From Nitrospiria bacterium (GTDB taxonomy: Bacteria > Nitrospirota > Nitrospiria > JACQBZ01): DNA of 64,000 bases. The first letter of the stretch is position 1, and each line of letters opens with the position of its first letter. This document shows, piece after piece, positions 1 through 64,000 of this stretch. A model generated the notes under the pieces. The model was given only the letters and a program-made list of their open reading frames with translations. It did no database searches and was not told the DNA's origin. The stretch lies in NCBI GenBank assembly GCA_035517655.1, contig DATIYJ010000029.1, positions 18,230-82,229 of the forward strand. Direction: 5' to 3'. A program made the translations under genes and the position numbers.

Positions 1-243
1 TCTCGCCGACCGGCGTCGTATTCGGTATCGCATGGAACGGGCTGACCCGTCCCGATCTGACATCGCTCCTGGGCTCCTATGCCGCAGAGTACAAGGAAGC
101 CTTACGGCAGACACCCCGCAAGCCCGGCCACCGCAGGTCCTCCGTGGTACACACGAACCGGATCATTGTGGAGCAATGGGGACATATACGGAACATGCAG
201 GGGCGCGCCTACGCACCGGCCTTAATTCCTCCGGGATTGAGCG

Positions 244-1473
244 TTGATGAAATCAAATAAAATACTGCTTCTTCCGTTGATCCTAATGCTGGTGACGAAC
301 TGTGGAGGCGGCGGTTCGGGCGGAGGATCGGGTAGCTCATCGGGATCGGGAAATGGCGTGGGCGTCCTCCCGACAGGGAACAACGTCCTTTCTCTCACCG
401 TAAACGGTTCGCTCTGCTCGAGCAACCCTGCCAATAATTATATCAACGAGCCGTGCGTCAGCGTCACGGTCTGCAGTCCCGGCACATCGACCTGTCAGAC
501 GATCGACGACATCCTTCTGGATACCGGAGACGTCGGGCTGCGGATATTCAAGCAGGTTCTGACCGTTCCTCTTACGGCGGTCACCGAGGGCGCCAACCCG
601 ATTGCGGAGTGTGTCCCTTACTTGGACACCACTTCGAATTGGGGGCCCATCGAGACGGCGGACGTCGTCCTCGGAAATGAGCCGGCCGTTTCGGTCCCGA
701 TCCAGGTGATCGACTCCACATTCCCCGGCGCCCCCACGGCATGTCAGAACCCAAACCAAGATCCGACCGACGCCGGATTCAACGGAAGCCTGGGGCTTGA
801 TTTCATTCTTCAGGACTGTGGCTTGGGATGTGTAAATAGTATTCCATCACCTCCTTGGTATTACTCCTGCAATGGATCGAGCTGCAGTGGAACCACGGTC
901 GCGCTTGCCGACCAGGTTCAAAACCCCGTGGCGCTTCTGCCTGAGGATAACAACGGTGTTATCGTAGAGATTCCTGGCATCTCTTCTGGCGGGACTCCTT
1001 CCGTCAACGGCGCACTGGTGCTCGGAATCGGCACGCAGTCCAACAATACGCCTTCCGGGGTGACGGCATATGATGCCGACCCGGGCTCAGGGGATTTCAT
1101 CACAGTGATCGGCAACGTCGCTTACGGCAGTTTCATCGACAGCGGTTCAAACGGCCTGTTTTTTCCTCCACCCTCTTCAACCTCGCTTCCAACCTGCGCC
1201 TCACCCGATTCAGACTGGTTCTGTCCTTCGTCCACCAAGACCCTTTCCGCCACAAACATCGGAGCCTCCGGCTCACCGAGCGGCACGGTCTCATTTCAGA
1301 TAGGCAACTTCGACAGCCTTTTGAACTCACCCAACAATGTCTTCGCCGATATCGGCGGACCCAACCCGGGTGAATTCGACTGGGGGCTTCCCTTCTTCTT
1401 CGGACGAAAAGTCTACATAGGCATCGAAGGACTCAAATCCGGCCTGGGCACCGGCCCCTATTGGGCCTATTAA
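244..1473 (+). CDS. Secreted lipoprotein with Gly/Ser-rich linker and two D-T/S-G motifs (pepsin-like aspartic peptidase fold suspected; DUF3443-like)
   Basis: 409 aa ORF. N-terminus MMKSNKILLLPLILMLVTNC followed by GGGGSGGGSGSSSGSG is a lipobox signal. Two hydrophobic-D-T/S-G motifs (ILLDTGDVGL, SFIDSGSNGLFF) are spaced like the two catalytic lobes of A1 peptidases. Cys-rich. Confidence 0.6.
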   Translation: MMKSNKILLLPLILMLVTNCGGGGSGGGSGSSSGSGNGVGVLPTGNNVLSLTVNGSLCSSNPANNYINEPCVSVTVCSPGTSTCQTIDDILLDTGDVGLRIFKQVLTVPLTAVTEGANPIAECVPYLDTTSNWGPIETADVVLGNEPAVSVPIQVIDSTFPGAPTACQNPNQDPTDAGFNGSLGLDFILQDCGLGCVNSIPSPPWYYSCNGSSCSGTTVALADQVQNPVALLPEDNNGVIVEIPGISSGGTPSVNGALVLGIGTQSNNTPSGVTAYDADPGSGDFITVIGNVAYGSFIDSGSNGLFFPPPSSTSLPTCASPDSDWFCPSSTKTLSATNIGASGSPSGTVSFQIGNFDSLLNSPNNVFADIGGPNPGEFDWGLPFFFGRKVYIGIEGLKSGLGTGPYWAY

Positions 1474-1519
1474 GAAGCCGTTGGCGGGATGGTCCCTCGT
1501 TCGGTAAAAACGGATCGTT

Positions 1520-1561
1520 GTTTCCGTTTTCAAAAAAGCGCGGGCCCTGACGATCCGTCAG
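1520..1561 (-). terminator. Rho-independent terminator (GC hairpin plus T-tract on minus strand) downstream of phosphoesterase gene
   Basis: Forward-strand caaaaaagcgcgggccctgacgatccgtcagagcccgcggg. On the minus strand this reads as stem GCGGGCTCTGAC / GTCAGGGCCCGC followed by TTTTTTG. It lies in the convergent intergenic region. Confidence 0.45.
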
Positions 1562-1601
1562 AGCCCGCGGGATGTATGGTACGGTATGAGGCTTGCGCCG
1601 G

Positions 1602-3134
1602 TCAGCGATGGGCCTTTCTATTGACGACGGGTTGACCGGTAGCCGGATCAAGAAATAGGATCTTGGCCGTTTGATCGTGCCCGAAGTTGAACATGTTGAG
1701 CAGGGAGCCGGCCTTTTCATCGAGCGAGCCGTTTCCGATCCGGCCGGTCTGCCAGTTGTCCTCGATGAAGCGAAGAACCGAGGTCTGATCGGTGACGGCG
1801 TGGTCGACGAAGTTCGGCTTCGCGTACGGTGAGACCACCAAAAGCGGCTGGCGCGGACCGTAGCCGCAACGATCCGGATAGCCGCCCGAGATCATTCCCT
1901 CGTTCGTTCCGCAGTCCGTCCCTCGCAGCGCGTCGTGCGCGCTGTCGTTCGACTGGTTCACGATCGGGCTCATCTGATGGTCGTACCAGCCGTCCGAGTC
2001 GTCATAGAGGATGATGACCGCCGTGTCGTCCCAGTACTCGGTCTTCTCAAGCCGGTTGATCGTGTTCACGAGAAACTGCTGCTCGTCAAGCGGGTCGGAA
2101 TAACCGGCATGGCCGTCCTGGTAGGCGGCCGCTTTGAGAAAACTGACGGCGGGCATGTGATGCGCGTCGACCGCGTCCCAGAAATCCGGCAGGTCGTACT
2201 GATGATTCGCCTGGTCGGTCCGGCCGATCATGGACACGGAACTCGGCGGCAGGTGCTGCAAATTCGCCGTCGAGGCGAAGAACTGGAACGGCTGATGGTG
2301 CGGGATGTAATCCTTGCTGGTCTGGTTGCCGACATTGGTATGGGACGCGTTGCAGTCCGCGAAACCGCCCTCGAACCAGCCCCACGTGATCCCCTTTGCG
2401 TTCAACAGGTCGCCGATGTTTTTGTTGTTCGGATCGATCGAGGTCGTGTTGTCGCGAGTGTCGCAGATGTCGCCGGTCGGTTGCGGATCGCCGATCACGG
2501 TGTTGTTGGCGGTGACCGCGCTGCTCGTAGTCGCGAAGCCGTGCGTCTGGCCCGAAATAAGATTAAGAGCGCCCGGCGCGGACGGCCCGAACCCCGCGTC
2601 GTAGGAGTTGTCGCTCATCGCGAAGTTCTGGGCGTAGTTCCAGAGCGCGGTAACAGTATTGCCGTCATAATAGCCCATAACCAGCCCCGGTCCGTAGCCG
2701 TAGTCGACGCAGGTTCCGGCCCCGCGGCCGACCGTCTCGACGAATTTATCCATCAGGCCGTGGTCGAAGGCCTTCTGCTCGTCCGTATACCCGTGATCCT
2801 GATCGCAGGTCTCGGCCTGGTCATGCGACAATCGGAAGGGCTGAACCGAGTTCGGGTTGTTCGGCGCGAGCAGCGGCTCGTTAAGACCGTTCACCGCTGG
2901 CGTGCCGGACTTGGGCGTGAAGGTCGAGCCGTCCGTGTTCGCCGCGTTCGGATAGGTCGCAAAATAATGATCGAACGAGACGTTCTCCTGAAAAATAACC
3001 ACCACGTGATTGATGGGGGTGGTGGTTTCGGATTCGTGATGGCCGGTGTCCGCCTGGACGGCTTCGCAGAGACCGACGGCCGCCAAAAGCGCCAAGGCCA
3101 GCTTGGCCCATTTCTTGACAAGATGCCCTTGCAT
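1602..3134 (-). CDS. Phosphoesterase family protein (phospholipase C / acid phosphatase AcpA-like), secreted
   Basis: 510 aa. Signal peptide MQGHLVKKWAKLALALLAAVGLCEAVQA. Motif HVVVIFQENVSFDHYFATYP is typical of the PLC/AcpA phosphoesterase family. Confidence 0.8.
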   Translation of the reverse strand: MQGHLVKKWAKLALALLAAVGLCEAVQADTGHHESETTTPINHVVVIFQENVSFDHYFATYPNAANTDGSTFTPKSGTPAVNGLNEPLLAPNNPNSVQPFRLSHDQAETCDQDHGYTDEQKAFDHGLMDKFVETVGRGAGTCVDYGYGPGLVMGYYDGNTVTALWNYAQNFAMSDNSYDAGFGPSAPGALNLISGQTHGFATTSSAVTANNTVIGDPQPTGDICDTRDNTTSIDPNNKNIGDLLNAKGITWGWFEGGFADCNASHTNVGNQTSKDYIPHHQPFQFFASTANLQHLPPSSVSMIGRTDQANHQYDLPDFWDAVDAHHMPAVSFLKAAAYQDGHAGYSDPLDEQQFLVNTINRLEKTEYWDDTAVIILYDDSDGWYDHQMSPIVNQSNDSAHDALRGTDCGTNEGMISGGYPDRCGYGPRQPLLVVSPYAKPNFVDHAVTDQTSVLRFIEDNWQTGRIGNGSLDEKAGSLLNMFNFGHDQTAKILFLDPATGQPVVNRKAHR

Positions 3135-3308
3135 GGTTTTATCCTCCTTGTTGGGATGTTAACGCAACCAGTTTAACGGACGATTGTAAATTCTCCCTCA
3201 AGAGATCATTAATAGGATGTTAAATCTGATCGAAGCGGGCGGTTGATAAAATCGGCCTATCCATGTATCCTACGCCATATTAAATTATTTCCATGTGAGA
3301 AACCGGGA

Positions 3309-4226
3309 ATGGACCAGAAAATCGGCGTTTTATTGATGGCCTACGGAGCGGCCGGCTCGCTGGACGAGATCGAGCCGTATTTGAACGATATTCGTGGCGG
3401 ACGGCCCACGAGCCCGCAGTTGGTGGAGGAGGTCAAGCACCGCTACCGACTCATGGGCGGGAAATCGCCGTTGCTCGAAATCACGAAACAACAGGCGGCC
3501 GCACTGGAGAAAACGCTCAACGGGAATCGCCCGCGCTTCAAAGTCTATATCGGGATGCGCCACTGGCATCCTTATATAAAGGATACGGTGGCGGCCATGG
3601 CGGCGGACGGCCTGCTGGAGATCGTCGGCCTTTGCCTGACCCCCTACTATTCGAAAATGAGCGTGGGAGCGTACTATCAAAAATTGGATGACGCGGCCGC
3701 GGCGGCCGGCGCGCCGTTTAAAATCCGACGCATCGAAAGTTGGAACGATCATCCCAAGCTGATCGAGGCGATCGCCGAAAAGATCACCCGGGCCCTGGAA
3801 CGGTTTCCGGTCGGCGTTCGGGAAAAAGTCCCCTTGCTTTTCTCGGCGCACAGCCTGCCGGAACGAATCCTGGCCGAAAAGGATCCGTATCCGGAGGAGC
3901 TCCACGAAACGATCGAGTTGGTGATGAAAAAGGTCGGGGCGTACGCCTGGCGCTTCGCCTACCAGAGCCGGGGCCGAACCCCCGAGCCCTGGCTGGGCCC
4001 GGACGCGGGCGCGGTGATCGATGAGCTTCTCGCGCAGGGGCACCGCCGCCTCCTGATGGCCCCGATCGGGTTCATCTCGGACCACATGGAAACGCTCTAC
4101 GACGTGGACGTGATGTACCGCGAGCAGTGTCAGGCGAAGGGGATGCAACTGGAACGCGCGGAATCCCTCAACGCCTCGCCCGCGTTTATCGAGACGCTGG
4201 CGGCCGTCGTCCTGGAGAATCTTTAA
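3309..4226 (+). CDS. hemH: Ferrochelatase (proto- or coproporphyrin ferrochelatase)
   Basis: Starts MDQKIGVLLMAYGAAGSLDEIEPYLNDIRGGRPTSP (ATG at 3309). Conserved ferrochelatase core including the HS...E region (LLFSAHSLPERI). Confidence 0.85.
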   Translation: MDQKIGVLLMAYGAAGSLDEIEPYLNDIRGGRPTSPQLVEEVKHRYRLMGGKSPLLEITKQQAAALEKTLNGNRPRFKVYIGMRHWHPYIKDTVAAMAADGLLEIVGLCLTPYYSKMSVGAYYQKLDDAAAAAGAPFKIRRIESWNDHPKLIEAIAEKITRALERFPVGVREKVPLLFSAHSLPERILAEKDPYPEELHETIELVMKKVGAYAWRFAYQSRGRTPEPWLGPDAGAVIDELLAQGHRRLLMAPIGFISDHMETLYDVDVMYREQCQAKGMQLERAESLNASPAFIETLAAVVLENL

Positions 4227-4267
4227 ACAAGCCACGGTCATCATTTGGCACCCACTCCACGACCACC

Positions 4268-5728
4268 ATGACATCCATACAGAAAAAAGTCATCATTATC
4301 GGCGGCGGGATCACCGGCCTGGCCGCGGCCTATGCCCTCCAGGAACGGGCCCGCAAAAACCGGGCGCCGATTTCCTTTACCCTCCTCGAAGGCCAGTCCC
4401 GTCTGGGCGGCAAAATCCTGACCGACACCGAAAACGGCCTCGTGATGGAAGGCGGACCGGACTCGTTTATCTCACAAAAACCCTGGGCGCTGGAACTCTG
4501 CCGGCAACTGGGGCTTGAAAATCGATTGACCAAGACCAGTCCGGATCAGACCGCCACTTACATTCTGCACAACGGGCGACTGGTAAACCTTCCGGAAGGA
4601 ATCATGCTTCTGGTGCCGACACGCCTCGGCCCCTTCCTCACGACCCCGCTCTTCTCCCCGCTCGGAAAATTACGGATGGGGATGGACTGGATCATCCCTC
4701 GAAAGCAAACCGCCGAAGATGAAAGTCTTGCCGCCTTCGTCCGACGCCGGCTGGGGCGGGAAGCGGTGGACCGGCTGGCCGAGCCGCTCCTGGCCGGAAT
4801 TTACGCCGGCGACGCCGAACGGATGAGCCTGGCCGCCACTTTTCCGCAATTCCAGGAGTTGGAAAACCGCTACGGCAGCCTGATCCGTGGAATGCTGGCC
4901 CGAAGACGCGAACGGCCAAGGCCAGTTGCGCTCGGCAAAGAACCGCCGGCGAAAACGGCTCCCCTCACGATGTTCATGACGCTCAAAGGCGGGCTGACCG
5001 AGATGGTCACGGCCGTCGTCTCAAAACTGGATCGGGACGCTTTGACCGTCGGCACGGAGGCGGAACGTATCCATTGGAGAGCCGGTCTCTCGACCTATCG
5101 GGTCCGATTGAAGAACGGAACGACGATGACGGCCTCGGCCGTCATCGTCACCTCCCCGGCCTACGTCACGGCCGGACTCCTCGAAGAAACGGACGCCACA
5201 CTCGTCCGGACGCTCCGCGAAATCCCGTATGTTTCGACCGCCACCGTCTCGTTGGCCTACCGCAAGGACCTGTTTCGACACCCGCTGAACGGTTTCGGCT
5301 TTGTCGTCCCGCGGCGCGAAGGACGCAGCATCATGGCCTGCACCTGGACCTCGAGCAAGTTTCCGCACCGCGCGCCGGCGGACCGGGTGCTGCTGCGCTG
5401 TTTCGTGGGCGGGGCCGGGAGAGAAGAAGTCGTGAGCCTGCCCGACAAGAACCTGGTGGGCCGCGTCCGCGACGATCTCCGCGCAACCATGGGCGTCGTG
5501 GAGGAGCCGATCCTCAGCCGGGTCTACCGCTGGGAAAAAGCCAATCCGCAATACCCGGTCGGCCATCTCGACCGCCTGGCCGAGATCGACGACCGCCTGA
5601 CTCGATTCCCGGGACTGTTTTTTGCGGGCGCGGCCTACCGCGGCGTGGGCGTGCCGGATTGCATCCGCCAGGGAAATGAGGCGGCGGAACGGGCTTTCAA
5701 ATTCCTTACCTCAAATCCATCCCCGTAG
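4268..5728 (+). CDS. hemY: FAD-dependent protoporphyrinogen/coproporphyrinogen oxidase (HemY-type)
   Basis: ATG at 4268, MTSIQKKVIIIGGGITGLAAAYAL (GxGxxG FAD fold). HemY-like length and C-terminus. Directly follows hemH. Confidence 0.85.
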   Translation: MTSIQKKVIIIGGGITGLAAAYALQERARKNRAPISFTLLEGQSRLGGKILTDTENGLVMEGGPDSFISQKPWALELCRQLGLENRLTKTSPDQTATYILHNGRLVNLPEGIMLLVPTRLGPFLTTPLFSPLGKLRMGMDWIIPRKQTAEDESLAAFVRRRLGREAVDRLAEPLLAGIYAGDAERMSLAATFPQFQELENRYGSLIRGMLARRRERPRPVALGKEPPAKTAPLTMFMTLKGGLTEMVTAVVSKLDRDALTVGTEAERIHWRAGLSTYRVRLKNGTTMTASAVIVTSPAYVTAGLLEETDATLVRTLREIPYVSTATVSLAYRKDLFRHPLNGFGFVVPRREGRSIMACTWTSSKFPHRAPADRVLLRCFVGGAGREEVVSLPDKNLVGRVRDDLRATMGVVEEPILSRVYRWEKANPQYPVGHLDRLAEIDDRLTRFPGLFFAGAAYRGVGVPDCIRQGNEAAERAFKFLTSNPSP

Positions 5729-5957
5729 CCTTTCTATTCTTCTGCTAAAATAAGAGAGTGTCTATACCCGGATCTGTTAAGCATTCGGGTGAACTTATTG
5801 GCGTGTTCTCTTCCTCGCATTGCACAGGGGGTTATTCAGCGAGCAAGGCGAGCGAGAGGGGGAGACTCCATCCGGCTTGGCCGGCCTGCACTCGGCGGCT
5901 TGCAGCCGATGTGTGGAGGGAGCGACGCGAGCCCCTACAAATAAAAGGAGGACGCTT

Positions 5958-6524
5958 ATGGCCGGCTGGATCCTGCTGGGTATTGTCGTTTTCTTATTCT
6001 TGTGGCTGGTGATCGTATACAACGGGCTGGTGTCGCTTCGAAATCAGGTTCAGAACGCCTGGAGGCAGATCGACGTTCAACTCAAACGGAGGCATGATCT
6101 CATCCCGAACCTGGTCTCGACCGTCAAGGGCGCGATGGCCTTTGAACAGGATACGCTTGAAAAGGTGATCACCGCCCGGGCCAAGGCCGTCTCGGCCACG
6201 AACCTGCAGGACAAGGCCGCATCCGAAAACATGCTGACGCAGGCCCTCGGAAAACTTTTCGCCGTGATGGAAAACTACCCCCAGCTCAAATCGAACGAAA
6301 ACATCATGCAGCTGCAGGAGGAATTGACCTCCACCGAAAACCGCATCGGCTTCGCCCGGCAATTCTACAACGATCTGGTCGCTTCCTACCGAACCAGACA
6401 GCAGATCTTCCCGAACAACTTCCTCGTCAACCTGTCCGGAGGTTTCAAGCCGGAAGATTACTTCGAGGCGGAGCGGGCCGACCGCGACGCGCCCATGGCG
6501 GATCTGAGCCTCCGGACACGATAA
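5958..6524 (+). CDS. lemA: LemA family membrane protein
   Basis: MAGWILLGIVVFLFLWLVIVYNGLVSLRNQVQNAWRQIDVQLKRRHDLIPNLV is the canonical LemA N-terminus. RBS aaggagg 7 nt upstream of the ATG. Confidence 0.85.
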   Translation: MAGWILLGIVVFLFLWLVIVYNGLVSLRNQVQNAWRQIDVQLKRRHDLIPNLVSTVKGAMAFEQDTLEKVITARAKAVSATNLQDKAASENMLTQALGKLFAVMENYPQLKSNENIMQLQEELTSTENRIGFARQFYNDLVASYRTRQQIFPNNFLVNLSGGFKPEDYFEAERADRDAPMADLSLRTR

Positions 6525-6527
6525 ACC

Positions 6528-8177
6528 ATGCCGTTCACCTTCATCGAGATCGAGGAGCGGAAAACGTGGAGGATCTGGCTCTTCATTCTCGTTCTCCTTC
6601 TTCTCTACTTGGCCGTCCTGGCGACACTCACGGTCGCGGTGGCCCAGACGGTCTTTATACCGTATCACGCCTTGCTCAACCCGCGGTTCCTGCTGCTCCT
6701 TGTCGCGACTTCGCTGACGGCCGCCGTCACCCATTTCTGTTTTTCAACTTTGGGCGTGGTCGATTTTATCCGGGACAATCTCGGGGCGCTCGAACCCGAT
6801 CCCGAGGACGGCATCCACAAACGCCTGCTGAACATTCTGCGGGAGATCGAGGTGGTCACCGGAAACCGGAGAAAGATCGAGGGCCGGGTGATCCCGACGC
6901 TCGCAATGAACGCCCTCGCCGTCGTGAACCTCCGGGGAAACGCCACGATCGCGGTCACCGAAGGCCTGCTTTCAAGACTCACGCGGCCGCAGTTGGAGGC
7001 GGTCATGGCCCACGAGGCCTATCACATCATCTCGGGAGATTGTCTGGAGACAACGGTGGCCGCCAGCCTTTTCGGACTGCCGTCCTCCGCGTTCGAAAAG
7101 TTTTCGAGAACCATGACCGCATCGGCCCGTCTGTCTCCGGTGCTTCTCTTGGTCTGGTGTCTGCTGAAGCTCAGCCAGATTTTCAATATGCTCATCTCCC
7201 GGGAACGGGAGTATCGGGCCGACGCCGGCGCGGTGCGTATGACGCGCAACCCGTTGGCGCTGGCCGAAGCCCTTCAATTATTGTCGCGGAATTGGAGAGG
7301 CACCGGTTTCATCGGCAACGGCTTCGAGATGCTCTGTATCGTGAATCCCGTGGCGAAGGCCCTGGACGAGACGGAAGGCCGGTGGGCCGATCTGATGTCG
7401 ACCCATCCCCCGATTCAGAAACGGATCGATATTCTATTGAAAATGGCCCATGCGGAGCTGTCGGAACAGATCGTAAAAGCGGCGTCCGCAGCCGGCGCCG
7501 CTACCGCCAAGCCTTCCGAATCGGTCTTCCACGCCTTGGATCCCCAACACCAATGGCAGGGGCCTTTTACACTGCCGGAACTTTACGCCCTGCCCTGGAT
7601 TTCCCCGCTCACGTGGATCAACGACGGAGGCCCGGCGATCGAGCGGGCTTGGAAGATGCCGCAGATCGATCCGGCGATTTTCACAAAACGTCTGGCCGAG
7701 GAGGCGTCGCCGGTCAGCCGGTTCCTCTGCCCTTCCTGCCATCAGCCTTTGCTGGAAATCACCTATGAACGGACGCAGATCGATCAATGCCACTTCTGCG
7801 GCGGGGCCTTGGTTGAAAGCGACCGGATACCGCGGATTATCGCACGGACCGAAAACCCGGCCACGGACCGGATCCAGTCGTTGTCAAAAGCGGCGATGCA
7901 GGAAAGCCAGCTCCGAGGAATCGGACGGCAAATGGAGCAAAGCGACCGGAAAGCGATCCCGCTCCGCAATTGCCCCAAATGCAGCCATCCGATGATGAGG
8001 ACGTTTTACACGCTCGCCTATCCGGTCCAGATCGACCGGTGCAGCTCCTGCAGTGTAACCTGGTTCGATCCGGACGAGCTCGAGATGCTCCAATGCATGA
8101 TCGCCAACAAAATGGCTGCGGAGCCGCTGGGTTCCACTCCCGACGCCGAAAATCCCGAAAAAGTTTTAACCCCATGA
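6528..8177 (+). CDS. M48-family Zn metallopeptidase (HtpX-like) fused to two C-terminal zinc-ribbon (zf-TFIIB-like) domains
   Basis: N-terminal TM helices. HEAYHI (HExxH) and downstream EREYRAD Glu ligand. Two CPxC...IDxCxxCxGxWFDxxEL zinc-ribbon units at the C-terminus. ATG is 4 nt after the lemA stop (known LemA/M48 pairing). Confidence 0.8.
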   Translation: MPFTFIEIEERKTWRIWLFILVLLLLYLAVLATLTVAVAQTVFIPYHALLNPRFLLLLVATSLTAAVTHFCFSTLGVVDFIRDNLGALEPDPEDGIHKRLLNILREIEVVTGNRRKIEGRVIPTLAMNALAVVNLRGNATIAVTEGLLSRLTRPQLEAVMAHEAYHIISGDCLETTVAASLFGLPSSAFEKFSRTMTASARLSPVLLLVWCLLKLSQIFNMLISREREYRADAGAVRMTRNPLALAEALQLLSRNWRGTGFIGNGFEMLCIVNPVAKALDETEGRWADLMSTHPPIQKRIDILLKMAHAELSEQIVKAASAAGAATAKPSESVFHALDPQHQWQGPFTLPELYALPWISPLTWINDGGPAIERAWKMPQIDPAIFTKRLAEEASPVSRFLCPSCHQPLLEITYERTQIDQCHFCGGALVESDRIPRIIARTENPATDRIQSLSKAAMQESQLRGIGRQMEQSDRKAIPLRNCPKCSHPMMRTFYTLAYPVQIDRCSSCSVTWFDPDELEMLQCMIANKMAAEPLGSTPDAENPEKVLTP

Positions 8178-8255
8178 TACGCCGGGATCCTCAACATAAA
8201 AAGATCGGTGCTGTTTCACTGCAATTGATGCAATCCGGTTATTTCAGCACAAGTC

Positions 8256-9383
8256 TCACTGCACCGTCACGGTGGCGCCGGAGCAGAAGGTGTTGTTCCC
8301 TTCGTCCGTCTCGACCACGGCATTGAGCGAATCGGCCATGGCACAGACATAGTAAGTGCCCACCGGTACCGTGCTTGGTATCGATAGACTCGTGGTGGCC
8401 GAACTGCTCGCCCCTGCTGCTAATAATGTCACCGATCGGATCGTCGAGATCACTACATCATCCGAATCGCCATAAATATTATTCACCGATAGCCTAAAGC
8501 CGATCCGGAACGCGGTGCTGGCGATCAACCCCTGGTTTTGGACCGTGTTGCCCACCGAAAGCGTTGACCTGCGATTGACCGTGGCCGCATTCGGCGTCAC
8601 GGCCGTCATCTCCAGATCCGCACGCGTGACCTGGACCGGCGTGGCCGTGCAATTCGCGTTGTTGTTCTCATTCCCTTCCGCGACCGTGTTGCCGCTGTCG
8701 GCCATCGCGCAGACGTAGTAAAACCCAGGAGGCGTGCTGGACGGAACAGTCAGCGTGTTTGTAGCTGTGCTGCTCGCCCCAATGGCCAAGGCTGTTAAGG
8801 ATCGAGTCAACGCCATCGCAATGTCGTCTGCCCCGCTATACGTCGCATCCGATGAGAAATGGAAAGCGATCGTAAAAGCCCCGGCTTTTGATCCTCCCTG
8901 GTTCTTCACCGTGTTGGAAAGCGTGAAAGTCTTGCCCGGCGCCACCGCCGTCGCCGTGGCAGAGACCGCGGTCATAGTCAGATCCGCGGCCGGCACAGTA
9001 ACCGTGCCTGAGCCGCATAACGTGTTATTGGTCTCGTCCGTCTCGACCACGGCGTTCACGGGATTTCCACCATTGTCGCTCAAATCTTTCACAAAGGGTG
9101 CCTGTGCCAAGGCCCACCTTTGGAGCTGAGTGACCTGAATGCTCAGGGAACCGGTGCACCGTGTATTGTTGGTCTCGTCGGATTCGGCTACGCTATTCGC
9201 GTTGTCAGCCTTCGCGCACACAACGTAGCTTCCCGGAGGAGTTGTGGAAGGAAAAGTGAGCGTCGTCGTAGCCGTGCTGCTCGCCCCCGCCGCTAATGAA
9301 CCGACTGATCGGGTGGCCGTGAAAGCAATATCATCGGCATCCCCATAGACCGTGTTGGTCGAAAGATGAAACGCCACAACCAA
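8256..9383 (-). pseudogene. CARDB-repeat cell-surface protein, apparently 5'-truncated (3.5 CARDB repeats, no signal peptide, TTG pseudo-start)
   Basis: Repeats of NQG..A..F.IAFH.S.D..Y...DD....T.RS...LAAGASS.AT..L..PS..P.G.YYVCA.AD..N.V.E..E.NN. The reading frame stays open upstream to about 9445, matching repeat consensus (ARSVSNTVTNQ) with no ATG. It then runs into unrelated AT-rich sequence with a stop near 9531-9533. Confidence 0.55.
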
Positions 9384-9445
9384 CGATCCAGTCGAGGTGG
9401 TTTCCTGATTTGTAACTGTGTTTGAGACAGAACGTGCCGGGCAAT

Positions 9446-10140
9446 CATTCGGAGATTCTCTTTTTGAGGAAATTGATGAGGAGTTCTCCCGATATGAGTT
9501 AAAAATCTCTCTTTTAGTTGCTGGATTCGATCAAAATGGACATGGTCACATTTTTAGTATAGAAAGTTGCGAACCGATGTTTATATTTTACAATATGGAA
9601 AGCATCCAATTAAATTGCATGAAAAAGATATTGATGATGATGTTCTTGCTAAAATCTGCGGAGTACTTCATCCTGAATAATTTGCCTCACCACAGATAGA
9701 TAAGCTAAATAAAATACCTGAATTAAGTCGGTTTCCTAAGATAGTAAAAAAACAAAAAAAGAAATGACCAGTTTCAGATTTATTTATTTTTCTTTTTCCA
9801 CCGTGCCATTGCTGCTTTTTTTGCAATTTGTTTCCGCTTAAAAGAAGGGAGAGATGCGGCCCGTGCTTTTCCACCCTTTAGCCCTCCGAGTCGTCCAAGT
9901 GCTACTGCCGCGGGATTTTTCGGTTTCTCTGACCCTTCTGTAGCTGCTTTGAGGATTTCGAAGCAGTTACGTTTTCATCTTTGCTTGATCGCTTAGGCAT
10001 GATGTGATTACGCCATGCCATATTGTAGAAATCAATAGGCCAGAAAATCAAACTGACCCACTACCAAAGTGGGGGTTTTAGCTACGGGTTTGATAAAGTG
10101 GAGGGAGCAATTTTTTATAGCGCGCTTCCATCAGGAGAGG
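9446..10140. other. Low-GC (~35-40%) non-coding insert, compositionally foreign. Probable remnant of a horizontally acquired or mobile segment.
   Basis: Abrupt GC drop against ~62% flanks. Poly-A/T runs. The only ORF (9418-9699) is low complexity. The insert abuts the truncated CARDB gene on one side and the HepT/MNT pair on the other. Confidence 0.5.
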
Positions 10141-10143
10141 CTG

Positions 10144-10575
10144 CTACTCGGGCGCGTTCTTTTTGACAAACGCGTTAATGGCCTGTAGATATTTTGGGAT
10201 GTCTCTTAGGGCAAACTGAAGTCCTTCATAAACCTTCCGTTCATCAATCTCATCATATTCATGTACGATTCGGTTCCGTAGCCCGGATGCCCCCGCCAGT
10301 GTTCGCGCAAAGATGGGTTCCAGAACGCCGAGCCGTCCCAGTTCTACAAAGGATTCAAAATAGTCTTTGGGCGGCGGATGTCCGAGTTCAGTGACAATAT
10401 GGTAATTGATATCAATCATCCGGCCTATTATGCGTTCAAGGTAACGCTCGGCCAGGACTTCGTAAGTGGGATTTTAAAGATAAGCATCCAATGAAAATTC
10501 GGCGTAAGGCTCCAGGGCCTTGAGGTCTTTGCCGATGAGGCTTATCTTTCGGATCACCAGGGTGCGGTCGATCAC
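10144..10575 (-). pseudogene. hepT: HepT-family (DUF86, HEPN RxxxxHEY) toxin gene interrupted by an in-frame TAA
   Basis: C-terminal part is ORF 10144-10419 with GLRNRIVHEYDEID (HEPN Rx4HxY). Hand translation shows the same frame continuing upstream as VIDRTLVIRKISLIGKDLKALEPYAEFSLDAYL-TAA(10474-10476)-NPTYEVLAERYLERIIGRMIDINYH. A GTG start at 10575 overlaps the MNT stop (GTGA). Confidence 0.55.
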
Positions 10576-10991
10576 GAAGCCATCCCGGTTCTCTTTAGAA
10601 GTTGCTCAACGTATTGCCGTTCCATCTCAAAATAGCGGCGGTGGTCTTGATACCGTTTGAAGGTATAGATTTTAAGTTCCATCAGCCTACCAGGCGCGCC
10701 GTAAAGGAGGCGGCAGTTTTCGGTGATCTTTTTCAGAATGAGAGGATCGGCATGGTTGATGATACTGAGGTCAACGGGCTGATCGGGGAAAATTTTCTGG
10801 AAACCATGGACGAGCTCGGAATATTCCGGACTGGTGGGGCTGCGTTCTTTCCGGAACAGCACCGCGATATCAAGGTCGCTTCCGGCATGCCGCTTGCCGG
10901 TCAGGGCCGATCCAAAAAGCAGAATCAAACTGATCCCATGTCGATCGGCAATCCGGTTTAATTTTTTTCTTTCCTCGACGGCGAGTTCCAC
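10572..10991 (-). CDS. mntA: MNT-type nucleotidyltransferase antitoxin (partner of HepT)
   Basis: 139 aa. LFGSALTGKRHAGSDLDIAV is the GSx9-13DxD minimal nucleotidyltransferase motif. Immediately upstream of and overlapping hepT. Confidence 0.8.
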   Translation of the reverse strand: MELAVEERKKLNRIADRHGISLILLFGSALTGKRHAGSDLDIAVLFRKERSPTSPEYSELVHGFQKIFPDQPVDLSIINHADPLILKKITENCRLLYGAPGRLMELKIYTFKRYQDHRRYFEMERQYVEQLLKRTGMAS

Positions 10992-11104
10992 GATCGGGAT
11001 CCTTACGGGTTGTTTAAACCCATGGTCGGATTATACCGGCATCGAGACGGTCCGTCAAGGAGATGTATGCGTTTGCCTTCATTCAACCCGTTGGGCTGAC
11101 TTAT

Positions 11105-11130
11105 TGAAGAACCCCGCCCTCACAGGCGGG
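11105..11130 (-). terminator. GC-rich hairpin downstream of hydrolase gene (possible terminator)
   Basis: ccccgccctcacaggcgggg forms a 7-bp perfect stem CCCCGCC/GGCGGGG. On the minus strand it is followed by ttcttcaataag (weak T-tract). Confidence 0.3.
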
Positions 11131-11177
11131 GATTACGCTCGCTACACGGATCAAACAGGAAGGGAAGAAACGATGAC

Positions 11178-11834
11178 TCAAGCCGACTTCGAACTGAGAT
11201 GCCGCGCGAACCATCGGGCCGCAAGGCGGGCCACTTCCTCCAGAGCGCCGGGTTCTTCAAACAGATGGGTCGCCCCCGGAATGACGGCCAACTCCTTCTC
11301 CCCCTTGAGCCGATCATAGGCCTGCTGATTGAGTTCGATGACGACGTCGTCATCGCCCCCGACGATCAGCAGGGTCGGCGTCTTCACGCGATCGAGAACG
11401 GGCCCGGCCAGATCGGGACGCCCTCCCCGCGAGACAACCGCCCGCACCGTCGGGCCCAGAGCGGCAGCCGCCTCGAGCGCCGCGGCGGCGCCCGTGCTGG
11501 CCCCAAAATAGCCGACCTTCAACTTCTTTGTTTCCGACCGCCCCGTCAGCCATCGCGTGGCCGCGGTCAAGCGATCCGTCAGCAGAGAGATGTCGAAGCG
11601 CGTTTCATAGACGGCGTCTTCCGGCTCGGTGAGAAGATCGAACAACAGGGTTCCGATGCCGTTTTCGCGCAATACCCTCGCGACATAATTATTCCGGGGA
11701 CTGCGGCGGCTGCTGCCGCTGCCGTGCGCGAACAGCACCACGCCCTGCGCCCCGGCGGGAATCGCAAGCATTCCCTCCAGGTTCACGGCATCCGCTCGGA
11801 TGCGCACAAGATGCTCGGGACTTTCCTTCGCCAT
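11178..11834 (-). CDS. Alpha/beta hydrolase, dienelactone hydrolase family
   Basis: 218 aa. VVLFAHGSGSS, GxSxG-like YFGASTGAAAAL, and LLIVGGDDD..IPGATHLF point to a DLH-like fold. Confidence 0.75.
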   Translation of the reverse strand: MAKESPEHLVRIRADAVNLEGMLAIPAGAQGVVLFAHGSGSSRRSPRNNYVARVLRENGIGTLLFDLLTEPEDAVYETRFDISLLTDRLTAATRWLTGRSETKKLKVGYFGASTGAAAALEAAAALGPTVRAVVSRGGRPDLAGPVLDRVKTPTLLIVGGDDDVVIELNQQAYDRLKGEKELAVIPGATHLFEEPGALEEVARLAARWFARHLSSKSA

Positions 11835-11959
11835 GGCCTGTCTCCTCTTTTAGGGGGCTTGCTGATGGCCATCTACGCATCGCAAGGATTTTATGTTATC
11901 ATTGATTGCGTCAGGAATGCAAAAGGGCCGGAAGGCGGTCTGCAACGGAGGCGATCGTC

Positions 11960-12823
11960 ATGAAGGATCGCGGTGTGTTCGAAACAAGCGAACGGGATTT
12001 TGACAAGCAGGTAATTGAGCAGTCGAAAACCGCGCCGGTCCTTGTCGATTTCTGGGCCCCCTGGTGCGGCCCCTGCCGGATCCTCGGGCCGATATTGGAA
12101 GAAGCGGTCGAGGAACGTCAAGGCGAGGTTCGTCTGGCCAAGGTCAACAGCGACGAGAATCCGAATCTCGCCGCGCGCTACGGCATCCAAAGCATCCCCA
12201 CCGTTCTCGCGTTCATCAACGGCGATCCCGTGAACGGATTCATGGGGGCATTGCCAAAGGAAGCGATCCGCCAATTCATTGAAGAACTGATTCCCAAGGA
12301 GACGGATAAACTCGCCCGGAGAGCCGGAGAACTCGAACTGAAACAACGATGGGACGAAGCCCTGCAGTGCTATCGGGAGGCGCTCCAATCGGACCCGAAC
12401 CATCCGGCTTCGCTGATCGGGCGGCTGGGGATCCTGATCCGCCTCGAGCGATGGGCGGAGGCGGAGGAGGCCTATCAACGCATGCCGGGGACCGTCCAGA
12501 TGGATGACGAGGTCCAGCGTCTGAAAACCCGCTTGGATCTCGGCCGCGCGCTATCCGTCGGCCCGTCGATTCCGGATCTCCAGAAAAAATTGCAGGCCGA
12601 GCCGGCCGATCTCGAAGCCCGCGATCAACTCGCAGCGCTCTATGCCGCGAAGCGACAGTATCGCGAAGCCCTGGAGGAATGGCTGACGATCGTCAAGCGG
12701 GACCGGCGCTTCAAGGACGACGGCGCGCGAAAAAGGATGCTCCAGATTTTTGAACTGATCGATCCCCGCAGCCCGCTGGCCGAGGAATACCGCGAGAAAC
12801 TCGCCCGCGCGATCTATCGGTGA
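11960..12823 (+). CDS. Thioredoxin-domain protein with C-terminal TPR region (YbbN/CnoX-like co-chaperone)
   Basis: ATG at 11960 after a ggagg RBS. WAPWCGPCR thioredoxin active site. TPR-like helical C-terminal half. Confidence 0.8.
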   Translation: MKDRGVFETSERDFDKQVIEQSKTAPVLVDFWAPWCGPCRILGPILEEAVEERQGEVRLAKVNSDENPNLAARYGIQSIPTVLAFINGDPVNGFMGALPKEAIRQFIEELIPKETDKLARRAGELELKQRWDEALQCYREALQSDPNHPASLIGRLGILIRLERWAEAEEAYQRMPGTVQMDDEVQRLKTRLDLGRALSVGPSIPDLQKKLQAEPADLEARDQLAALYAAKRQYREALEEWLTIVKRDRRFKDDGARKRMLQIFELIDPRSPLAEEYREKLARAIYR

Positions 12824-12853
12824 TCCGGCCGGATTGGAGAAGGAAAAGGTGTC

Positions 12854-15800
12854 GTGGTGACCTCAGGCAGAGTTGAGAGAATTCACGCATCGGTGCCGGG
12901 GAGGGCTCGATTTCATGTCCCGGCGCTCCGGCGGTCAAACGCGCTCAAGCGCTGGCTGGAAAGCGAACTCATCGGATCGTCCGGAATCGAGCGCGCTTCC
13001 GCCAGTCCCGCAACGGGCAACGTCCTCGTTTATTACAATCCCCCCGTGGGTCCGCAGAACGTCGCGGACCACATCCGCGACATTCTCGAAAGGTTCCCGG
13101 CGGCCGCGCGTTCAATGCCGGTTTTGGATCCCGCAACGGGCTCGTCCCCCGCCCCGCCGGTTCCGGCGTCGCGGCGTCCCGAATCCCCGGCTGAAACGTG
13201 GCATCGGCTTTCCGCGAGCGCGGCGCTGTCGGCGCTTGAGGCGAATCCGGCGGGCCTGGCCGCCGACGAAATCGCCGAACGGCTCAGGCGGCACGGGAGG
13301 AACATCCTTCCCGGAGCGGAGCCCGCCTCGGCGCTCGGCACCTTTGTCGATCAGTTCAGATCGCTGCCCGCCGCACTGCTGGTGGGCGGAGCGGCGCTTT
13401 CCTTTCTGACCGCGGGCGCGGCCGAGGCCTTTGTGATCCTGGGGGCCGTGGGGCTCAACGCCGTGATCGGATTCATGATCGAGCGTCGGGCCGAGACGAC
13501 GATCCGATCGCTCAGGAGCCTCGTGCGTCCCCCCGCGTGGGTCATCCGCGACGGCGAAATCCGATCGATTGACGCGGAGCAGGTGGTCCCCGGCGACATC
13601 CTCGTTCTGAAGCGCGGGGCGCTGGTGCCGGCGGACGGGCGGATCATCGACGCGAACCGGCTGCGCCTGAACGAGGCGGCCCTGACGGGCGAGAGCATGC
13701 CGGTTCCCAAACAAGCGGAGGTTCTCCTAGGCCCCGAAACGCCCGTCACCGAGCGCTTAAACATGGTGTACCGGGGAACGTGGGTGAGCGGCGGCAGCGG
13801 TCTGGCGGTGGCGGCCACAACGGGAAAATCCACCGAGCTGGGGCGCATCCACGGGTTGGTCCTCCAGGCGGAGGAACAGGCCACTCCGCTGGAGCGCACG
13901 CTGGATCGCTTGGCCCGTCAGCTGGTCTTGATCAGCGGGGTGGTCTGCGGCTTCTCACTTCTCACCGGCCTTCTGCGAGGGTACGGACTGTTGGAGATAC
14001 TCCAGGCCTCCCTCTCGATGGCGGTCGCGGCCATTCCCGAGGGTTTGCCGACGATCACGACCACGACCCTGGCCCTGGGCATTCAGAACATGCGCCGCCA
14101 CCGCGTGATGATTCACCGCCTGGAAGCGGTCGAGGCGCTCGGTTCCATTCAGATCATCTGCTTTGATAAAACCGGCACGATCACGCTGAACCAAGTCACG
14201 GCGCTCGCGATTCACTCGGGGATGCGACGGATCGATGTGGTCCGCGGAAGCCTCACGGCCCGGGGAGCCCCGATCGATCCGCTCGAATGCGAGGAGGTGC
14301 TCCGATTGATGCAGATCGGCGCCCTCTGCAGCGATACCGACGTTCGCCGCGAAGGCGGTGAATGGGTTGTGAACGGTCCGCCGATGGACAACGCCTTGGT
14401 GAACCTGGCCCTCCGTGCGGGCGTGGATGTCCTTGAACTCCGCAGGAGCCATCCCGTTGTGGCGGTGCGACGGGGCTCCGCGCATCGGAAATACATGATG
14501 AGCGTCCACGTCAGCGGGGAAGCGGGATCCGACGGAGCCGGCCTGATCACCGTGAAGGGCAGACCGTCGGCGATCCTGACCCGGTGCGGCTGGCAGATCA
14601 AAGCGGGCAAGAGACAGCCCCTCGACGAGGAGGACCGGCGTCAGATCGGGATCGAAGCGGATCGCTTTTCGGCCGACGGCATGCGCATCGTGGGTCTCGC
14701 CTACCGGGAAGTCGATTCTCCAAGCCATCTTCCCGAAAAGGATCCGTCCGACCTCACGTGGGTTGGAGCGGTCGGTTTCGCCGACCCCATCCGGGACGGC
14801 GCCAAGGAGCTCATCAACGCCTTTCATGAGGCCGGCATCGCCACGGTCATGATCACGGGCGATCGGAGCGCCGCCGCTTATTCCATCGCCAAAGAAATCG
14901 GCCTCGCCGGCCGGGATCAGATCGAGATCCTGGACTCCACGCACCTTCGCAATCTTGAGCCGGAGGTATTAAGCGGGCTCACCGAGCGGGTGCATGTGTT
15001 CGCCCGACTCAGCCCGACACAAAAGCGGGAGATCGTTCTGGCGCTGCAGCGCAGGGGAAAAGTGGTGGCCATGACGGGGGACGGAATCAACGACGCGCCG
15101 GCGCTGAAGGCCGCCGACATCGGCATTGCCATGGGAAAAAGCGGCACCGCCCTGGCCCGCGAGGTCGCGGACGTCGTCCTGGAGGACGATCGACTTGAAT
15201 CGATGATCATCGCCGTGCGGCAGGGACGCACCCTCTACGACAACATCCGCAAATCCGCCCGCTATCTCCTGGCCACGACGGTCGGGGAAATCATCGTGAG
15301 GTTCGCGGGAATCGCCCTGAATTTCGAACACCCCGCGCCGTTTCTGTGGGTCAATCCGATTTTCCCGGCGATGGCTTTGGCGCTGGAACCGTCGGAGCCC
15401 GACGTGTTGAAGCGTCCGCCCCGACCCTCGCAGCAGCCGATCATCGGGCCGGACGATCTAAAGAGAACCGCCTTCGAAGGGGGAATGATGTCGCTGGGGG
15501 TGCTGGGCGCCTACGGTTATGGATTGGCCCGCTACGGCCCCGGTGCTCAGGCCGGAACACTCGCCTTCCTGGGACTGTCTACGGCCCAACTCCTCCATGC
15601 GTTGAGCTGTCGTTCCGATCACAGCCGATTGTTCCTGACGGGCGTCGGGGGAGGACACCCACCCCTTCCCCCGAACCCTTATTTATGGCTCTCGATCGGC
15701 GGGACCCTGCTCCTGCAGGGTATCGGGCTGCTCATTCCAGGCGTGCGGAGTTTGCTCGGCTTCACCCCCATTTCGCTTCTTGACGGAGCGGTGATCGGCG

Positions 15801-15937
15801 CCGGCGCGGTGCTGCCGCTCCTGATCAACGACGCCGCCAAAGGAACGCCTCATAAGCGGCCTTCTTCATCCGAAGCCGTGATTCCCGGACCGGCCTTCGC
15901 ACGATCGACGGTCAACCCAAACGGGGCGAATGGTTAA
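12854..15937 (+). CDS. P-type cation-transporting ATPase (P2/P3-like) with ~110 aa N-terminal CxxC-less HMA-like extension and C-terminal tail
   Basis: ICFDKTGTITLN (DKTGT), MITGDRSAAAYSIAKEIG, VAMTGDGINDAPALKAADIGIAMG, and Cation_ATPase_N-like HRLSASAALSALEANPAGLAADEIAERLRRHGRN. Ten predicted TM helices. Confidence 0.85.
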   Translation: MVTSGRVERIHASVPGRARFHVPALRRSNALKRWLESELIGSSGIERASASPATGNVLVYYNPPVGPQNVADHIRDILERFPAAARSMPVLDPATGSSPAPPVPASRRPESPAETWHRLSASAALSALEANPAGLAADEIAERLRRHGRNILPGAEPASALGTFVDQFRSLPAALLVGGAALSFLTAGAAEAFVILGAVGLNAVIGFMIERRAETTIRSLRSLVRPPAWVIRDGEIRSIDAEQVVPGDILVLKRGALVPADGRIIDANRLRLNEAALTGESMPVPKQAEVLLGPETPVTERLNMVYRGTWVSGGSGLAVAATTGKSTELGRIHGLVLQAEEQATPLERTLDRLARQLVLISGVVCGFSLLTGLLRGYGLLEILQASLSMAVAAIPEGLPTITTTTLALGIQNMRRHRVMIHRLEAVEALGSIQIICFDKTGTITLNQVTALAIHSGMRRIDVVRGSLTARGAPIDPLECEEVLRLMQIGALCSDTDVRREGGEWVVNGPPMDNALVNLALRAGVDVLELRRSHPVVAVRRGSAHRKYMMSVHVSGEAGSDGAGLITVKGRPSAILTRCGWQIKAGKRQPLDEEDRRQIGIEADRFSADGMRIVGLAYREVDSPSHLPEKDPSDLTWVGAVGFADPIRDGAKELINAFHEAGIATVMITGDRSAAAYSIAKEIGLAGRDQIEILDSTHLRNLEPEVLSGLTERVHVFARLSPTQKREIVLALQRRGKVVAMTGDGINDAPALKAADIGIAMGKSGTALAREVADVVLEDDRLESMIIAVRQGRTLYDNIRKSARYLLATTVGEIIVRFAGIALNFEHPAPFLWVNPIFPAMALALEPSEPDVLKRPPRPSQQPIIGPDDLKRTAFEGGMMSLGVLGAYGYGLARYGPGAQAGTLAFLGLSTAQLLHALSCRSDHSRLFLTGVGGGHPPLPPNPYLWLSIGGTLLLQGIGLLIPGVRSLLGFTPISLLDGAVIGAGAVLPLLINDAAKGTPHKRPSSSEAVIPGPAFARSTVNPNGANG

Positions 15938-16011
15938 GGAGCGGGTCAAATTACGGGGAGATCAAGATCGGTTTAAACCTTGTAAATTTTGACCAGCGGT
16001 TGAAGAGCCGA

Positions 16012-16656
16012 TCAAGAGGGAGGGATAAATTTGACGACGATTTTCCTGGACATGCCCGTGGGAGGAGGCCGAAGTTTCTTGAGTTCGGAAATGGCTTGAA
16101 GGGCGGACTGATCGAATTTTGGGTTGCCCGACGAATCCAAGAGCTGATATTTCAGGAGCTTCCCTTCATCGTCCACCTGAAGCTGAAAGACAACGGCCAG
16201 AGCCAAGTTCGACGGTAGATCGGGGGGTTGCTTATACAAACGCTGGATTTCGCTTGTTATCAGATCGACATATCCTGAAAACTTCCCTCCCGTTCCATTT
16301 CCGGAGGCAAAGGGATTTCCGAACCCGGGCAGTTGGACCGGCGCGGCGTGTTCCACGGGCGGAGGAGGAGCGCTTTTCGCCTCTTCCACCGGCGGAGGAG
16401 CAGCCTCGGGCTCGGCGGGCGGGGGCGGCGGTGGCTCGGGTTTGGGGGGTTCGGGCTCCGGCGGCTTGGGCTTCGGCGGCTCCGGTTCCCTCACATTCCG
16501 GATGTTGATTTTATAAATCGCCAAGAGTTCCTGTCCGAGCGACGTGGTGGCCAGCCAGACCAGCCCTCCCGCCAAAAGCAGGTGAAAACCGGCCACGATG
16601 ATCAAGGTGGTCCCCAGCCTGCTTTTTTTCTTCTTGAAGCCGGCGTATCCGGGCAC
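16012..16656 (-). CDS. tonB: TonB-family energy transducer (TM anchor, Pro-rich EP/KP spacer, TonB C-terminal domain)
   Basis: 214 aa. Proline-rich spacer EPEPPKPKPPEPEPPKPEPPPPPP. C-terminal ...LLDSSGNPKFDQSALQAISE resembles the TonB_C SSG..LD.AA motif. 4 nt after exbD. Confidence 0.7.
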   Translation of the reverse strand: MPGYAGFKKKKSRLGTTLIIVAGFHLLLAGGLVWLATTSLGQELLAIYKINIRNVREPEPPKPKPPEPEPPKPEPPPPPPAEPEAAPPPVEEAKSAPPPPVEHAAPVQLPGFGNPFASGNGTGGKFSGYVDLITSEIQRLYKQPPDLPSNLALAVVFQLQVDDEGKLLKYQLLDSSGNPKFDQSALQAISELKKLRPPPTGMSRKIVVKFIPPS

Positions 16657-16660
16657 AGGG

Positions 16661-17086
16661 TCAGCTCCCCGGGTCGCTCAGGAGTTTGGTGGCCAGACCC
16701 ACGTCTTCGATGGGCACTTTCTGCAACGCGTCCAATACCGCGACGACGTATTTGTACTCGACGTGCTCGTCCCCGCGGATGATGACGGGGAATTCACTCC
16801 CCTTGGCCTTCTTGAGGTCCCGTAAAATTCCCTCGAGCTCTCCGACCTCCACTTTTTGGTCGTCGAGATATATATCCCCCGTTTTTTTGATCGAAATCGC
16901 CCGCACCTTGTGCTCGTCGATGGTGGTGTCGTTCGGCGAGGATTCCGGAAGCTGCACCTCGATCCCCTGCAGCGCCGCCGTTGTCGTCAGGATGAAGACC
17001 ACCAGTAACACCCAGGCCAGATCGAGCAGCGGCGTGATATTCAACTCGGCCACCGCGCCGTGAGTGGATTTGGAAAATCGTTTCAT
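16661..17086 (-). CDS. exbD: ExbD/TolR biopolymer transport protein
   Basis: 141 aa. AELNITPLLDLAWVLLVVFILTT is the ExbD N-terminal TM signature. Confidence 0.8.
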   Translation of the reverse strand: MKRFSKSTHGAVAELNITPLLDLAWVLLVVFILTTTAALQGIEVQLPESSPNDTTIDEHKVRAISIKKTGDIYLDDQKVEVGELEGILRDLKKAKGSEFPVIIRGDEHVEYKYVVAVLDALQKVPIEDVGLATKLLSDPGS

Positions 17087-17119
17087 AATCGTCCTCCTCC
17101 CCGTTCCACGACGGACTAT

Positions 17120-17902
17120 CTACACGGTTCCCGGGTGCGCGGTGCCGGTCAGGGGATAGGCTCCCTGCTGACCCGTTTGCGAATCCACACCGGGCATCGT
17201 TCCCGTTGAAAGCGGCGCATCCGTAATCTTATGGCTCAAATATTCGGTGGCCAATACATTGTCCAGGTGCGCGGCGAAATTATCCATCTCGATCGTGATC
17301 TCCCGGATCTTGGTGACGAGATAGTTGTAGCAAAAAAGAGAGGGAATCGCGATTGAAAGACCGACCACCGTGTTGATCAGGGCCGCCGATACGCCCGGCG
17401 CCATGGCCGTCAAGCTGGCCTGCTGGCTGCGCGCGATGCCCGCAAAGGTATCCATGACCCCCCAGACCGTTCCGAGCAATCCGACAAAAGGACCCCCGCT
17501 GATGGCCGTCGCCAAAATGATCATGCCCGATTCCAGGTTTACGGTGGTTTCCCCCATCCCGCGCTCGATGGCGATGCGGACCGCGCTCATTCCATGGAGA
17601 GGAATTTTGTTTCCGTATTTGTTCAACTGACGCTTCAGCTCGTCGCAGGCTTCCCGGTAGACATCGAAGAGGGATGATCCTTCCAGCGATTTTTCCTGGG
17701 TGGATATCTCCAGAGCGGAATTTCCGGCGGAGTAAAGAGACAGAAACTGGGCATTCCGTCTCCGCGTCTTTCTCAGCTGCCGGAACTTATTAATGATGAC
17801 CGTCCAGCTCACCAATGAAAAGATCAAAAGGGCGATCATGATGATCTGCCCCTCGAGCGTCGAGTGCTTTAAACTGAAAGCAAGTCCTCCCAAATGTCCC
17901 AT
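17120..17902 (-). CDS. exbB: ExbB/TolQ/MotA-family proton channel
   Basis: 260 aa. Three TM helices. C-terminal MotA_ExbB region (GLLGTVWGVMDTFAGIA...TAMAPGVSAALINTVVGLSIAIP). Confidence 0.8.
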   Translation of the reverse strand: MGHLGGLAFSLKHSTLEGQIIMIALLIFSLVSWTVIINKFRQLRKTRRRNAQFLSLYSAGNSALEISTQEKSLEGSSLFDVYREACDELKRQLNKYGNKIPLHGMSAVRIAIERGMGETTVNLESGMIILATAISGGPFVGLLGTVWGVMDTFAGIARSQQASLTAMAPGVSAALINTVVGLSIAIPSLFCYNYLVTKIREITIEMDNFAAHLDNVLATEYLSHKITDAPLSTGTMPGVDSQTGQQGAYPLTGTAHPGTV

Positions 17903-17991
17903 ATCGATCTCTCCTAAGCGATTCCTGATGGTTTCGGGTTGTCCGGTCGAAGGATCCCGGACTCACAGCCGGGGATGCGCTCGGTTCGGAT

Positions 17992-20900
17992 TCAATTCTG
18001 ATTTTCATCGACATCCACTTCAATGGTGACGCCCTTCTTAAAGCTAAGGGTCTCGAAAACATTCCGACCCCGCTTCCCCTTCCGGCCGTCGTCCCGCTTC
18101 TTGCCGTTATCCGCCTCCTCCTGCGACCCCGCCGTCGCCGCGGCTTCCGTCACGGTATCCTGGGCCGATGCGACCGCCGTCGAGGTCGCCGCCGTCGAGG
18201 TCGTCGAGATCGATCCGGTGGAGCCGGTGAGACCGCCCAAACCGGTGTTCGCCCCCGATGGAACGGTCGGAACCGCGGTCGGCGGGGGGGTTGGAACAAT
18301 GACGGGGGGCGGAGAGGAAACAAGCGTATTCCCGCCCACACTCCCTCCGACCGGTCCCGTAATCGCGGTTTGATCCCCCACGATTTGATCGACGTTGACC
18401 GTCACGACGCCCTGGACCGTCCCGCCCTGAAGGTCCAGGTTTTTCGCGTCGATCGTAATCGTCCTGCCCCGTATGCCGGCGGGCGGGACGATCACGTTTC
18501 CCGAAGGCGCGTCGAGGACGATGTCGCCGAGTTTCAAGTCCTTGATATAATCGGCCTTGATATTTTCGTACTCCGCCGTCGCCGCCTGGACGGCTTTTCC
18601 GACCTGGGTAGTATAGTCCGCGTTGAGTTGATCCACAATTTTGTCGACCATGGCCTGGTACTGTTGAACCTGGGCCTGGTATTCAGCCTTGTATTCGGCC
18701 TTGTATTCCGCTTCGAGGACGGACGTGTCGTGTCCGAGAATCGTTTGTTTTGAGATCTCCGTCTGGAGCGACTCCAGACCGAGTGTCATCGTAAACGTAA
18801 ACGGCGGCACGACCAGAGTCGGAGGAAGAGGAATGACCGGGGCGGGCGGAGGCGGGAAGGGAGGCAGCGGGTTTGGATCCAAGGGACTGAACGTAAATAT
18901 CCCGCTCCCGGGAACCTTGTAATCCAAGTATGTTTTGATGACGTTCCCCTGATCATCCGTCAGTTCATCCACAAAGATGAACTCCACCAGTTCGTCCTTG
19001 CCGCCGCTCCCGGCGTTGATGTTTCCTTCCGTCGAAGTGATATGGATGTCTCCGCCGCCGAACGTGGCCACTCTCGATTTATTGACGTTGACGTCGCCCG
19101 TCGCGGTAATATCGATCTCTCCTCCTCGAAGGGTCATCAAGCCCAGATACGTGCCAAACGGGGAAACCCCGGACGATTGGTTGGTGCCGATGTCGACGCT
19201 ACCGCCGACGGGGCTGTCCGGCCCGTTGAGCCCGTGGACCTGGATCGCCGCTCCGTTGTAGGTGACGATCCGGGACTGGGTCATTTCAAGGTTCCCGCCC
19301 ACCGCGATTTCCAGCAGACCCTTTGGAACAATATCGTCGGTCGGGATGTTGGTGTACCTCTGGTCGATGCCCTGACTATCCGCCAGATTAATGTTCCCGC
19401 CGGCCGACACAAACCCGCCGCCCGTCCCGATGAAATGCAGCCCGCTGACACTCCCCCCGGTCGGCGTCATATCGATGTTCCCCGCGGCGCCGACCGTCGC
19501 CTGGACGCCGTCGGGAACCGAGAGCGTCGCGACGAAATTGGTGATGTCGGCTCCCGATTGCACTGTCACCTGTTTTCGCAGGGTCGGGCTGTAAAAATCC
19601 AGAGTGAGATTATTGATATCCCCGGTCGCCGTCTTGAATGAAACCGGAATCACATCGTTCGAAACATTCGGGGCGGGCGTGTTCAACAGCGGGGTCAGCT
19701 CACCGACCTGCAGGCCGAGCAGGGCGTTCGGATCGGCCGGAACCAGTTTCAGGGTGGGAGGAATGCCATTGACCGGGATGCCCTGAATCGTATCTTGCGC
19801 AAAGAAGTCAAGGCCGCCGGTCGGAGAAGGCCAGAACGTGAGACCGGCTTCGACAAAGATGCTCCCTTGAGGCGCGGTCGCACTGAATGAAGCGGGATAA
19901 TATTGTCTCAACTGAACCAGTTCCGGGCTTTTTTCTCCGTCGGTGACGAGGGGCCGCAGATGGATGTCCCCGTTCGTCGCGGTAAGGCTCACCGCATTGC
20001 TTGGATCGGCCGTTAACGCCCGGTTCCCATAGTTTCCATCGACTCCTTCGGACAGACCCTTGTCCTGGACAAGCCCAAGATAAACCGACTGGCCTGCGGT
20101 CACATCCACCTCCCCCTTCCCGAGCGTCAGGTTTACATAGTTATCGGCCGCGCCGAAATTTCCGCCCACGGTGACATGGGCCTGACCGTTCGACATAAGA
20201 AACCCGCCCAGGAAATCGCCGCCGGCCCTGATCGTCAAGGTACCGGGTACATCCGTGTCCAAACGAAAACCGCTGTATAACAGAAAAGAGTTGTCAAAGG
20301 TGCTCGGCGCGATGATATTCCGGCCCGCCTGAATCGTCATGCTGCCCCCGTATCCCGTCCCCACGGTCGAGTTGGAAAGAACAATATCCCTTCCGGCCGT
20401 CGCCGAGATGTTCCAGGGGGCTCCGCCGTTCAGCCCGGAAGGATCATTGATGATGAGCGTATCGTTGAATCGGAGGTCGTTCCCCGCGGTGAAGGTGATT
20501 TTTCCCCGCGACCCGGGCGCGACGGACCAGCCGCTCAGATCCGTGAGGACGCCCGTCACGTTGATGTCGTGATCGGCCTGGAAATCCAGTTCCGTCAAAC
20601 CGCTGAAGGGGTCGAAGTCATCCTGTGTCACCGTGAGATCATAAGGGTCCAGAAGAAACTTGCCCCCGCCGTATCCCGGAATCGCTCCGCCGCGAACGCT
20701 TCCTCCCAGCGTCAGGTCGTGACCGCTCAGTTCGGCCGAGCCGCCGTCCCCCCCTCCCGCGCCGCCGGAAACATCGATGACGGCGCCCGGATCGAACCGC
20801 GACGTTCCGTGACTTTTGTCCGACGTCGCGACGATCGTGCCCCCGTTTGATACCCCCTCGTCGGATCCTTTCGCCGATGTGACGCTGCCGTCGGACAGAG

Positions 20901-21738
20901 TCAACTCATCGCTTGCAAAAAGTTCGATCCGCCCTTCCTTTTCACGAACGCTGTCGGCCTGGATGAGCCCTTCCTGGTTGATGACGCGGGCATAGATGTT
21001 AACGTTCCCTCCGTCGGCAATCAGGTCTTCGAGGTTGACCGCCTCCCCGGTCGGATTTTTGACCTGGACCAGAAATCCCCGACCGTCCGGGCGGTCCGTC
21101 AGATAGGCCACCGTTCCGGCCGCCAGGACGATCTGTCCCTCCGGGCTCCGGATGAGACCGTTGTTCTCCACGTTCGGCGCGAAAAGATAGACGTACCCTC
21201 CCGAACCGGTTTCGATCGTCCCCGCGTTCTTCACCGATCCGGCGGCGGCCGTTCCGTTGAAGAGATATTTTCCCGCGAGAAAATTCCCATCGCTCAGGTT
21301 CAGAGAAGACGCGACCAAGCCGTTCACGTTGACCTGAGCGCTCGGGCCGAACATCACACCGTTGGGATTAAGAAGAATGACGGAGCCGTTGGCCTGAAGC
21401 GATCCGAAGATCTGGCTCGGATTTGCGTCGAAGATCCGGTTCAACGCGATGGACTGGGCCGTCGGCTGAATGAAGCGGGTGACCTCATTGGGCGCGATAT
21501 TGAACTGCTGCCAGCTCAGAATTGCTTTGGGGGTTGTCTGATTGATGGTCACGACCGAAGTCCCGACGCCTGAAACTGCGGCCCCGCCGTTCACCACGGT
21601 CGGCCCCAAGGGATTCGCAAGGGTCGTTTCGGGAAAAAGCAGGGATGCGCATAGAAGGAAGACGAGGATCCAGTTTTCGGACATGGCCGTACGTCTAAAA
21701 TCCACATTTTGCATTCCCCTCATGGCGAAGACCCCCAC
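17992..21738 (-). CDS. Two-partner-secretion exoprotein (TpsA) with N-terminal TPS/haemagglutination-activity domain and atypical Pro-rich/coiled-coil/basic C-terminus
   Basis: 1248 aa. TPS domain NPLGPTVVNGGAAVSGVGTSVVTINQTTPKAILSWQQFNIAPNEVTRF...NPNGVMFG. Gly/Asn-rich beta-helix body. C-terminal PLPPFPPPPAPVIPLPP, KAEYKAEYKAEYQ, S/T-rich region and a KKRDDGRKGKRGR tail. Confidence 0.8.
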   Translation of the reverse strand: MGVFAMRGMQNVDFRRTAMSENWILVFLLCASLLFPETTLANPLGPTVVNGGAAVSGVGTSVVTINQTTPKAILSWQQFNIAPNEVTRFIQPTAQSIALNRIFDANPSQIFGSLQANGSVILLNPNGVMFGPSAQVNVNGLVASSLNLSDGNFLAGKYLFNGTAAAGSVKNAGTIETGSGGYVYLFAPNVENNGLIRSPEGQIVLAAGTVAYLTDRPDGRGFLVQVKNPTGEAVNLEDLIADGGNVNIYARVINQEGLIQADSVREKEGRIELFASDELTLSDGSVTSAKGSDEGVSNGGTIVATSDKSHGTSRFDPGAVIDVSGGAGGGDGGSAELSGHDLTLGGSVRGGAIPGYGGGKFLLDPYDLTVTQDDFDPFSGLTELDFQADHDINVTGVLTDLSGWSVAPGSRGKITFTAGNDLRFNDTLIINDPSGLNGGAPWNISATAGRDIVLSNSTVGTGYGGSMTIQAGRNIIAPSTFDNSFLLYSGFRLDTDVPGTLTIRAGGDFLGGFLMSNGQAHVTVGGNFGAADNYVNLTLGKGEVDVTAGQSVYLGLVQDKGLSEGVDGNYGNRALTADPSNAVSLTATNGDIHLRPLVTDGEKSPELVQLRQYYPASFSATAPQGSIFVEAGLTFWPSPTGGLDFFAQDTIQGIPVNGIPPTLKLVPADPNALLGLQVGELTPLLNTPAPNVSNDVIPVSFKTATGDINNLTLDFYSPTLRKQVTVQSGADITNFVATLSVPDGVQATVGAAGNIDMTPTGGSVSGLHFIGTGGGFVSAGGNINLADSQGIDQRYTNIPTDDIVPKGLLEIAVGGNLEMTQSRIVTYNGAAIQVHGLNGPDSPVGGSVDIGTNQSSGVSPFGTYLGLMTLRGGEIDITATGDVNVNKSRVATFGGGDIHITSTEGNINAGSGGKDELVEFIFVDELTDDQGNVIKTYLDYKVPGSGIFTFSPLDPNPLPPFPPPPAPVIPLPPTLVVPPFTFTMTLGLESLQTEISKQTILGHDTSVLEAEYKAEYKAEYQAQVQQYQAMVDKIVDQLNADYTTQVGKAVQAATAEYENIKADYIKDLKLGDIVLDAPSGNVIVPPAGIRGRTITIDAKNLDLQGGTVQGVVTVNVDQIVGDQTAITGPVGGSVGGNTLVSSPPPVIVPTPPPTAVPTVPSGANTGLGGLTGSTGSISTTSTAATSTAVASAQDTVTEAAATAGSQEEADNGKKRDDGRKGKRGRNVFETLSFKKGVTIEVDVDENQN

Positions 21739-21741
21739 GTG

Positions 21742-23499
21742 TTAAAACATCACTTTGAGAGAAAAATGAATAAAATAATCCCCGGCCCGGGTAACGGAGG
21801 CATCCTTGAGCGCCCGGGCAAAATCCACGCGTCCCTGAAAATAGTCGGTCACTTTCAACCGAACGCCAAAACCCGCGCCGGCAAGCTGTTGACGGTTGAG
21901 TTGACCGGGAGGGGGCTTCAGGGTACGGAGGTAGGCCTCATCGTAGAATACGGTAAACATCAGGCTCTCCTTATAAGGATTGGGACGGACGATCGGAAAT
22001 GTTGGAGAAAGAAATTCCAATGTCCAGCGGAAGCCATCGTCTCCCAAGGCCTCGCTTTCCAGATAACCGCGCACCGAGTCCACGCCTCCCGCAAAATATT
22101 CTTCGGCCGGTATCAAGGGCCCGTTCGCCCACTGCCCGTCGGCCTTCAAGGACAGAGCGGATCCCTTTGGGAGATCCTGCAACCGCTCCAGACCTCCCTG
22201 AAGGATGAGAAAAGTCCCGGTCGAACCCTCGCGGTTGCCGGGATGGTTGATGCGATCCGATGGATCGCCTCCGAAATCCTCATTGCCTCCCCCCGGCACC
22301 ATCCCCGCCACATATCCTTTGGCCGTTAAGGAAATCTTCATCGTTCCCACATCGTCAGGATAAACCAGCGTATCGTTGATCGAGAGGGGCGCATAATTGA
22401 CCCGATCGCTTACGACCGCCGTCCCCAACCCACCAGGAAAGCTGGCCGTGCTCTTATCCAAATGTTTATAATCAAGACCCAGGATGATTTGCTCGGACAA
22501 TTTTGTGCCGGTATCGAGTGGAATGACATACCGGGTCCCCCCGATGTCGGCATTCCCGGGGATGTTGATATTTCCCGATGAGGTTGACACGGTTCCGGCG
22601 GATAACTGCGACTTGCTTTGGGAGAGTGCGCCATAAAAAACAGCCGTTCGACCGGACTGTTTCAATGGTACGACATAGCTCAATCCGTAAACCCGAACCC
22701 GTCCCCAATCCTGGGGCGTTTGAGTCGTCTGAAAGGTCAGGATCTGGTCCCGGTTAAAGAGGTTCGTATATTGGATCGCGCCGTTCAGGCGCTGTTCCGG
22801 CGTGTCGGGCGTCCCCTGATTGTTCCATTCAATACTTTCATGAAGCGGAAGCCGATCCTTGACCGCCAATTCGAGATCGACGGTTCCGGGTTTCTGCCCG
22901 AGCACGAGAGCCGGTGTGATTTGCAGGTCCGGATTGGAGTTGGCCATATTCAATTCCCTCAGGAACGTCGGCTCATAAATCAAGATGTTCTCTTTTAAAG
23001 AGGGCAGCCTCTCGAAAATCGTCTTCTTGGAAAAATACCGGTTCCCGACCACACGAATCTCGCCCAGCCTGCTTTCGATCACCGTGAGACGAACGACCCC
23101 GTTTTCGATGGTCTGCTGCGGGACGGTCACGATCACGGTGGGGTACCCGGCTTCGCGATAAGCCTTCTCCAGCGCGGAACGGGCCGATTCCACATCCATC
23201 ATGCGCTGTTTCGGCCCCAAATAATTCGAAACGATCGCTTTGACTCTCTCCGAAGGCAGAACCGAATTGCCATCGACCTGATAGTCGGTAACGGCAAAGG
23301 TGATCTCCGCGGGATTTTGGACCGGGGGTGCCTGTGCCGCCGGCTCATTGGGCGCCTGTCCTTGCGTCTCTTGCGGCGGTTTGGGCGCTTCCTGGGGCGC
23401 GGGCGCCGCTTCCCCCGTCCCCTCGTCCGCGCACCATGCCGAATGGGATCCGGAGAAGAGGAAACAAAGCAACCAAATGATCGGCAGGAGACCTTTCAA
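21742..23499 (-). CDS. TpsB transporter (ShlB/FhaC/HecB family, POTRA plus Omp85-type barrel)
   Basis: 585 aa. Signal peptide. Pro/Ala/Gln-rich linker. POTRA region ITFAVTDYQVDGNSVLP...RLTVIESRLGEIRVVGNRYF. C-terminal aromatic residue (…FSLKVMF). Stop is 3 nt before the tpsA start. Confidence 0.85.
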   Translation of the reverse strand: MKGLLPIIWLLCFLFSGSHSAWCADEGTGEAAPAPQEAPKPPQETQGQAPNEPAAQAPPVQNPAEITFAVTDYQVDGNSVLPSERVKAIVSNYLGPKQRMMDVESARSALEKAYREAGYPTVIVTVPQQTIENGVVRLTVIESRLGEIRVVGNRYFSKKTIFERLPSLKENILIYEPTFLRELNMANSNPDLQITPALVLGQKPGTVDLELAVKDRLPLHESIEWNNQGTPDTPEQRLNGAIQYTNLFNRDQILTFQTTQTPQDWGRVRVYGLSYVVPLKQSGRTAVFYGALSQSKSQLSAGTVSTSSGNINIPGNADIGGTRYVIPLDTGTKLSEQIILGLDYKHLDKSTASFPGGLGTAVVSDRVNYAPLSINDTLVYPDDVGTMKISLTAKGYVAGMVPGGGNEDFGGDPSDRINHPGNREGSTGTFLILQGGLERLQDLPKGSALSLKADGQWANGPLIPAEEYFAGGVDSVRGYLESEALGDDGFRWTLEFLSPTFPIVRPNPYKESLMFTVFYDEAYLRTLKPPPGQLNRQQLAGAGFGVRLKVTDYFQGRVDFARALKDASVTRAGDYFIHFSLKVMF

Positions 23500-24050
23500 C
23501 CTCCGGTCTCTCCGTCGGAAGGCCCGGCCTCCGCGCCTGGAAGATTGTCGGTCTCTTGGAGTTCTTTGAGAATCTGCATCGCTTCGGGATCCGCCTCGAC
23601 CACGGGTTTCAGCCAGGCGATCAGGATACGGCGGGTCTCCGGATCCGGTTCGTTTAAAATTCTATTCAAAACCTCTTGCCGTTGAGACCGCTCCTCGTCC
23701 CGGTGATCGGCGGCGTCACCCGGACTGTTCAGATCCGACAGGTACGGGGCATGACGCAAAAGAATCTGTTGGACGGCCGCGGATGGAGGAATCGCGCTGT
23801 CTTGATTCCGGGCATACCCGTCCGGAACGGGACCCGCCGGCCCGGAATTCTGCCGGCCCCCGGCCGATGGTGAAAGCGCGCCGCGTTGATCCTGGGCATA
23901 CCCGCCCGGATTGCGCCCTACTCGGACGGAATCCTGTCGGACGACGGCACCGGAGGGAACTTGTTCATCGGAGCCGCACCCACCCAGGGGGAAAAACAGC
24001 GCGCAGCAGGCCGCCAGCGAAACGGCGGCGAGGATCGTTTTAGTGAACAT
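23496..24050 (-). CDS. Lipoprotein of unknown function, first gene of the tps operon (4-bp overlap with tpsB)
   Basis: 184 aa. Signal plus lipobox ...LFFPLGGCGSDE. Disordered Gly/Pro/Gln-rich middle. Acidic helical C-terminus. Confidence 0.55.
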   Translation of the reverse strand: MFTKTILAAVSLAACCALFFPLGGCGSDEQVPSGAVVRQDSVRVGRNPGGYAQDQRGALSPSAGGRQNSGPAGPVPDGYARNQDSAIPPSAAVQQILLRHAPYLSDLNSPGDAADHRDEERSQRQEVLNRILNEPDPETRRILIAWLKPVVEADPEAMQILKELQETDNLPGAEAGPSDGETGG

Positions 24051-24114
24051 TTTTCCCCTTCTCCCTTTTATACTCGAGCCCGTTTCCGAATGGCGGAATC
24101 GTGCTCTCTTTAGA

Positions 24115-25539
24115 TTATCTGGATATCAAGAATTGATTAAATTTCTGTAAACTCCCGTTGAAGATCGCAAGAAGAGCGCGCGCGAGCCCTTTCAGCCGCT
24201 TCCGGAATCGCACGAGCCGGGATTGACGAAGCGTCATGGATTCCGTCAACCGCTCGATGCGGTCGGCCACATCGCCAAAACCGCGTTCCATGAATCGCAC
24301 CCGCTGAAAACAATCCAGAGCTTCTTCGATCTTCCCCTGCTCTTCCAGAACGCATCCCATTTCATAACGCACACGAATGACCTCCCGGCCGGGCGCGGAA
24401 TAATCCGACAAGGCTCTTCTGAATAATTTCAGGGCCTCGTCGCTTCGACCCGCCTCCCGGTGGCAAAGGCCGGCCAGGAACGAGGCCTTCATCCAATAGG
24501 CCGGGTCCTCCGCGGCTTTTTCAAAGAAGGGAACGGCCTCGTCCCGCCGGCCCGCTTCCTTCAATTCCATCCCTTTTTGGTAGGCCATGCCGGAAGCTTT
24601 TCCCGAAGCCTCGGCCGACCCGGACCGTTCCGACCGATGAGTCGGCCATTCGCCGTTCCCCTCCTGATCCCGAACCGGGCGCTCTCTTCCATTCAGAAAG
24701 GAGGTTAGACCGCTATCTTTGACAAAGGGAATGATTCTCCCCGCGATCCGGTCCGAAGCCGCCTCGGCCACCAGCCGGGCCGAAATCCTCTCGGCCTGTT
24801 CCGCGAATCCGTAAACAAGAGAACGTTCGCAGGCCTGATTGATCAAGCGAGGAACGCCCCCCGAAATGCGATAGATCAGGGAAAACGCCTCCTCTTCGAA
24901 CAGCGGAATTTCTCTCCCGGCGGTTTTCACGCGATGATGGATATACCGATCGGTTTCTTCCGCATTCATCGGTTCCAGGTGATACTCCGCGTCGATCCGC
25001 TGAGCGAACTGGATCATGTCGGACCGGCGCAAGAGATCCCGGAGGCCGGGCTGCCCGGAAAGAACGATCTGCAGAATCGGGTCCTTGCCGGAATTCATGT
25101 TCGACAACAGCCTCAGTTCCTCCAGCATGGAGGGTTCCAGATTCTGAGCCTCGTCCACGACCAGGACCACCCGGCGTTTCAGGGCATGTTCCCGGTCCAA
25201 GAACTCCGCAAATTTTCGGTGGACGGATGCCTGATCCCGGCTCCGGGGCCGCAGATTAAAGATCCCCATCATCCACGGCATCAGGCTCTGAAAGTTGCCA
25301 TGGGTGTTCGAGATCAGACCGATGGTGAGCTCCTGTCCGGCTTCGCCCATCATCTTGCGCAACAGCAGGCTTTTGCCGGTCCCGATCTCGCCGGTAATGA
25401 CGATGAACCCGGATCGATTAAAGAGGCCGTATTCCAACAAACTCAGAGCCGCGCGATGGTTGGAACTGCGGTAAAAGAACTCGGGATCCGGAATAAGAGA
25501 AAACGGTTTCTCGCGAAATCCGTAAAACGATTCGTACAT
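24115..25539 (-). CDS. ExeA/GspA-like AAA ATPase with C-terminal TPR domain (putative secretion ATPase of PEP-CTERM/exosortase loci)
   Basis: 474 aa. MYESFYGFREKPFSLIPDPEFFYRSSNHRAALSLLEYGL...ITGEIGTGKS (Walker A). VVLVVDEAQNL. TPR-like C-terminus. I recall a PEP-CTERM-locus ATPase TIGRFAM subfamily with this architecture. Confidence 0.8.
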   Translation of the reverse strand: MYESFYGFREKPFSLIPDPEFFYRSSNHRAALSLLEYGLFNRSGFIVITGEIGTGKSLLLRKMMGEAGQELTIGLISNTHGNFQSLMPWMMGIFNLRPRSRDQASVHRKFAEFLDREHALKRRVVLVVDEAQNLEPSMLEELRLLSNMNSGKDPILQIVLSGQPGLRDLLRRSDMIQFAQRIDAEYHLEPMNAEETDRYIHHRVKTAGREIPLFEEEAFSLIYRISGGVPRLINQACERSLVYGFAEQAERISARLVAEAASDRIAGRIIPFVKDSGLTSFLNGRERPVRDQEGNGEWPTHRSERSGSAEASGKASGMAYQKGMELKEAGRRDEAVPFFEKAAEDPAYWMKASFLAGLCHREAGRSDEALKLFRRALSDYSAPGREVIRVRYEMGCVLEEQGKIEEALDCFQRVRFMERGFGDVADRIERLTESMTLRQSRLVRFRKRLKGLARALLAIFNGSLQKFNQFLISR

Positions 25540-25599
25540 AATCCTCCTGACCTCGGGAACGCATGGATGGACAACCGGGCCACATCCCGTTGGTTGTTC

Positions 25600-26379
25600 C
25601 TAGCTTTTATTCAAGACCGTTCCGATCAAGGGAACTTCTTTGATCAGATGCAATGCTTTTTCGATTTCCTCCCTCTTGGTCCGCCCCGCCTCGACGACCA
25701 ACAACAAGGCGTCGAGGTAGGGAGAAAAGGCCAACACATCGGCCGACCGGAGGAGCGGGGGGAGATCGAAGAGGACCAGCCTTTCCGGGTAGCGGTGCTT
25801 TAACTCCGCCACCAGGGCGGTCATCTTCGGCGACGTGAGCCGTTCGGTCGAATCATGAATTTTCCGCCCCCCCGGGAGGAGAACGAGACGTCCGAGACCC
25901 GGATGGACCAGGAGCGACTCGACGGGAATATCGTCCAGCAGATATTCGGCCAGCCCCCGGTCCGGCCCGATTCCGAGGACGCCGTGCACGCCCGGGTTTC
26001 GCAAATCCGCGTCGACCAGGAGAACCGTCTGACCCGCCTCCATCGCCAGACTGATCGCCAGGTTGATCGCCGTCACCGTTTTCCCTTCGCCCTCTCCCGG
26101 ACTCGTCACCCCGAGCATACTCCAGCCGTTTTCCCGCATCCGATGAAGGACCTGTGTCCGAAGAATTTTATAGGCATGGACAAACTCGTTCTCTTCAAAG
26201 GCCGCGAGGATCCGCCGCTCCCGCATATGGGAGAGCGGCACCTCCACCGAACGCGTCCGGGTATAGATGATGCGTTCCGAGGATCTTACCGGCGAATACG
26301 GGGGGCCGGTAAGGGTCGAGGGCCCCTCTTTTTCTCGTTTCTCTTTCACTCGATCGAGTGCGAGCTGTATCTTGTCCAT
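25600..26379 (-). CDS. BY-kinase-like P-loop ATPase (exopolysaccharide tyrosine autokinase, MinD/ParA fold)
   Basis: ATG at 26379 (MDKIQLALDRVKEK). VTSPGEGEGKTVTAINLAISLA Walker A. VLLVDADLRNP Walker A'/B. RBS ggagtg. Confidence 0.8.
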   Translation of the reverse strand: MDKIQLALDRVKEKREKEGPSTLTGPPYSPVRSSERIIYTRTRSVEVPLSHMRERRILAAFEENEFVHAYKILRTQVLHRMRENGWSMLGVTSPGEGEGKTVTAINLAISLAMEAGQTVLLVDADLRNPGVHGVLGIGPDRGLAEYLLDDIPVESLLVHPGLGRLVLLPGGRKIHDSTERLTSPKMTALVAELKHRYPERLVLFDLPPLLRSADVLAFSPYLDALLLVVEAGRTKREEIEKALHLIKEVPLIGTVLNKS

Positions 26380-26395
26380 ATTCACTCCGATGCCT

Positions 26396-28141
26396 TTATC
26401 CGACCCCAAGCTTCCGCAGAACGACGAACCAGAGGACATCCAGGGGAACCCATAGGAGATGAATCGTCATCAACGAAATAACCAGAAGACCGATGCTTCC
26501 TCCGATCAGCCGTCTTTTGATCCGAAGGGACCGTTTCCGGTCTTCCGTATTGGGCATGTAGGGAATGACCGCCAGCGGGGGCGCCTGACTTACCGTGCCC
26601 AGCGTCTGCGCGGTATGGACGGAATGGTCGAGACTTTCCGCCGCCGCTCCGTAGCCGATGCCGCCGGCGGCGGCCAGCACGAGACTGAGAAAAACGATGA
26701 CGGGCCGTTTCGGCTTTTCCGGTTTTTCGGGAAGGGCCGGGGGATCGATCAGGGAAAAACGCTCCCCTTTGCGCTGGTCTTCCAAAACCTCCGAGACCTG
26801 GGCTTCCACCAATTTGGACCGGATCTCACGGTATTTCTCGACGGAGTTATCCCGGTCGCGGGTCAGGTCCAGGTACACCTGCTCGATCATGGGAGTTTCC
26901 TCCAGCCGATGCGAAAGTTCCTGGGCGCGGGCTTTCATTTCCGCCCGCGTGGCCTTCATCGCGTCCAAATCGTGTATGGCCGATGAAAGTTGGGATTGGG
27001 TCAGGATGTAGGCCGGGTTTTCGGGCGGAACCGCCGCCGGTTCTTCCGGCGTCGTCTTCGCCTGGGCGATCTCTTTTTCAAGGGAGGCGATGATCTTTCG
27101 GTAGCGGACGACATCGGGATGGTCTTCCCCATACCGCTCCAAAAGGCCGGACAGGTTCGCACGGGCGTCGGTGATCTGTTTGGAAAGTTCGTCCGCGTCG
27201 CTTCCCTTTCCGACCTCTTTCTCGAGCGCATCGATCTCCCGCTTCATCTTGATCACATCGGGATGCTGCGCCGATAAATAGGACGCGCTGCTCGCATACT
27301 GAGCCCGCAGGGCTTTAAGCCTTTCTTCCCGGTCCAGGATGCGTTCCCCGGAGGCGGTGATGATCGGCGTGTTGGGTTTCAGGGTCGCCAATTGTCCTTC
27401 GAGAGAAATCTTCTTTTCTTCGAGCGAACGGACTTGTTGATCCACATTGATCAGCTCCTGGTCGACCTGATTCAACAACTGCATGTTCAGCTGCGTCAGT
27501 TCGGGCAAGGCCCCCTGGGCGCGCTCCTTGAAGACCGAAATCTTTTTTTCCAGTTCCTTAATATGGCCGGAGAGTCGTTGGGCCTGGCCTTTGAGAAACA
27601 CCGTCGTTTCCTGGGCGTTGCGTTCACGGGTTTTCAGATTCTCGGACAAGAAAAGACTGGTCAGCTCGTTGGCGACCTTCTGGGCCAATTCCGGGGTTTC
27701 CCCGTCATACGCCAGGGTGAACGCGATGGTGGCGTGCGTCGGCTGGCCGGTGCGGCGGTCCACGACCTCCGCGCTGATCACCTCGATTTTGATGTCGTCC
27801 ACGAAACGCTCCAGCACGTCTTCCGTCGTGCTGCGCCGGCGCAGGCCGGAATAAAGCCCGTATTGTTCCACGATCTTCCAGAGGTTGGAGCGGGTCATGA
27901 CTTGGTGTTTGATGGTTTCGATGCGCTGATCGGCATAGCTGGTTACGGTGGATCGCACCAGATCCGTGGGGACCTCCTGTTCCTCGATCAGAATGGTGGC
28001 CGTGGAGCGATAGGCGGACGGCAAAAGGAACGCCACCAGGATGCCCAGGATAAAGAGCACCGCCGTGGGCGCTAAAATTTGAATTTTTCTCCTCTGAAAA
28101 AGGTCCAGATATTCTCGGAGGTCTTTCTTCTGATCATCCAT
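26396..28141 (-). CDS. Polysaccharide chain-length determinant (Wzz/GumC family, PEP-CTERM-locus type)
   Basis: 581 aa. N-terminal TM (ILAPTAVLFILGILVAFLLP). Long coiled-coil periplasmic region. C-terminal TM (PVIVFLSLVLAAAGGIGYGAAAE). Confidence 0.8.
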   Translation of the reverse strand: MDDQKKDLREYLDLFQRRKIQILAPTAVLFILGILVAFLLPSAYRSTATILIEEQEVPTDLVRSTVTSYADQRIETIKHQVMTRSNLWKIVEQYGLYSGLRRRSTTEDVLERFVDDIKIEVISAEVVDRRTGQPTHATIAFTLAYDGETPELAQKVANELTSLFLSENLKTRERNAQETTVFLKGQAQRLSGHIKELEKKISVFKERAQGALPELTQLNMQLLNQVDQELINVDQQVRSLEEKKISLEGQLATLKPNTPIITASGERILDREERLKALRAQYASSASYLSAQHPDVIKMKREIDALEKEVGKGSDADELSKQITDARANLSGLLERYGEDHPDVVRYRKIIASLEKEIAQAKTTPEEPAAVPPENPAYILTQSQLSSAIHDLDAMKATRAEMKARAQELSHRLEETPMIEQVYLDLTRDRDNSVEKYREIRSKLVEAQVSEVLEDQRKGERFSLIDPPALPEKPEKPKRPVIVFLSLVLAAAGGIGYGAAAESLDHSVHTAQTLGTVSQAPPLAVIPYMPNTEDRKRSLRIKRRLIGGSIGLLVISLMTIHLLWVPLDVLWFVVLRKLGVG

Positions 28142-28194
28142 CGAACGTAAACCCTTTCATGCTCTTTTCACCGGACTGCGTCAGGGCCCTGTCC

Positions 28195-29361
28195 TTACCG
28201 GGAAATCGCCATCCGAGGCCCGTTGTACGTCGTGATCAGAAAAACGGCATTGGAAATCGCCCGGCCGGGCGCGTTATAAACCGCCTGTTCGGCATAACGG
28301 TAAGAAACCCCCGAGGACCAGCGTTCGGCCCACTGCCAATCCCAGCGTTGCTCGATCTTATCGTAGCGGCTGTTCGGGACCAGCCGATCCGTCCGAAGCG
28401 GCCGGCTCAGGTAAGAGTCGACGGCCAAAGAGGCGGTCAGTTTTGTCGTCATCGTTTTTCTAAACAAAAAATTAAGATGATTGACTTCGACCAGGTATCC
28501 GATGCCGCTCGGGTGGGTTTCCCGGCTGAACCCGCTTTGAACATGGACGGTCTCGAATTCCTTCTCAAGATCGATCTGGCCCACCCATCCCCGTCCGCGA
28601 TCCCGCCGTTCGGAAAGGGTTGTTTGATAGATCGATGTCGTGCTGCGGATCCCCGCCGTCGCGTCCCCGTGAAACGTCTCGGAAAAACGATGCGTCAAAC
28701 CCGCCTTGGCGCCGTATTCCAACGACCGGAAGTCCGCCGTCAGCGCCTGGTAGGTCGAATAATAAGAACTCACGGTGGCTTGATCCCGCTCGGAGCTCTG
28801 GTACACCGCCTGGACCGTTCCCAGGTGGGTCTGGTAGTCGACCAGACTCGGACTCGCGTAAAGGGCGTCGGAGAAATCGTACTCGGCATGGAGCGTGAAA
28901 TTTTCAGTCAGGGAACCGATCCATTTGGGATTCAAGGTGAACAGGTCGCGTCGCGACCGATTGAGCACCTGGCCGGTTTCGATCAGTTCGCTCGTCAAGG
29001 TCAGATCGCGCGTGTACGAACTTTGTAATTCCAAGCTGTTTCGCTCCATTTGATAACGGCTTGAGACGGTGTAGTACTGATCGGTCGTGTCCAAATCCTT
29101 TTGTGTAAAATAGCGCGTGAGATTCACCAAAAGATTCCCTTGAAGCTCGAACGGCTCCGTGCGCACCCCGAGATTTAAACTTGGGGATAACGTGCTCCCC
29201 GTCGCCGGATGACGAACGGGAAGCAACAGGGGGTTATCGTCGTATGCCCCGTTCAGGCTCACCGAGGGTTCCATCGACCATTCGGCCGCGGCCGCCTCCT
29301 TAGAAAAAACAAGCAAAACCGCCAGAACCCATCCACCCGATCTTCTCCAGAGCGGCCGCAT
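28195..29361 (-). CDS. Putative outer-membrane beta-barrel protein associated with exosortase/EPS loci
   Basis: 388 aa. Signal peptide (AAAAEW). Alternating amphipathic beta-strand pattern rich in Y/T/S/L. I recall an uncharacterised PEP-CTERM-locus OMP family with this profile. Confidence 0.5.
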   Translation of the reverse strand: MRPLWRRSGGWVLAVLLVFSKEAAAAEWSMEPSVSLNGAYDDNPLLLPVRHPATGSTLSPSLNLGVRTEPFELQGNLLVNLTRYFTQKDLDTTDQYYTVSSRYQMERNSLELQSSYTRDLTLTSELIETGQVLNRSRRDLFTLNPKWIGSLTENFTLHAEYDFSDALYASPSLVDYQTHLGTVQAVYQSSERDQATVSSYYSTYQALTADFRSLEYGAKAGLTHRFSETFHGDATAGIRSTTSIYQTTLSERRDRGRGWVGQIDLEKEFETVHVQSGFSRETHPSGIGYLVEVNHLNFLFRKTMTTKLTASLAVDSYLSRPLRTDRLVPNSRYDKIEQRWDWQWAERWSSGVSYRYAEQAVYNAPGRAISNAVFLITTYNGPRMAISR

Positions 29362-29411
29362 GATGAATTAAGAACCGGGCGTCGTGCCATCCGGTGTTCT
29401 CCTCGACTTCT

Positions 29412-29999
29412 TCACGGCACCACGATCACGTCCCCCCTTTGAAGGAGGATGTTCTGCTCCAAGTGCTTCCCTTTCTTGATGTCGCCGTAGCGGAAGGAAA
29501 AAGTCCGCTGCCCCCCCGGTTCCGAGTGGAGGACCTCGATCCCGTTTTCCGAGGCGAACGGCGTCATGCCCCCCGCCAGACTGAGGGCCTGCATGACATT
29601 GGTGTAATGACCGACCAGGTATTCCCCGGGGCGATTTACTTTTCCGACCACGTATATTTTATAGCTGTTCACCTTGGTCACGGCGACCGAGACGGTCGGG
29701 TCGGGGATGAACGGTGAAAGACGCTCCCGGATATCCTTTTGGAGTTCCTCGGCGGTCCTTCCCTCGGCCTGCACCTCCCCGATGAGCGGAAACGAAATCA
29801 TCCCGTCCGGCCGAACCAGCGCCTCCCGGGTCAGGCTTTCGTCCTTCCAAACGGAAATCTGCAGCACATCCTCCGGTCCCAGGCGGTACTCCGATTTTGC
29901 GGAAACCACCCCCGCATCCGATTCGGCGCCCGCCAGGATCGGAAGAAGGCTCAACGCCACCGATGCAACGATGACCCCTATGGTTTCCAGCCCTCTCAA
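29412..29999 (-). CDS. Polysaccharide export protein (Wza-like periplasmic/OM export, PES domain)
   Basis: 195 aa. Signal peptide. YRLGPEDVLQISVW...VRPDGMISFPLIGEVQAEGRTAEELQKDI...NSYKIYVVGKVNRPGEY is the Poly_export/SLBB signature. Confidence 0.8.
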   Translation of the reverse strand: MRGLETIGVIVASVALSLLPILAGAESDAGVVSAKSEYRLGPEDVLQISVWKDESLTREALVRPDGMISFPLIGEVQAEGRTAEELQKDIRERLSPFIPDPTVSVAVTKVNSYKIYVVGKVNRPGEYLVGHYTNVMQALSLAGGMTPFASENGIEVLHSEPGGQRTFSFRYGDIKKGKHLEQNILLQRGDVIVVP

Positions 30000-30021
30000 A
30001 CGTCACTCCCCCGCTTTGTCC

Positions 30022-32409
30022 TCATCCTTTGATCTGGGCCAGCGTCGTCCGGGCCTCCTCGATGCCGGGAAAAGACCGGGCGGCATGAACCGCCTTGGCC
30101 AGATACCGCTTGGCTTTATCCTCATTTCCCGCTTTGTAATACGCCATCCCGAGATGGTAATAGAGGATCGGACGATCGGGCATCCTTGTTTCGATCTTTT
30201 GAAACACCCGTACTCCGTCCTCAACCCGGCCCATTTTCACGTAGACCCATCCCAAGGTATCCAAAAAAAGCGGATTGGGGGCATTCTTCTCGAAGTCCCG
30301 GCTTAATGCGAGCGCGCGATCCAGACTCTGAGAGTCTCCGCGGCGCTCCGTCAGCAACGAGGCCAAATTGTTGGCGGCCACCAGGGCTTTGGGGTTCTTT
30401 TCCAGGACTTTTTCGTAGAGTTGAATCGCCCGGTCGGTTTGTCCGATCTGCGTTTGGGCCGAAGCGAGGAGCACTTGGAGCTGTTCCGATTTCGGATTCG
30501 CTTGAAGACCTTTTTCCAGGACCTGCGCCGCCTCGGACGGCCGGGCTTGAAGAAGCTTCAAGTTCGACAGGTCGATCCAAGGGGTGACCCAATCCGGTTT
30601 GATCCGGATCCCTTCTAAAAACTCGTGCTCCGCTCCGGTCTGATCCTTCTGCAACACTAAAATCTCACCCAACATTCCATGGGCGTAGGGTTGTTCGGGA
30701 TGAGCGGAAATCAACTTCCGAAGTCGATCGATGCCTTCTTGCTTTTTCCCCTGGGCCAGCTCGACCTGCATCCGTGCAAACAAAGGTTCGGGTGCGTCCG
30801 GTCGAAGGCTCATGGCGCGTTCATAGGCCTTGGTCGCTCTCTCCCATTGCTTGCGCGCCTGGCCAAGATTTCCCTCCGCCATGTCCCCCGGGAAAGGGTC
30901 GCCGCCGGCCGCTTGAATCCGGGTGAGTGTCGCCTCGGCGCCGCGCCATTCCTGGTCCCCCATTTGCAGGGTCAACATCATTCCCAAGGTTTCAATGTCG
31001 TTCGGAAGCTCTTTGAGGATCGCTTCCAGGCGTCCGCGGGCGGCCTCGCGGTTTCCCTCTGCGGCATCCAAGCGGGCCAGGGCCCGACGGGCGTCAAACT
31101 GCCGGCCATCCAATGCAACGCCTTTCTCCAAGCTTTCACGGCCCAGGTGCTCCTCGCCCGCCAGCAGGTAGGCCTGTCCTAACAAGACATGGACATCCGC
31201 CCTTTCGGGCTGATCCTTGAGCACGCTCCGGAAGGCCTGAACGGCGTCCCGGCCTTCTCCGTCGAGCAGCGAGATCTTGCCTTCCAAAAGCAGGGCGTCA
31301 GATGAGCGGGTATTTTTCTTCAACACTTCCTGCAGGCGCTTATCCGCCGCGTCCCGTTTTCCTTCGGCGAAATCCAATTCGGCCAGTTTCACCCGGGCGT
31401 CGAGCCCTTGGGGACGATCTTCCTGGTCGTCCGCGATCCGTTCGTAGACTTTCCGGGCTTCATCGGGCTCATGGGCTTTTTGGTATAGCTGTCCCAAGGC
31501 AAACTGAAACTTGGCGGCCTCGCCCGATTTTTTGATCGCTTCCAGAAGAACCGCTTCGCCTTCTTTGATCCCTTTGTGGGCGGTCACAAACTCGGCAAGG
31601 CCCAGCCAGCCCTGATCGTTGTCCGGATCCAGACGGATCGCTTTTCTCAAGGTCGTTTCGGCCTTGTCCAACTCATGGTATTGTTCGTAGAACCCCGCCA
31701 GTCTTAAGCGGTGTTCAAAAACATGCGGTTCCACCTCGACCATTCTTTGAAAAAGAGGCTCCGCCTCGTCTTTTTTATCCAGATGGACCAGGATGTTCCC
31801 AAGGTTGCTGAGCAGGACGATGTTGTTGGGATTCGCTTCAACCGCCCTTCGTAAAATTTTCTCGGCCTCTTCCGGCCGCTGTTGACGGGCATAGAGGGCC
31901 GCCAACAGGCTGGCCGCATCCGGCTCCTTGGGATGAAGCCGCAGCACGTCTTCGGTCGCCCTGATCGCCTCCCCCACCTTCCCGTCGCGCACCATAAGAG
32001 CCGCTTTCAGGATCTCGGCCTGGGCATCGCCGGGATATTTTTTCAACACCCTATCCGCCATCTCCGCGACCTTGTCCGACATTCCGGCATCCAGATAGTA
32101 TCGCCCCAGTTGGATCAAGGTCTCGCGGTGATCCGGATTGATTTCCACGACCCGGAGATAGTAGCCGAACGCCTCCTGCCAGTTTTTTTCTTTTTCTTCC
32201 ACCTGGGCATACATGAAATAGGCGTCGGGATCCTTGGGATCAATCTTTAAGACATTGCGCAGCGCCACGCGGGCCTTCGGCCAGTTTCCATCCTGCATGT
32301 ACTGCTTCGCCCGCGCCGTGTATTCGGCCTTTCGGGCCTCCGGGCTGCCGCACCCGACGACAGCCGCCAGGATCAGCAGCGGGACCGCCGTCCAGATTTT
32401 CATTCGCAT
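30022..32409 (-). CDS. TPR-repeat lipoprotein (PrsT-like, PEP-CTERM system)
   Basis: ATG at 32409 (MRMKIWTAVPLLILAAVVGCGS lipobox). About 790 aa of tandem TPR repeats. Confidence 0.8.
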   Translation of the reverse strand: MRMKIWTAVPLLILAAVVGCGSPEARKAEYTARAKQYMQDGNWPKARVALRNVLKIDPKDPDAYFMYAQVEEKEKNWQEAFGYYLRVVEINPDHRETLIQLGRYYLDAGMSDKVAEMADRVLKKYPGDAQAEILKAALMVRDGKVGEAIRATEDVLRLHPKEPDAASLLAALYARQQRPEEAEKILRRAVEANPNNIVLLSNLGNILVHLDKKDEAEPLFQRMVEVEPHVFEHRLRLAGFYEQYHELDKAETTLRKAIRLDPDNDQGWLGLAEFVTAHKGIKEGEAVLLEAIKKSGEAAKFQFALGQLYQKAHEPDEARKVYERIADDQEDRPQGLDARVKLAELDFAEGKRDAADKRLQEVLKKNTRSSDALLLEGKISLLDGEGRDAVQAFRSVLKDQPERADVHVLLGQAYLLAGEEHLGRESLEKGVALDGRQFDARRALARLDAAEGNREAARGRLEAILKELPNDIETLGMMLTLQMGDQEWRGAEATLTRIQAAGGDPFPGDMAEGNLGQARKQWERATKAYERAMSLRPDAPEPLFARMQVELAQGKKQEGIDRLRKLISAHPEQPYAHGMLGEILVLQKDQTGAEHEFLEGIRIKPDWVTPWIDLSNLKLLQARPSEAAQVLEKGLQANPKSEQLQVLLASAQTQIGQTDRAIQLYEKVLEKNPKALVAANNLASLLTERRGDSQSLDRALALSRDFEKNAPNPLFLDTLGWVYVKMGRVEDGVRVFQKIETRMPDRPILYYHLGMAYYKAGNEDKAKRYLAKAVHAARSFPGIEEARTTLAQIKG

Positions 32410-32455
32410 CGTCTCGCTCCCTCGTTCCACAAAATACGCCACACCCAATCCCCTT

Positions 32456-34099
32456 CTACGTTGCCCAGGCCCGGACCCCAAGAATCATCAGAGACCAGAG
32501 CACCACCATGCCCAACAGGTTCAACCGATTCGAAAGCTTGACCAGAAGCAGCTCATACGCAAAAAAAAGGACGACAAGTTTCAACACGAGCAGGCCGAGA
32601 AGGATCTCGCCCAGGCGCATATCGGAGAGGCTCGGGATGATCATCGCGACCAGCAAGACGAGAAAATCGAGCGGCGTGACCCGGAAAGAGGCCTCCCGAT
32701 TCAGTTGAATGGCGATCAGGACCGACACCGCCATCAACACGAAGAAAAGGTTCACCGTCGTATGGAGCGAGCGGCCGGCGGCGGGGAAACCCCGCTCGCT
32801 CAGGTAAATCAAAAATGAACCCACCACATACAAGCCCAGACGGATCAGAAGCGGGATCGCCCGGCGGAAGGTCAGGAAGCCGCCGAGTAAAAGGCCGAAC
32901 AACAGGACCGCAAATAATCCGAAATCGGCCGGGATCTGATGGGGGACAAAAGCGCCCAATCCCAAAAAAAGAAGCACCCCCGTCCCCAAAAACCAAAAGG
33001 AGATTTCCGCCAGAAAACGCGACTCCTTGATTCGTCGCATCAGGAGCACCGAAATCGAACGGTCCCGGGCCGGCCGCCCCCAATGGAGTCGACCGCGTGC
33101 CACCAGCGCGGAAAAAACAAAAACAAGCACCGCAAAAAAACCATACACGGCCAACAACTCGGCGTCGTCATGCCAGCGCATCAGGTAGGCCAGGCCGATC
33201 ATCGTCGCCTGAAGGACGTAAATAATCACGACGGCCTCGTGATGGAAAAATCCGACCGATAAAAGCTTGTGGTGGATATGATTTTTATCCGGGAGAAAGG
33301 GGGACCGACCCGCGGCAAGGCGGTGGCCCATCACCATGAGCGTATCCAGCACCGGCAAACCGATAATGAGAAGGGCCAGAACCGGGCTGAACGGCGATCG
33401 AGAGGGATCGCTCAGCATAACGGCGGAAACGCCCGCGGAAAACCCGAGGAATTGACTCCCGCCGTCCCCCATGAAAATCTGCGCCGGATAGGTATTGAAG
33501 CGCAAAAATCCCAGAACGCTGCCGAGCACGGAGAACGAAATGATCATCACAACGGGGTCTCCCGAAAGGTAGGCCAGGTAGGCCAGCCCCGCGAAGCTGA
33601 GGAGACAAAGTCCCCCGGCCAGGCCGTCCAGTCCGTCCGACAGATTGATGGCGTTCGTGATGCCCAGCAACGCCACGACCGTCAACGGGGCGGCCAGCCA
33701 CGGCAGGAAACCCGTCCCATCCAGAAAAGGGATGCTTTTCAACCGGATGCCTCCGTATCCCACCGCGATCAGGATCGCCAACAGTTGCACCAGAAACTTC
33801 GACTTGAAACCGAGACTCGCGCGGTCGTCCCACACCCCGAAAAAAAGAATGACCACCGCGCCCATCAGATACGAAAAAGCCTCCCGATCCATCGGCGCAA
33901 AGATAAGAATCGATGTCAAGGCGCCGGCGGCAAACGCAATCCCCCCCACCCGCACGACCGGCGCGTCGTGCATCTTCCGATCGCCGGGCATGTCCAGTAG
34001 ATGAAAGGGGCCCGCCCATCGCATGAGCGGGGGGATCAACGCGATGCAGATCAGCAACGAACTCACGAAAGCGTAAAAGAGCGTCATTTCCATTTTCAA
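32456..34099 (-). CDS. Polyprenol-phosphate sugar-1-phosphate transferase (WecA/MraY family, GT4 priming enzyme) with extra C-terminal TM domain
   Basis: 547 aa. GVWDD, NAINLSDGLDGLAGG and IFMGDGGSQ motifs. Polytopic membrane protein. Confidence 0.8.
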   Translation of the reverse strand: MKMEMTLFYAFVSSLLICIALIPPLMRWAGPFHLLDMPGDRKMHDAPVVRVGGIAFAAGALTSILIFAPMDREAFSYLMGAVVILFFGVWDDRASLGFKSKFLVQLLAILIAVGYGGIRLKSIPFLDGTGFLPWLAAPLTVVALLGITNAINLSDGLDGLAGGLCLLSFAGLAYLAYLSGDPVVMIISFSVLGSVLGFLRFNTYPAQIFMGDGGSQFLGFSAGVSAVMLSDPSRSPFSPVLALLIIGLPVLDTLMVMGHRLAAGRSPFLPDKNHIHHKLLSVGFFHHEAVVIIYVLQATMIGLAYLMRWHDDAELLAVYGFFAVLVFVFSALVARGRLHWGRPARDRSISVLLMRRIKESRFLAEISFWFLGTGVLLFLGLGAFVPHQIPADFGLFAVLLFGLLLGGFLTFRRAIPLLIRLGLYVVGSFLIYLSERGFPAAGRSLHTTVNLFFVLMAVSVLIAIQLNREASFRVTPLDFLVLLVAMIIPSLSDMRLGEILLGLLVLKLVVLFFAYELLLVKLSNRLNLLGMVVLWSLMILGVRAWAT

Positions 34100-35697
34100 T
34101 GCGGAATGAACCGGCCCAAAAGCGGACGGATCTCCCGCGTAAATTCCGCGAGAAGATGGTCGGCGTCCGAGTCGCTCGTCCCTTTGGCTACGGGAGCCGT
34201 CAAACGGATCAGGGCCCCGTCGGTTCTGTTTTTCGTTAAGGCATCCCAGAAAAGATAGAACTTGACCCGATACTCGTCGGTCAGAATTCTTCCCCGCTGC
34301 TGAAACCAGTAATAAACGACCTGCTTCTCGGTTCCCCTTTGGATGACCGCGCGGTTGACCGTCAAATTTTCCCCCGCCCGCGCCGCATCGATCCTCCTCT
34401 CCTCCAAGGCGGTAATCTCCCAGCCCCCTCCGGGAATGCAGGTCCGGGGGGAATGGGCCGATTGACCTTTCTTCTGCGATCGATAGTAAGCGATGTAAAG
34501 ATTAACGGGCGGACCGACGGGGCCCCGATAGTCCGCGAGGAGGTAGTCGTCAAACCGGAGGGCTTTTACGTATTCCTCCTCCATCGGGTAACTGTTTCCC
34601 GCCCAGCTTCCCAATTTCATCGGGAAGTCGGAAAACGTCGCCCGAGAAGGCGGAATCTCTTCTCCCGACACGAGCTGGGTCGAGGCCATGATCACCGGCA
34701 CGAAAAGAGCCAGGGACACGAGGTAGGCGGGGGAGGACAACAACGAGACCGGCGTCCGGGAAAGCGCGCCCTCTTTTCCGACGGCTTCCGCTTTCACCGG
34801 CGGAGGACCGAACCACTCGGCCAGGGAACGCCGTTTCCCCCGCGCGCCGATCCGGCCGAGGATCCACATTTCACCGAACAGAATCAGAAGACTGCAGACA
34901 AAGAGGAGCCAACCCGAGAAACTGTGGAAAAATCCTTCCGCAGGACCTCGTCCATAATGATCGACCAGCAGACCGGTCACGCCGATTCGAAACCCGTTAA
35001 GAAAAATAGCGATCGGAAAACTCGACAAAAAAAGGAACGCCCGCTTCCAGCGGGTCTCCCGGTAGAGATAGGCGCAGACCAAGGCCAGCGTGGACAGAGG
35101 GAAAAGATATCTCAAACCGCTGCAGGCCTCCGCAACCTGCAGCTGAATCGGTCCGAGGTCGATCACGTTTCCTTCCCGAAAGGCCGTCACTCCCATCAGT
35201 TTTAATATTCCCACCCCGAGTCCGGAAGAGATCAGCTGCAAGCGGGCTGAAAAACCCTGGTAGAGGAAGTCGGGAAGAGGAATCATGGTCAGGAGAAAAA
35301 AAACGGGGAAGGCGATCTCTTTCACGCCGCGTCCCCCGAGGGTCGAGAGCAACAGCCCGATCACAACCAAAAAAAGCGAAAGGTGGACCAGAACATAGAG
35401 GGTGGAAAGTTCCCCGATAAAATAAAGCCCCAAACCGGCCAGCACGAGCGGGAGCCCCCACCAGGTTCCGACCCGGCCCATCGTCCGCAGCCTCTCGCGC
35501 CGTTGCCAGATCAGGTAGAGGGAGATCAGCGGAACAAAGAAGCCGTAGCCGTAATTTTCATCGACGTACCACATTTTCACCATATAAGCGATTCCCTGGT
35601 GATAGATAATCCCCAGCAGGAGAACGGGAAGAGCCGCCATCGGCCAAAACCGGCGCTTGAACAGGATTTCCGCAACGCTGGTCGATACGAATTCCAT
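34096..35697 (-). CDS. Exosortase (Xrt family) fused to C-terminal EpsI-like domain
   Basis: 533 aa. Eight TM helices. Active-site Cys (VAEACSGLRYL) and conserved Arg (FLNGFRIG). C-terminal ~230 aa periplasmic domain resembles EpsI (…AYYRSQKKGQSAHSPRTCIPGGGWEI…). 4-bp overlap with the priming transferase. Confidence 0.85.
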   Translation of the reverse strand: MEFVSTSVAEILFKRRFWPMAALPVLLLGIIYHQGIAYMVKMWYVDENYGYGFFVPLISLYLIWQRRERLRTMGRVGTWWGLPLVLAGLGLYFIGELSTLYVLVHLSLFLVVIGLLLSTLGGRGVKEIAFPVFFLLTMIPLPDFLYQGFSARLQLISSGLGVGILKLMGVTAFREGNVIDLGPIQLQVAEACSGLRYLFPLSTLALVCAYLYRETRWKRAFLFLSSFPIAIFLNGFRIGVTGLLVDHYGRGPAEGFFHSFSGWLLFVCSLLILFGEMWILGRIGARGKRRSLAEWFGPPPVKAEAVGKEGALSRTPVSLLSSPAYLVSLALFVPVIMASTQLVSGEEIPPSRATFSDFPMKLGSWAGNSYPMEEEYVKALRFDDYLLADYRGPVGPPVNLYIAYYRSQKKGQSAHSPRTCIPGGGWEITALEERRIDAARAGENLTVNRAVIQRGTEKQVVYYWFQQRGRILTDEYRVKFYLFWDALTKNRTDGALIRLTAPVAKGTSDSDADHLLAEFTREIRPLLGRFIPH

Positions 35698-35707
35698 CGT
35701 CCGTCCG

Positions 35708-36442
35708 TCACCCGATCACAAATTGCCAGAACACCCGCGCGGCGAATCGGGGCAGCGCGGTCTGCCGCAACAGACGCCTCGGTTCGGAGAGCAAGCGATA
35801 AAGCCATTCGAGGTGCATCTTACGGATGAACATGGGCGCGCGCTTCACCCGTCCGGACAGCACGTCGAACGTTCCGCCCACTCCCTGGCACACTTTGACC
35901 TTGAGCCGGGGGAGATATTGCTCCAGCCAAAGCTCTTGCTTGGGGCTGCCCAAGGCGATGAAAAGCACATCCGCTCCCGAAGCATTGATGCGATCGATCA
36001 AGAAGGGCATCTCGTTCTCTTTGAGATAGCCGTGCTGCCCCCCTACAATCCGAAGGCCCGGAAAGCGCCGACGCAGCGCCTCCATCACGTCCCGGTTGAC
36101 CTCCGGGCCGGCCCCGAAAAGAAAAATCCGATACTGTTTTCGCGCGGCCCGCTCGCAGATGGCCGGCATCAACTCGGAACCCGGCACCCGTTCCATCTTC
36201 CCCAAGCCCAGAAGGCGCGCCGCCATCACCACGCCGATCCCGTCCGGAATCAACAGGCGGGCCTCCCGAAGCTGGGCCAGGAGCGCCGGATTCTTTCTCG
36301 CCTTGATCACCTTCTCGGGATTCACCGCGACCACCATCCCGGGCCGATCGTCCCGCATCATCTCCTCCACGGCGCTTAAGGCCTGCGACATGTTAACGCA
36401 GTCCACCGGCACGCCGAGCAACTCGATTCGTTTGGGCTTCAT
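35708..36442 (-). CDS. WecB/TagA/CpsF-family glycosyltransferase (GT26)
   Basis: 244 aa. LLGVPVDCVNMSQALSAVEEMM...NPEKVIKARKNPAL...LLIPDGIGVV...FLFGAGPEV is the GT26 signature. Confidence 0.8.
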   Translation of the reverse strand: MKPKRIELLGVPVDCVNMSQALSAVEEMMRDDRPGMVVAVNPEKVIKARKNPALLAQLREARLLIPDGIGVVMAARLLGLGKMERVPGSELMPAICERAARKQYRIFLFGAGPEVNRDVMEALRRRFPGLRIVGGQHGYLKENEMPFLIDRINASGADVLFIALGSPKQELWLEQYLPRLKVKVCQGVGGTFDVLSGRVKRAPMFIRKMHLEWLYRLLSEPRRLLRQTALPRFAARVFWQFVIG

Positions 36443-38333
36443 CCATCCACCCTTCGATCAATGAACGTTCCGCCTTCGACGGCATCGAAGGCTCCGATCC
36501 CGTCCGGATCTGCGTCATGAAGCCGTGGGGAAGCCCCCCGTGGTATCGCGCCCTCAGGGTCGTGATCGGCTCTTTGCTTCCGTATCGGTCCGATTTCCAA
36601 CCCGAGACCGGATCCTCTTCTCCGGAATGAAGCGAAATTTCCCCGCCTTCGACGACGAGACTGAAATCCCGACCGCGGGCGGTCAAAAGGAACCCGTCGC
36701 CATATGGGACCGGCAAAATCCCGCAGTGCCAGCGGAGGTCCAGAGTGTGGACCCCTTCGCCGGTCAGACGGTCGACGATCAGCCACAAACCCGGGGGACG
36801 ATGGATCACCGCGCGCCGGTGTTCAACGCCCCATTTCAGCCGATGATAACCGTCGTGAGAGGCCAACAGGCGAATTTCTCCGTCCCCGGCCTTCTCTCGG
36901 CGGATCAATCGGCTTTGAAAAGGGTGAGACCACATAAAAGGGGTTTCCTGAACCGCCTGATCCAACCCGTCCACCGTCACGGTGTTATGGGCGCTTGTCC
37001 CGCGAAAATACGACCTCCAGCGCGTGTCGCCGGTGTAGGTATACGTCCCGGAGTCGGCCAGGATTTCCTGCTTCCCCGACCGGAACAGGACGGACAGGGC
37101 GTCGGCGTGGCCATGTCCGTAGGAAGGAGGCATCCCCAGCGGCCCGTGGTCAAAGATGAGAAGCGCTTGCTCCTCCGCACCGCTCCGAATGACGGAATAG
37201 CCCGCCTCCTCAAAAGTGGTGAGGACCGGCGGCCTTTGCCTTTCCTCGCAGGGCGGCTGCAAGAGGGGAGAAAGCGCATACCCGTTGTCTCCGTCTCCAA
37301 TCGAGGGCCAAGGATCGGAAGTTTCCGCAAAAGCGTTGAGAAACGATCGGCCGCGCCGGTGCGCATCCCGGACCGCCGGAGGAACGGCTTGCTTGAAGTG
37401 TTGCAACAACCCGATCACGATCCCGTAGAGATCGACGATAAAGCGTTGATACCCGAACGCCTGCTCGATTCCGCCCCCGTCCGGCAGGATTTGACGATCG
37501 GCCTCCCGCTCCAAAATCGAGAGTCCCTGTTTCTTCCAGGCTTGGGCTCCTCGGAACTCGGGGAAGAGAACCCCCGCATAAACGAGCGCGGCCGACTCCG
37601 CGATCGTATGGTTTCCCGACGAGGAATAAAGGGAGGGCCTCTGGAAAATCAATCCCGCATGTCCCTTCACCAGATCCAACAGCGCCGGCCAGACGCGATC
37701 GGGCTGGCTCAGCTTCCGCCGGCCGATATCCAGCGCATGACAGGCCGCCAGAATCCGCAGGCCGCATTCCATGCTGGAAATATAGTGGATCCCTTTCATG
37801 AAAGGATTGGCCTCGACCCAGGAGAGGAATTGTTCCTCGAGGAGGCGGGCCGCTCGATCTCCGATTTCGGGCTCGGCACGGTCGGCCAGCAGCGCCAAGG
37901 GAATAAGATGCTGCAAGCGGGAAGGTTCCCAAGCGATGCGGACGTCTCCATAAGGGTTCCCGCTCCTGTAGGGAATGGATCCGAAAAAGGTCTGCGGCCA
38001 GATTCGTCCCGTGTCCGGGGCCTCATGCCAGACATCGGCTCCCGGCCGCCAGGTCCAGTCAAAGCCCGACGCCTTTACTTTTCCGTCCAGAAAATCTCCC
38101 GCTTCTTGCGGATCGTCCCCAACCGGCCGTGAGAATTCGGAAGACAGCGGAAGCCTTGATTCAGAGCCTTTGCAAAACTCAAATCGTTTCCAGTCATCAT
38201 CAGGATGTCCGGCGGCCGGCCGCCGGCGATATTGGACCTGCAACCGTTTCAGAGACCATTGTTCCCCAAATCGGTGGACGATTTCGGACGCGTCCATCAC
38301 TCTGAATCGCCGGATGTACCACTGGAGATCCAT
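36393..38333 (-). CDS. Heparinase II/III-like family protein
   Basis: 646 aa. Alpha/alpha toroid N-terminal region. C-terminal beta region with DHGPLGMPPSYGHGHADALS (Hepar_II_III hallmark). Confidence 0.7.
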   Translation of the reverse strand: MDLQWYIRRFRVMDASEIVHRFGEQWSLKRLQVQYRRRPAAGHPDDDWKRFEFCKGSESRLPLSSEFSRPVGDDPQEAGDFLDGKVKASGFDWTWRPGADVWHEAPDTGRIWPQTFFGSIPYRSGNPYGDVRIAWEPSRLQHLIPLALLADRAEPEIGDRAARLLEEQFLSWVEANPFMKGIHYISSMECGLRILAACHALDIGRRKLSQPDRVWPALLDLVKGHAGLIFQRPSLYSSSGNHTIAESAALVYAGVLFPEFRGAQAWKKQGLSILEREADRQILPDGGGIEQAFGYQRFIVDLYGIVIGLLQHFKQAVPPAVRDAHRRGRSFLNAFAETSDPWPSIGDGDNGYALSPLLQPPCEERQRPPVLTTFEEAGYSVIRSGAEEQALLIFDHGPLGMPPSYGHGHADALSVLFRSGKQEILADSGTYTYTGDTRWRSYFRGTSAHNTVTVDGLDQAVQETPFMWSHPFQSRLIRREKAGDGEIRLLASHDGYHRLKWGVEHRRAVIHRPPGLWLIVDRLTGEGVHTLDLRWHCGILPVPYGDGFLLTARGRDFSLVVEGGEISLHSGEEDPVSGWKSDRYGSKEPITTLRARYHGGLPHGFMTQIRTGSEPSMPSKAERSLIEGWMDEAQTNRVARRAGGLR

Positions 38334-40550
38334 TCAGGTATCATCCCCCGCTGAATTCGCATCGGTCGCCGAGCGCCGGACCGCGTAAACCCGCCCCGTG
38401 CTCTGGCTCTTCATCGCCAAGAAGCAGGCCCGGGTGACGGCCTCGATCTCTTCGAAGGAGATCGCCGGACGGTCTCCCTGAAGAATAGCCCGGACAAAGC
38501 GGCTCATTTCCGATCGGAACCCTTTATCGCAGCGGCCCGTTTTGAAAACGGTTTTTCGGCCGGCGGCATAATATTCCGAGAGCCTGAAATCATCCAGGAC
38601 CAGGGACCGTCCGTCCCCGAACGCTTCAAACCGTTCCTTCGCCAACGCCGCGTCTCCGCCCGCGGCATAGACGACCGTGCCGATCGAGCCGTCTTCGAAG
38701 GCCAACGACAGATGGGTTTGATCCGCCGTGATGCCGGAGCGATGCTCCGCGATTCTACGGGCATGGACGGAGATCGGCCGCGCGCCGCAAAGGAACTGGA
38801 GGACGTCGATAAAATGGCAGGCCTCTCCTATGACGCGGCCTCCTCCCGCGGCCGGATCCTGACTCCAGTGTTCCGCGGGAAGGAGTCCGGCATTCACGCG
38901 GTAGAGCATCACGAGCGGGTTCCGTCGATCCCGGAAGAATTGCCTGGCTTCATCCAGATGGGCGGAGAAACGCCGGTTGAATCCAACGAACAAATGGAGC
39001 CCCTCTTGGGCCCGCTCGGCATAAACCGAAGCAATGATCTCCAACTCCTCCTCGGTCAGGCAAAGAGGTTTTTCCACGAAAACATGCTTCCCCGCCCGGA
39101 GCGCTTCCACCACCATCCGGCCGTGGCTGTCGTGCCGCGTTCCGATCAACACGGCGTTGATCGACGGATCCTTGCACACCTCCCGATAATCGGTCGTGCA
39201 ATAAGTCGCTTGAATCTTCTCGGTCAGGACCTTTCCGTGGAGGCCCGTCGCCGTGCAGACCGCGCGGACCGCGACCTCTTTCATGGACAGGAGATGGGGA
39301 AGGAGACGATCCCGGACATGGTTCCCCGCCCCGATGAGCCCGAGGTTCAGTCGGCTCAGAGGCTGATTCGGAGCGACCTGAATAATTCGCGCCGGCTGGG
39401 ACGCGCCGGCCGAGGGATAGGAGACAAGGATCCCGAGATAAGGCTCTTGTCCCTCCGTCATGAGCCGATAGGCCCGCTCGGAATCCTGAATGGCGTATCG
39501 GTGCGTCACCAAAGGTTTCAGACGGATCCTTCCCTGCTGGACCAGGTCGAGAAAAGCCCGCATGTTGCGGTTTTCGGTCCATCGGACATAACCGTAGGGG
39601 TAGTCGTGTCCCTTCTCCTCGTATTCGCCGTCGTAGCGACCCGGCCCGTAAGACATGGACAAGCGCAGGTCCAATTCCTTCTTATAATAGGGCTCGCGGG
39701 GCAGGGTCATCCCCACCGCGCCCACCACGACAACGCGTCCTTTCTTTCGCGAGATCTCTCCGGCGACCTCGACCGGACCGTTTTCCTTGGTACTGGCCGT
39801 GATCAGCGCGGCGTCGACGCCGTGCCCGGACGTAAAAGCGGCGGCTGCGTCGACCAAGGCGTCGGGAAGCGCCGCCGAGTCCGCGCCGAAGGTCCTGGCC
39901 ATCTCCAGTCTGTCGGGGTCAAGATCCGAAGCCAGCACGAAACATCCCGAGGCTTTTAACAATTGGACGGTCATCTGGCCCAAAAGACCGAGACCGATCA
40001 CCGCCACACGATCGCCCAAACGAGGCTCGGTCTGACGGACCGCCTGAAGCGCAATCGCGCCCAGGGCCACGAAGGAGGCATCCTCAAAATCGACTCCGGT
40101 CGGAATCTTAACGCAAAGGTTCTTTGGAACATAAACGACCTCGGCATGCGAGGCATAATTCTGTCCCGCACAGGCCACACCCTCGCCCACCGAAAGTCCG
40201 CTCACCTTCTCCCCCACGCTCAGTACGGTGCCGGCGCAGCTGTAGCCGAGGGCGGCCGGGGAATCGAGCCGATCGAGGGCCATTCTCAGCGTATCGATCA
40301 GACCGTCTTTCCGGGCCTGATTCAGCATTTTCCGGACCATCTCGGGGCGATCGAGGGCCTTGCCCACCAGGCTTTTCTGCGCCATCTGCACGGTGGTTTT
40401 CTCCGTTCCGGCACTGATCAGGGAAAAGCGATTGGCCACCAAAATTCCGCCGGGACGCAAGGTCGGAGCGGGAAGTTCGTCGACCTTCAACACGCCTGTA
40501 CGATAATTTTGAACGATCTGCTTCATAGGAATCGATATTGGCACACACAC
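38334..40550 (-). CDS. Bi-domain oxidoreductase: N-terminal Zn-dependent MDR alcohol dehydrogenase fold plus C-terminal Gfo/Idh/MocA NAD(P)-binding oxidoreductase
   Basis: 738 aa. MDR half: GVACAGQNYASHAE, VAVIGLGLLGQMTVQLLKASG. Gfo/Idh/MocA half: LNLGLIGAGNHVRDRLLPHL...EKPLCLTEEE. Confidence 0.75.
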   Translation of the reverse strand: MCVPISIPMKQIVQNYRTGVLKVDELPAPTLRPGGILVANRFSLISAGTEKTTVQMAQKSLVGKALDRPEMVRKMLNQARKDGLIDTLRMALDRLDSPAALGYSCAGTVLSVGEKVSGLSVGEGVACAGQNYASHAEVVYVPKNLCVKIPTGVDFEDASFVALGAIALQAVRQTEPRLGDRVAVIGLGLLGQMTVQLLKASGCFVLASDLDPDRLEMARTFGADSAALPDALVDAAAAFTSGHGVDAALITASTKENGPVEVAGEISRKKGRVVVVGAVGMTLPREPYYKKELDLRLSMSYGPGRYDGEYEEKGHDYPYGYVRWTENRNMRAFLDLVQQGRIRLKPLVTHRYAIQDSERAYRLMTEGQEPYLGILVSYPSAGASQPARIIQVAPNQPLSRLNLGLIGAGNHVRDRLLPHLLSMKEVAVRAVCTATGLHGKVLTEKIQATYCTTDYREVCKDPSINAVLIGTRHDSHGRMVVEALRAGKHVFVEKPLCLTEEELEIIASVYAERAQEGLHLFVGFNRRFSAHLDEARQFFRDRRNPLVMLYRVNAGLLPAEHWSQDPAAGGGRVIGEACHFIDVLQFLCGARPISVHARRIAEHRSGITADQTHLSLAFEDGSIGTVVYAAGGDAALAKERFEAFGDGRSLVLDDFRLSEYYAAGRKTVFKTGRCDKGFRSEMSRFVRAILQGDRPAISFEEIEAVTRACFLAMKSQSTGRVYAVRRSATDANSAGDDT

Positions 40551-40743
40551 ACCAAAAAACCTAATGACGACGGCACCGCGGGTTTCATGGAAGGGAACTT
40601 ATCACGCCGTCAATCACGGCATAATCAAGGTCATGTAAATTCTCTGTTAACTCTTATCAATCCAAGAAATTTTTCCGATTCAGAATTGGAGGGAGACCCA
40701 AGGGGCCGAAGGAAAGGATCTCTTTGAAAACGTGGTTACGCGA

Positions 40744-42084
40744 TTAGGGGGAAGTGGATGTTGAGCAAGGAAGATGAGAAACAACAAAACGAAATTTTCC
40801 ACCGGCCGTTCGATCGATGCGTTCCACGTATTCGAACCGCACGCGAATCGAATCCCCGAGCCGGAGACGGGCCTCGGCCCGAATCCGTTGTTCATCGTGC
40901 GGCGAATAACCCGGGTTGCGGACGACCCGGATGACCACCTCGTCCGGTCGACTCTGCACGATCTGCGCTTCGCGGACGCGGGTCGCATCTTTAAAAAGGT
41001 GATCGAGCCGCCCCACGATACGACCCTCGGGGGTCCGGACATAATCTTCAACGCGGCCTTCGATCCGCTCAACCAGGGGAAAGGCGCAACCGCAGGCGCA
41101 CGGACCCTTCCGCGGGGTGGCCGCATCGCCCACGCGGTAGCGTATCAGCGGCATGGCCCGGTTGTTCAAGCCGGTGCAGACCATTGTGCCGTCATCGAGC
41201 AGGTCCAACAGACCGTAGTCCGTGCGATAATGCAAGCCGCCCGCGGCGCATTGCACGATATTGCAGGTCATCTCGGTATTCCCATACCAATTGAACACCG
41301 GCGCGCCGAAAGCTTGCCGGATCGCTTCGCGTTGGAAATCAAGCAAGGTTTCGCTGGCGGTAAAGACGGCCCGCGGCCGAAGCGCATCGATCCCGTTGTC
41401 CTGGACATGGCGCGCCAGAAGATAAAGCGACGAAGGATACCCATGCACAAAGTCCGGCCGGAAGTCGGTCAGCGCCTTAATATAGGAGGCAAGGTTTTGG
41501 GGCGTGAAATGATACGAGGAGCACAGCAATCGTTTTTCGACATGGTCCGCCCGCCAGAACGGCGGATGGCTTTGACGGGCGGGAACCACGGGATGGCCTG
41601 AAACGTAGGCCCCTCGGCTCAGGTAGGGGACGCCGCCCCAGGCCCGGTGACGCCACCGGAACGCCATCTCCATTTGGTGATAGTCCCGACTGATGCGGAC
41701 CGTCAACGGCGTCCCCGTGGTACCGCTGGTTTTCAGCGTCAACAGCGCCCCGGGCGAATACTCATCGGACAAGAATTCTTCGAGCCGGGCGGCCACGGCG
41801 CTTTTTTCCAAAAGAGGCCACGCCGACAGGTCGTCGGGGGGCAGACCCTGCCGCCGGTAATACGGCACATGCCGACTGGCATACTCCAACATCCGGCGCA
41901 CGGCCGCCTGTTGTTCATCGAGCAACCGATCCAGGGAGGCGCGTTCGTTCTGCTCCAGTCGACGGAGCGACTCATGGAAAAACGCGCCGTATTTCAACCG
42001 GAACGTCCGCAGGCTGACCAGATTGACCGCGAACGTTTGCGCCCAGACGGGCAACGCATCGTATGCCGTTTTACCCGGGATCAT
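40744..42084 (-). CDS. Adenylate-forming enzyme, phenylacetate-CoA ligase-like (PaaK/CapK/F390-synthetase family)
   Basis: Probable start MIPGKTAYD at 42084. LKTSGTTGTPL P-loop-like AMP-binding motif. PaaK-like size. Confidence 0.75.
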   Translation of the reverse strand: MIPGKTAYDALPVWAQTFAVNLVSLRTFRLKYGAFFHESLRRLEQNERASLDRLLDEQQAAVRRMLEYASRHVPYYRRQGLPPDDLSAWPLLEKSAVAARLEEFLSDEYSPGALLTLKTSGTTGTPLTVRISRDYHQMEMAFRWRHRAWGGVPYLSRGAYVSGHPVVPARQSHPPFWRADHVEKRLLCSSYHFTPQNLASYIKALTDFRPDFVHGYPSSLYLLARHVQDNGIDALRPRAVFTASETLLDFQREAIRQAFGAPVFNWYGNTEMTCNIVQCAAGGLHYRTDYGLLDLLDDGTMVCTGLNNRAMPLIRYRVGDAATPRKGPCACGCAFPLVERIEGRVEDYVRTPEGRIVGRLDHLFKDATRVREAQIVQSRPDEVVIRVVRNPGYSPHDEQRIRAEARLRLGDSIRVRFEYVERIDRTAGGKFRFVVSHLPCSTSTSP

Positions 42085-43445
42085 GGAAAGGTCGCCGGCC
42101 CCGGCTCCGCGACGCCGACCCCGTTCTCCGCTTCGATATGACCGGTCCACCCGAAATGGGGTCGAAAATGGAGGATCCTTCCCGCGTCCGGAACGATCCG
42201 GATCTGCTCGGGAGAAAAATCAACCAACGGCAGGTCGGAAAGACGAAAGGCCTCCCGAATGGTCGGAATTTTCCGCCAGTCGAATCCCATGAGTTCGGCC
42301 GCCGCCCAATCGGCCGCGACGGGATTCGTCCCGCCGACCAGCACGCCGCAGGGCTTGGCGTCGGCCTCCATCGGCCCGTTGCCCTCCCCCGCGACGATGC
42401 CGTCGATAATCGTGAGATACCGGAGCGGTTTTCGTCTCGCTTGAGCCGTCCCGTCGAAGTGAAAGAGGATCCGATTCAAATCCAGGGTCATCCGCCAGGT
42501 CGTGTCGTTGCCGTGCCAGTTGCCGCTGCGGACCACCGCGTGGGTGGACCCGAACATCCTCGCGCCGAGGCGGACGGCGACGGGCGCCCACAGTTTCGCG
42601 GCCGGCCCGGACCATTTCGCCGCCTGCTTGAAACCGGAAATGAGCAGACTTTGCAGCCGAGAGGCGGAGTCGCTGCGCGGAAACTCGTCGCCCCCTTGGG
42701 CCGGCGTGCCGATGCAGAAATGCGGGAGATAATTTTTGTCCCCGTTGATGCCGACCAGATTTTTAAGGCTCAACGTGACGCCGACCTTCTTGTGCGTTTT
42801 CAACTTGGGCAAGTTGATAAAAACATCCGCGTCCATCGCGCTTCGCGAAATCAGGTACTCGTGACGTCCGTTCGAATGGTGCGACGCGGTAAACGCCGTG
42901 TCGTAATCGGCGCCGTAGAAGGCTCCGGCCTTGCCGTGAAAGCTGCTGTGTTCGCCGAGATCCACCAAGGTGTATCCCCGCGGGTCCTCCCGAAGCCGGC
43001 GCCGCTCGACCACCACACCGCGCTCGGTCCGCCAGTACTCGCGGCGAAGGTCGAGGATCTCCACGTTCATGCCGGGATGGTCGCGTCCCAACCGCTCTTG
43101 CAACGCCGCCATGCCCGTCCGCGAGCATATCCGGCCGAAATCGCTGTCGGTCTGAGGCGCATCGGCGATCGTAATCGTCCCCCGGCCGCCGAGGGCGTCC
43201 GCCACCTCGAAGGCGACGGCCGCGATGACCGACCCGTGCGTGATAATCTGTTCCCATTCGCCGGGACGTTCCGTGTGCGACTCGCGGATGAAATTCGGTT
43301 TCAGCAGCACGCGATCCCCCGGCCGGATGATCTCCGACCAGGTCAAGCCGAGTTCCTTCAGAACGCGTCGGACCGAAGCGCGCACCACGTCGATCTCGTA
43401 CCGGGGCTCCTGCCGAATGACCGCAACGAGTCGAGGATCGATCAT
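42081..43445 (-). CDS. DUF362 domain protein
   Basis: Start MIDPRLVAV at 43445. DUF362-like core (…INLPKLKTHKKVGVTLSLKNLVGINGDKNYLPHF…). 4-bp overlaps on both sides. The ORF track's upstream extension has implausible composition. Confidence 0.65.
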   Translation of the reverse strand: MIDPRLVAVIRQEPRYEIDVVRASVRRVLKELGLTWSEIIRPGDRVLLKPNFIRESHTERPGEWEQIITHGSVIAAVAFEVADALGGRGTITIADAPQTDSDFGRICSRTGMAALQERLGRDHPGMNVEILDLRREYWRTERGVVVERRRLREDPRGYTLVDLGEHSSFHGKAGAFYGADYDTAFTASHHSNGRHEYLISRSAMDADVFINLPKLKTHKKVGVTLSLKNLVGINGDKNYLPHFCIGTPAQGGDEFPRSDSASRLQSLLISGFKQAAKWSGPAAKLWAPVAVRLGARMFGSTHAVVRSGNWHGNDTTWRMTLDLNRILFHFDGTAQARRKPLRYLTIIDGIVAGEGNGPMEADAKPCGVLVGGTNPVAADWAAAELMGFDWRKIPTIREAFRLSDLPLVDFSPEQIRIVPDAGRILHFRPHFGWTGHIEAENGVGVAEPGPATFP

Positions 43446-44614
43446 GACAGCCCCCCGACGTCCGCCCGCCGGCGGCCCCGTCTCTGCGCGGAGGCCATCG
43501 TCTGACGAAAGGCCCCCTCCAGGCGAAACGCAAACCGTTCCATCGTAAAACATTCCTCGACGCGCTTCAGGGCGTTCGCCGCCATCTCCCGCCGCAAAGC
43601 GGGATGGCGAATCAACCGGACGATTTTTTCCGCGATGGCCTGCGGCGAATGGGGAGGAATGATAAACCCGGTGACCCCGTCCAGAACGGTCTCTTTCAGA
43701 CAACCGCGGTCCGTTGCGACCACCGGAAGCCCCGCGCTCATCGCCTCCAGCACCGTGATCGGCTGACCCTCTTGCTGGATGCCGGGGAACACAAAGACGT
43801 CGCCGGAGCGCAGGAAGTCGCTTTTGGGCCGTCCCGTGACGGAGCCGACAAAGCGGACTTTCCCCGCCAGGCCGAGCGCCGCCACCGTTTCCTCGGCTTC
43901 CATCCGGGTCGCGTCCCCCCACCACGGCCCCGCGATGAGAAATTCCACGTCGGCGTGGGCCGTCACGACCATCGGAACCGCCTCCAGCAACACGAAGAGG
44001 CCTTTTTGCCGGCTCAGGCTGGATAAGAACACCACCCGAAATATTTTGGGCCCGGGCGGAGCCAAAACCGGCCCGGACCGTTGCCGAACGGCATCGGACG
44101 GCACGCCGTTGGGAACGACCGAGATCCGCTCCGGCGCCGCCCAGCGGCGGAAGATCGGCCGGAGCATTTCGCCCAGGACGATGAACCGCGAGACTCGCCT
44201 GAGAATCATCCCCATATAGGCCTTCCAGAATAGTCCCCCATTGGAATATAACGTCTCCAAATAAGCGCCGTGGAGATGAACCACAACGGGGATCCGCGCG
44301 AGGAAGGCCGGAATCATGAACAGGCTGTCCCGGAGAAACCCGATCCGTGTCTGGGAAACGGGCAGGTAGAACAGCGCCGGCCTCTCCTTCAGGATGAGCG
44401 CCAGGTTCCGAAAAAATTGCCTCGCGAAGAGCGCGACATCGTAAACATCGGGCTTGTCGACATGGTCGATGCCCCTCCGGTCCGTAATATCCAAATGGAC
44501 CAACCGGAACGTCTCGGCCATCGGCGATGCCAAAAGGGTCTGCATGGCCGTGCTGACGCCGTGATGGGGCGGCGGAATCGGGCCGATCAGGAGCAGGGTC
44601 GGTCTCTCAGCCAT
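43442..44614 (-). CDS. Glycosyltransferase family 4 (GT-B, RfaB-like)
   Basis: 390 aa. C-terminal GT1/GT4 motif FVFPGIQQEGQPITVLEAMSAGLPVVATDRGCLKETV. Confidence 0.8.
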   Translation of the reverse strand: MAERPTLLLIGPIPPPHHGVSTAMQTLLASPMAETFRLVHLDITDRRGIDHVDKPDVYDVALFARQFFRNLALILKERPALFYLPVSQTRIGFLRDSLFMIPAFLARIPVVVHLHGAYLETLYSNGGLFWKAYMGMILRRVSRFIVLGEMLRPIFRRWAAPERISVVPNGVPSDAVRQRSGPVLAPPGPKIFRVVFLSSLSRQKGLFVLLEAVPMVVTAHADVEFLIAGPWWGDATRMEAEETVAALGLAGKVRFVGSVTGRPKSDFLRSGDVFVFPGIQQEGQPITVLEAMSAGLPVVATDRGCLKETVLDGVTGFIIPPHSPQAIAEKIVRLIRHPALRREMAANALKRVEECFTMERFAFRLEGAFRQTMASAQRRGRRRADVGGLS

Positions 44615-44712
44615 TAGGCTTGATCCTTTTTCGAAAAGGTTGGATCACCGTTGTTTGTCCGGCCTTCAGACAACCGTGCATGCCGTCCCGATGAGCGAAG
44701 GTCGTCCGAAGC

Positions 44713-45855
44713 TTACGCCGCCGCGGTCGCTCTGTTCCAACGCGGACGGGCCGGCGTCGCAAATGTCGTTCTGCGAAGATTTTCTATCTGATCGTCGGTC
44801 AGTAAATTGTACAGATAGAGGGCAACCCCATTACCCCCTCCAACGTCGCGGGACTGCGCCAGCACGCGTGCGACCTCTTCCCCATCCCGAGCGACGGCCC
44901 TTCGGCTGGAACCGATAAAACCGAAGTTCCCGCAAAGAACCGCCATGGCCTGCGGCCGCTTCATACGGGCCTTCAGGGCCTTCAGTCGCGTCCAGTCCGG
45001 ATTCTCGGAATACTCCATGCTGTACAGCACATCGATCAGCCCGCTGTCGGCCCACCGAAGGCTATCCTGTCCTTGAATATAGGTGTCCGGGCTTCCCGGA
45101 TTGGCGCATACGCTGATCACCATGTTCCTCCCCGTTTGTCGAACCGCCGTCGAGACTCGACGCACGATTTCTCCAACGGCCTTTTCTTGCCACCGGGCCA
45201 GGGCCCCTCGCGCATCGCTCGACACGCCATAAATCATACGGTCCGCAACGAGATTTCTCCCGGTTTCTTTGCGGTAGTCATCGATACAGTACGGGCTTTG
45301 CGATATTCCCACCGCGCGAATGTAGTCCAGATTGATCCCCTGCACGGGATACCGGGAGACGCATTCCAGCATGAGGTCGCAGATAAAGTCCCGAAACTCA
45401 GGGCGATGGACATCGAAGGCCAGCTCGGGGGTGCCCGGATCGTGGAATTGCGGAAAAAAATCCCGCTGCCTTAACATCACATTGAACCAGGGATGAACCT
45501 CGATCTGATAACGGCCGGCGGTCTTGATCAGGTTATCCAGAGGATCAAATCCCGGGTCGGACTTCGCGATGTCCGCCAATCGATCGCTGTCCCAGGGAGC
45601 CGTGCCGGACGGCCAACTGGTTCCCCTTCCATGCCATACGCTCGGCATCAACACGTTGAAGCCGGCCCGTTTGATCCTTTCGCACATTTTTTCCGCCCTG
45701 CGCGGCGTGATCCAATTCAAGCTCTCGTCAAACATGGCGCGCGATTCGTACATTTCCTCCCCGGACCCGGCTCCGTCGTAAAACGGCCACAGCCCGGCCC
45801 CCGCCGATAAAGCGGCCAGCTTTAGAAATTCACGCCGCGAGAAATTCATACGCAT
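44713..45855 (-). CDS. Tat-signal TIM-barrel glycoside-hydrolase-like protein (GHL10-like), periplasmic
   Basis: 380 aa. Twin-arginine signal MRMNFSRREFLKLAALSAGAG. (beta/alpha)8-like periodicity. Family assignment uncertain. Confidence 0.55.
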   Translation of the reverse strand: MRMNFSRREFLKLAALSAGAGLWPFYDGAGSGEEMYESRAMFDESLNWITPRRAEKMCERIKRAGFNVLMPSVWHGRGTSWPSGTAPWDSDRLADIAKSDPGFDPLDNLIKTAGRYQIEVHPWFNVMLRQRDFFPQFHDPGTPELAFDVHRPEFRDFICDLMLECVSRYPVQGINLDYIRAVGISQSPYCIDDYRKETGRNLVADRMIYGVSSDARGALARWQEKAVGEIVRRVSTAVRQTGRNMVISVCANPGSPDTYIQGQDSLRWADSGLIDVLYSMEYSENPDWTRLKALKARMKRPQAMAVLCGNFGFIGSSRRAVARDGEEVARVLAQSRDVGGGNGVALYLYNLLTDDQIENLRRTTFATPARPRWNRATAAA

Positions 45856-45957
45856 TCTGATATCGAAGGTGCGACCGGCCGGCCATGACGGCCCTCACGT
45901 CACTCACGAGCGCGAATCCGGACGAAGCGCCGTCGTTTCCGGCGACCGGATGGACAC

Positions 45958-46656
45958 TCATTTTCTGGCCTCGACAAAAAGGGTTTCGTCCGGCCGGTTA
46001 TCGAGGATGTCGATATCCGGGACGTTTCCCTCGCGGAACGTCATTCGTTCGATTTGAGCAAATCCGGCCTTCTCCAGAAGCATCTTTAACAGATCGAAAT
46101 CGTACATATAGTGGTGGTGATTCCAATAGCCCGCCCGTGATCGGTTAAAGAAGAATTCAAGGGCCTGCTCCTTTGCGCCTTGCTGGAACAATCGAAAGGC
46201 GTGCTCGACGTCCGGAACGGCGATTCGGATCAGGCCGTCCCGCCGGAGGGCGCGGAACGCATCGCGCAGGAGCCGTTCCGCTTCCTCCCGAAACATGTGT
46301 TCCAAAACGTGCGAGGAATAAATCACATCCACCGTCTCATCCTCAAACGGCACCCCGTACTCCAAGCGGTGGTGCACGAAACGGTGGCTCTTTAAAATCG
46401 AGATATACTCCGAGCGGGAATACCACTGCCGGTTGTCGGACCAGTCGTACAACCGGTTCAGAACGAACGACGGAAACCCCGAAACCAGCGCGTTGAGGCT
46501 GGCATCCACATTGATCCATCCCGGCGCGACGGTGAGACCCGAACCAAGATTGACCTTGACGGGCGTGTCGCCCGCCGAAACACGTCGACGCTTCCTCGCC
46601 CACGCGATAAAAATCGCGGCCTTGTCAAACAGACGCGCCATGGCGTACAAAACCAT
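45958..46656 (-). CDS. Class I SAM-dependent methyltransferase
   Basis: 232 aa. VNLGSGLTVAPGWINVD (motif I), VDVIYSSHVLEHM. Confidence 0.7.
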   Translation of the reverse strand: MVLYAMARLFDKAAIFIAWARKRRRVSAGDTPVKVNLGSGLTVAPGWINVDASLNALVSGFPSFVLNRLYDWSDNRQWYSRSEYISILKSHRFVHHRLEYGVPFEDETVDVIYSSHVLEHMFREEAERLLRDAFRALRRDGLIRIAVPDVEHAFRLFQQGAKEQALEFFFNRSRAGYWNHHHYMYDFDLLKMLLEKAGFAQIERMTFREGNVPDIDILDNRPDETLFVEARK

Positions 46657-46737
46657 TGAAAGGTTGTTTGTTCATAACGGTCGGTCTTCCCCTCTCATCC
46701 GCACGGCGCATCCATTCATAAATACGGCCATCCTCTA

Positions 46738-47598
46738 TTAATGAATCAACGCTCTTATGACACCTCTCACGGCATTCACAACGGTGAGCAAGGAAGGGAA
46801 CGCATGCGTGCATCCGGATGCCGCCACCCATAGGGGATGGTATAAACGGAGCCAGAGAGGCAAGTTCAACAAGCGGTGGGCTCTTCGCCGGACGAGCTTG
46901 AGGGTCTCCACCTGCTCCCGGCGGCTTTTTTGTTTGAAGTAGCTTCCGGGATTGGTGTACCACAGCACGGTGCGACGGGGCAGAATGACGGCCTTGCCGT
47001 ATTGCAAGGCGCGCAGCTGAAAGTCGTAATCCTCGCTGAGCGGCAGCCGCTCATCGTATCCCCCGATCCGCCGCCAGGTGGATTTAGGATAGAACAACGT
47101 CGAGTTGACGAAGACGTTGCGTCTGTACACCGTCATGGGACTGAGCCAGCCGATCCGATCCGGAACGGCCTCCCCGGAAGTGGACAGTAACTCCCGGGGG
47201 ATATGTTCATGAAAAACATTTGTCGTGACGTATTCAGTGCCCAGGAAAGCGAGATCCGGGTGCCGGCGCGCAAAGCTCATCGAGTATTCCAATCGAAGGG
47301 GCAAACTCAAGTCATCGGCATCGTTGATCGCAATATAGTCTCCCGTCGCCGCGGAAACACCCTCATTCAGAGCCCGCCCCCGTCCGAGTCTTCCTCTTTG
47401 AAGATACCGAAACCTGGCGTCATCGACGGCCGCGCAAATTTCGCCCGTTTGATCGAACGATCCGTCATCCACCACGACAACCTCAAAGTTCGGATAGGTC
47501 TGGGCCAGCGCCGCGCTCACGGAGGCGCGAATATACCGCTCCGCATTGTAAGCCGTAATCACAACGGACACTTTCGGCTGTCGATCGGGGTTGTCCAT
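46738..47598 (-). CDS. Glycosyltransferase family 2
   Basis: 286 aa. VSVVITAYNAERYI...FEVVVVDDGS...DADD (DxD) is the GT2 signature. Confidence 0.8.
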   Translation of the reverse strand: MDNPDRQPKVSVVITAYNAERYIRASVSAALAQTYPNFEVVVVDDGSFDQTGEICAAVDDARFRYLQRGRLGRGRALNEGVSAATGDYIAINDADDLSLPLRLEYSMSFARRHPDLAFLGTEYVTTNVFHEHIPRELLSTSGEAVPDRIGWLSPMTVYRRNVFVNSTLFYPKSTWRRIGGYDERLPLSEDYDFQLRALQYGKAVILPRRTVLWYTNPGSYFKQKSRREQVETLKLVRRRAHRLLNLPLWLRLYHPLWVAASGCTHAFPSLLTVVNAVRGVIRALIH

Positions 47599-47604
47599 CG
47601 GCGT

Positions 47605-49233
47605 TCACGGGGAGGCGGAGGGAAACCATCGCGCAAGCGGCGGGACCTTCCGGGCCAGACCGCGAAGCGCCTCCCGATCCTCGGCTTCCACTTTCATAAC
47701 CAAGAGCGCCGCGCCGAAGATCGCCGTGGCCGCGAATCCCGCGGCCGCGGCGGAGGACAGCACGTGTTCCGACCGCAGGAACATTCCGACGGCCAATGTC
47801 AAAGCGCCGGCCAAGATCGACTTCACCATGCCGCGTGAAAACGGAATCACGCCGCAGAGCCGCCTCGCTTCCGCAACGCACAGGATGCTTCCCGCGATCA
47901 CATTCAACGACACCGCCCACGCGGCGCCAAGCGGCCCGTAGCGCGGGATCAGCACCATGTTCGCGCCGATCAACAGCAGTCCCATGACGATGGAATTCAT
48001 CATGATCGTCCCCGGGTATCCGGCCATGATGATGGTCGCCGTTGCCGGTCCCGATGCGCTGCTCACCAAATATCCCGCGGCCAGAATGATCAGCCAGGGA
48101 ACGCCCTTCGTGAAATCCTCCCCGAAGAGATGAAGAATCTCCCGGCCGAAGAGCACGAAATAGATGAAGATCAGGATCGACAGAGCCAGGGTCCAACGAG
48201 AAGTGAACCCGTAAAGCGATTTGAGACGAACGCGGTCCTTCCGGGCGAAAAGAGTCCCGACCATCGGGATCACCGCCGAATGAAACGCGGTCATGATGAG
48301 ACCGAGAATCGCCGCGGTCTGCGACGCGGCGCTGTAGACGCCGACGTCCCGGGAGGGAAACCACGCTCCCACAAACAGCATATCGGACCGGGGCGCAAAC
48401 ACCCCGAAGAGATTCGAGATCACCAGGGGAAACGAAAAAGCCAGGAGCGCGGGAGCGGTTCGCCTCCATCCGGAACCGTCGTGACGGGAACGGACGTCCG
48501 TCATTCGCAGAAGGCATGCGATCGCGAGCCCCGCAGTCAGTGTGAGGACCGCCAGAACGGCTCCCAGAACTCCCGCGAGCCCCCACCCCATCCAGAGCGC
48601 GAGTCCGGCGAGCGCAAACTTTCCCCCCGGCTCGACAACATATTTGATCGAAACAAACCGCCGGACATCGTGCAACGCCCTGAGGGAAGAAAGCAGAACG
48701 GCCGAAACGGCCGCCCCGGGAATTCCGACGGCCAATACGGTCAGGACCGTCGCCAAATCGGGCTTTCCGAAAACCTTCTCCGACAACGGGTGCGCCAACA
48801 AGGCCAGACAGACCCCCAACGCGCTTCCGAACAGGAGCGCCATGCCGCTCGCGGCGGTGATATACGGCCCGATCCGACCCGTTTTATCCCGATCGAGCGA
48901 TTGCGAGACAAACTTCATGACCGACGTATCGAGACTGAGGGGTGCAAACAGGATCAGGATGTTGAAGAGGCTGAGGCCGAGGGCATACAGGCCGAAATCC
49001 GTCGGTCCCAACACACGCGCGAGATAGATTCCGAACAGATAGTTGAGCCCGCAACCGAACACGGACGCGACCAGGATGAGGGCGCTGCTGCCGAGGGCGT
49101 CCGGCGCGTCACCCGTCGTCGAAACGCGCTCGGGTGCGGGGAAACCGCTATTCAAAGGATCGGAAGAGCCCGGGTCGATGACCGCCGACGCCTCCGCCGT
49201 TTCGAGCATCGTTGTCGTTTTACTTTCCATCAC
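47605..49233 (-). CDS. Polysaccharide flippase-like MOP-superfamily membrane protein (Wzx-like)
   Basis: 542 aa. About 14 TM helices. Polysacc_synt-like N-terminal region. Confidence 0.75.
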   Translation of the reverse strand: MMESKTTTMLETAEASAVIDPGSSDPLNSGFPAPERVSTTGDAPDALGSSALILVASVFGCGLNYLFGIYLARVLGPTDFGLYALGLSLFNILILFAPLSLDTSVMKFVSQSLDRDKTGRIGPYITAASGMALLFGSALGVCLALLAHPLSEKVFGKPDLATVLTVLAVGIPGAAVSAVLLSSLRALHDVRRFVSIKYVVEPGGKFALAGLALWMGWGLAGVLGAVLAVLTLTAGLAIACLLRMTDVRSRHDGSGWRRTAPALLAFSFPLVISNLFGVFAPRSDMLFVGAWFPSRDVGVYSAASQTAAILGLIMTAFHSAVIPMVGTLFARKDRVRLKSLYGFTSRWTLALSILIFIYFVLFGREILHLFGEDFTKGVPWLIILAAGYLVSSASGPATATIIMAGYPGTIMMNSIVMGLLLIGANMVLIPRYGPLGAAWAVSLNVIAGSILCVAEARRLCGVIPFSRGMVKSILAGALTLAVGMFLRSEHVLSSAAAAGFAATAIFGAALLVMKVEAEDREALRGLARKVPPLARWFPSASP

Positions 49234-50407
49234 CTTTGCTCCGGATTATGACTTGACGGCGTCGGTTGGAAAACGCCTTGATGGCGTCAAGAAAACGCTC
49301 CACCGACACGCTCATCCTCAGCCCGTCTCCCGCCTGCATGGCGGCGGCCCGCATGGCTTTGAGTCGATTCGGCGACTTCAAAAGGGCTTCAATCGCCGCC
49401 GCATATTCATCGACGTCCTGCTTCGTCATGACGCCGGTCTCGGTCGTCAGATATTCGATCTCCGGACTGTGCGCGGGGTAGTCGGTCGTGACCAGCGGCA
49501 GTCCATAGGCGAATCCATGCACGATGGCCAGGCCGACCAATCCCGGGATCACCAGCATCTCGGCCAGACGGAAATAAACGCTGAGACGTCCGGGGTCGAT
49601 TAAGGCTCCGAGGAAATGGGCATGCCGCAGGTTCAGCGCATCCCGCAAGGCCTCCAGACCTTTCCGCTCGGGACCGTCCCCGACGACCAGAAGGGCCGCG
49701 TTCGGCCGGCGCTCCTGCAGCCGCGCGAAGGCCCGCAAGAGGATATCGACACGCTTCTCTCCGTACAATCGGCCCGAAAACAAGAGAACGCTTTTTTCAT
49801 CGAGTTCCAGAGTCGCCCGGGCCCGCGCGAGATCTTCTTCAGTCACCTTCGCAGCGGCCGACCGAAAACCCTCCACGTCGATGGTATTGTAATGAGGTCT
49901 GACCCGCTCGCCCGGAAGGCCGTTCTTGCGCCAATAGTTGGCGCCTCCCTCGGTATAAGTGATCAGGCCGTCCGCATGCCGGGTCATGAACCGTTTCGCC
50001 GCTTCCTTCACGGCCCGCGACCATGAGAGGCGATCCACCGCTTGGAAGTTATACCCGTGCCCCCACCAGATCCACCGCCGACAAAGCCCGCGCCGTCGCG
50101 CCCATAAATAGGGGATATTCAACCCCTGCAGCTCCTGGGGAGCGATGATAATATCCGATCCGGCGATCGCCTTGGTCAGGCCCGTAAGCCAGAGTCCGCC
50201 CTCCCTTCTCCCGATCGGATGCGAAGGAAGCGGCCGGTGTCGAAATTCGCCGCGGGGAGGTCCCGATTCGGCTGCGCTGAGCACGGTGATTCGGAACCCT
50301 TCCCGCTCGCCGCGCGCGCTCAGTTGCGAGAAAAACGGCACGCGGTAATGAGGAATTTCCCGTTGAATGATGGACACGGTCTGCATCAAGCCCCCATCCG
50401 GCCTCAC
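49220..50407 (-). CDS. Glycosyltransferase family 4
   Basis: 395 aa. GT-B fold with C-terminal E-x7-E-like region (MLVIPGLVGLAIVHGFAYGLPLVTTD). Confidence 0.75.
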   Translation of the reverse strand: MRPDGGLMQTVSIIQREIPHYRVPFFSQLSARGEREGFRITVLSAAESGPPRGEFRHRPLPSHPIGRREGGLWLTGLTKAIAGSDIIIAPQELQGLNIPYLWARRRGLCRRWIWWGHGYNFQAVDRLSWSRAVKEAAKRFMTRHADGLITYTEGGANYWRKNGLPGERVRPHYNTIDVEGFRSAAAKVTEEDLARARATLELDEKSVLLFSGRLYGEKRVDILLRAFARLQERRPNAALLVVGDGPERKGLEALRDALNLRHAHFLGALIDPGRLSVYFRLAEMLVIPGLVGLAIVHGFAYGLPLVTTDYPAHSPEIEYLTTETGVMTKQDVDEYAAAIEALLKSPNRLKAMRAAAMQAGDGLRMSVSVERFLDAIKAFSNRRRQVIIRSKGDGK

Positions 50408-50434
50408 TCGACGGGATCCCCGCAGCTTCCGGGA

Positions 50435-52359
50435 TCATCCCCCGTCGGAAAATCGTCGGCACCACATCTCCAGCACCAGGGCTTTGTACGACGGAGGAAC
50501 CACCGCCCCCAGCGCAAAAGGACCGTCGGACAATGTTCGCGCGGCCTCCGGCTTGAGCACGCCGGCCTGAACAAGATAGCCGTCGTGGAGAAGCGGGCCG
50601 TACTTGGCGAACAGGGCCCGGTGCCACTCGATGACCGGAGGATGGAACCCCCGCTTCCGGCGCCGGAGCACCCAGTCCGGCAAGATGCCCTTGAGGGCGG
50701 TCCTGAACCACGCTTTGGGCGGCAACTCATAATCGGTTTGTGCCTTGCGGAGTCCGATCACCGTTTCGACCAAGCGGTAATCGACGAGCGGGAGTCGGAG
50801 CTCGACCGAGGAGGCCATGCCGAGACGATCTCCCTGCGCCATGCCGTTTTCCAGAAGGTAGGTCGAACAGATCAACCGGGTCAGCAGGATGTCGGGACGC
50901 GGCCATGGTTGCGCGATCGTGAAGGGGTCGTACGGCGTTGCGGTTCCGAGCGACTCGACAAACGCGGGGGCATACCAATTTCGCATCTGGCGGCGCGCGA
51001 TGCGGAAATCCGGCGTCAGGTCGTAGAAGACCGCTTGATCGCGGCGGCTGTCCCGGTCACGAAGGAAGGATTCCCACGACGTTCGCAGACCGCCCGCCGA
51101 CGTGCCCCAATTCCACAACCCGCGCTTTGACCACGTCTGCGGAAGCCACTGCACCGAGAGATAGTCTTGGAATCTGCGTTGACCCATGGCCGGAACGGCG
51201 CCCTTGCGGAACGATTCTTTCGCCGCCTGAGCCGTCCAGGGATAGCCCCAGAACAGTTCGTCGCCTCCCTGCCCCTGGAGCATGACGGCTACCCCCGCCT
51301 GCCTCGCGGCGTTCATCACGGCGTAGTACCCGAAGCCGGAGAGGTCGGCGATCGGATCGTCACACCAATACACCAACTCCGGAAAGAACCGCACCATCCA
51401 GTCTTGGGTAATTTCAACTCCGTGAAACGGCAAGCCCAGGTGGTCCGCCAAGGCCTTCGCGTCGGCGCGCTCGTCGTGAAGGGGCTTTCCGGAATACCCG
51501 ATGCTGAAGGCGTGCATTTGACCGGGGTATTTCTTCGCGGCGACGGCCGCGATCGCGCTGGAGTCCAACCCGCCGCTGAGCGCGACGCCGACCGGCACAT
51601 CGGACCGCACGACGAGTTCGCCTACCGTTTCTAACTCGGCCCGGATCGCTTCGACCGGATCGCCGGAACGCGCCGCGATTTCGTCCATGCTCCAATACGC
51701 CGTCTCCTCGACCTTCCAAGGATCAAGGGCTACGGTCAACATATGGGCCGCCGGCAGTTTGCGGAGGTGTCGCAGAGCTGTCCGCGGTTCGGGGACGTAG
51801 TTAAAGTGGAAGAACAGATCGACGGCATGAGGGTCCAACTCAAACGGAAGCAATTTCGAGTTCAAAAGAGTCTTCAACTCGGAACCGAAGACCAGCATTT
51901 GGCGGTCGAGGAACAGGTACAGGGGTTTTTCCCCCATCCGGTCCCGGACGAGGATCAGGCGTCTTACTCGACCGTCCCACAAGGCGAACGAAAACATGCC
52001 CCGCAAGTGATGAACGCAGTCCCGGCCGTATTCCTCGTACAGGTGCACGATCACTTCGCAGTCGCTTCCCGTCGCGAACCGATGGCCTCGCGCCTGAAGC
52101 CGGGCGCGGAGCTCGACGTAATTGTAAATTTCTCCGTTGGCGATCACGGTCAGCGTCCCGTCTTCGTTGTGAAGCGGCTGCCATCCGCGGGCGACATCGA
52201 TGATGCTCAAGCGGCGCATCGCAAGAGCGACGTGCTTATCGTAGTAGTGCCCCTCGCCGTCGGGCCCACGGTGCACCATGGCCTTGCTCATGAGCGAGAC
52301 CCGTTCATAATGTTCCGGCCGGAGAGGGTCACGAGCAATCAACCCGGCTATGCCGCACA
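50435..52359 (-). CDS. asnB: Asparagine synthase (glutamine-hydrolysing) family amidotransferase (AsnB-like, EPS-locus type)
   Basis: ATG at 52359 gives MCGIAG (N-terminal nucleophile Cys). SGGLDSS PP-loop. Confidence 0.85.
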
Positions 52360-52429
52360 TGACATTTTCCTCATGCTCAGGACAACGGCTCGATGCTTCC
52401 AAACATCCCTTGGATCTTTCTCTCTCCTC

Positions 52430-53734
52430 CTAAACGGGGAGAGAATGAGTTTGCCGCCGGACCCGGGGAAATCGGAGCCGGTCGAAGCCGGCCGCCGCCG
52501 GCCGGGCGCCCGACCCGGCCCGGGGCAACGCGGTCGCGCCTTTTTCCGTTTGCCTCAAGCTCATGGCAAAGATCGCGATATACCAATACAGCACTCCGGA
52601 GTACATGGCGGCGGAAAAAATAACGGTTTCACCCACATTCGAAAGGCTCATAAAAATTAAGACATACAGTTCCGCCCCGTATTGTCTCGCCGTGTCCCGC
52701 TTAAACAGCGCCCATAAGGCATAGCCGATAATCGCAACGTACAGGAAGGCGCCCAACGCGCCCGAATCAAGCAATGCCTGGATAAAACCGTCGTGGAGCG
52801 TCGGAGTGAATGATCGTTGATGTTGCGCATCCGTGCCGGGTGCCTTCATAACCTTCAGTCCCTGCGCTTCGTTGTCGAACGCATCCGCCCCGATTGTAAA
52901 TCCGTAGCCTAAAAAAGGCCTGTTCCAGAACTTGGCAAGAGCGACATTCCATATGGTCACTCTTCCCGACAGATTTGTTATGGACTTTTCCCGCAAAATC
53001 TGTGATTCCTCTTTCGATGAAATACGAAGATCGGCCGCCGCCATCATCAACGGCAAGATCGCCGCGAAGATAATCGTAGCCGTCGTCCATGTCCGCTTAT
53101 GCTTAAAATAGAAAGCGGCGGTGACGCACAACGCCACGACCGCGGCCACCCAAAAAGTCCTGGATCCGGTCAGATAGAGACATGGAAGAGAGACGAACAG
53201 CCCCGCAATACGAAGCGGCCAATTCCATCGGCCCAGCACGGATAAACCGAACAGGATGCCCGATGCCGCCCCCATCATGGCGGCTTTGCCGAACAGACCG
53301 TTGAATCGATATCCCTCCCGGGTTGATTCATAGACCCATTGAGGCCGATCATAGGCCAGGATCAAACTGGCCAGACAGACCGCTGTGAACACCAGCGCCG
53401 TCATCATCAGGGCCGCCTTATTTTTATGAATCTCCTTCCGCTGTGTCTCGATGTACGCGATGAAAAACAAGATCGTGGCGATCAGCGACGAGGTCTGAAC
53501 AACGACATAGAGCGGCCTCCGTGAAACGACCGACGTCAGAAGCAAAAGCGCCAGATAGGCAAAGACCAGGGCATATCGCTTAGGGAGGTCCGCACTCCCC
53601 CATGTCATGAGCCAGTATAATCCGACCATCAATGCCGGTCCCTCGGAGATGCCGCGCAACACATAACTGTCTCCAAAAGGCAATACATCTTTTCCGACAA
53701 GAGCGATCACCAAGAGCGCAAAAACATATCCCAT
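52430..53734 (-). CDS. O-antigen ligase/polymerase-like (Wzy_C) membrane protein
   Basis: 434 aa. Ten or more TM helices with a central periplasmic loop. Wzy_C-like profile. I recall a similar exosortase-associated O-glycosylation ligase family. Confidence 0.7.
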   Translation of the reverse strand: MGYVFALLVIALVGKDVLPFGDSYVLRGISEGPALMVGLYWLMTWGSADLPKRYALVFAYLALLLLTSVVSRRPLYVVVQTSSLIATILFFIAYIETQRKEIHKNKAALMMTALVFTAVCLASLILAYDRPQWVYESTREGYRFNGLFGKAAMMGAASGILFGLSVLGRWNWPLRIAGLFVSLPCLYLTGSRTFWVAAVVALCVTAAFYFKHKRTWTTATIIFAAILPLMMAAADLRISSKEESQILREKSITNLSGRVTIWNVALAKFWNRPFLGYGFTIGADAFDNEAQGLKVMKAPGTDAQHQRSFTPTLHDGFIQALLDSGALGAFLYVAIIGYALWALFKRDTARQYGAELYVLIFMSLSNVGETVIFSAAMYSGVLYWYIAIFAMSLRQTEKGATALPRAGSGARPAAAGFDRLRFPRVRRQTHSLPV

Positions 53735-53751
53735 CTTTGAAGCGGCGCCCC

Positions 53752-53979
53752 CTATGTTCTTCCCCTCGGCTCATCCGGAGAGCAAAGAATGCGGCCGGCT
53801 GCTGTCCGAACCGCGAAATCGGGGGGCTCGGTGCCATAGATCGTGACATCCAGATCCGCGCCGGATGCCCGAGATCGGATCTCTCCAAAGAACGGAACCC
53901 GATCATGGGGAATCTTTCTCCGGATGACGGCCACGGTCGGTACATCGACCCGGATCAATCGACGGCGATGTTTCAGCAA
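53752..53979 (-). pseudogene. Fragment resembling the N-terminus of a GT4 glycosyltransferase (gene remnant)
   Basis: 75 aa ORF …VAVIRRKIPHDRVPFFGEIRSRASGADLDVTIYG… parallels the N-terminus of the GT4 at 49220-50407 (VSIIQREIPHYRVPFFSQLSARGEREGFRITVL). No C-terminal domain. Confidence 0.5.
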
Positions 53980-54084
53980 GGACGCGCGCTCAAGTTTCGA
54001 ACACGATCATCCCCTTTTCTTGTTATAAGACCGTTATGCGGATGTTAGCTTCAGGTTAATTTTTCCGGGGCGGAAAAGAAAAAA

Positions 54085-54792
54085 TCATTTTGAGCGCATC
54101 CTGCCGGTCTTTGTGACCCCTCTTAGACGGACCAGCATCCGAGACAACGAACGATGGTGTAGGAATCCGAACCATCCCGTGAGGCCGGTGACGAAGAGCC
54201 ACGCGGCGCCCGGGAGGGGGACCGAGGATACCGGGCTCACTTGGCCGCTCAGAACGATATCGACGCTGCCTCCGGTCGTCCCCGTGATCTCTCCGGAGAA
54301 AGAGGCGGGAACAGTGCCGGAGAGGCTCCCGCTAAAGAAACCGCCCGGTTGAAATTGAAAGGGATTGCTCGAACCGCCAAGAACATCGCCGCTGCCGGGA
54401 GCATCCGTCACCGATGGATCGGGAATTGAAATCGACGCCGGCGGATAGTAGGATGGGAGGAGATCCATGGCATGCGGTTTCGAAAATAACACATCGGCAA
54501 AGATCGGCCCGAAGTTTTCCTTTTCCCACCGGCCGACCGCGAATCCGTTGGACGAGAACGGGATATAAAACAGACCTTCGCTCATGCTTTCTTGTTTTCG
54601 GAGGAGCGGATCCATCAATTCCTGGGGGGTTTCAAGATCCCCGGCGACCGCGATCCATCCCCATCCGGACGGACTCGGGCGAACCACCTGGACGAGGGAG
54701 GCCTCGGCCATCTGGACCGACAGGATCGATAAAGCCGCCGCGCAGACCAGAAATTTGAGAGGCATACAACAGCGTTTCTTGGCGATGCGCAT
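54085..54792 (-). CDS. PEP-CTERM-type (VPLP variant) exosortase cargo protein with unusually long basic tail
   Basis: Signal peptide. C-terminus ...SSVPLPGAAWLFVTGLTGWFGFLHHRSLSRMLVRLRGVTKTGRMRSK (VPLP motif, TM helix, basic residues). Confidence 0.7.
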   Translation of the reverse strand: MRIAKKRCCMPLKFLVCAAALSILSVQMAEASLVQVVRPSPSGWGWIAVAGDLETPQELMDPLLRKQESMSEGLFYIPFSSNGFAVGRWEKENFGPIFADVLFSKPHAMDLLPSYYPPASISIPDPSVTDAPGSGDVLGGSSNPFQFQPGGFFSGSLSGTVPASFSGEITGTTGGSVDIVLSGQVSPVSSVPLPGAAWLFVTGLTGWFGFLHHRSLSRMLVRLRGVTKTGRMRSK

Positions 54793-54795
54793 TTC

Positions 54796-55395
54796 TTACG
54801 AGAGATCGGTCAAAATCCGACCCGACCCTCCCCAACCCAACAAGGCCAGGGCCAAGATCCCCGTCGCAAAGAGTCCCAAGGCTGCGGGAAGAGGGACGGG
54901 AGCGACTTCCGTGGTGCCCTGCAGGTTCATCGTGAAGGAGGAAACATCCACATAAACATGTTGCCACGAAAGGCTGAATTGCCCGGTATTGGGATCGTAG
55001 GTGCCGGTCGCCAAACCGCCGATGTTCAAGGTCGCATTGATCACGGGTCCCGCAATTCCGGCAAACAGGGACGAGAGGTCCGCCGTCACCGTTGTTCCGG
55101 AGATCTGCGCGGACGGCGGAGCGTACAGTCCGCCGGAGGAAGCGGTGAAGATCGAGAAAGTGTGTCCGTCGATCGGAATCGGCGGAAAGATGTCCGGCGG
55201 AGGCTGGAATTGCCCCATCGCCAGCGTTCCGTTCTGTGTAAAGTTTCCGGAGAGAGAACCGAAGGCCCCTAAATTCAACGAGAGGCTCCCGCCGGTAATG
55301 TCCAACTGCGACACCGTATCCGCGTGAGCGGCGGCGCCGCAGAAATAAAAAAGAAGACCCACAAATGAAACGATCAGTATTTTTTGGAGTTTCAT
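54796..55395 (-). CDS. PEP-CTERM-type (VPLP variant) exosortase cargo protein
   Basis: Start MKLQKILIVSFVGLLFYF. C-terminus ...APVPLPAALGLFATGILALALLGWGGSGR. Confidence 0.75.
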   Translation of the reverse strand: MKLQKILIVSFVGLLFYFCGAAAHADTVSQLDITGGSLSLNLGAFGSLSGNFTQNGTLAMGQFQPPPDIFPPIPIDGHTFSIFTASSGGLYAPPSAQISGTTVTADLSSLFAGIAGPVINATLNIGGLATGTYDPNTGQFSLSWQHVYVDVSSFTMNLQGTTEVAPVPLPAALGLFATGILALALLGWGGSGRILTDLS

Positions 55396-55450
55396 GATGT
55401 CTCCGGAGCAATTCCGCCCGGAGAATTTTTCCCCGGGCGGAATGCATTGT

Positions 55451-56071
55451 TTATCCAAATAGCCTTTGCCAACTCATGCCGACAAAGCCGACCAAACCCG
55501 TAGCGAACATCAACAGGGAGGTCGGAATCGGGACCGGCGCCGGCGCCATGCCGTCATAGGGATTCACGGCAAAGGTCAGCGTTATTCCCGCGTCTTGCAG
55601 AGGATTAAACCCGTTTCCGTTCAAATCCCACTCGATGGCCAGCGTGTTGTAATACGTATAAGCCACTTGTGGATTGACGGAATGAGACGGATCGATCGGA
55701 TTCAAATAAACCTGATTGGCATAATCCGCCGGGTCGGAGATTGTGTAGATCGTACTCGTCTGGTCATTTCGCAACGCAAAATTCACCAAAGAACCGCCTG
55801 AAAACGTGTATTGCCCATACAGGGAAGCGGGACCATTGGGCGCCAGGGCGATCGGTGTAAACCCGCTGCCGTCTACAAACCCAAAGTCATACATCGGAAC
55901 CGGCAGGGTGAGGTCAATATTAAACGTCGCATCCCCGCTGTTATGATCGGTCCCGTCGATCATCAGCACAAGACCCGGGTTGTTCACAACCAAGTCCGCC
56001 GACGCCTGACCCGGCGGGATGCCCCACAGGACGCCTACCAGCAAAGCCAGTAAAGCCATCTTGTTTTTCAT
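55451..56071 (-). CDS. PEP-CTERM-type (VPIP variant) exosortase cargo protein
   Basis: Signal MKNKMALLALLVGVLWG. C-terminus ...APAPVPIPTSLLMFATGLVGFVGMSWQRLFG. Confidence 0.75.
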   Translation of the reverse strand: MKNKMALLALLVGVLWGIPPGQASADLVVNNPGLVLMIDGTDHNSGDATFNIDLTLPVPMYDFGFVDGSGFTPIALAPNGPASLYGQYTFSGGSLVNFALRNDQTSTIYTISDPADYANQVYLNPIDPSHSVNPQVAYTYYNTLAIEWDLNGNGFNPLQDAGITLTFAVNPYDGMAPAPVPIPTSLLMFATGLVGFVGMSWQRLFG

Positions 56072-56158
56072 TGTTAACCTCGATCAATGCTTTGAGCCTA
56101 AAGCCCCGCCGGGGATCTTGCGGTCCCCGGCAGGACGATGGCTGTTGTGAAATCCCTT

Positions 56159-57535
56159 TTACTGAGCGCAGGGATGCGCACCGGCCTTCCACTGCACCGG
56201 GCCCGCATCCGCATTCTTGAAGGTATACATGTCGGAGCCCGCGACCCAGAAGGCCCCGGCCGGCAGAAGCGCGACCGTGGCCGACGATGACGCGTTCGTG
56301 ACAAAATCGGACATCAACGCGGTCTGATCCGCCGAGATGCCCGGGTCCGAGTAGTTCCTTACGTTCAAGCGTTCCCCGGCCCAGTAGAGGTACATACCGC
56401 AACGGACGTTCATCTTATGATCGGGCAGGGAAGCGTCGTTTGCAAAAAGGCCGTCGAGTTTGATCGGGTACGCAGGAGCCGTAACCACGCTCACGTCGGC
56501 ATCTACGTAGCCGATGCCCCTCGGATGAGCCGGCCGGCCCAAGCCCGCGTTTCCTCTCATGCAGTCCTGGACATCCTGAGTGCTTTGTCCGAAGTAGACT
56601 CCATCGGCCGCGAGGGTCAGATTCGTCGACCCGCTTGGGGTCTCGGTGGCGTCTTTCATGACGGTTTGATCAAGCGCCGCCTTGGAACCGGATCCCGCCG
56701 CGCGAAGACAGAGGGTGATCGGCGAGGTCGCATCCGGAGTGCCGGGCGTGGTCACGTCCGTCACCAGACCGACTTGAGACCAGTCGGTGACGTTCCGGCT
56801 GAAGATCGCCTCGATTTCGGTACGGTTCAAGCCCGTCACGGGCACCAGAACTCCGCCGACGTTTTTCTTGACATGCTCTCCCACGATGAACTGCCACGGC
56901 ACGATCGCCGCCTGGTTGCTGGTCAGCATGCTCTGGTCCAACGGCTTCACGACCGTGGTGATCGGCCCGACTTGGCCGAAGGAACTTCCGGCCACGTCCG
57001 CCGCCCCCATGGTCACCGGAAGATCTCCCGCGACGATCGTATTGCAGCCGGTGTATTCATAATACTGTTTGCCGTCGGCGGCCCGGGTCAAGAGGTTCGG
57101 TCCCGATGTGCAGGTGCTCGCAAGGTGATCCAGATAGTGCATGTACGAATGCGCCGTGTCGGATGTCGGATTCTGAAGTTTCAGGATCCCATCGGAAGAG
57201 CCCGTGGCCGAGTACCGGATGATGGTCGGCACGCCGGCCCGCGATCCGGTCCAGACATGGAGTTTGCCGGATGTGATGACCGGGCTTGCAATGTCACCGT
57301 TTACGTAATGAATCGGAAGATTTGGGGCCTGGTCCAGCAGGTTTAATGGAACCTGCGTCATGAACGGTGTGGCCGCGGAAGATCCGCCGGCATTTAACGC
57401 AACGCACGAGGTGGGTTGCGGTCCTGTACATTGCTCGACCTGGGCCGACGCCGGCGAGGCGTTCATCCAAAGAAGGCCGGCGAGCAAGCCGCCTACAACG
57501 GCCAGTTTGTTCAATTTCATCGGTTTCATCTGCAT
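56159..57535 (-). CDS. Secreted protein with PstS-like (periplasmic phosphate-binding, PBP-like_2) domain, embedded among cargo genes
   Basis: 458 aa. Signal peptide. NAGGSSAATPF and ATGSSDGILKL resemble PstS GSS/GSG phosphate-binding loops. No PEP-CTERM tail. Confidence 0.5.
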   Translation of the reverse strand: MQMKPMKLNKLAVVGGLLAGLLWMNASPASAQVEQCTGPQPTSCVALNAGGSSAATPFMTQVPLNLLDQAPNLPIHYVNGDIASPVITSGKLHVWTGSRAGVPTIIRYSATGSSDGILKLQNPTSDTAHSYMHYLDHLASTCTSGPNLLTRAADGKQYYEYTGCNTIVAGDLPVTMGAADVAGSSFGQVGPITTVVKPLDQSMLTSNQAAIVPWQFIVGEHVKKNVGGVLVPVTGLNRTEIEAIFSRNVTDWSQVGLVTDVTTPGTPDATSPITLCLRAAGSGSKAALDQTVMKDATETPSGSTNLTLAADGVYFGQSTQDVQDCMRGNAGLGRPAHPRGIGYVDADVSVVTAPAYPIKLDGLFANDASLPDHKMNVRCGMYLYWAGERLNVRNYSDPGISADQTALMSDFVTNASSSATVALLPAGAFWVAGSDMYTFKNADAGPVQWKAGAHPCAQ

Positions 57536-57597
57536 TTCTCCTTTTTAGTTTATTGAACCCTTTTTGATGGCTCGTTATGTTTTAATGGTTGAACGTT

Positions 57598-58338
57598 TTA
57601 GACGGACATCAGATTGCGACGGGCCACACCCACCAGCCCGACCAAACCCGTGCCGAACAACACCATGGCGGCCGGGATCGGCACCGGAGCAATCGCATTC
57701 CCGGAGATCGTAAGCAAGCCGCCCGCCGTCAACGTCGCATGTCCCAGCTGGGCGATGGCATCGGAAGAATAATCCGCCGAAATAATGCCCAAAGTGCCCC
57801 CGAGCCCCGTCTGCATGGAGACCGGGAAACTGCCGGCCAGCGTGCCGCTCGTACCGAAATTGCTTGTGAACGAATTGGGGTCCGAAGCGGGAAGAAGCTT
57901 CGAGGAAAGTCCGTCTCCTGAACTGAGCGCGGCCCAAACGGCGTCCGTGTTCCAGGCGTTCTGCGGAGCCACTTGCGACAACTGGGCCGCCGTGTAGGCG
58001 CTGGCGTCCTGGCTCGACCCGGCCACAAGATAGGTCGGATCACCCGTGCTCGGATTATAGTAAAAACCGATCAAGGCCCAAGCCGGAGAATTCGTCCCTT
58101 GTATCGCGGACATGGTGGAAGAATCGATGGTAAAGTTCGTCGACGCTCCCGGTGTGAGCAACGGAGTGGCCGCGCCGATATTGTCGATGAACTCGGTGTT
58201 ATTGCCGAAGACGGCCAAGACCAGGTCGCCGTTATTGATATCAACGGCGAGGGCTTTTCCGTTAAAGCCCGCAACGAACATGACAGCCAAGGTAAAAATC
58301 CCGAGGACTGTTTGTTTCAACTTCGTTTTGTAATTCAT
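57598..58338 (-). CDS. PEP-CTERM-type (VPIP variant) exosortase cargo protein
   Basis: Signal MNYKTKLKQTVLGIFTLAVMFVAG. C-terminus ...IAPVPIPAAMVLFGTGLVGLVGVARRNLMSV. RBS aaggag. Confidence 0.75.
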   Translation of the reverse strand: MNYKTKLKQTVLGIFTLAVMFVAGFNGKALAVDINNGDLVLAVFGNNTEFIDNIGAATPLLTPGASTNFTIDSSTMSAIQGTNSPAWALIGFYYNPSTGDPTYLVAGSSQDASAYTAAQLSQVAPQNAWNTDAVWAALSSGDGLSSKLLPASDPNSFTSNFGTSGTLAGSFPVSMQTGLGGTLGIISADYSSDAIAQLGHATLTAGGLLTISGNAIAPVPIPAAMVLFGTGLVGLVGVARRNLMSV

Positions 58339-58387
58339 TGTCTTCTCCTTATAATAAGGATTACGGTTACGTACCCGGCTCGTCCGA

Positions 58388-58513
58388 AGACGCCCCCCGG
58401 TCGCCTTCCCTTCCGAGCCGCTTCTTCCTCCGGCTGAGCTTCCTTGCTCAACCGGGGCGATTATCTCATCGCAGGCATTAAAAACCGATCAAGATGAAAT
58501 AAAATGAAGTAAA
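58388..58513 (-). promoter_or_regulatory. Structured GGA-rich 5' leader/promoter of cargo gene 57598-58338 (copy 1 of duplicated ~125 bp element)
   Basis: Minus-strand reading: TGAGATAAT (extended -10-like) ... CGCCCCGG-ttgagcaaggaagctcAGCCGgaggaagaagCGGCTcggaagggaaggcga-CCGGGGGGCG, then ~60 nt, RBS and ATG. GGA motifs lie in the loop of the inner hairpin. Confidence 0.5.
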
Positions 58514-58627
58514 GTTTTTATGATTTAATGTTTCCTCCTTTCCGTTTGATTCATGGTTGAGGGTTGCGCAATCGGCACGGTCCGGCGCGGCCGACTTTAC
58601 TGAAACCTTCCGCCGCTTGATAAGGCG

Positions 58628-58753
58628 TCCCCCCGGCCGCCCTCCCTTCCGAGCCGCTTCTTCCTACGGCTGAGCTTCCTTGCTCAACCTGGGCGATTAT
58701 CTCACCGCACGCATTAAGAACGGATCAAGATGAAATAAAATGAAGTAAAACTG
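58628..58753 (-). repeat. Copy 2 of the ~125 bp leader element (~90% identical to 58388-58513), followed by a decayed start (ATG at 58554, 9-codon mini-ORF MNQTERRKH)
   Basis: Direct repeat seen by eye. Downstream ATGAATCAAACGGAA resembles the true cargo start ATGAATTACAAAACGAAG but has no RBS and stops after 9 codons. Confidence 0.6.
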
Positions 58754-59119
58754 TTCCCCGTTTTCTTTGATCAAATATCAGATGAAGCCCGTCTCTCCAT
58801 CGACCCCAATCCGCATCGCGGGGGAACGACTCGGACCCGGCGTCGAAGGAGAGACCGGATGACACGCTTCGCGCGGAAGCGAACAAAGTCTATGACGAAC
58901 AAATTAAAGCCCGGTCAAGATCCGGTTAAATCGGATTCAATTTCCCGGAGGGCCGTAGATGGGAGGAGGACGGAGGATACGGGAGCTTTCAAAAAAGGTC
59001 GACGTCGATCGTTCTCAAATATTACTCTTTTGTAACACGCTCTTGAGATCAAGGTAACAAGACCCTTCTATGCTGTCGGACAAATTACAGGCGATATTCA
59101 ATTCAGAACCGGACACCCC

Positions 59120-59827
59120 ATGCCGAAAAAAGTTCTGATCATCGAAGACGATCCGGACACTTCCAGCCTCGTCGCACATTACCTGAAGCAGGAAGGATAC
59201 TCTGTCGGCACGGCTTCCGATGGAGTGATGGGGCTTAAACAGGTCCGGAAAAACTCTCCGGATCTGTTGATTCTGGACATCATCCTTCCTCACATGGACG
59301 GTTTCGAGGTTTGCAAAAAACTGCGCCAAGACGCGGCCACATCGCGATTGCCCATTTTGATGCTCACCGCCCTGGGCGAGGAATCGGACAAGGTCGTCGG
59401 GCTGGAATTGGGAACGGACGACTATGTCACCAAACCCTTCAGCCCCAAAGAACTCGTGGCCCGCGTCAAGGGACTCTTGCGGCGCTACGAGCACAGGGAG
59501 ATCGGGACCTTGTCGTCCTTCCACAAATACGGGCCCCTCATCTTGGACGAGGCGCGCCAATCGGTCAAGGTAAACGGCCAAGGGGTTCGTCTCACGGCCA
59601 AGGAGTTCGCTCTCTTGGCGCAGCTTTTAAAAAGAAAGGGAAGGGTGCTGACTCGTCAAATGCTTCTCGAAACGGTCTGGGGGTATGAATCTCAAGTGAC
59701 CACCCGAACCATCGAGGTCCATATCTACGGACTCCGACAAAAGATCCCATTCCTGACCAAAGCCATTCAGACCGTCGTGTCTTCCGGATACAAGCTCTTG
59801 GATGAAGGAAATCAGGGAACGGTCTGA
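59120..59827 (+). CDS. OmpR/PhoB-family response regulator (receiver plus winged-helix)
   Basis: 235 aa. KVLIIEDDPD...DLLILDIILPHMDGFEV (receiver Asp). C-terminal trans_reg_C (…TRTIEVHIYGLRQKI…). No histidine kinase adjacent in the window. Confidence 0.85.
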   Translation: MPKKVLIIEDDPDTSSLVAHYLKQEGYSVGTASDGVMGLKQVRKNSPDLLILDIILPHMDGFEVCKKLRQDAATSRLPILMLTALGEESDKVVGLELGTDDYVTKPFSPKELVARVKGLLRRYEHREIGTLSSFHKYGPLILDEARQSVKVNGQGVRLTAKEFALLAQLLKRKGRVLTRQMLLETVWGYESQVTTRTIEVHIYGLRQKIPFLTKAIQTVVSSGYKLLDEGNQGTV

Positions 59828-59919
59828 CGCCGAGGACTTCTCCGGGAGCTTCCTGTGAAGCCCGCTCCGGACCGCTCTCATACAGCCTGTGAGAATGAGT
59901 ACAATCAGGAGGCGGGTCA

Positions 59920-61860
59920 ATGAAGTGCGGCAAAGCGCGTCTTGGGCTGGTGACGAGCATTCTTATTATCGGCGGGACCGCCGTCGTCTTGAATAGCTGC
60001 GGCCACGAAGGGGACGGATCGAGTAGCCGCGGCGGTACGAGTACAACCCCGATCGCCGATGCGGCCGAAGGCAGCGCGGCGGCCGGCTCGGCACAGGCTG
60101 CGGCTTCGGTTGGAACAGGAATTTCAGACCTGGCCGACTCACTCGGCCACTTGGGCGGGAGTTCGCTAGGCCTAGATCTTCCTTCAAAACCGATCAACCC
60201 GCTGACCGCGCCGGACTCCAGCCTGGCCAAAATGGCGACCAAGGCCCGAAAGGCGGCCGCCTCGAAAGTTATCTCCATCGCAGCGACCCGTCTAAAGGCG
60301 GCCGCGACGGGTTTCAAATCGGCGCTGACGGCGGTTTCTCCCGGCGGCGCCTGCGGCGACGGCGGAAGCTGGACGGCCTCCGGCACGGCGGACATAAGCG
60401 GAACGTTTGACGTCGTCGTGACCTTGGCCGGCTGCCGCGAAGACGGCGATCAGATGGACGGCGAGATGCATATAACCGGGAACGCCTCTTCGACCGGCGT
60501 CAACGTAAACGCCGCCCTGGGTGACGATTCCAGTTTACCGACAACCGATCTCGTCATCCTGACCTTTAATGACGCAACTTATTCCAGCCTGGTAGGACGT
60601 TTCAAAACCGCCATGGATCTACAAGACACCTCTCTTTGCGGGGTCGGCTCTTTTACAGACGGCGCCTGCACCGCGGGCTCTTATTCCCTCGCGGCGAGCG
60701 GGACGGCCTCTTATGACGACTATACCCTGACGCCGGTCCAGACGATCAATCTGTCATTGAGCCGTTTTACCGATAGCGGTTCCTTCTCGATGAACACCGG
60801 CTCCACCGCGGAGACGGACACCTACGACGACACCCTGGGAGGGAGGATCGATGAGTCCTGGACCGATCCTACGGACCGTTCGCCTCACGGCGTGACGGTC
60901 GGTTTTTCCAACTTCAACGTCCACGTCGAGGACGACATCGCCCCGTCGGCGCCGCTCGTGTCCCGGAGCTCGGTTAACTCGTTTGATCGTTTCACCTCTT
61001 TCTCCGGAACGGTCTCGATCGATTTTACGCCGGATTCGGATTGTCCCTTTGAAGGGACTTTCAGTCTCGTCACGGACTCGCCGTTGCATCGAACGAGCCC
61101 CGACCGTTGCCCGATAGGCGGCCATCTGACCATAAACGGCCGTACGACGCTTACGTATAACAGCGACGGCAGCGTGGATGTGGCAACGGGAGCCGACACG
61201 ATGCATTATGATTCCTGCCGCGAAATGGACGCCGTCTGCCCATTCGAGGACTTTCAAGCCTCCGGAGGCCGGCTGTCCGGGAGCTACGGGACACCGGTCA
61301 GCGGGAACGGTTTTCTGGTCACGTTGAGTTGGAACGACTTCGACCTCAACGGGTCACCCGGACCGACCGATGCATCGGGAAGCCAAACCAGCGACATGGA
61401 TCTTCATGTGGGTTATTACAGCAACCCCAACCCGACCGCCGGCCCCGCGGAGGCCGAAATATCCTGGGATACGGGCGATAATCTCATGGTGGGCTATAAC
61501 AGCACGCGCTTCGGCGCCGCCACGGCGGTTCTTGATTTCGACGATTCACAGGGGAAGGGTCCGGAACATATCACGGTGACCGGGCTTCCGGCCGGTTACT
61601 ACGTCATCGCCGTTGACAGCTTTGACCTGCATCTGGCCGCGAGCGTCGCGGTCAACACAAGCGTAACGATCGGAGGAAGCATCTACACGTTTCCCCCGCA
61701 TACTTTTACCACGGCGGACCATGACGCGAGCGAACCTTCAACGAGCGTGCCCTCGGCCTGGTACCGTGTGACCGATCTGCAATGCCTATCGGACGGCCAT
61801 TGCACCTTTGTAACGCCGAATCCCGATCTTCAAGTGGAAGACAGCCCTTTCCAATATTAA
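59920..61860 (+). CDS. Large secreted lipoprotein of unknown function (C-terminal beta-sandwich-like region)
   Basis: 646 aa. Signal MKCGKARLGLVTSILIIGGTAVVLNSCG (lipobox). S/T/G/D-rich. Multiple Cys pairs. Confidence 0.6.
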   Translation: MKCGKARLGLVTSILIIGGTAVVLNSCGHEGDGSSSRGGTSTTPIADAAEGSAAAGSAQAAASVGTGISDLADSLGHLGGSSLGLDLPSKPINPLTAPDSSLAKMATKARKAAASKVISIAATRLKAAATGFKSALTAVSPGGACGDGGSWTASGTADISGTFDVVVTLAGCREDGDQMDGEMHITGNASSTGVNVNAALGDDSSLPTTDLVILTFNDATYSSLVGRFKTAMDLQDTSLCGVGSFTDGACTAGSYSLAASGTASYDDYTLTPVQTINLSLSRFTDSGSFSMNTGSTAETDTYDDTLGGRIDESWTDPTDRSPHGVTVGFSNFNVHVEDDIAPSAPLVSRSSVNSFDRFTSFSGTVSIDFTPDSDCPFEGTFSLVTDSPLHRTSPDRCPIGGHLTINGRTTLTYNSDGSVDVATGADTMHYDSCREMDAVCPFEDFQASGGRLSGSYGTPVSGNGFLVTLSWNDFDLNGSPGPTDASGSQTSDMDLHVGYYSNPNPTAGPAEAEISWDTGDNLMVGYNSTRFGAATAVLDFDDSQGKGPEHITVTGLPAGYYVIAVDSFDLHLAASVAVNTSVTIGGSIYTFPPHTFTTADHDASEPSTSVPSAWYRVTDLQCLSDGHCTFVTPNPDLQVEDSPFQY

Positions 61861-62060
61861 CCCGAATCAAAGAGGTGGTCCCGTCGCCGGGCGCCGCGGA
61901 TGGGGAAAAGGGATAAGTTCTCGAAGGGTTTGGGGGCGGAGGGATCGGTTCGCCTGACGGGTCAAGAAGCACAAAAAGAAAATGGAGTAATGGAACAGTA
62001 GACCGCATTGTGAGCAGTGTCCACTCTCCAATGTCCACTGCTCCAATGCTCCAAATTTTT

Positions 62061-62076
62061 GTCCGCCTCGGCGGAC
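62061..62076. terminator. Perfect 7-bp GC hairpin flanked by T- and A-tracts (possible bidirectional terminator between the lipoprotein gene and tRNA)
   Basis: ttttt-GTCCGCC-tc-GGCGGAC-aaaaattt. Confidence 0.35.
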
Positions 62077-62084
62077 AAAAATTT

Positions 62085-62157
62085 AGCGGCGGAGGGATTT
62101 GAACCCCCGGCCAAGAGATTATGATTCTCCTGCTCTACCACTGAGCTACGCCGCCGT
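62085..62157 (-). tRNA. tRNA with CAT anticodon (tRNA-Met elongator, or tRNA-Ile2 read after lysidine modification)
   Basis: Reverse complement reads GGCGGCG-TAGCTCAGTGGTAGAGC-AGGAGAATCATAATCTCTT-GGCC-GGGGGTTCAAATCCCTC-CGCCGCT. Cloverleaf with 7-bp acceptor, D-arm, anticodon loop AT-CAT-AA and T-arm GGTTCAAATCC. CCA is not encoded. Confidence 0.8.
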
Positions 62158-62278
62158 AAGATCGTCGGGTGCTACTCTACCAAGTTTAAAGGCCTATCGT
62201 CAAGAAGAGTGCGGAGAAAATACGAAGAGCGCCGAATCAGCGCTCTTCGCCTAAATGAATTCCTTTAACCGGCGCGGC

Positions 62279-63226
62279 CTATCCCCCGAGCAGCTCCAGC
62301 GTTTCTTTAAGACCCCGGTTCACGCAGGTGAAAATCGGCGTATCGCGCTGGGTGTAGAGCCGTCCCTGGGTTTCGCGGAGATCCATCAGCAGATTGAGGA
62401 AATCCTCCGGTTTGTCCGTCTCAAACGCCAGCGCAAACTCCTGATCGTCCAGCCCGAACGAGTAGGTCGTGTTCAACTTAACCGAGGGATACTTGTTGCC
62501 GACGATGATATGCTCGTCCATCATTCCCTGACGCGTGTGCTTTGTCAAAAGGTACCACTCGGGGGTCTTCACGAACGGATACATAAAGAGGTACTTGGCC
62601 TTGCCGGGGATGATGCGCAAGCGCTGCTCTTCGTGCTCCGGATTGATTTTATCCACGTAGATCGAGCGCTTGGTGATGGCAAGGTACGAATACGGCGTCG
62701 TTAAATAATTCCCAAGCTTTGTGGCGAAAAGCTTGGCGGTGAACTCCTGCATGTACTCGAGCGAGTAACCGATCCGCCACATCATGAAATCCACATCGCC
62801 CCGCGTGCCCATGGTGGAATAGGTCATCACCATGAACTGCTTCCGGTCCTTGGTGTATTCTTCCACGACCTGGCTGAACTCTTTCTTGCCCTGTTCCCGT
62901 TCGGACTGTGGAAGCCGTCTCCAAAGCGGATCGACCTTGTAGAAGAGAAAGCTGACGTATTGCTGGGCCGCCGGGCGTTTCGGCGCCGTCTGGGTTTCTT
63001 CCTGGGCCTGCGCGGCCGGAGCTCCCCCCTGCTCCCGCGCCGACTTGGCTTGAGCCACGACGGACGGATCGATCATGGTAATGCCCCGGCTCTTGGCAAA
63101 TTCCTCCACGCCGCGCATGGCCGATTTTCGCACGATGAACGGCACGTTTTGCATCTGAGCCCGGCCTTCCTCCGTCCATTCCGGCTGAACGGGCGCCGCG
63201 GTCTTGATCTCTTCATGGTCGCTCAT
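62279..63226 (-). CDS. hemQ: Chlorite-dismutase-family protein, HemQ-like coproheme decarboxylase, with ~90 aa N-terminal extension
   Basis: 315 aa. C-terminal ~230 aa carries HemQ hallmarks (YVSFLFYKVDPLWRRLPQSEREQGKKEF, MVMTYSTMG, SFGLDDQEFALAFETDKPEDFLNLLMDLRETQGRLYTQRDTPIFTCV). N-terminal extension is unassigned. Confidence 0.75.
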   Translation of the reverse strand: MSDHEEIKTAAPVQPEWTEEGRAQMQNVPFIVRKSAMRGVEEFAKSRGITMIDPSVVAQAKSAREQGGAPAAQAQEETQTAPKRPAAQQYVSFLFYKVDPLWRRLPQSEREQGKKEFSQVVEEYTKDRKQFMVMTYSTMGTRGDVDFMMWRIGYSLEYMQEFTAKLFATKLGNYLTTPYSYLAITKRSIYVDKINPEHEEQRLRIIPGKAKYLFMYPFVKTPEWYLLTKHTRQGMMDEHIIVGNKYPSVKLNTTYSFGLDDQEFALAFETDKPEDFLNLLMDLRETQGRLYTQRDTPIFTCVNRGLKETLELLGG

Positions 63227-63385
63227 GGAATCCTCCCTTACTCCCTATTGTATGAGTTCAGAATTACAGGAATTCAGAGCAAAAGAACTCTCATATATTA
63301 TAGGATGAGTTAATCCATAAATATACTAATTCGACCCGACTTGTCAATTTTTTTCTGAGTCCGGAATCCGACTAGTCGGGCTTTC

Positions 63386-63414
63386 TTGACAAGGTCCGTC
63401 GAGGATGTTACTAT
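63386..63414 (+). promoter_or_regulatory. Sigma70-type promoter of ileS: TTGACA-N17-TACTAT
   Basis: ttgaca (63386-63391), 17-nt spacer, tactat (63409-63414). About 50 nt upstream of the ileS ATG. Palindromes lie just upstream (cccgactagtcggg at 63367-63380; cttgtcaa/ttgacaag). Confidence 0.55.
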
Positions 63415-63464
63415 CAAAAAATTCCAAACGTTTAGATGAGTTAGCGAATTTAAATCCAAAAATC

Positions 63465-64000
63465 ATGGACTACAAACCGACCCTCAACCTCCCCAAAACC
63501 GATTTTCCCATGAAGGCCAACCTGAGCCAAAAGGAGCCCCAATGTCTGGCCCAATGGTCCGCCTCGGGCGGACGGGACGGGCTTTACGAGCGTCTCCAAG
63601 AGAAAAACCGGGATCGTTCGCGCTACATCCTTCATGACGGCCCGCCGTATGCGAACGGGCGGATCCATATCGGCCATGCCCTCAACAAGATCCTGAAAGA
63701 CTTCGTGGTCAAGTCGAAGGCCATGGAAGGATTTGCGACGCCCTTTGTTCCGGGCTGGGACTGCCACGGACTCCCGATCGAGCACCAGGTCTTAAAAGAT
63801 CTCGGACCGAGAAAACAGGGCATGAGTCAGACCGAGATCCGAAGGCTCTGCCGTGAATACGCACAGAAATACATTGAGATCCAGCGGGACGAATTTAAGC
63901 GGCTCGGCGTACTGGGCGATTGGGAGCATCCCTATCTGACGATGAACCCGGCTTACGAGGCCGCGATCGTCCGCGAATTCGGGAAAGTGGTTGAAACCGG
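63465..64000 (+). CDS. ileS: Isoleucyl-tRNA synthetase, N-terminal part (runs off window end)
   Basis: [31 protein letters not shown]...[29 protein letters not shown] (HIGH motif). No stop before 64000, so it is absent from the ORF track. Confidence 0.9.

What the first reader, a model, noticed from the sequence alone, without database searches (positions are those of the whole stretch)
16012..24050. Two-partner secretion pair co-operonic with exbB-exbD-tonB, directly downstream of an exosortase EPS locus
A lipoprotein gene, tpsB, tpsA, exbB, exbD and tonB lie in series on one strand. Spacings are 4-bp overlap, 3 nt, 89 nt, 33 nt and 4 nt, with no TonB-dependent receptor in between. TPS systems are thought to need no inner-membrane energy input, and TonB systems normally pair with TonB-dependent receptors, so this linkage is not a described architecture. 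Three hypotheses follow. (a) Secretion of this atypical TpsA is energised by a dedicated TonB/ExbBD motor. (b) The TpsB/TpsA pair serves the adjacent exosortase system, for example outer-membrane transit of the VPxP-CTERM cargo. (c) The pairing is coincidental, one operon serving two functions. The whole 16-58 kb stretch is on one strand, which is consistent with co-regulation.
Basis: partly seen in the sequence, partly recalled or inferred. Interest (0 to 1): 0.75.

Follow-up and report, generated by a model that had tools for sequence, protein, structure and literature searches.

The report
Two-partner secretion pair with Ton-like motor
A Nitrospira-type soil bacterium carries a secreted surface filament, its outer-membrane pore and a private proton-driven motor as one conserved gene block; the same block is already on record, but unexplained, in Pseudomonas aeruginosa, so it is a new variant of a known puzzle and not a new architecture.

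Summary
Lipoprotein, tpsB, tpsA, exbB-, exbD- and tonB-like genes lie head to tail on the minus strand at 16012-24050, with no TonB-dependent receptor and no terminator-like site between tpsA and exbB.

The linkage is not chance. All 35 Nitrospirota loci long enough to judge carry tpsB-tpsA-exbB-exbD-tonB.

It is not undescribed either. P. aeruginosa pdtA-phdA-pdtB-exbB2-exbD2-tonB4 (PA0690-PA0695) is a published, co-transcribed, phosphate-starvation-induced cluster whose motor is uncharacterised. The best proteobacterial plasmid homologues of this TpsB sit next to the same motor in 8 of 11 cases. Their ExbD is 38-48% identical to the window's, against 25% for E. coli TolR or ExbD.

The Nitrospirota form is stripped down: short ExbB, no Porin_5, YbjN or PPIase genes. 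It is tied to the XrtD/VPLPA-CTERM exosortase system, with a VPLPA-CTERM gene following tonB in 31 of 32 loci.

New leads:
- Every family TpsA ends in a roughly 70-residue disordered linker plus a conserved beta-strand tail (KKGVTIEVDV).
- The TpsB model lacks the FhaC-type plug helix.

How the motor acts remains inference.

The parts
23496..24050 (-). Small lipoprotein-like gene (184 aa). It overlaps tpsB by 4 nt and is lineage-specific.
   Evidence: ORF and translation are. It has no Pfam or NCBIfam family. Homologues were found only in near-identical contigs L001-L004. A non-homologous 185-aa lipoprotein gene sits in the same place before tpsB in L067.
21742..23499 (-). TpsB outer-membrane transporter (585 aa): two POTRA domains plus an Omp85/ShlB barrel. 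Its N-terminus is a disordered Pro-rich stretch with no H1 plug helix.
   Evidence: Pfam gives POTRA_2 and ShlB. The L6 motif DSVRGY is present. The AF2 model has pLDDT 79; residues 15-62 are disordered and strands 68-76 open POTRA1. The top Foldseek hits are FhaC at 7.8e-26 and CdiB at 2.7e-24. It is 31% identical to the motor-linked TpsB of a Cupriavidus plasmid, with phmmer E = 9e-66, against CdiB at 1e-6 by sequence.
17992..21738 (-). TpsA exoprotein (1248 aa): N-terminal TPS secretion domain, a beta-helical body, a weak DUF3739 match, and a C-terminal helical hairpin plus beta domain.
   Evidence: The TPS domain scores 117.5 bits and adhes_NPXG 82.4 bits. The N-terminus matches HMW1 (4.5e-38), EtpA and HxuA in the PDB. 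A search returned 985 homologues with E <= 1e-10, and the named ones are Nitrospiria or Nitrospira. AF2 of residues 881-1248 gave a confident fold up to about residue 1140, with no PDB fold match.
18040..18252 (-). Disordered Ser/Thr/Ala/Pro-rich and then basic linker of TpsA (residues 1163-1233).
   Evidence: AF2 pLDDT is below 50 over model residues 283-353. Sequence and length vary among homologues.
18010..18039 (-). Conserved extreme C-terminal tail motif of TpsA, KKGVTIEVDV. The family pattern is basic-basic-G-V-x-I-x-V-x-hydrophobic. It is a candidate beta-strand docking peptide.
   Evidence: The motif is present in all 36 Nitrospirota TpsA read from loci. It is present in about 117 of 120 database homologues: 97 match a strict pattern and 20 are close variants. 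Related tails occur in proteobacterial family members: STISVEILGYGD, GILTVELLSLGD, SIMVDVVGFGD and AFVTIDILGFDF. It is not packed into the fold in the AF2 model.
17120..17902 (-). ExbB/TolQ-type proton-channel subunit (260 aa) of the ExbB2 subtype. It is the short form, without a periplasmic N-terminal domain.
   Evidence: MotA_ExbB scores 100.5 bits. TolQ scores 160 and ExbB 121 bits, both below cut-off. The glutamate of the canonical APGIAEAL motif is replaced (APGVSAAL), as in three of the four proteobacterial module ExbBs checked (motif not matched in the Klebsiella one).
16661..17086 (-). ExbD/TolR-type subunit (141 aa) of the ExbD2 subtype.
   Evidence: ExbD scores 93.5 bits. The transmembrane Asp (ITPLLDLA) is invariant in 36 cassettes. 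It is 38-48% identical (86-115 bits) to the ExbD of proteobacterial TPS-motor modules, against 25% (23-49 bits) to E. coli TolR and ExbD.
16012..16656 (-). TonB/TolA-type energy transducer (214 aa): N-terminal transmembrane helix with an invariant His, a Pro-rich rod, and a C-terminal TonB_2 domain.
   Evidence: Pfam gives TonB_2 and TonB_C. NCBIfam gives tolA_full 41.9 and tonB_Cterm 38.4 bits. The nearest PDB sequences are the P. aeruginosa TolA C-terminal domain, 6s3w and 1lr0, at E = 0.02. The transmembrane His is invariant in 35 cassettes.
57598..58338 (-). VPLPA-CTERM protein 'd1' (246 aa). In other Nitrospirota its orthologue is the gene immediately after tonB.
   Evidence: The tail reads APVPIPAAMVLFGTGLVGLVGVARRN. 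TIGR03370 scores 23.9 bits against a cut-off of 25.35. A VPLPA-CTERM gene follows tonB in 31 of 32 loci.
56159..57535 (-). Secreted PstS-like (PBP_like_2) binding protein (458 aa) that travels with the cassette in other genomes.
   Evidence: PBP_like_2 scores 35.5 bits and ptsS_2 29.6 bits, below cut-off. Homologues are next to the cassette in 32 loci. In L067 and L068 the gene lies between tpsA and tpsB. A PBP_like_2 gene sits directly before tpsB on the Methylomagnum plasmid.
54085..56071 (-). Three further VPLPA-CTERM cargo genes: 55451-56071, 54796-55458 and 54085-54792.
   Evidence: The C-terminal VP[LI]P + hydrophobic + basic tails are visible. The 54796-55458 product is homologous to 'd3', which follows the cassette in 19-22 loci.
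34096..35697 (-). XrtD, the VPLPA-CTERM-specific exosortase, fused to EpsI. It is the sorting enzyme of the locus that lies between the cargo genes and the cassette.
   Evidence: TIGR04152 scores 547.6 bits against a cut-off of 400.
24115..32481 (-). Exopolysaccharide export genes directly upstream of the cassette: PrsT TPR protein, Poly_export, a 388-aa unknown, chain-length determinant, tyrosine autokinase and PEP-CTERM-type ATPase.
   Evidence: NCBIfam scores are pepcterm_ATPase 279.8, pepcterm_TyrKin 186.7 and pepcterm_ChnLen 260.2, then PrsT 335 (above its 312 cut-off) and pepcterm_export 141.5.

Best explanation
This is the Nitrospirota version of a conserved envelope module that joins a two-partner secretion pair to its own Ton/Tol-type proton motor. 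It is the same kind of module as P. aeruginosa PdtA/PdtB-ExbB2-ExbD2-TonB4.

Shown:
- TpsB is an FhaC-like 2-POTRA transporter with no plug helix in the model.
- TpsA is a filament-type exoprotein of about 1250 aa. It ends in a disordered linker of about 70 residues and a conserved basic beta-strand tail.
- The motor keeps the residues a working stator needs: the ExbD transmembrane Asp, the ExbB Thr residues and the TonB transmembrane His.
- The motor belongs to the ExbB2/ExbD2 subtype shared with the proteobacterial modules.
- The five genes are inseparable in Nitrospirota.
- There they also travel with XrtD-type VPLPA-CTERM cargo genes and a PstS-like protein.

Inferred:
- The TonB/TolA-like rod spans the periplasm and couples proton-motive force to the TpsB-TpsA complex, not to a TonB-dependent receptor.
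- The most likely contact is beta-strand capture of the TpsA C-terminal tail. That tail would be the last part to leave the periplasm and may stay threaded through TpsB.
- This would resemble TolA capturing the TolB N-terminus (EVRIVIDSG) or TonB capturing a TonB box.
- The result would be to hold, pull on, gate or release the surface filament.
- In Nitrospirota the filament would act together with exosortase-sorted surface proteins in matrix or aggregate building, possibly under phosphate control.

Likelihoods: about 0.85 that the pair and the motor are one functional unit homologous to the Pdt module; about 0.25 for the specific tail-capture step.
For: Synteny within Nitrospirota:
- tpsB-tpsA-exbB-exbD-tonB lies on one strand in 35 of 35 Nitrospirota loci that extend far enough. 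These include Nitrospira sp. KM1 and N. moscoviensis, with TpsA identity down to 36%.
- tpsA-exbB gaps are 12-34 nt in the three annotated loci.

Homology to the proteobacterial module:
- The best plasmid homologues of the window's TpsB (about 30% identity, 84-89% coverage) are followed by exbB-exbD-tonB-Porin_5 in 8 of 11 loci inspected.
- Aquabacterium pTB101 has the window's own gene order.
- Module ExbDs form a group of their own (38-48% identity against 25% to E. coli TolR or ExbD), and most module ExbBs share loss of the conserved Glu.

Published record: pdtB, exbB2D2 and tonB4 are co-transcribed and induced by PhoB and sigma-VreI.

The tail:
- It is conserved in about 117 of 120 homologues.
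- It sits beyond a linker of about 70 residues with pLDDT below 50 and is not packed into the fold.
- It resembles the E. coli TolB TolA-box.
- The transducer's C-terminal domain is TolA-like.

No competing partner was found in TpsB:
- The TpsB N-terminus is disordered and variable, with no H1 helix and no conserved TonB box.
- No TonB-dependent receptor lies in the locus.

Exosortase link.
Against: - No interaction has been shown.
- Related tail motifs also occur in family TpsAs whose loci show no motor within reach: Methylomagnum, L049, L051 and L068. The tail may therefore serve another purpose, such as docking to POTRA domains or anchoring.
- The TonB-like proteins of Nitrospirota and Proteobacteria are not detectably similar by BLAST.
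- In P. aeruginosa the invariant neighbour of the motor is tpsB, not tpsA, and a Porin_5 gene always follows tonB. That porin could be the real partner there.
- A P. aeruginosa PA0695 transposon mutant showed no change in the one phenotype tested, zebrafish virulence.
- Type V secretion works in liposomes without energy input (review PMC5422565), so a motor is not needed for export as such.
Confidence: 0.55

Rival explanations
1. Nutrient capture and import. The filament and the PstS-like protein would bind a phosphorus-containing or other scarce substrate at the surface. The motor would then energise its passage inward through an outer-membrane channel: TpsB itself, or Porin_5 in Proteobacteria. 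This would extend the logic of the Haemophilus HxuA/HxuB/HxuC system, but without a classical TonB-dependent receptor.
For: - The P. aeruginosa module is part of the phosphate-starvation regulon, next to the Hxc secretion system and the LapA phosphatase.
- Phosphate-related genes recur beside the module: a PstS-like gene in 32 Nitrospirota loci, Porin_O_P in L007 and L009, PhoU and a PstB-like ABC ATPase in L067, phoU on the Methylomagnum plasmid, and PhoX beside the weaker, motor-less Caballeronia TPS pair.
- The response regulator at window 59120-59827 has PhoB as its best hit, at 219.7 bits, below the cut-off.
- Porin_5 follows tonB in the proteobacterial modules that carry the motor.
- HxuCBA is a precedent for a two-partner pair working with TonB-dependent uptake.
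Against: - Nitrospirota modules have no Porin_5 and no TonB-dependent receptor.
- The PstS-like protein is very divergent. It scores 29.6 bits against a cut-off of 206.6 and has no PDB relative by sequence.
- No inner-membrane transporter is part of the conserved set.
- Omp85-type transporters are not known to import solutes.
Confidence: 0.2
2. Export route for exosortase cargo. TpsB, powered by the motor, would be the outer-membrane exit for XrtD-processed VPLPA-CTERM proteins or for the attached polysaccharide. TpsA would be a scaffold or co-substrate.
For: - VPLPA-CTERM genes follow tonB in 31 of 32 loci.
- They lie between tpsA and tpsB in L067 and L068.
- They occur near the family's TPS pair in two proteobacterial metagenome genomes (VPLPA-CTERM genes) and on the Aquabacterium plasmid (a PEP-CTERM gene).
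- In the window the XrtD polysaccharide locus sits between the cargo genes and the cassette.
- The cargo family 'd1' has its most conserved stretch, GDLVLA[IV]YGNN, at the mature N-terminus. That could be a recognition strand.
- How PEP-CTERM proteins cross the outer membrane is unknown. This last point rests on my own knowledge.
Against: - No PEP-CTERM gene appears in the published P. aeruginosa list (PA0690-PA0701) or in the Klebsiella and Cupriavidus loci, which carry the same TPS-motor core.
- The locus has its own Poly_export (Wza-type) protein for the polysaccharide.
- TpsB proteins are known to be specific for TPS domains, and the cargo proteins have none.
Confidence: 0.12
3. Shared regulation only. 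The motor would be an extra Ton system that is switched on together with the secretion pair and powers TonB-dependent receptors encoded elsewhere. There would be no physical link to TpsA or TpsB.
For: - Bacteria often carry several Ton systems, and papers on multiple TonB paralogues were listed.
- No TonB box or partner was identified here.
- The PA0695 mutant had no virulence phenotype.
Against: - Adjacency to tpsB is kept across Nitrospirota and Alpha-, Beta- and Gammaproteobacteria, through many rearrangements of everything around it.
- The motor subunits form their own subtype with a shared altered ExbB motif.
- No receptor gene ever joins the set.
Confidence: 0.1

Closest known systems
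P. aeruginosa PdtA/PdtB two-partner system with ExbB2-ExbD2-TonB4 (PA0690-PA0695), and its orthologous clusters on plasmids of Klebsiella quasipneumoniae, Cupriavidus, Methylosinus, Ralstonia, Burkholderia, Variovorax and Aquabacterium
   Same: - The same five gene families sit side by side with no TonB-dependent receptor.
- TpsB is of the same subfamily: about 30% identity and phmmer E = 9e-66, against 1e-6 to CdiB.
- ExbD is 38-48% identical.
- ExbB lacks the canonical Glu.
- TpsA is of the DUF3739 family and has a related C-terminal tail.
- Type II secretion genes are often adjacent.
- A PstS-like gene (Methylomagnum) and phoU or phoX genes occur in some of these loci.
   Different: - ExbB is short here: 260 aa, against 550-634 aa with DUF2341 and Laminin_G_3 periplasmic domains in Proteobacteria.
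- There are no Porin_5, PA0697-like, YbjN or PPIase genes.
- TpsA is 1.2-1.5 kaa here, against more than 3.4 kaa where the whole gene lies in the fetched stretch (Methylomagnum, Aquabacterium).
- There are no vreAIR-type sigma or anti-sigma genes.
- The module is linked to XrtD and VPLPA-CTERM genes.
- The P. aeruginosa sequences themselves could not be fetched. The bridge rests on plasmid clusters with the same gene content as the published PA0690-PA0701 list.
Haemophilus influenzae HxuA/HxuB/HxuC
   Same: A two-partner secretion pair works together with a TonB-dependent step.
   Different: In Hxu the link is a TonB-dependent receptor gene (hxuC) in the operon and the general TonB system. Here the motor genes themselves are in the operon and no receptor is present.
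Tol-Pal system (TolQ-TolR-TolA with the TolB N-terminal 'TolA box')
   Same: - By NCBIfam the motor subunits score best to TolQ and TolR.
- The transducer's C-terminal domain is nearest to TolA domain III.
- The TpsA tail resembles the TolB N-terminal strand EVRIVIDSG.
   Different: - There are no tolB, pal, ybgC or cpoB genes.
- Scores are below the equivalog cut-offs.
- Identity to E. coli TolR is 25% and to TolQ 32%.
- The proposed docking peptide is at a C-terminus, not an N-terminus.
Cell-retained TpsA adhesins (P. aeruginosa CdrA/CdrB; H. influenzae HMW1/HMW1B)
   Same: These set the precedent, from my own knowledge of the literature, for a TpsA that stays on the cell with its C-terminus on the periplasmic side of TpsB, and for a TpsA that works with an exopolysaccharide matrix. 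The window's TPS domain is closest to HMW1 in the PDB, at 4.5e-38.
   Different: Those proteins are retained by disulfide-bonded C-terminal loops and, for CdrA, released by a periplasmic protease. The mature part of the window's TpsA has no cysteine, and a motor is encoded instead.
Myxococcus Agl-Glt gliding machinery
   Same: It uses a TolQ/TolR-type motor and TonB-like periplasmic proteins that transmit force to outer-membrane and surface adhesin components instead of importing nutrients. This rests on my own knowledge. The only tool trace is a weak GltJ hit that comes from the Pro-rich region.
   Different: No Glt homologues are present, and no evidence for motility exists in this lineage.

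Membership tests
Two-partner secretion (type Vb) | TpsA with an N-terminal TPS secretion domain (NPNG-type motif) | tested here: met
   PF05860 scores 117.5 bits over residues 49-286 and TIGR01901 82.4 bits. The sequence contains LNPNGVMFG. PDB relatives are HMW1, EtpA and HxuA.
Two-partner secretion (type Vb) | TpsB with two POTRA domains, a 16-stranded Omp85 barrel and the L6 VRGY motif | tested here: met
   Pfam gives POTRA_2 and ShlB, and DSVRGY is present. The AF2 model shows two POTRA domains plus a barrel. FhaC and CdiB are the top Foldseek hits.
Two-partner secretion (type Vb) | N-terminal H1 helix that plugs the TpsB barrel, as in FhaC and CdiB | tested here: not met
   Residues 15-62 have pLDDT below 50 and no helix. 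The region varies in length and sequence among homologues. Proteobacterial relatives have only about 10-25 residues between the signal peptide and POTRA1. This is a prediction, not a solved structure.
Two-partner secretion (type Vb) | TpsB-dependent secretion of TpsA | not testable with these tools
   This needs an experiment. The cited paper describes PdtA/PdtB as a functional two-partner secretion system.
Ton system (ExbB-ExbD-TonB) | ExbB/ExbD stator with the transmembrane Asp of ExbD, and TonB with a transmembrane His, a Pro-rich rod and a C-terminal domain | tested here: met
   The Asp and His are invariant in 35-36 cassettes. The Pro-rich rod is visible.
Ton system (ExbB-ExbD-TonB) | Orthology to canonical ExbB/ExbD (NCBIfam equivalog scores) | tested here: not met
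   exbB scores 121 against 206, ExbD 57 against 216, tolQ 160 against 221, and tolR 91.6 against 127. The conserved Glu of APGIAEAL is replaced.
Ton system (ExbB-ExbD-TonB) | A TonB-dependent receptor partner with a TonB box | tested here: not met
   No Plug or TonB_dep_Rec protein lies in the 16-58 kb block, or beside the cassette in the related loci whose genes carry Pfam labels or annotation. The TpsB N-terminus has no conserved box.
Tol-Pal system | tolQ-tolR-tolA followed by tolB and pal | tested here: not met
   The gene after the transducer is a convergent P-type ATPase in the window and a VPLPA-CTERM gene in other loci. No TolB or Pal family hits were found.
Pdt-type TPS-motor module (PA0690-PA0701 type) | PdtB-subfamily TpsB next to ExbB2/ExbD2-subtype motor genes and a TonB-like gene | tested here: met
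   P. aeruginosa itself was compared only through plasmid clusters that share its published gene content.
Pdt-type TPS-motor module (PA0690-PA0701 type) | Long ExbB with DUF2341 and Laminin_G_3 domains, and Porin_5, YbjN and PPIase genes downstream | tested here: not met
   ExbB is 260 aa with only the MotA_ExbB domain. phmmer with the Cupriavidus Porin_5, YbjN, PPIase and hypothetical proteins finds nothing in the window or in any Nitrospirota locus.
Pdt-type TPS-motor module (PA0690-PA0701 type) | TpsA of the DUF3739 family | tested here: inconclusive
   The window's TpsA scores 23.4 bits against a cut-off of 27. Many close homologues carry PF12545 in precomputed hits. Klebsiella scores 135 bits and the L049 TpsA 114 bits.
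Pdt-type TPS-motor module (PA0690-PA0701 type) | Induction by phosphate starvation | not testable with these tools
   Only circumstantial evidence exists: phosphate-related neighbours and a PhoB-like regulator below cut-off.
XrtD / VPLPA-CTERM exosortase system | XrtD exosortase plus proteins ending in VPLPA, a hydrophobic helix and a basic cluster | tested here: met
   XrtD scores 547.6 bits against 400. Four such tails are in the window. TIGR03370 scores 23.9 against 25.35 for d1, which is borderline.
XrtD / VPLPA-CTERM exosortase system | The TPS-motor cassette as a regular component of that system | tested here: inconclusive
   The association is consistent in Nitrospirota, in two proteobacterial metagenome genomes and, as a PEP-CTERM gene, on the Aquabacterium plasmid. 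It is absent from the Klebsiella and Cupriavidus modules. No literature or family model links them.

The most novel reading that the evidence does not exclude
This would be a proton-motive-force-powered type V secretion system. A dedicated TolA/TonB-like transducer would grip the conserved C-terminal beta-strand tail of a TpsA that is threaded through a plug-less TpsB. The inner-membrane motor could then pull on, hold, gate or release a surface filament. In Nitrospirota this would be wired to exosortase-sorted VPLPA-CTERM proteins to build or tension the aggregate matrix. If true, it would be the first two-partner system with its own energy source, and it would give a function to the long-unexplained ExbB2-ExbD2-TonB4 of P. 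aeruginosa.
Probability: 0.25. Interest if true: 0.85.

Novelty: new variant of a known kind. Interest (0 to 1): 0.55.

Why it matters
Type V secretion is taught as needing no energy from the inner membrane, and Ton systems as servants of TonB-dependent receptors. A module that welds the two together, and is conserved from Nitrospirota to Gammaproteobacteria, says that at least one family of two-partner systems uses a motor for something.

This analysis does not establish what that something is. It does turn the question into concrete experiments:
- a defined candidate docking peptide, the TpsA tail;
- a plug-less TpsB;
- diagnostic motor residues;
- a genetically tractable homologue, P. aeruginosa PA0690-PA0695.

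For nitrite oxidisers, which live as dense aggregates in soils and treatment plants, the link to the XrtD/VPLPA-CTERM polysaccharide locus points to a role in matrix or floc formation.

Tried and rejected
PAEITFAVTDY aligns to positions 1-10 of the POTRA_2 model and is strand beta-1 of POTRA1 in the AF2 model. The preceding linker is variable and disordered.
- Terminator or promoter between tpsA and exbB: none found, and the spacer is unstructured.
- Is the PstS-like protein a DING or PstS relative with a solved structure? No PDB match by sequence.
- Foldseek of the TpsA C-terminal model against the PDB: nothing below E = 3.
- Literature searches for Nitrospira with filamentous hemagglutinin and TonB, for DUF3739, and for XrtD or VPLPA-CTERM: nothing relevant. 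Searches for later functional work on PA0693, PA0695 and PA0696 found none.
- Homology of the Aquabacterium PEP-CTERM protein and 426-aa neighbour to the window's d1 and PstS-like proteins: not significant.
- TonB-like proteins of the two phyla: not alignable by BLAST.
- Direct retrieval of the P. aeruginosa PAO1 sequences: not possible with the collections at hand. Plasmid clusters with the published gene content were used as stand-ins.
- Coincidental adjacency: rejected on conservation.

Full report
**1. What is in the sequence**

Six ORFs lie head to tail on the minus strand:

| Coordinates | Length | Call |
|---|---|---|
| 23496-24050 | 184 aa | lipoprotein-like, no family |
| 21742-23499 | 585 aa | POTRA_2 + ShlB, a TpsB |
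| 17992-21738 | 1248 aa | TPS domain 117.5 bits; DUF3739 23.4 bits, below cut-off; a TpsA |
| 17120-17902 | 260 aa | MotA_ExbB |
| 16661-17086 | 141 aa | ExbD |
| 16012-16656 | 214 aa | TonB_2 / TonB_C |

Public gene calls on identical soil-metagenome contigs start tpsA 15-24 nt later.
- The 89-nt tpsA-exbB spacer has no terminator-like or promoter-like site and no unusual structure (z = 0.66).
- A convergent P-type ATPase gene ends the block.
- No TonB-dependent receptor lies anywhere in 16-58 kb. The one 819-aa ORF is PrsT.
- NCBIfam scores the motor at least as well to TolQ, TolR and TolA as to ExbB, ExbD and TonB, and always below the equivalog cut-offs.
- The organism is a member of the Nitrospirota, judging by the names given to homologues and by a chlorite-dismutase-like gene at 62279-63226.

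**2. Is the linkage real?**

- TpsA has 985 database homologues with E <= 1e-10.
- Three distant homologues (36-44% identity), including one in the complete genome of Nitrospira sp. KM1, sit in tpsB-tpsA-exbB-exbD-tonB with 12-34 nt between tpsA and exbB.
- A scan of one genome per species with a TpsB alignment returned 43 loci. Forty-one are Nitrospirota.
- Local phmmer searches found the complete five-gene set on one strand in 35 of the 47 loci compared.
- The ten Nitrospirota loci that lack a part are all cut by contig ends.

**3. Is it undescribed?** No.

- Llamas et al. 2009 (PMC2729926) list PA0690 tpsA, PA0692 tpsB, PA0693 exbB2, PA0694 exbD2 and the tonB homologue PA0695 as one sigma-VreI-regulated cluster next to the Hxc type II system. 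They also note the tpsB-exbBD association in other Proteobacteria.
- Quesada et al. 2016 (PMC4971064) state that one promoter transcribes phdA, pdtB, exbB2D2, tonB4 and PA0696-PA0701.
- Otero-Asman et al. [quoted passage not shown]
- Later searches found no functional study.
- The TPS review still states that no energy source powers type V translocation (PMC5422565).

**4. Is the window's cassette the same thing?**

I could not fetch PAO1 itself. A tblastn of the window's TpsB against plasmids gave relatives of about 30% identity over 84-89% of the protein. I inspected 11 of these loci.

- *Loci with the motor (8 of 11).* tpsB is followed by exbB-exbD-tonB-Porin_5 and a hypothetical gene, and in most by YbjN and/or PPIase genes. 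That is the published PA0692-PA0699 content.
  - These are Methylosinus, two Cupriavidus, Ralstonia, Klebsiella quasipneumoniae, Burkholderia arboris, Variovorax and Aquabacterium olei.
  - The Methylosinus locus also carries sigma, FecR and TonB-N genes of the vreAIR kind.
  - The Klebsiella locus also carries tpsA upstream and a LysR gene downstream.
- *Same order as the window.* Aquabacterium pTB101 has tpsB-tpsA-exbB-exbD-exbD-tonB. A PEP-CTERM gene and type II secretion genes lie upstream.
- *ExbD.* Nitrospirota ExbD is 38-48% identical (86-115 bits) to these module ExbDs. It is 25-30% identical (23-53 bits) to E. coli TolR and ExbD.
- *ExbB.* The preference is weaker: 104-139 bits to the module proteins against 92-100 bits to E. 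coli. Three of the four proteobacterial module ExbBs checked share replacement of the Glu in APGIAEAL, and the motif pattern did not match the Klebsiella protein.
- *TpsB.* The window's TpsB matches the Cupriavidus TpsB at E = 9e-66. By sequence it matches CdiB at only 1e-6, and FhaC is not listed.

The window therefore carries a relative of the Pdt-type module. It differs from the proteobacterial form in three ways:

- Its ExbB lacks the DUF2341 and Laminin_G_3 periplasmic domains.
- No Porin_5, YbjN or PPIase genes are present.
- TpsA is three times shorter.

**5. The exosortase connection**

- The ORF at 34096-35697 is XrtD, the VPLPA-CTERM-specific exosortase (547.6 bits).
- Four genes at 54085-58338 end in VP[LI]P, a hydrophobic helix and a basic cluster. 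A PstS-like gene (PBP_like_2) lies among them.
- In other Nitrospirota, homologues of exactly these genes flank the cassette.
- A VPLPA-CTERM gene starts within 1 kb after tonB in 31 of 32 loci.
- In L010 the VPLPA-CTERM and PstS-like genes lie just before tpsB.
- In L067 the order is XrtD-type polysaccharide locus, tpsA, VPLPA gene, PstS-like gene, lipoprotein, tpsB, exbB, exbD, tonB.
- In L068 the order is tpsA, VPLPA gene, a 495-aa gene, tpsB and three VPLPA genes, with no motor in reach.
- The two proteobacterial metagenome genomes found in the species scan have a giant DUF3739 TpsA, TpsB, Porin_5 and VPLPA genes next to a PEP-CTERM polysaccharide locus, and no motor in reach.
- In the window, then, the 30-kb XrtD polysaccharide locus lies between two halves of a gene set that is contiguous elsewhere.
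No PEP-CTERM gene appears in the Klebsiella or Cupriavidus loci or in the published P. aeruginosa list. The core module can therefore exist without one.

**6. Clues to mechanism**

(a) The TpsA tail.
- Every Nitrospirota TpsA ends in a variable low-complexity, then basic, stretch followed by K[RK]GV[VT]I[QE]VDV.
- This holds for 36 of 36 loci and for about 117 of 120 database homologues.
- Proteobacterial family members end in the related STISVEILGYGD, GILTVELLSLGD, SIMVDVVGFGD or AFVTIDILGFDF.

(b) AF2 of TpsA residues 881-1248 (49-row alignment, pLDDT 79).
- The model gives beta strands, a long helical hairpin and a beta domain, all confident.
- About 70 residues with pLDDT below 50 follow. 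The tail then forms only short low-confidence strands.
- So the tail is a tethered linear motif, not a strand of the fold.
- Fully extended, 70 residues could reach across a barrel and much of the periplasm. That estimate is my own.

(c) The transducer.
- It has a Pro-rich rod and a C-terminal domain nearest to TolA domain III.
- The TolB N-terminus, EVRIVIDSG in E. coli, is the peptide TolA binds. TonB binds TonB boxes.
- That both bindings work by beta-strand addition is established knowledge recalled from memory, not tested here.

(d) AF2 of TpsB (48-row alignment, pLDDT 79, pTM 0.70).
- The model shows a disordered N-terminus (residues 15-62) with no H1 plug helix.
- FhaC and CdiB are the top fold matches.
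- Proteobacterial relatives have too few residues before POTRA1 to hold an H1 helix.

(e) The motor keeps the ExbD transmembrane Asp and the TonB transmembrane His.

From these I infer that the motor acts on the TpsB-TpsA complex, most likely through the tail.

Four points weigh against that inference:
- The tail also exists where no motor is nearby.
- The TonB-like proteins of the two phyla are not alignable.
- In Proteobacteria Porin_5 is an equally constant neighbour.

**7. The phosphate thread**

- The P. aeruginosa module belongs to the Pho regulon.
- Phosphate-related genes also sit beside the Nitrospirota cassette: PstS-like genes, Porin_O_P, and PhoU with a PstB-like ATPase.
- phoU lies near the family's TPS pair in Methylomagnum, and PhoX beside a weaker, motor-less TPS pair in Caballeronia.
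- The regulator at 59120-59827, divergent from the head of the big operon block, has PhoB as its best hit but scores below the cut-off.
- This keeps a nutrient-capture reading alive as the main rival.

**8. Verdict**

- The architecture is real and conserved, but it is already on record in Proteobacteria with unknown function.
- The window offers a streamlined Nitrospirota variant, a new association with the XrtD/VPLPA-CTERM system, and two testable structural leads: the tail motif and the plug-less TpsB.
- Novelty: new variant of a known kind. Interest: 0.55.

Noticed in passing
window 57598-58338 (-) and its homologues after tonB in L007-L050: Apart from the sorting tail, the most conserved stretch of the VPLPA-CTERM protein family 'd1' lies about 5 residues from the predicted mature N-terminus: GDLVLA[IV]YGNN[TS]E. 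It looks like a TonB-box or TolA-box type strand and could be a second candidate partner for the transducer, or simply the first strand of the fold.
   Followed up: partly
window 59120-59827 (+): An OmpR-family response regulator is transcribed divergently from the head of the 16-58 kb minus-strand block. Its best NCBIfam hit is PhoB at 219.7 bits, below the 296 cut-off. The 646-aa ORF after it (59920-61860) matches no family.
   Followed up: partly
L007, L008, L009 and about 40 other Nitrospirota loci, upstream of tpsB on the opposite strand; not in the window: A T2SSC-like gene, a 231-aa unknown and an OMP_b-brl gene are conserved next to the cassette. In L008 pseudopilin-type T2SSJ and T2SSK genes lie there too. 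This parallels the Hxc type II system beside pdtA in P. aeruginosa and the gsp genes on the Cupriavidus and Aquabacterium plasmids.
   Followed up: partly
window 17120-17902 (-); L055, L056, L065: ExbB proteins of this module replace the conserved glutamate of APGIAEAL with Ala or Ser, in Nitrospirota and in three of the four proteobacterial modules checked. The consequence for proton conduction is unknown.
   Followed up: partly
window 18253-19098 (-), TpsA residues 881-1162: The confident AF2 model of the TpsA C-terminal region has a Pro-rich segment, a long helical hairpin whose main helix spans about 60 residues, and a compact beta domain. It has no fold match in the PDB, with best Foldseek E = 3.9.
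   Followed up: partly
window 28195-29361 (-): A 388-aa ORF with no Pfam or NCBIfam family lies between the Poly_export and chain-length-determinant genes. Unannotated genes of 465 aa (L049) and 393 aa (L067) occupy the same position in other PEP-CTERM-type loci.
   Followed up: no
L049 and L051 (Gammaproteobacteria / Pseudomonadota metagenome genomes): A giant DUF3739 TpsA (more than 3200 aa), TpsB, Porin_5 and VPLPA-CTERM genes lie directly beside a PEP-CTERM polysaccharide export locus, with no motor genes within 10 kb. This is a motor-less, exosortase-linked form of the same TPS family.
   Followed up: partly
window 62279-63226 (-): A chlorite-dismutase-family gene carries an N-terminal PCP_red-like segment. 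It fits a Nitrospira-type organism.
   Followed up: no
window about 10144-10991 (mapped from L001 16096-16943): A nucleotidyltransferase (NTP_transf_2 / Polbeta) gene and a HepT-like gene lie side by side, which looks like an MNT-HepT toxin-antitoxin pair.
   Followed up: no
L054, Methylomagnum ishizawai plasmid pRS11DPr1, 26448-29485 of the locus: A 'Cys-every-fifth RiPP peptide CefA' gene and its radical SAM maturase lie directly after the giant TpsA gene.
   Followed up: no

Follow-up and report, generated by a model that had tools for sequence, protein, structure and literature searches.

The window, a stretch of 64,000 nt from a Nitrospiria bacterium, carries on its minus strand a two-partner secretion pair, tpsB-tpsA, followed by genes for an ExbB-ExbD-TonB-type motor:

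23496..24050, minus strand: small lipoprotein ORF with an LGGC lipobox, overlapping the tpsB start by 4 nt
21742..23499, minus strand: tpsB, an Omp85-type TpsB transporter (POTRA_2, E 1.7e-18; ShlB, E 3.9e-15)
17992..21738, minus strand: tpsA, a TpsA passenger; the longest start gives 1248 aa, the more probable start at Met9 1240 aa
17120..17902, minus strand: exbB, an ExbB/TolQ-like proton-channel subunit (MotA_ExbB, E 7e-29), 89 nt downstream of tpsA
16661..17086, minus strand: exbD, an ExbD/TolR-like subunit (PF02472, E 1e-26)
16012..16656, minus strand: tonB, a TonB/TolA-like transducer with TonB_2 and TonB_C domains

Three nucleotides separate the tpsB stop from the tpsA start, and successive gaps across tpsB-tpsA-exbB-exbD-tonB measure 3, 89, 33 and 4 nt; no terminator-like site was found in the tpsA-exbB gap, and GGAG precedes the exbB ATG. 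After tonB comes a convergent P-type ATPase gene. The small lipoprotein ORF, which has no Pfam match and a homologue only in the closest relative checked (L001), is possibly the first gene of the operon.

TpsA is a type Vb (two-partner secretion) passenger, with a TPS domain (PF05860, aa 49-286, E 1.2e-33 in Pfam; TIGR01901, E 1.6e-23 in NCBIfam) that contains an NPNG motif at aa 124, and with an adjoining TpsB. The gene call in a near-identical contig starts the protein at Met9, giving 1240 aa, and its sole cysteine is residue 30, in the signal peptide. TpsB has the VRGY loop motif and a C-terminal Phe; its N-terminus is Pro-rich and variable among relatives, and a search of TpsB N-termini for a conserved TonB-box-like motif found none. 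The ExbB/TolQ-like subunit scores below both the TolQ and the ExbB equivalog cut-offs of NCBIfam. The transducer combines a His-bearing transmembrane anchor, an EP/KP-rich spacer and a conserved C-terminal domain, the last a weak match to domain III of P. aeruginosa TolA (1lr0/6s3w, E 0.02). Because the transmembrane His of TonB, the transmembrane Asp of ExbD (in LLDLAWVLL) and the GTVWG motif of ExbB are all kept, the motor looks functional.

The pairing of this TpsA with the motor extends well beyond the window. At 27-39% identity in the TpsA C-terminal region, the order tpsB-tpsA-exbB-exbD-tonB was present in all TpsA-anchored loci with enough downstream flank (16/16), and in the TonB-anchored loci with upstream sequence tpsA lay directly upstream of exbB-exbD-tonB every time (9/9), including a locus encoding a TonB assigned by NCBI to Ca. 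Nitrospira inopinata. The exbB-exbD-tonB neighborhood is therefore universal in the informative loci (25/25), and every named match in the TonB homologue search came from Nitrospirota. Pfam-annotated loci of the Nitrospirota subfamily (L001-L003, L026 and L028-L035) contained no Plug or TonB_dep_Rec gene within 6-10 kb. By contrast, the polysaccharide (EPS)/exosortase locus that adjoins the cluster in the window, and to which the passenger had been tied in the earlier note, is shared only with L001; it is missing from the flanks of relatives 68-71% identical (L028-L034) and from those of the Nitrospira loci. The Nitrospira loci have phosphate-related genes (PBP_like_2, Porin_O_P) as neighbors. 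True VPxPA-CTERM proteins are encoded elsewhere in the 64-kb window.

The C-terminal part of TpsA is made up of the following features:

18883..19056, minus strand: DUF3739 (PF12545) segment, aa 895-952, conserved in the alignment and ending in a conserved VPGSGIFTF (aa 942-950)
18820..18870, minus strand: Pro-rich loop PLPPFPPPPAPVIPLPP, aa 957-973 (AF2 pLDDT <50)
18538..18783, minus strand: helical segment of one short and one long helix, aa 986-1067 (AF2 pLDDT 67-84)
18674..18708, minus strand: 12-nt tandem repeat (TRF: 2.9 copies, 91% matches, score 56)
18337..18522, minus strand: terminal beta block, aa 1073-1134, with the invariant core GNVIVPPAGIRGR..LDLQGG (AF2 strands, pLDDT 73-83)
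17995..18318, minus strand: disordered C-terminal tail, aa 1141-1248 (AF2 pLDDT 21-36)
18064..18102, minus strand: basic patch KKRDDGRKGKRGR, aa 1213-1225, with a KGKRxR core that only the close sub-clade retains
18010..18051, minus strand: extreme C-terminal motif TLSFKKGVTIEVDV, a predicted two-strand hairpin

The earlier note had described this end of the protein as "non-canonical". We found that the last ~350 aa instead form a C-terminal module conserved throughout a DUF3739-type TpsA subfamily that spans the Nitrospirota. A first search with the C-terminal 349 aa gave 22 homologues, and the whole module is matched at E<=1e-30 by ~60 representative clusters (50% identity clustering), below which there is a sharp fall to matches covering DUF3739 only. 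Across these clusters three elements are kept: the DUF3739 segment, the terminal beta block and a ~100-aa disordered tether carrying the end motif. Following the beta-helix shaft, the module consists in order of the DUF3739 strands, a helical insert that differs in length among members, the invariant beta block, the tether and the hairpin. DUF3739 scores 23.4 bits over the full-length protein, under the gathering cut-off of 27, versus 29.4 bits for the C-terminal 349 aa alone; the C-terminal scan thereby places TpsA in the family, and its homologues carry precomputed PF12545 matches. TpsAs of the subfamily span 1172-1723 aa, so that the 1248 aa of the window protein, though small for TpsAs in general as had been remarked, are ordinary among its own kin. 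At the beta block the conserved stretch (aa 1068-1106, nt 18421-18537) starts a little before the block itself, with LKLGD; invariant alignment columns are P186, P187, G189, I190, R191, G192, G206 and G207, and the peptide pattern of its core retrieved 17 genome loci.

The stretches that had drawn attention at first lie between or beside these elements. All the C-terminal strings named in the earlier note are present, the S/T-rich stretch included, and TRF bears out the 12-nt tandem repeat placed near 18670-18710; only five arrays in the 64-kb window, this one included, reach a score of >=50. The encoded peptide, EAEYKAEYKAEY (aa 1009-1020, nt 18679-18714), reads EAEY-KAEY-KAEY, not three copies of KAEY, and it lies inside a lineage-specific insertion in the long helix (aa 1006-1067; AF2 places the two helices at fragment residues 87-101 and 107-168). 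Where the earlier note had put a coiled coil, AF2 predicts this one long helix. The helical segment is 30-37 aa shorter in close relatives, is shorter in Nitrospira too, and, as read from the sequences, is absent from distant DUF3739 TpsAs. Variation in repeat length had been raised as a possibility and did not materialize in the two relatives that retain the segment: copy number is identical in one near-identical strain (L026, 99.9% aa identity), and P0001 has a segment of equal length and diverged sequence (EADFKAQYSAEY). In L028-L034 the repeat segment is wholly missing, and a 15-column gap opens within the Pro-rich loop, the second half of which falls in a ~15-residue lineage-specific insertion. 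None of these relatives, although they are 68-71% identical, has the Pro-rich extension, the (E/K)AEY x3 repeat or the PPPVIV linker. Judged from the alignments, all three are low-complexity insertions specific to the lineage and play no family-wide role.

Beyond the beta block, the AF2 confidence of the model drops from 67-84 in the neighboring helix and beta block to 21-36 over aa 1141-1248. This tail consists, in order, of a Pro-rich linker (PPPVIVPTPPPTAVPTVP, aa 1143-1160), an S/T/A/G-rich stretch, a mixed-charge or basic patch and the terminal hairpin motif. Family-wide, the linker before the terminal motif is a variable, low-complexity stretch of 59-96 aa, 57-80% of it S/T/A/G/P/Q. The basic patch had been taken for the end of the protein; it is followed by 23 residues (NVFETLSFKKGVTIEVDVDENQN) that carry the best-conserved motif of the whole tail, with the family consensus S-[LVI]-R-[VLI]-[KR]-x-G-V-x-I-x-V-[DE]-[VT]. 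This motif was found in all complete tails, and among 63 unique tails its V, I and V are kept in 62, 62 and 60. Homologues terminate 3-21 residues (median 6) after it, which confirms the stop codon as genuine. The patch itself is, on the same comparison, not conserved family-wide. The features stressed in the earlier note are on this evidence lineage-specific, and the terminal motif that it missed is the conserved part.

The motif (S-V-R-V-K-R-G-V-x-I-x-V-D-V) is predicted to form a beta-hairpin of 14-16 residues. When a TonB C-terminal domain and the TpsA tail were joined in a chimera and modelled by AF2 as a single sequence, the strands of the motif were placed at 159-163 and 169-175, at a confidence too low to be informative (mean pLDDT 42). 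In ~15 pairs of hairpin and TonB C-terminal domain inspected by eye for covariation, both partners were too conserved to give a signal.

We compared this tail with known types of passenger C-terminus. Pfam and NCBIfam scans of TpsA returned only the TPS domain and DUF3739, and a PDB sequence-profile search and Foldseek against the PDB found no relative of solved structure; the earlier view that no CDI toxin, hemolysin or known adhesin domain is present was upheld by all four, and toxin, adhesin and hemolysin domains were set aside. A CdiA-type CDI toxin was rejected in particular, as the sole VENN string (aa 190) falls within the TPS domain with no pretoxin VENN before the C-terminus, no Pfam toxin family is matched and the downstream gene is exbB, not an immunity gene. 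No PEP, VPLPA or TAAG string occurs in the TpsA tail, and no hydrophobic helix in the last 120 aa (maximum Kyte-Doolittle 0.86, 19-residue window). A PEP-CTERM/exosortase substrate, which would have a PEP or VPxPA motif, such a helix and an Arg cluster, and a LapG substrate of the CdrA/LapA type, with TAAG absent from the whole protein, were rejected accordingly. TpsA tails end in polar residues (DENQN or KPQ-rich ends, for example) without the C-terminal aromatic strand of an outer-membrane beta-signal; TpsB, by contrast, ends in KVMF. A disulfide anchor as in HMW1 and HxuA was discounted too: the window tail is without Cys, so that the last ~20-70 residues offer no Cys pair for a loop, and the family median Cys count after PPAGIRG is 0.

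Given this architecture, its conservation, the predicted disorder and the gene linkage, we tentatively favor a reading in which the conserved tether and hairpin stay in the periplasm and dock onto the dedicated TonB/TolA-like protein. TpsA would cross the outer membrane through TpsB with its C-terminus the last part to leave the periplasm; the tether would remain threaded in the TpsB pore and the hairpin would remain periplasmic, in the manner of the HMW1 and HxuA C-terminal anchors minus the disulfide. Such retention we judge slightly favored. Docking of the hairpin onto TonB is a more tentative proposal. Known partners of TonB and TolA present short strands within disordered regions (TonB boxes, the TolB N-terminus, colicin translocation domains), and these strands are bound by beta-augmentation. 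The TpsA tail would be similar in kind, a conserved V-x-I-x-V strand that ends a disordered segment and is encoded beside a TonB/TolA-type protein. Unlike those ligands, which stand at the N-terminus of a transporter or toxin, it lies at the C-terminal end of a secreted passenger, and it does not match the classical TonB-box consensus (acidic-T-hydrophobic-x-V-x-A), the resemblance being limited to an alternating beta-branched strand. Also counting against docking, the genes may be linked because they are co-regulated with a TonB client whose own gene lies elsewhere.

A possible but doubtful alternative is that tether and hairpin bind TpsB itself, at its POTRA domains or in the barrel lumen, as an anchor or plug like those of HMW1 and HxuA, while ExbBD-TonB would serve TpsB gating, a distant TonB-dependent transporter or envelope tethering. 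Window TpsB has no obvious N-terminal H1 plug helix, though this is less clear for its relatives, and since no such helix is evident and the N-terminus is Pro-rich and variable, the tail could occupy the pore. Distant DUF3739 TpsAs have related terminal strands (h-x-V-x-V-h-G-F/Y, often with a Cys pair in large proteobacterial relatives) whether or not ExbBD-TonB is near: it adjoins in L021 and L023 and is absent within 10 kb in L022, L024 and L025, so that the wider DUF3739 family shows no clean correlation of tail motif with nearby ExbBD. The strand is thus a possible general TpsB-interacting element. Precedent exists in HMW1 and HxuA, whose C-terminal anchor is kept in the periplasm, locked in the TpsB pore, leaving the protein cell-bound (PMC5422565). 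The window tail is like theirs a short C-terminal element after the passenger, proposed to be periplasmic with the chain running through TpsB, but their anchors are disulfide-bonded loops, whereas it is Cys-free, has a longer disordered linker and is TonB-linked; a Cys pair for a globular stopper is lacking. An anchor to TpsB also leaves unexplained the 25/25 linkage with a dedicated TonB lineage, and no other TonB client is encoded in the annotated flanks.

It is improbable, in our estimate, that the tail, or the whole module after the shaft, acts as a miniature FhaB prodomain that stays inside while the passenger is secreted, controls its folding or secretion and is afterwards cut off by a protease, leaving a mature fiber without it. 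The FhaB prodomain has a proline-rich region (PRR) and a conserved extreme C-terminus (ECT) and is said, from work by Noel in 2012, to remain intracellular, as the tail would; and in two loci (L032 and L033) a gene for a 1006-aa Peptidase_S8 directly upstream of tpsA recalls SphB1, the subtilisin-type FhaB maturation protease. The FhaB prodomain is, however, far larger (~1200 aa versus ~100 aa), the variable linker has no visible conserved cleavage motif, neither the window nor most other loci have a protease gene beside the cluster, and the TonB linkage is again left unexplained. FhaB and CdrA/LapG remain related in spirit as periplasmic TpsA C-termini that govern maturation or release; the CdrA tail is periplasmic (PMC5422565), but the window TpsA has no TAAG site for LapG, and no LapG or LapD homologue is encoded in the genes directly flanking the cluster.

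Very unlikely is the earlier suggestion of an extracellular tail whose polybasic patch binds polyanions (EPS or nucleic acid) from the adjoining polysaccharide locus: the window protein and its close sub-clade retain KGKRxR, an exosortase/PEP-CTERM EPS locus adjoins the cluster both in the window and in L001, and one distant DUF3739 TpsA also lies beside an exosortase, but the patch is of mixed charge (the window protein has 8 K/R versus 6 D/E, and family-wide the net charge over the 25 residues preceding the terminal motif has a median of +2, range -3 to +5), the EPS locus is missing beside the Nitrospira loci and the 68-71% identical relatives, and the conserved element is the hairpin that follows the patch, not the patch.

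Returning to periplasmic retention with TonB docking, the closest precedent is the Pdt system of P. aeruginosa (PA0690-PA0695), which we compared with the window by its published description. There pdtA-pdtB-exbB2-exbD2-tonB4 are co-regulated, the association of TPS genes with exbBD recurs in several proteobacteria, and the ExbB2-ExbD2-TonB4 system is described as "still uncharacterized" (PMC2729926; PMC7035377). As in Pdt, tpsA and tpsB are clustered with a dedicated exbB-exbD-tonB (window genes 16012-23499, kept in 25 related loci), and the phosphate-related neighbors of the Nitrospira loci echo the phosphate-starvation control of Pdt. Distant DUF3739 TpsAs of 3200-3500 aa (L021, L023) resemble it as well, with an ExbB-ExbD-TonB_2-porin set like PA0693-PA0696. 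The differences are that the order is tpsB-tpsA here and pdtA-phdA-pdtB in P. aeruginosa; that window TpsA is ~3-fold smaller; that the window cluster has beside it neither a vreAIR sigma-factor system nor an Hxc secretion system nor a porin gene, a PA0696-like porin after tonB having counterparts (Porin_5 or Porin_O_P) in other loci only; and that the large proteobacterial relatives carry the h-x-V-x-V-h-G-F/Y tail motif, often with the Cys pair. A profile search with the distant DUF3739 tails had no P. aeruginosa protein among its best 120 matches, which were mostly metagenome fragments, and our literature searches on DUF3739, on Nitrospira hemagglutinin-TonB and on tonB4/exbB2 found no mechanistic description.

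Were the hairpin to sit on TonB, the surface fiber would be linked to a motor run by proton-motive force, and this motor could retain the fiber, put it under tension or set off its release. In the strongest form, which we regard as unlikely, this would be an energy-coupled type Vb system in which ExbB-ExbD-TonB grips the hairpin and pulls the surface fiber through TpsB by proton-motive force. The pull could retract or tension the fiber, trigger its release, or drag bound cargo inward; because PstS-like and OprO/P-like neighbors occur in Nitrospira, that cargo would possibly contain phosphate. TPS secretion is generally regarded as energy-independent, which counts against the TonB-docking reading as a whole.

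Textbooks present type V secretion as "self-powered", the outer-membrane step taking no energy input, and the TonB linkage hints that such supposedly self-powered secretion may be coupled to cell energy. A TpsA subfamily with its own TonB-type motor and a near-invariant strand on a pore-length tether offers a testable candidate for motor engagement. If true, this would suggest a function for the uncharacterized ExbB2-ExbD2-TonB4 that accompanies PdtA/PdtB in P. aeruginosa, and the energy-coupled form would be the first mechanically powered two-partner secretion system; if the linkage is mere co-regulation, a "hypothetical" tail would still be re-annotated as a conserved anchor module. The subfamily is present in most of the Nitrospira genome loci sampled, and because it appears widespread in Nitrospira, among them a locus whose TonB is assigned by NCBI to the comammox organism Ca. 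N. inopinata, it would matter for nitrifying biofilms if the protein served surface attachment, aggregation or the scavenging of phosphate.

The tpsA reading frame (17992..21738, minus strand) is intact and encodes 1248 aa from its longest possible start, or 1240 aa from Met9, the start in the gene call of a 99.9%-identical contig. It carries a TPS domain (E 1e-33) that includes the NPNG motif, a tpsB gene (POTRA_2 and ShlB domains) stops 3 nt upstream, and on sequence the protein is a genuine TpsA. All strings quoted from it in an earlier note are present in the 1248-aa translation, and the absence of a CDI toxin, hemolysin or adhesin domain stated there held up: Pfam and NCBIfam domain scans matched only TPS and DUF3739 and no toxin, hemolysin or adhesin family, the C-terminal profile found no sequence relative in PDB, and Foldseek of the C-terminal region against PDB gave no match. 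Scanned alone, the C-terminal 349 aa score 29.4 bits for DUF3739 (Pfam cut-off 27). The homologue alignment, together with an AF2 run using that alignment, gave the following anatomy.

C-terminal anatomy of TpsA
Before aa 957, DUF3739 strands, ending in VPGSGIFTF (alignment and AF2)
aa 957-973, Pro-rich loop PLPPFPPPPAPVIPLPP, predicted disordered (AF2)
aa 986-1000 and aa 1006-1067, predicted helices (AF2 pLDDT 67-84)
aa 1009-1020, EAEY/KAEY repeat EAEYKAEYKAEY, present in the translation
aa 1073-1134, terminal beta block with invariant GNVIVPPAGIRGR..LDLQGG (AF2 pLDDT 73-83)
Final 108 residues, predicted disordered (AF2 pLDDT 21-36)
aa 1143-1160, linker PPPVIVPTPPPTAVPTVP, present in the translation, then an S/T/A/G-rich stretch
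aa 1213-1225, basic cluster KKRDDGRKGKRGR, present in the translation
Last 23 residues, NVFETLSFKKGVTIEVDVDENQN, the C-terminal end

This region is a conserved module. Its last 349 aa retrieved 22 homologues, and when 1.8 billion representatives were searched with a profile, about 60 clusters covered the whole module at E<=1e-30, in proteins of 1188-1696 aa, below which scores fell sharply to proteins matching the DUF3739 part only, many of them 3200-3500 aa long. A genome scan for the invariant peptide [VI][IV][VI]PPAGIRG returned 17 loci, 16 of them in MAGs or isolates of Nitrospira or other Nitrospirota and the remaining one binned as Planctomycetales.

The features that first catch the eye lie outside this conservation. 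The 12-nt repeat (18674-18708; 2.9 copies, score 56 in Tandem Repeats Finder) is triplicate as the earlier note had it, although it encodes EAEY-KAEY-KAEY rather than KAEY x3. Only five arrays in the 64-kb window score at least 50, of which two fall in the TpsA tail and a third in the proline spacer of the TonB gene downstream; short tandem duplications with 15-nt units lie at 18174-18203 (the S/T-rich part of the tail) and 16453-16481 (the TonB EP/KP spacer). Relatives that are 68-71% identical over the full length (L028-L034) are missing a block of about 15 residues at the Pro-rich loop, a segment of 30-37 aa that holds the KAEY repeat, and the PPPVIVPTPPPTAVPTV linker, and these three insertions explain most of the gap between their 1172-1183 aa and the 1248 aa of the window protein. 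Length variation of the 12-nt array finds no support, since three copies also occur in a near-identical strain (L026), and P0001 (73% identity) has a segment of equal length and diverged sequence (EADFKAQYSAEY). The emphasis of the earlier note on repeats and prolines was misplaced, these being, by sequence comparison, lineage-specific insertions.

Conservation in the tail instead concentrates at its end. The earlier note took the polybasic cluster for the end of TpsA, but 23 residues come after it. Across 63 unique tails a terminal motif, S-[LVI]-R-[VLI]-[KR]-x-G-V-x-I-[QEK]-V-[DE]-[VT], is nearly invariant (V 62/63, I 62/63 and V 60/63 in the V-x-I-x-V core), followed by 3-21 residues (median 6) and preceded by a linker of 59-96 aa that is 57-80% S/T/A/G/P/Q; the TpsA of a locus whose TonB is assigned to Candidatus Nitrospira inopinata ends ...SIRMGRGVVIQVDVKPAAQ. 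On inspection, the window tail contained no Cys, hydrophobic helix, PEP/VPxPA signal or TAAG site, and no aromatic C-terminal residue of the beta-signal kind.

The second conserved element is the neighbourhood, where domain scans placed a motor gene set immediately downstream of tpsA.

Genes around tpsA
23496-24050, minus strand, lipoprotein ORF, 184 aa, lipobox LGGC, 4-nt overlap with the tpsB start
21742-23499, minus strand, TpsB
17120-17902, minus strand, ExbB/TolQ-like
16661-17086, minus strand, ExbD/TolR-like
16012-16656, minus strand, TonB_2/TolA-like, with a His in the transmembrane anchor, an EP/KP-rich spacer and a conserved C-terminal domain

The tpsB-tpsA-exbB-exbD-tonB gaps are 3, 89, 33 and 4 nt; we found no terminator-like site in the tpsA-exbB gap, and GGAG precedes the exbB ATG. 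Using tblastn with the window proteins, we found this order in 16 of 16 TpsA-anchored loci with enough downstream sequence (L005, L013 and L019 were too short to count), L008 being a variant layout with two inserted genes and tpsB after tpsA, within which the sequence of L014 ends. Identity to the window proteins was 27-39% for the TpsA C-terminus, about 64% for ExbB, about 58% for ExbD and about 45% for TonB. In the reciprocal direction, every organism-named match to TonB among the matches listed was from Nitrospirota, and all nine loci retrieved via four different TonB proteins had tpsA directly upstream of exbB-exbD-tonB, one of them encoding the TonB that NCBI assigns to Ca. N. inopinata. 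In its genomic context this TpsA subfamily is obligately linked to an ExbB-ExbD-TonB set of its own, whose motor residues are intact, and the functional signal is the terminal hairpin on its tether together with this invariant neighbourhood. Pfam-annotated subfamily loci had no Plug or TonB-dependent-receptor gene within 6-10 kb. The TpsB N-termini of aligned loci carry a variable stretch rich in Pro, Ala and Glu, in which no TonB-box-like motif is conserved; no H1 plug helix is obvious in the window TpsB, and TpsBs of the subfamily share a VRGY loop motif and end in Phe. The lipoprotein ORF has no Pfam match, and its only homologue found was in the closest relative, L001.

Known ligands of TonB and TolA include short strands in disordered regions, which these proteins bind by beta-augmentation. 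We propose that the tether would remain inside the TpsB pore, with the hairpin kept in the periplasm, where it would be a ligand of the TonB/TolA-like C-terminal domain. By analogy with known anchors we lean slightly towards periplasmic retention of the tail; docking of the hairpin on TonB is a tentative step, and the two combined we put at somewhat below even. The window TonB's C-terminal domain matches P. aeruginosa TolA domain III weakly (1lr0/6s3w, E 0.02), and a single-sequence AF2 model of a TonB C-terminal domain fused to the TpsA tail shows the motif as a hairpin, at a pLDDT of 42 that is too low to be informative. CdrA has a periplasmic tail, and HMW1 and HxuA have C-terminal anchors, locked by a disulfide, that are proposed to stay periplasmic (PMC5422565).

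In distant DUF3739 TpsAs, most of them very large, the C-terminus is likewise a low-complexity linker and a strand motif, often with a Cys pair (for example WLDVFVxGLGEExC..C, xIAVEVVGFD or SRVTVxLP). Two of five such loci (L021, L023) have ExbB fused to DUF2341-LamG, ExbD, TonB_2 and Porin_5 adjoining tpsA, and the other three (L022, L024, L025) have no ExbBD within 10 kb. Because their tails look alike in both settings, the strand may be an anchor that binds TpsB generally, with TonB at work elsewhere, a reading we consider unlikely, if the strongest of the alternatives. The Cys-pair tails of P0087, P0122, P0130 and similar proteins (up to ~3500 aa; one from Methyloterricola oryzae) resemble HMW1/HxuA anchors. 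That the tail is a cleaved mini-prodomain is improbable; the hint for it is that tpsA in L032 and L033 has a Peptidase_S8 gene directly upstream. This gene (1-1172) encodes a 1006-aa subtilisin-like protein, which may be a maturation protease of the SphB1 kind, and occupies the usual tpsB position. The least supported reading, and a very improbable one, is that of the earlier note, in which the tail binds polyanions: the KGKRxR form of the basic patch is kept only in the window's sub-clade, and the 25 residues preceding the terminal motif have a net charge of median +2 (range -3 to +5; 64 non-redundant tails).

Nor did the suggested tie to the neighbouring polysaccharide genes hold, for the exosortase/PEP-CTERM locus beside the cluster is common only to L001, the closest relative checked, and is absent from the flanks of L028-L034 and the Nitrospira loci.

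The exopolysaccharide locus and adjacent genes
24115-53734, minus strand, large exosortase/PEP-CTERM exopolysaccharide locus: AAA_22+TPR ATPase, AAA_31 kinase-like protein, Wzz/GNVR, Poly_export, 819-aa TPR protein, GT4 sugar transferase, heparinase II/III
34096-35697, minus strand, Exosortase_EpsH fused to DUF3485, within this locus
54085-54792, 54796-55458, 55451-56071 and 57598-58338, minus strand, secreted proteins ending in VP(I/L)PAA, a hydrophobic helix and RR
56159-57535, minus strand, PBP_like_2 protein

The ends of the four secreted proteins look like a VPLPA/PEP-CTERM-type sorting signal, and the exosortase encoded nearby probably uses these proteins as substrates. In at least 13 Nitrospira loci (L007 13515-15687, L008 7080-9548 and others) the two genes directly after tonB are homologues, likely orthologues, of those for the CTERM protein at 57598-58338 and the PBP_like_2 protein; since in the window the ~32-kb exopolysaccharide locus separates this pair from the TPS cluster, an insertion or rearrangement is suggested. 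Near the cluster, upstream of tpsB, Nitrospira loci share a T2SSC-like (PF11356) gene (L003, L007-L012, L015-L018, L020; L008 13506-14690), which in the annotated loci L002/L003 has an OMP_b-brl gene and CYTH/CHAD genes beside it; the window gave no homologue of it. A second, independent case of DUF3739 beside an exosortase is L024 (4954-5919), where a 236-aa ORF and then an Exosortase_EpsH gene come after a distant DUF3739 TpsA.

By gene set, the closest described system is pdtA-phdA-pdtB-exbB2-exbD2-tonB4 of P. aeruginosa, whose TPS and ExbBD/TonB genes are jointly controlled by the sigma factor VreI when phosphate is limiting; the TPS-ExbBD/TonB association recurs in other proteobacteria, and the Pdt TonB system is termed "still uncharacterized" (PMC2729926; PMC7035377). 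Nitrospira loci likewise have phosphate-flavoured genes after tonB, a PstS-like PBP_like_2 and, in the N. inopinata-type locus, Porin_O_P. In that locus (L035 10120-17736) the genes after the cluster encode a CTERM protein, PBP_like_2, Porin_O_P, another PBP_like_2 and a Trans_reg_C regulator, a phosphate-acquisition flavour that parallels the phosphate-starvation-regulated PdtAB. The window TpsA falls under none of the definitions of HMW1/HxuA, CdrA, CdiA, PEP-CTERM or beta-signal, and literature searches found neither a description of its C-terminal motif nor a mechanism joining TonB to two-partner secretion. It combines known kinds, a C-terminal anchor on a TpsA and a TPS cluster with ExbBD-TonB genes linked to it, and together anchor and linkage raise energy coupling in type Vb secretion as a testable, potentially important hypothesis.

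What the first reader, a model, noticed from the sequence alone, without database searches (positions are those of the whole stretch)
24115..58338. Complete exosortase-dependent EPS/protein-sorting locus whose cargo carries VP[LI]P rather than VPEP signals
This ~34 kb one-strand cluster encodes the full regulatory and export set known from PEP-CTERM/exosortase systems. That set is the ExeA-like ATPase, BY-kinase, Wzz, OM barrel, Wza, PrsT-like TPR lipoprotein, priming transferase, exosortase, GT26, GT4 x3, GT2, Wzx, AsnB and Wzy/O-ligase. It also has four tandem cargo genes. All four cargo tails use VPLP or VPIP plus a TM helix and a short basic tail. This matches the VPLPA-CTERM variant that I recall is served by a dedicated exosortase subtype (XrtD). 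The exosortase here is fused to EpsI, which is normally a separate neighbouring gene.
Basis: partly seen in the sequence, partly recalled or inferred. Interest (0 to 1): 0.6.

Follow-up and report, generated by a model that had tools for sequence, protein, structure and literature searches.

The report
Known XrtD exosortase polysaccharide locus
This 34 kb gene cluster from an uncultured Nitrospirota bacterium is an ordinary, already annotated example of the XrtD exosortase system, which makes a surface polysaccharide and probably sorts a few secreted proteins that end in a VP(L/I)P signal.

Summary
Window 24115-58338 is a single minus-strand cluster for exopolysaccharide synthesis and protein sorting.

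- **Exosortase.** It scores 547.6 bits on the curated XrtD model (cut-off 400). It scores 196.8 on XrtA, below that cut-off of 208.
- **EpsI fusion.** The fusion is typical of the family. The XrtD model covers it, all 120 top homologues have it, and such fusions were described in 2006.
- **Cargo tails.** All four have a signal peptide and a VP[LI]P + helix tail. Only one reaches the curated VPLPA-CTERM cut-off. With a tail model built from other contigs, the four are the top 4 of 551 window ORFs, and their orthologues keep the motif.
- **Already annotated.** GenBank names these same proteins "VPLPA-CTERM-specific exosortase XrtD" and, for cargo 1, "VPLPA-CTERM sorting domain-containing protein".

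- There are two GT4 genes, not three.
- The cargo run is interrupted by a PstS-like gene.
- Seven further genes were not listed.

The "OM barrel" is a confident 18-strand barrel. It probably pairs with the short OPX protein, as in the EpsX/EpsY translocon.

Small new points are a conserved cassette (cargo, rare PBP-like protein, more cargo) and a conserved tandem promoter-leader next to an OmpR/PhoB-type regulator.

Interest is low.

The parts
57598..58338 (-). Cargo 1, 246 aa. Signal peptide, and tail APVPIPAAMVLFGTGLVGLVGVARRNLMSV.
   Evidence: TIGR03370 scores 29.5 bits on the isolated tail and 23.9 on the full protein, cut-off 25.35. An identical protein is named 'VPLPA-CTERM sorting domain-containing protein' in NCBI. 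Of 45 homologues, 44 keep a [VAI]P[IVL]P tail, nearly all VP[IVL]PA; the most distant has VPEPA. Lineage tail HMM 53.6 bits.
56159..57535 (-). PBP/PstS-like secreted protein, 458 aa, with a signal peptide and no sorting tail. It is a conserved member of the cargo cassette.
   Evidence: PF12849 35.5 bits. A profile against the PDB finds only weak PstS matches (E 0.017), but the R-x-x-G-S-G-[ST] loop is kept. In 13 of 17 metagenome loci it is directly preceded by a VPxP-tailed gene. Only 174 50%-identity clusters match among 1.84 billion.
55451..56071 (-). Cargo 2, 206 aa. Signal peptide, and tail APVPIPTSLLMFATGLVGFVGMSWQRLFG.
   Evidence: TIGR03370 13.8 bits and PF07589 17.3 bits, both below cut-off. 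Lineage tail HMM 27.8 bits. Orthologues with the same tail are in L090, L091 and L095. NCBI calls it 'hypothetical protein'.
54796..55395 (-). Cargo 3, 199 aa from the ATG. Signal peptide, and tail APVPLPAALGLFATGILALALLGWGGSGRILTDLS.
   Evidence: TIGR03370 14.5 bits. Lineage tail HMM 19.2 bits. Orthologues at 46-63% identity in L082, L083 and L085 keep VPLPAA. The source gene call is 199 aa.
54085..54792 (-). Cargo 4, 235 aa. Signal peptide, and tail SSVPLPGAAWLFVTGLTGWFGFLHHRSLSR... with a long basic extension.
   Evidence: TIGR03370 12.7 bits. Lineage tail HMM 22.6 bits. The L083 orthologue keeps VPLPGAAWLF; the L082 one has VPLPSVGWLF.
52430..53734 (-). Wzy / O-antigen-ligase-family polymerase.
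   Evidence: PF04932 Wzy_C 69.5 bits.
50435..52402 (-). AsnB-like glutamine amidotransferase.
   Evidence: TIGR01536 412 bits. TIGR03108 (XrtA-system amidotransferase) 393.7, below its cut-off of 816.9. Pfam hits.
49220..50407 (-). GT4-type glycosyltransferase.
   Evidence: PF00534 and PF13439.
47605..49233 (-). Wzx flippase (MOP superfamily).
   Evidence: PF01943 90.4 bits, plus PF13440 and MatE.
46738..47598 (-). GT2 glycosyltransferase.
   Evidence: PF00535 105 bits.
45958..46656 (-). SAM-dependent methyltransferase.
   Evidence: PF08241 38.7 bits.
44713..45855 (-). GHL10 glycoside-hydrolase-like protein.
   Evidence: PF02638 90.2 bits. A TAT_signal match is weak (14.8 bits, cut-off 22.7).
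43442..44614 (-). GT4-type glycosyltransferase.
   Evidence: PF00534 118 bits. NF041876 EpsE 121 bits.
42081..43445 (-). DUF362 protein, 454 aa by the source's gene call.
   Evidence: PF04015 96.6 bits. Gene call.
40744..42084 (-). CapK / F390-synthetase-like adenylate-forming enzyme.
   Evidence: NF045666 110.5 bits and TIGR02304 68 bits. Precomputed PF27533 CapK_C.
38334..40526 (-). Fusion of a Zn-ADH-like domain and a Gfo/Idh/MocA oxidoreductase.
   Evidence: PF00107 and PF01408.
36393..38333 (-). Heparinase II/III-like (alginate-lyase family) protein.
   Evidence: PF07940 155.8 bits and PF16889 67.8 bits.
35708..36442 (-). GT26 (WecG/TagA/CpsF) glycosyltransferase.
   Evidence: TIGR00696 178.6 bits.
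34096..35697 (-). XrtD exosortase with a fused C-terminal EpsI domain, 533 aa.
   Evidence: TIGR04152 547.6 bits (cut-off 400), matching residues 42-532 to profile positions 3-486. PF09721 and PF11984. C192-x-G, N234-x-x-R237 and H258-x-x-x-G262 are invariant in 12 homologues. An identical protein, HUK56197.1, is named XrtD.
32456..34093 (-). WecA/MraY-family polyprenyl-phosphate HexNAc-1-P transferase (priming enzyme) with an extra C-terminal membrane region.
   Evidence: TIGR02380 168.8 bits over residues 9-330. PF00953 133.8 bits.
30022..32409 (-). PrsT-type TPR lipoprotein.
   Evidence: TIGR02917 335.1 bits, cut-off 312.2. A homologue lies next to the fused exosortase in 41 of 44 full-length related loci.
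29412..29999 (-). Short OPX protein, 195 aa, with D1 and D2 domains only.
   Evidence: Poly_export plus one SLBB domain. TIGR03027 141.5 bits (below 180) and EpsY NF041843 111.8 bits.
28195..29361 (-). 18-strand outer-membrane beta-barrel, the likely partner of the short OPX.
   Evidence: AF2 pLDDT 89.6, pTM 0.82, 18 long strands. Foldseek against the PDB finds OccK/OprD porins and AlgE, with query TM-score up to 0.56. Distant homologues carry PF13505 and PF10082.
26396..28141 (-). Polysaccharide co-polymerase (Wzz / chain-length determinant).
   Evidence: TIGR03007 260.2 bits, below its cut-off of 278.85. PF02706 and PF13807.
25600..26439 (-). BY-kinase-like P-loop ATPase. It has no C-terminal tyrosine cluster.
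   Evidence: TIGR03018 186.7 bits, below its cut-off of 230.65. There is no Tyr in the last 40 residues (sequence).
24115..25539 (-). ExeA-like AAA ATPase with a C-terminal TPR extension.
   Evidence: TIGR03015 279.8 bits, below its cut-off of 324.5, over residues 1-261. TPR region at 317-419.
58393..58749 (-). Two tandem copies of a 121-nt promoter-leader element (58393-58513 and 58629-58749) upstream of cargo 1.
   Evidence: 93% identical to each other. The same tandem pair occurs in L088, L091/L095 and L092. The 5' 30 nt are nearly invariant and are followed by TGAGATAAT. The proximal leader folds with z = -5.8.
59120..59827 (+). Divergent OmpR/PhoB-family response regulator. It is a candidate regulator of the cargo cassette; this is inferred.
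   Evidence: Best hit TIGR02154 PhoB at 219.7 bits, below its cut-off of 296.2. It is conserved divergently upstream of cargo 1 in L087, L088, L091 and L095.

Best explanation
This is an XrtD-type exosortase system embedded in a Wzx/Wzy-dependent exopolysaccharide locus of an uncultured Nitrospirota (class Nitrospiria) bacterium.

**Polysaccharide route (inferred from family assignments).**
1. A WecA-type transferase primes undecaprenyl phosphate with a HexNAc-1-phosphate.
2. GT26, two GT4 and one GT2 enzymes build the repeat unit.
3. The unit is modified by the oxidoreductase fusion, the heparinase-like protein, the methyltransferase, the AsnB-like amidotransferase and the CapK-like adenylating enzyme.
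4. Wzx flips the unit across the inner membrane.
5. Wzy polymerises it under control of a split co-polymerase plus a BY-kinase-like ATPase.
6. The polymer leaves through a composite translocon made of the short D1D2 OPX protein and the adjacent 18-strand beta-barrel.

**Protein-sorting route (inferred by analogy with the PEP-CTERM/exosortase model).**
1. The four small secreted proteins cross the inner membrane by Sec.
2. They stay tethered by their C-terminal VP[LI]P + helix + basic tail.
3. XrtD recognises the tail at the periplasmic face. XrtD carries the Cys-x-Gly, Asn-x-x-Arg and His-x-x-x-Gly motifs.
4. XrtD cleaves the tail and passes the protein on, probably towards the polysaccharide layer.

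Shown here: gene content, family assignments, motif conservation, the barrel fold, and conservation of synteny and tails in relatives.
Not shown: any catalytic step, the cleavage site, and the acceptor.
For: - XrtD HMM scores 547.6 bits (cut-off 400); XrtA and XrtW fall below their cut-offs.
- The exosortase motifs described by Haft 2006 are invariant in 12 homologues.
- The EpsI domain is fused in all 120 top homologues.
- The identical proteins are named XrtD and VPLPA-CTERM protein by NCBI.
- The four tails are the top 4 of 551 ORF C-termini under a tail HMM trained only on other contigs: 53.6, 27.8, 22.6 and 19.2 bits, against 4.5 for the next ORF.
- In 50 related tails, the residue between the two prolines is L 22, V 18, I 8, T 1, Q 1 and never E (recount).
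- Orthologous cassettes in L082, L083, L085 and 13 metagenome loci keep the VPxP tails.
- The four cargo proteins share detectable similarity mainly in their tails; cargo 1 and 4 give one further weak hit, E 0.002.
- Every Wzx/Wzy pathway component was recovered by HMM.
- The barrel model has pLDDT 89.6 and 18 strands and resembles AlgE. This mirrors the EpsX/EpsY translocon (PMC9601211).
- Synteny from GHL10 to the kinase is kept in Ca. Manganitrophus (L002). PrsT, ATPase, kinase, Wza and Wzz homologues flank related fused exosortases in 27-41 of 44 loci.
Against: - Three of the four tails score only 12.7-14.5 bits on the curated VPLPA-CTERM model (cut-off 25.35). Two of them are annotated as hypothetical proteins in NCBI.
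- Cargo 3 lacks a clear basic cluster, and cargo 4 has an atypically long basic extension.
- The ATPase, kinase, chain-length, export and amidotransferase proteins all score below the XrtA-system equivalog cut-offs. They are paralogous versions, and their roles are assumed by analogy.
- The kinase-like protein has no tyrosine cluster.
- As far as I know, no XrtD enzyme has been studied experimentally, and a literature search for 'XrtD' returned nothing relevant. The sorting mechanism is therefore inference from the PEP-CTERM model.
- The rest of the genome was not examined.
Confidence: 0.85

Rival explanations
1. It is a canonical XrtA/PEP-CTERM system, and the VP[LI]P tails are just degenerate PEP-CTERM signals.
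For: The neighbourhood looks like an XrtA locus. PrsT passes its cut-off (335.1 against 312.2). The ATPase, kinase, chain-length and export proteins have XrtA-system models as their best hits. Tails 1 and 2 give weak PF07589 PEP-CTERM scores of 18.6 and 17.3 bits.
Against: XrtA scores 196.8 bits, below its cut-off of 208 and far below the XrtD score of 547.6. There is no Glu in any of the 4 local tails or the 50 related tails. No PrsK or PrsR is present. The window has no match to the sigma-54 consensus TGGCAC-N5-TTGC at one mismatch or fewer. The accessory proteins fall below the XrtA equivalog cut-offs.
Confidence: 0.03
2. The exosortase belongs to another fused subtype, such as XrtW, with a different cognate signal.
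For: XrtW (NF038142) aligns end to end at 336.4 bits. Fused relatives at 30-40% identity in Acidobacteriota sit near PEP-type tails.
Against: 336.4 bits is below the XrtW cut-off of 425 and 211 bits below the XrtD score. The nearest named homologues (Ca. Manganitrophus, Nitrospira) are all annotated XrtD. The linked tails are of VPLPA type.
Confidence: 0.02
3. The tails of cargo 2-4, or of all four, are plain C-terminal membrane anchors that XrtD does not process. Polysaccharide synthesis and protein sorting are co-located but independent.
For: Three tails fail the curated model. Their basic regions are atypical. There is no experimental evidence for XrtD processing. The cargo genes lie 19-23 kb from xrtD. 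Within 10 kb of 80 related exosortase genes, only four tailed ORFs were found.
Against: The VPxP motif is kept in orthologues while the rest of the proteins diverge to 37-63% identity. The tail is the main similarity the four proteins share. They score far above every other ORF on an independently trained tail model. The cassette sits at the head of the same strand-continuous locus in at least four lineages.
Confidence: 0.1

Closest known systems
XrtD / VPLPA-CTERM exosortase system (NCBIfam TIGR04152 with TIGR03370)
   Same: The exosortase passes the curated cut-off over its full length, including the EpsI part. The catalytic motifs are present. Cargo 1 matches VPLPA-CTERM, and the other tails have the same VPxP + helix layout. 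NCBI gives these very proteins the same names.
   Different: Three of the four local tails fall below the curated signal cut-off. This lineage's tails are VP[LVI]P-A/G/T with a characteristic LFGTGL helix. The cargo genes form a cassette with a PBP-like gene, and no curated NCBIfam model covers that gene.
XrtA / PEP-CTERM / EpsH system (Haft et al. 2006, PMC1569441)
   Same: It has the same overall logic. A multi-pass Cys/Arg/His exosortase sits inside an EPS locus. A PrsT-type TPR lipoprotein, an ExeA-like ATPase, a split PCP and kinase, a short export protein, an AsnB-like amidotransferase and a CapK-like enzyme are all present. Cargo proteins have a signal peptide plus a C-terminal motif, helix and basic tail.
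   Different: The signal has L/I/V in place of Glu. The exosortase fails the XrtA cut-off. No PrsK/PrsR or sigma-54 site was found in the window. Instead, an OmpR/PhoB-type regulator and a sigma-70-like extended -10 element lie upstream of the cargo. The cargo genes form an operon-like run rather than single-gene units.
Composite D1D2-OPX / 18-strand beta-barrel translocon (EpsY/EpsX of Myxococcus xanthus; PMC9601211)
   Same: A short 195-aa OPX protein with only Poly_export and one SLBB domain lies next to a signal-peptide-bearing 18-strand barrel. The barrel's best TM-scores among solved structures are to AlgE. EpsY is among the OPX protein's best NCBIfam hits.
   Different: The barrel has no detectable sequence match to any curated family. 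No interaction was modelled or tested here.

Membership tests
XrtD (VPLPA-CTERM-specific exosortase, TIGR04152) | Full-length score above the curated cut-off, and higher than for every other exosortase subtype | tested here: met
   547.6 bits against a cut-off of 400. Next best are XrtW at 336.4 (cut-off 425) and XrtA at 196.8 (cut-off 208).
XrtD (VPLPA-CTERM-specific exosortase, TIGR04152) | Exosortase catalytic motifs Cys-x-Gly, Asn-x-x-Arg and His-x-x-x-Gly | tested here: met
   C192-S-G194, N234-G-F-R237 and H258-S-F-S-G262 are invariant across 12 homologues of 52-68% identity. The motifs are those given in PMC1569441.
XrtD (VPLPA-CTERM-specific exosortase, TIGR04152) | C-terminal EpsI (DUF3485) domain fused to the exosortase | tested here: met
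   TIGR02914 162 bits over residues 356-530, and PF11984 213 bits. The fusion is present in all 120 listed homologues.
XrtD (VPLPA-CTERM-specific exosortase, TIGR04152) | Cognate proteins with a VPLPA-CTERM signal (TIGR03370) in the same genome | tested here: met
   Cargo 1 scores 29.5 bits as an isolated tail (cut-off 25.35), and NCBI names it a VPLPA-CTERM protein.
VPLPA-CTERM sorting domain (TIGR03370): cargo 2, 3 and 4 | Score at or above the curated cut-off of 25.35 bits | tested here: not met
   13.8, 14.5 and 12.7 bits. They do score 27.8, 19.2 and 22.6 bits on a tail HMM built from other contigs, where the best non-cargo ORF scores 4.5. They work like VPLPA-CTERM tails but fail the curated model.
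XrtD / VPLPA-CTERM system | XrtD-dependent cleavage of the tail and relocation of the cargo | not testable with these tools
   This needs genetics and C-terminal proteomics.
XrtD / VPLPA-CTERM system | Multiple cargo genome-wide, and no competing exosortase or signal type | not testable with these tools
   Only 64 kb plus about 20 kb of flanks of the 139 kb contig could be read. No further tails were found there.
XrtA / PEP-CTERM system | Exosortase above the XrtA cut-off | tested here: not met
   196.8 bits, below 208.
XrtA / PEP-CTERM system | Near-invariant Pro-Glu-Pro in the cargo tails | tested here: not met
   0 of 4 local tails and 0 of 50 related tails have Glu between the prolines.
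XrtA / PEP-CTERM system | PrsK/PrsR two-component pair and a sigma-54 site upstream of cargo (proteobacterial systems) | tested here: not met
   There is no match to TGGCAC-N5-TTGC at one mismatch or fewer in the window. The only nearby regulator is of OmpR/PhoB type.
XrtA / PEP-CTERM system | PrsT TPR lipoprotein | tested here: met
   TIGR02917 335.1 bits against a cut-off of 312.2.
[quoted passage not shown] | Priming transferase, Wzx, Wzy and PCP all present | tested here: met
   PF00953, PF01943, PF04932 and PF02706+PF13807.
[quoted passage not shown] | OPX protein lacking the D3/D4 outer-membrane-spanning part | tested here: met
   It is 195 aa, with Poly_export at residues 34-108 and a single SLBB at 114-194.
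[quoted passage not shown] | Adjacent 18-strand outer-membrane beta-barrel resembling AlgE | tested here: met
   AF2 pLDDT 89.6 with 18 long strands. AlgE query TM-score 0.53-0.56.
[quoted passage not shown] | Physical OPX-barrel complex | not tested
   No multimer prediction was available.
BY-kinase (bacterial tyrosine autokinase) | C-terminal tyrosine-rich cluster | tested here: not met
   The last 40 residues contain no Tyr (sequence). Walker motifs are present. TIGR03018 scores 186.7 bits, below its cut-off of 230.65.

The most novel reading that the evidence does not exclude
In this Nitrospirota lineage the XrtD cargo is not a loose set of genes. It is a conserved cassette with this order: VPLPA-tailed protein, a rare PstS-like PBP-fold protein without a tail, then one to three further VPLPA-tailed proteins.

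The PBP-like family has about 174 clusters at 50% identity among 1.84 billion proteins. It also occurs fused to a subtilase.

In the closest relatives the cassette is preceded by a conserved tandem pair of promoter-leader elements, next to a divergent OmpR/PhoB-type response regulator.

The novel reading is that the PBP-like protein is an obligatory, so far unrecognised partner of the XrtD cargo. It could, for example, bind an anionic group of the polysaccharide and so act as the docking or acceptor site. The regulator would then control the cassette through the TTCAT direct repeats.
Probability: 0.2. Interest if true: 0.45.

Novelty: already known. Interest (0 to 1): 0.2.

Why it matters
As it stands, it matters little. 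The XrtD/VPLPA-CTERM pairing is a curated family, the fusion to EpsI is its normal form, and GenBank already labels these proteins accordingly.

The analysis has three practical uses:
- It shows that the curated VPLPA-CTERM model misses three of the four linked cargo tails in this lineage. Cargo counts for Nitrospirota are therefore probably underestimates.
- It shows that the XrtD locus uses the recently described short-OPX plus beta-barrel export route.
- It points to a conserved cargo/PBP-like cassette with its own regulator. That cassette could be a compact starting point for the first experimental test of any XrtD system.

Tried and rejected
- **Literature.** A search for 'XrtD' returned only unrelated papers. 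'VPLPA-CTERM' returned one unrelated mention. The 2012 exosortase/archaeosortase paper I tried to open (PMC3256604) is not held.
- **Sigma-54 site.** A search for TGGCAC-N5-TTGC at one mismatch or fewer gave 0 matches, against 2.7 expected by chance.
- **Rfam.** At gathering thresholds only a tRNA was found, and nothing at the leader element.
- **Full-length cargo scans.** Whole cargo proteins against Pfam and NCBIfam missed most tail matches. Scanning isolated tails was needed.
- **Tails near related exosortases.** Within 10 kb of 80 related exosortase genes only four tailed ORFs were found, all of PEP type and all in distant Acidobacteriota or Rokubacteria loci. The cargo lies further away, so this test was uninformative for XrtD.
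- **PDB sequence search with the barrel.** No meaningful hit.
- **AlphaFold2 of the PBP-like protein from a single sequence.** It failed (pLDDT 33), so no fold search was run on it.
- **PhoB assignment of the regulator.** PhoB is the best hit, but at 219.7 bits it is below the cut-off of 296.2 and close to CreB, RpaB and MtrA. No specific assignment was made.
- **A mini-ORF after the distal leader copy.** None has a start codon at proper spacing from the SD-like motif in any lineage.
- **ORF 8722-9129 (+).** Its VPEP-containing end passed the crude motif screen. It lies opposite a CARDB-domain gene and was not among the top scores in the tail-HMM scan. I took it as chance.

Full report
**Source and layout**

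The window is part of an ENA metagenome contig, ERZ27256617:k141_4122353, 139 kb long. Identical proteins are deposited in GenBank for a MAG called "Nitrospiria bacterium". The closest named relatives of the exosortase are Ca. Manganitrophus at about 66% identity and Nitrospira at about 56%.

All genes of the finding lie on the minus strand between 24115 and 58338. The ORFs I picked agree with the gene calls recorded for the source contig.

**The exosortase**

The 533-aa product of 34096-35697 scores as follows against NCBIfam:

| Model | Score (bits) | Curated cut-off |
|---|---|---|
| TIGR04152, VPLPA-CTERM-specific exosortase XrtD | 547.6 | 400 |
| XrtW | 336.4 | 425 |
| XrtA | 196.8 | 208 |

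The XrtD match aligns residues 42-532 to profile positions 3-486 of 486. So the profile itself includes the C-terminal EpsI part.

- Pfam finds Exosortase_EpsH (246 bits) followed by DUF3485/EpsI (213 bits).
- All 120 best database homologues carry both domains, and many are already named XrtD by NCBI or JGI.
- Haft et al. 2006 already reported that a number of EpsH proteins carry a fused EpsI-like region (PMC1569441).
- The three motifs that paper gives as invariant in the family are Cys-x-Gly, Asn-x-x-Arg and His-x-x-x-Gly. Here they are C192-S-G, N234-G-F-R237 and H258-S-F-S-G262, and they are invariant in an alignment of 12 homologues.

The fusion is therefore real, but it is the normal form of this family and not a peculiarity of this locus.

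**The cargo**

- 57598-58338
- 55451-56071
- 54796-55395
- 54085-54792

A crude six-frame motif screen of the window found only these four. It also picked up one ORF opposite a CARDB gene, which I took as chance.

Scores against the curated models, using isolated tails:

| Cargo | TIGR03370 VPLPA-CTERM (cut-off 25.35) | Other |
|---|---|---|
| 1 | 29.5 (23.9 within the full protein) | PF07589 18.6 |
| 2 | 13.8 | PEP-CTERM TIGR02595 14.1; PF07589 17.3 |
| 3 | 14.5 | PF07589 11.9 |
| 4 | 12.7 | none |

VPLPA-CTERM is the best signal-domain model for tails 1, 3 and 4. For tail 2 it scores about the same as PEP-CTERM. NCBI's annotation mirrors this: cargo 1 is named a VPLPA-CTERM protein, while cargo 2 and cargo 4 are "hypothetical".

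To test the three weak tails independently, I collected 50 non-redundant tails from other contigs. These came from cargo-1 homologues of 54% identity or less and from cassettes in L082, L083, L085, L092 and L096-L102. I built an HMM from them and scored the C-termini of all 551 window ORFs of 60 aa or more.
- The four cargo tails take the top four places, at 53.6, 27.8, 22.6 and 19.2 bits (E from 4.5e-16 to 2.6e-5).
- The next ORF scores 4.5 bits (E = 1).
- In the 50 training tails, the residue between the two prolines is L 22, V 18, I 8, T 1 and Q 1. It is never E.

One caveat applies. The training tails were selected with a motif rule, so this shows membership of a lineage tail family. It is not an unbiased discovery.

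Three further points support the tails as a shared module:
- Orthologues of cargo 1, 3 and 4 in L082, L083 and L085 keep the motif while the protein bodies diverge to 37-69% identity. Orthologues of cargo 2 in L090, L091 and L095 do the same.
- The four proteins resemble each other mainly in their tails.
- Of 45 cargo-1 homologues, 44 end in a [VAI]P[IVL]P tail, nearly all VP[IVL]PA-(A/V)VLFGTGLVGLVGVARR. Only the most distant one has VPEPA.

**The polysaccharide genes**

HMM searches confirm the following:
- ExeA-like ATPase with an added TPR tail
- BY-kinase-like P-loop protein
- PCP/Wzz
- short OPX
- TPR lipoprotein that passes the PrsT cut-off (335.1 against 312.2)
- WecA-type priming enzyme
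- GT26
- two GT4-type enzymes
- one GT2
- Wzx
- AsnB-like amidotransferase
- Wzy_C protein

- a heparinase II/III-like protein
- an ADH_zinc + Gfo/Idh/MocA fusion
- a CapK-like adenylating enzyme
- a DUF362 protein
- a GHL10 protein
- a methyltransferase
- a PBP-like gene among the cargo genes

The ATPase, kinase, chain-length, export and amidotransferase proteins have XrtA-system models as their best or near-best hits. All of them fall below the curated cut-offs. This is what one expects from paralogous, XrtD-linked versions.

The kinase-like protein has no tyrosine in its last 40 residues.

**The outer-membrane route**

The 388-aa protein between Wzz and the OPX protein matches no curated family and no PDB sequence. 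With an alignment of 15 homologues, AlphaFold2 gives a confident model: pLDDT 89.6, pTM 0.82. It has a signal-peptide helix and 18 long strands. Foldseek against the PDB finds 18-strand porins of the OccK/OprD family, and it finds AlgE with the highest query TM-scores, 0.53-0.56.

The OPX protein is only 195 aa, with Poly_export plus one SLBB domain. Myxococcus EpsY is among its best NCBIfam hits.

This matches the composite D1D2-OPX / 18-strand barrel translocon described for EpsY/EpsX. The closest solved structure for EpsX is also AlgE (PMC9601211). The complex itself was not modelled here.

**Comparison with related loci**

- In Ca. Manganitrophus (L002) the order from GHL10 through GT4, oxidoreductase, heparinase-like, GT26, XrtD, WecA-like, PrsT, OPX, barrel and Wzz to the kinase is preserved.
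- Among 44 related loci with full flanks, homologues lie next to the fused exosortase at these counts: PrsT 41, kinase 32, OPX 31, ATPase 30 and Wzz 27.
- The more distant loci (30-40% identity; Acidobacteriota, Desulfobacterales) may belong to sister subtypes.

**Regulation**

No PrsK or PrsR is present, and the window has no match to a sigma-54 -24/-12 consensus.

Upstream of cargo 1 lie two tandem copies of a 121-nt element, at 58393-58513 and 58629-58749. They are 93% identical to each other.
- The same tandem pair occurs in L088, L091/L095 and L092. A single copy occurs in L082.
- The first 30 nt are nearly invariant (TTAACTTCATTTTATTTCrTCTTGATCGG). They are followed by TGAGATAAT, which looks like an extended -10.
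- The downstream part is less conserved. It keeps a hairpin in which four pairs show double changes.
- The proximal leader folds with z = -5.8.
- The distal copy ends in an SD-like AAAGGAAAGGAGG with no ORF after it.

A divergent OmpR/PhoB-family response regulator (59120-59827) is conserved at the same place in L087, L088, L091 and L095. That it binds the TTCAT repeats is my inference and was not tested.

**The PBP-like gene**

The 458-aa protein between cargo 1 and cargo 2 has a signal peptide and no tail. Its only family hit is PBP_like_2 at 35.5 bits.
- A profile of five orthologues finds only weak PstS matches in the PDB (E 0.017), over a stretch that keeps the R-x-x-G-S-G-[ST] loop.
- It is the best conserved gene of the cassette: 78%, 55% and 49-51% identity in L082, L085 and L083.
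- In a metagenome scan, 13 of 17 loci that encode a relative have a VPxP-tailed gene directly upstream. Where the contig continues, one or two more lie downstream.
- The family is small. Among 1.84 billion representatives, 174 match at E of 1e-3 or better and 45 at 1e-30 or better.
- In L094 the same module forms the C-terminal domain of a subtilase encoded between TpsB and TpsA.

I read it as a secreted binding module tied to this cargo set. Its ligand is unknown. A single-sequence structure prediction failed.

**Verdict**

The system is a known, curated kind, and these very proteins are already labelled as such in GenBank. The finding is therefore ordinary.

Three things could not be done:
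- the genome-wide cargo count
- the search for a second exosortase
- any test of processing

Noticed in passing
window 58393-58513 and 58629-58749 (minus strand); also L088:2227-2347 and 2455-2575, L095:1142-1252 and 1330-1446, L092:417-517 and 599-701: A tandem pair of 121-nt promoter-leader elements lies upstream of cargo 1 and is conserved as a pair in at least four lineages. The first 30 nt are nearly invariant and contain TTCAT direct repeats. TGAGATAAT follows, then a GGA-rich structured leader. The distal copy ends in an SD-like motif with no ORF. There is no Rfam match.
   Followed up: partly
window 59120-59827 (+): An orphan OmpR/PhoB-family response regulator is transcribed divergently from the cargo cassette. 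Its best hit is PhoB, below the cut-off, and no histidine kinase lies next to it. It is conserved at the same position in L087, L088, L091 and L095.
   Followed up: partly
window 59920-61860 (+): A 646-aa predicted lipoprotein (lipobox LNSC) has no Pfam hit even at E <= 10. NCBI annotates it as hypothetical.
   Followed up: no
window 16012-23499 (minus strand); L085:1677-9778: A two-partner secretion pair (TpsB 21742-23499, TpsA 17992-21738) is followed by ExbB/TolQ (17120-17902) and TonB (16012-16656). It sits directly downstream of the ATPase gene on the same strand. The same TPS + ExbB/ExbD/TonB block lies directly upstream of the cargo cassette in L085, so it is a recurrent neighbour of these XrtD loci.
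   Followed up: partly
L094:4222-7257 (+): In a related contig, a 1011-aa protein joins a Peptidase_S8 subtilase domain to a C-terminal copy of the PBP-like module (58% identical to the window protein). It is encoded between TpsB and TpsA.
   Followed up: partly
window 25600-26439 (minus strand): The BY-kinase-like protein has Walker motifs but no tyrosine in its last 40 residues. It may be an ATPase or pseudokinase rather than an autokinase.
   Followed up: no
window 23496-24050 (minus strand): A 184-aa predicted lipoprotein with no family hit lies between the ATPase and TpsB. Homologues hold the same position in L093, L094 and L103.
   Followed up: no
window 62279-63226 (minus strand) and 62084-62155: A chlorite-dismutase-family (HemQ-like) protein has an N-terminal PCP_red-like domain. 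A tRNA-Met gene lies next to it.
   Followed up: no
L011 (JAUWMC010000086.1): A 2.8 kb contig binned as 'Candidatus Micrarchaeota archaeon' encodes a fused exosortase 37% identical to the query. This is probably a binning contaminant.
   Followed up: no
L083:4832-9744: In one related contig the cargo cassette is preceded by phosphate-scavenging genes: PhoX, a metallophosphatase/5'-nucleotidase and a low-molecular-weight phosphatase. Together with the PstS-like gene and the PhoB-like regulator, this could hint at control by phosphate. It was seen in only one lineage.
   Followed up: no
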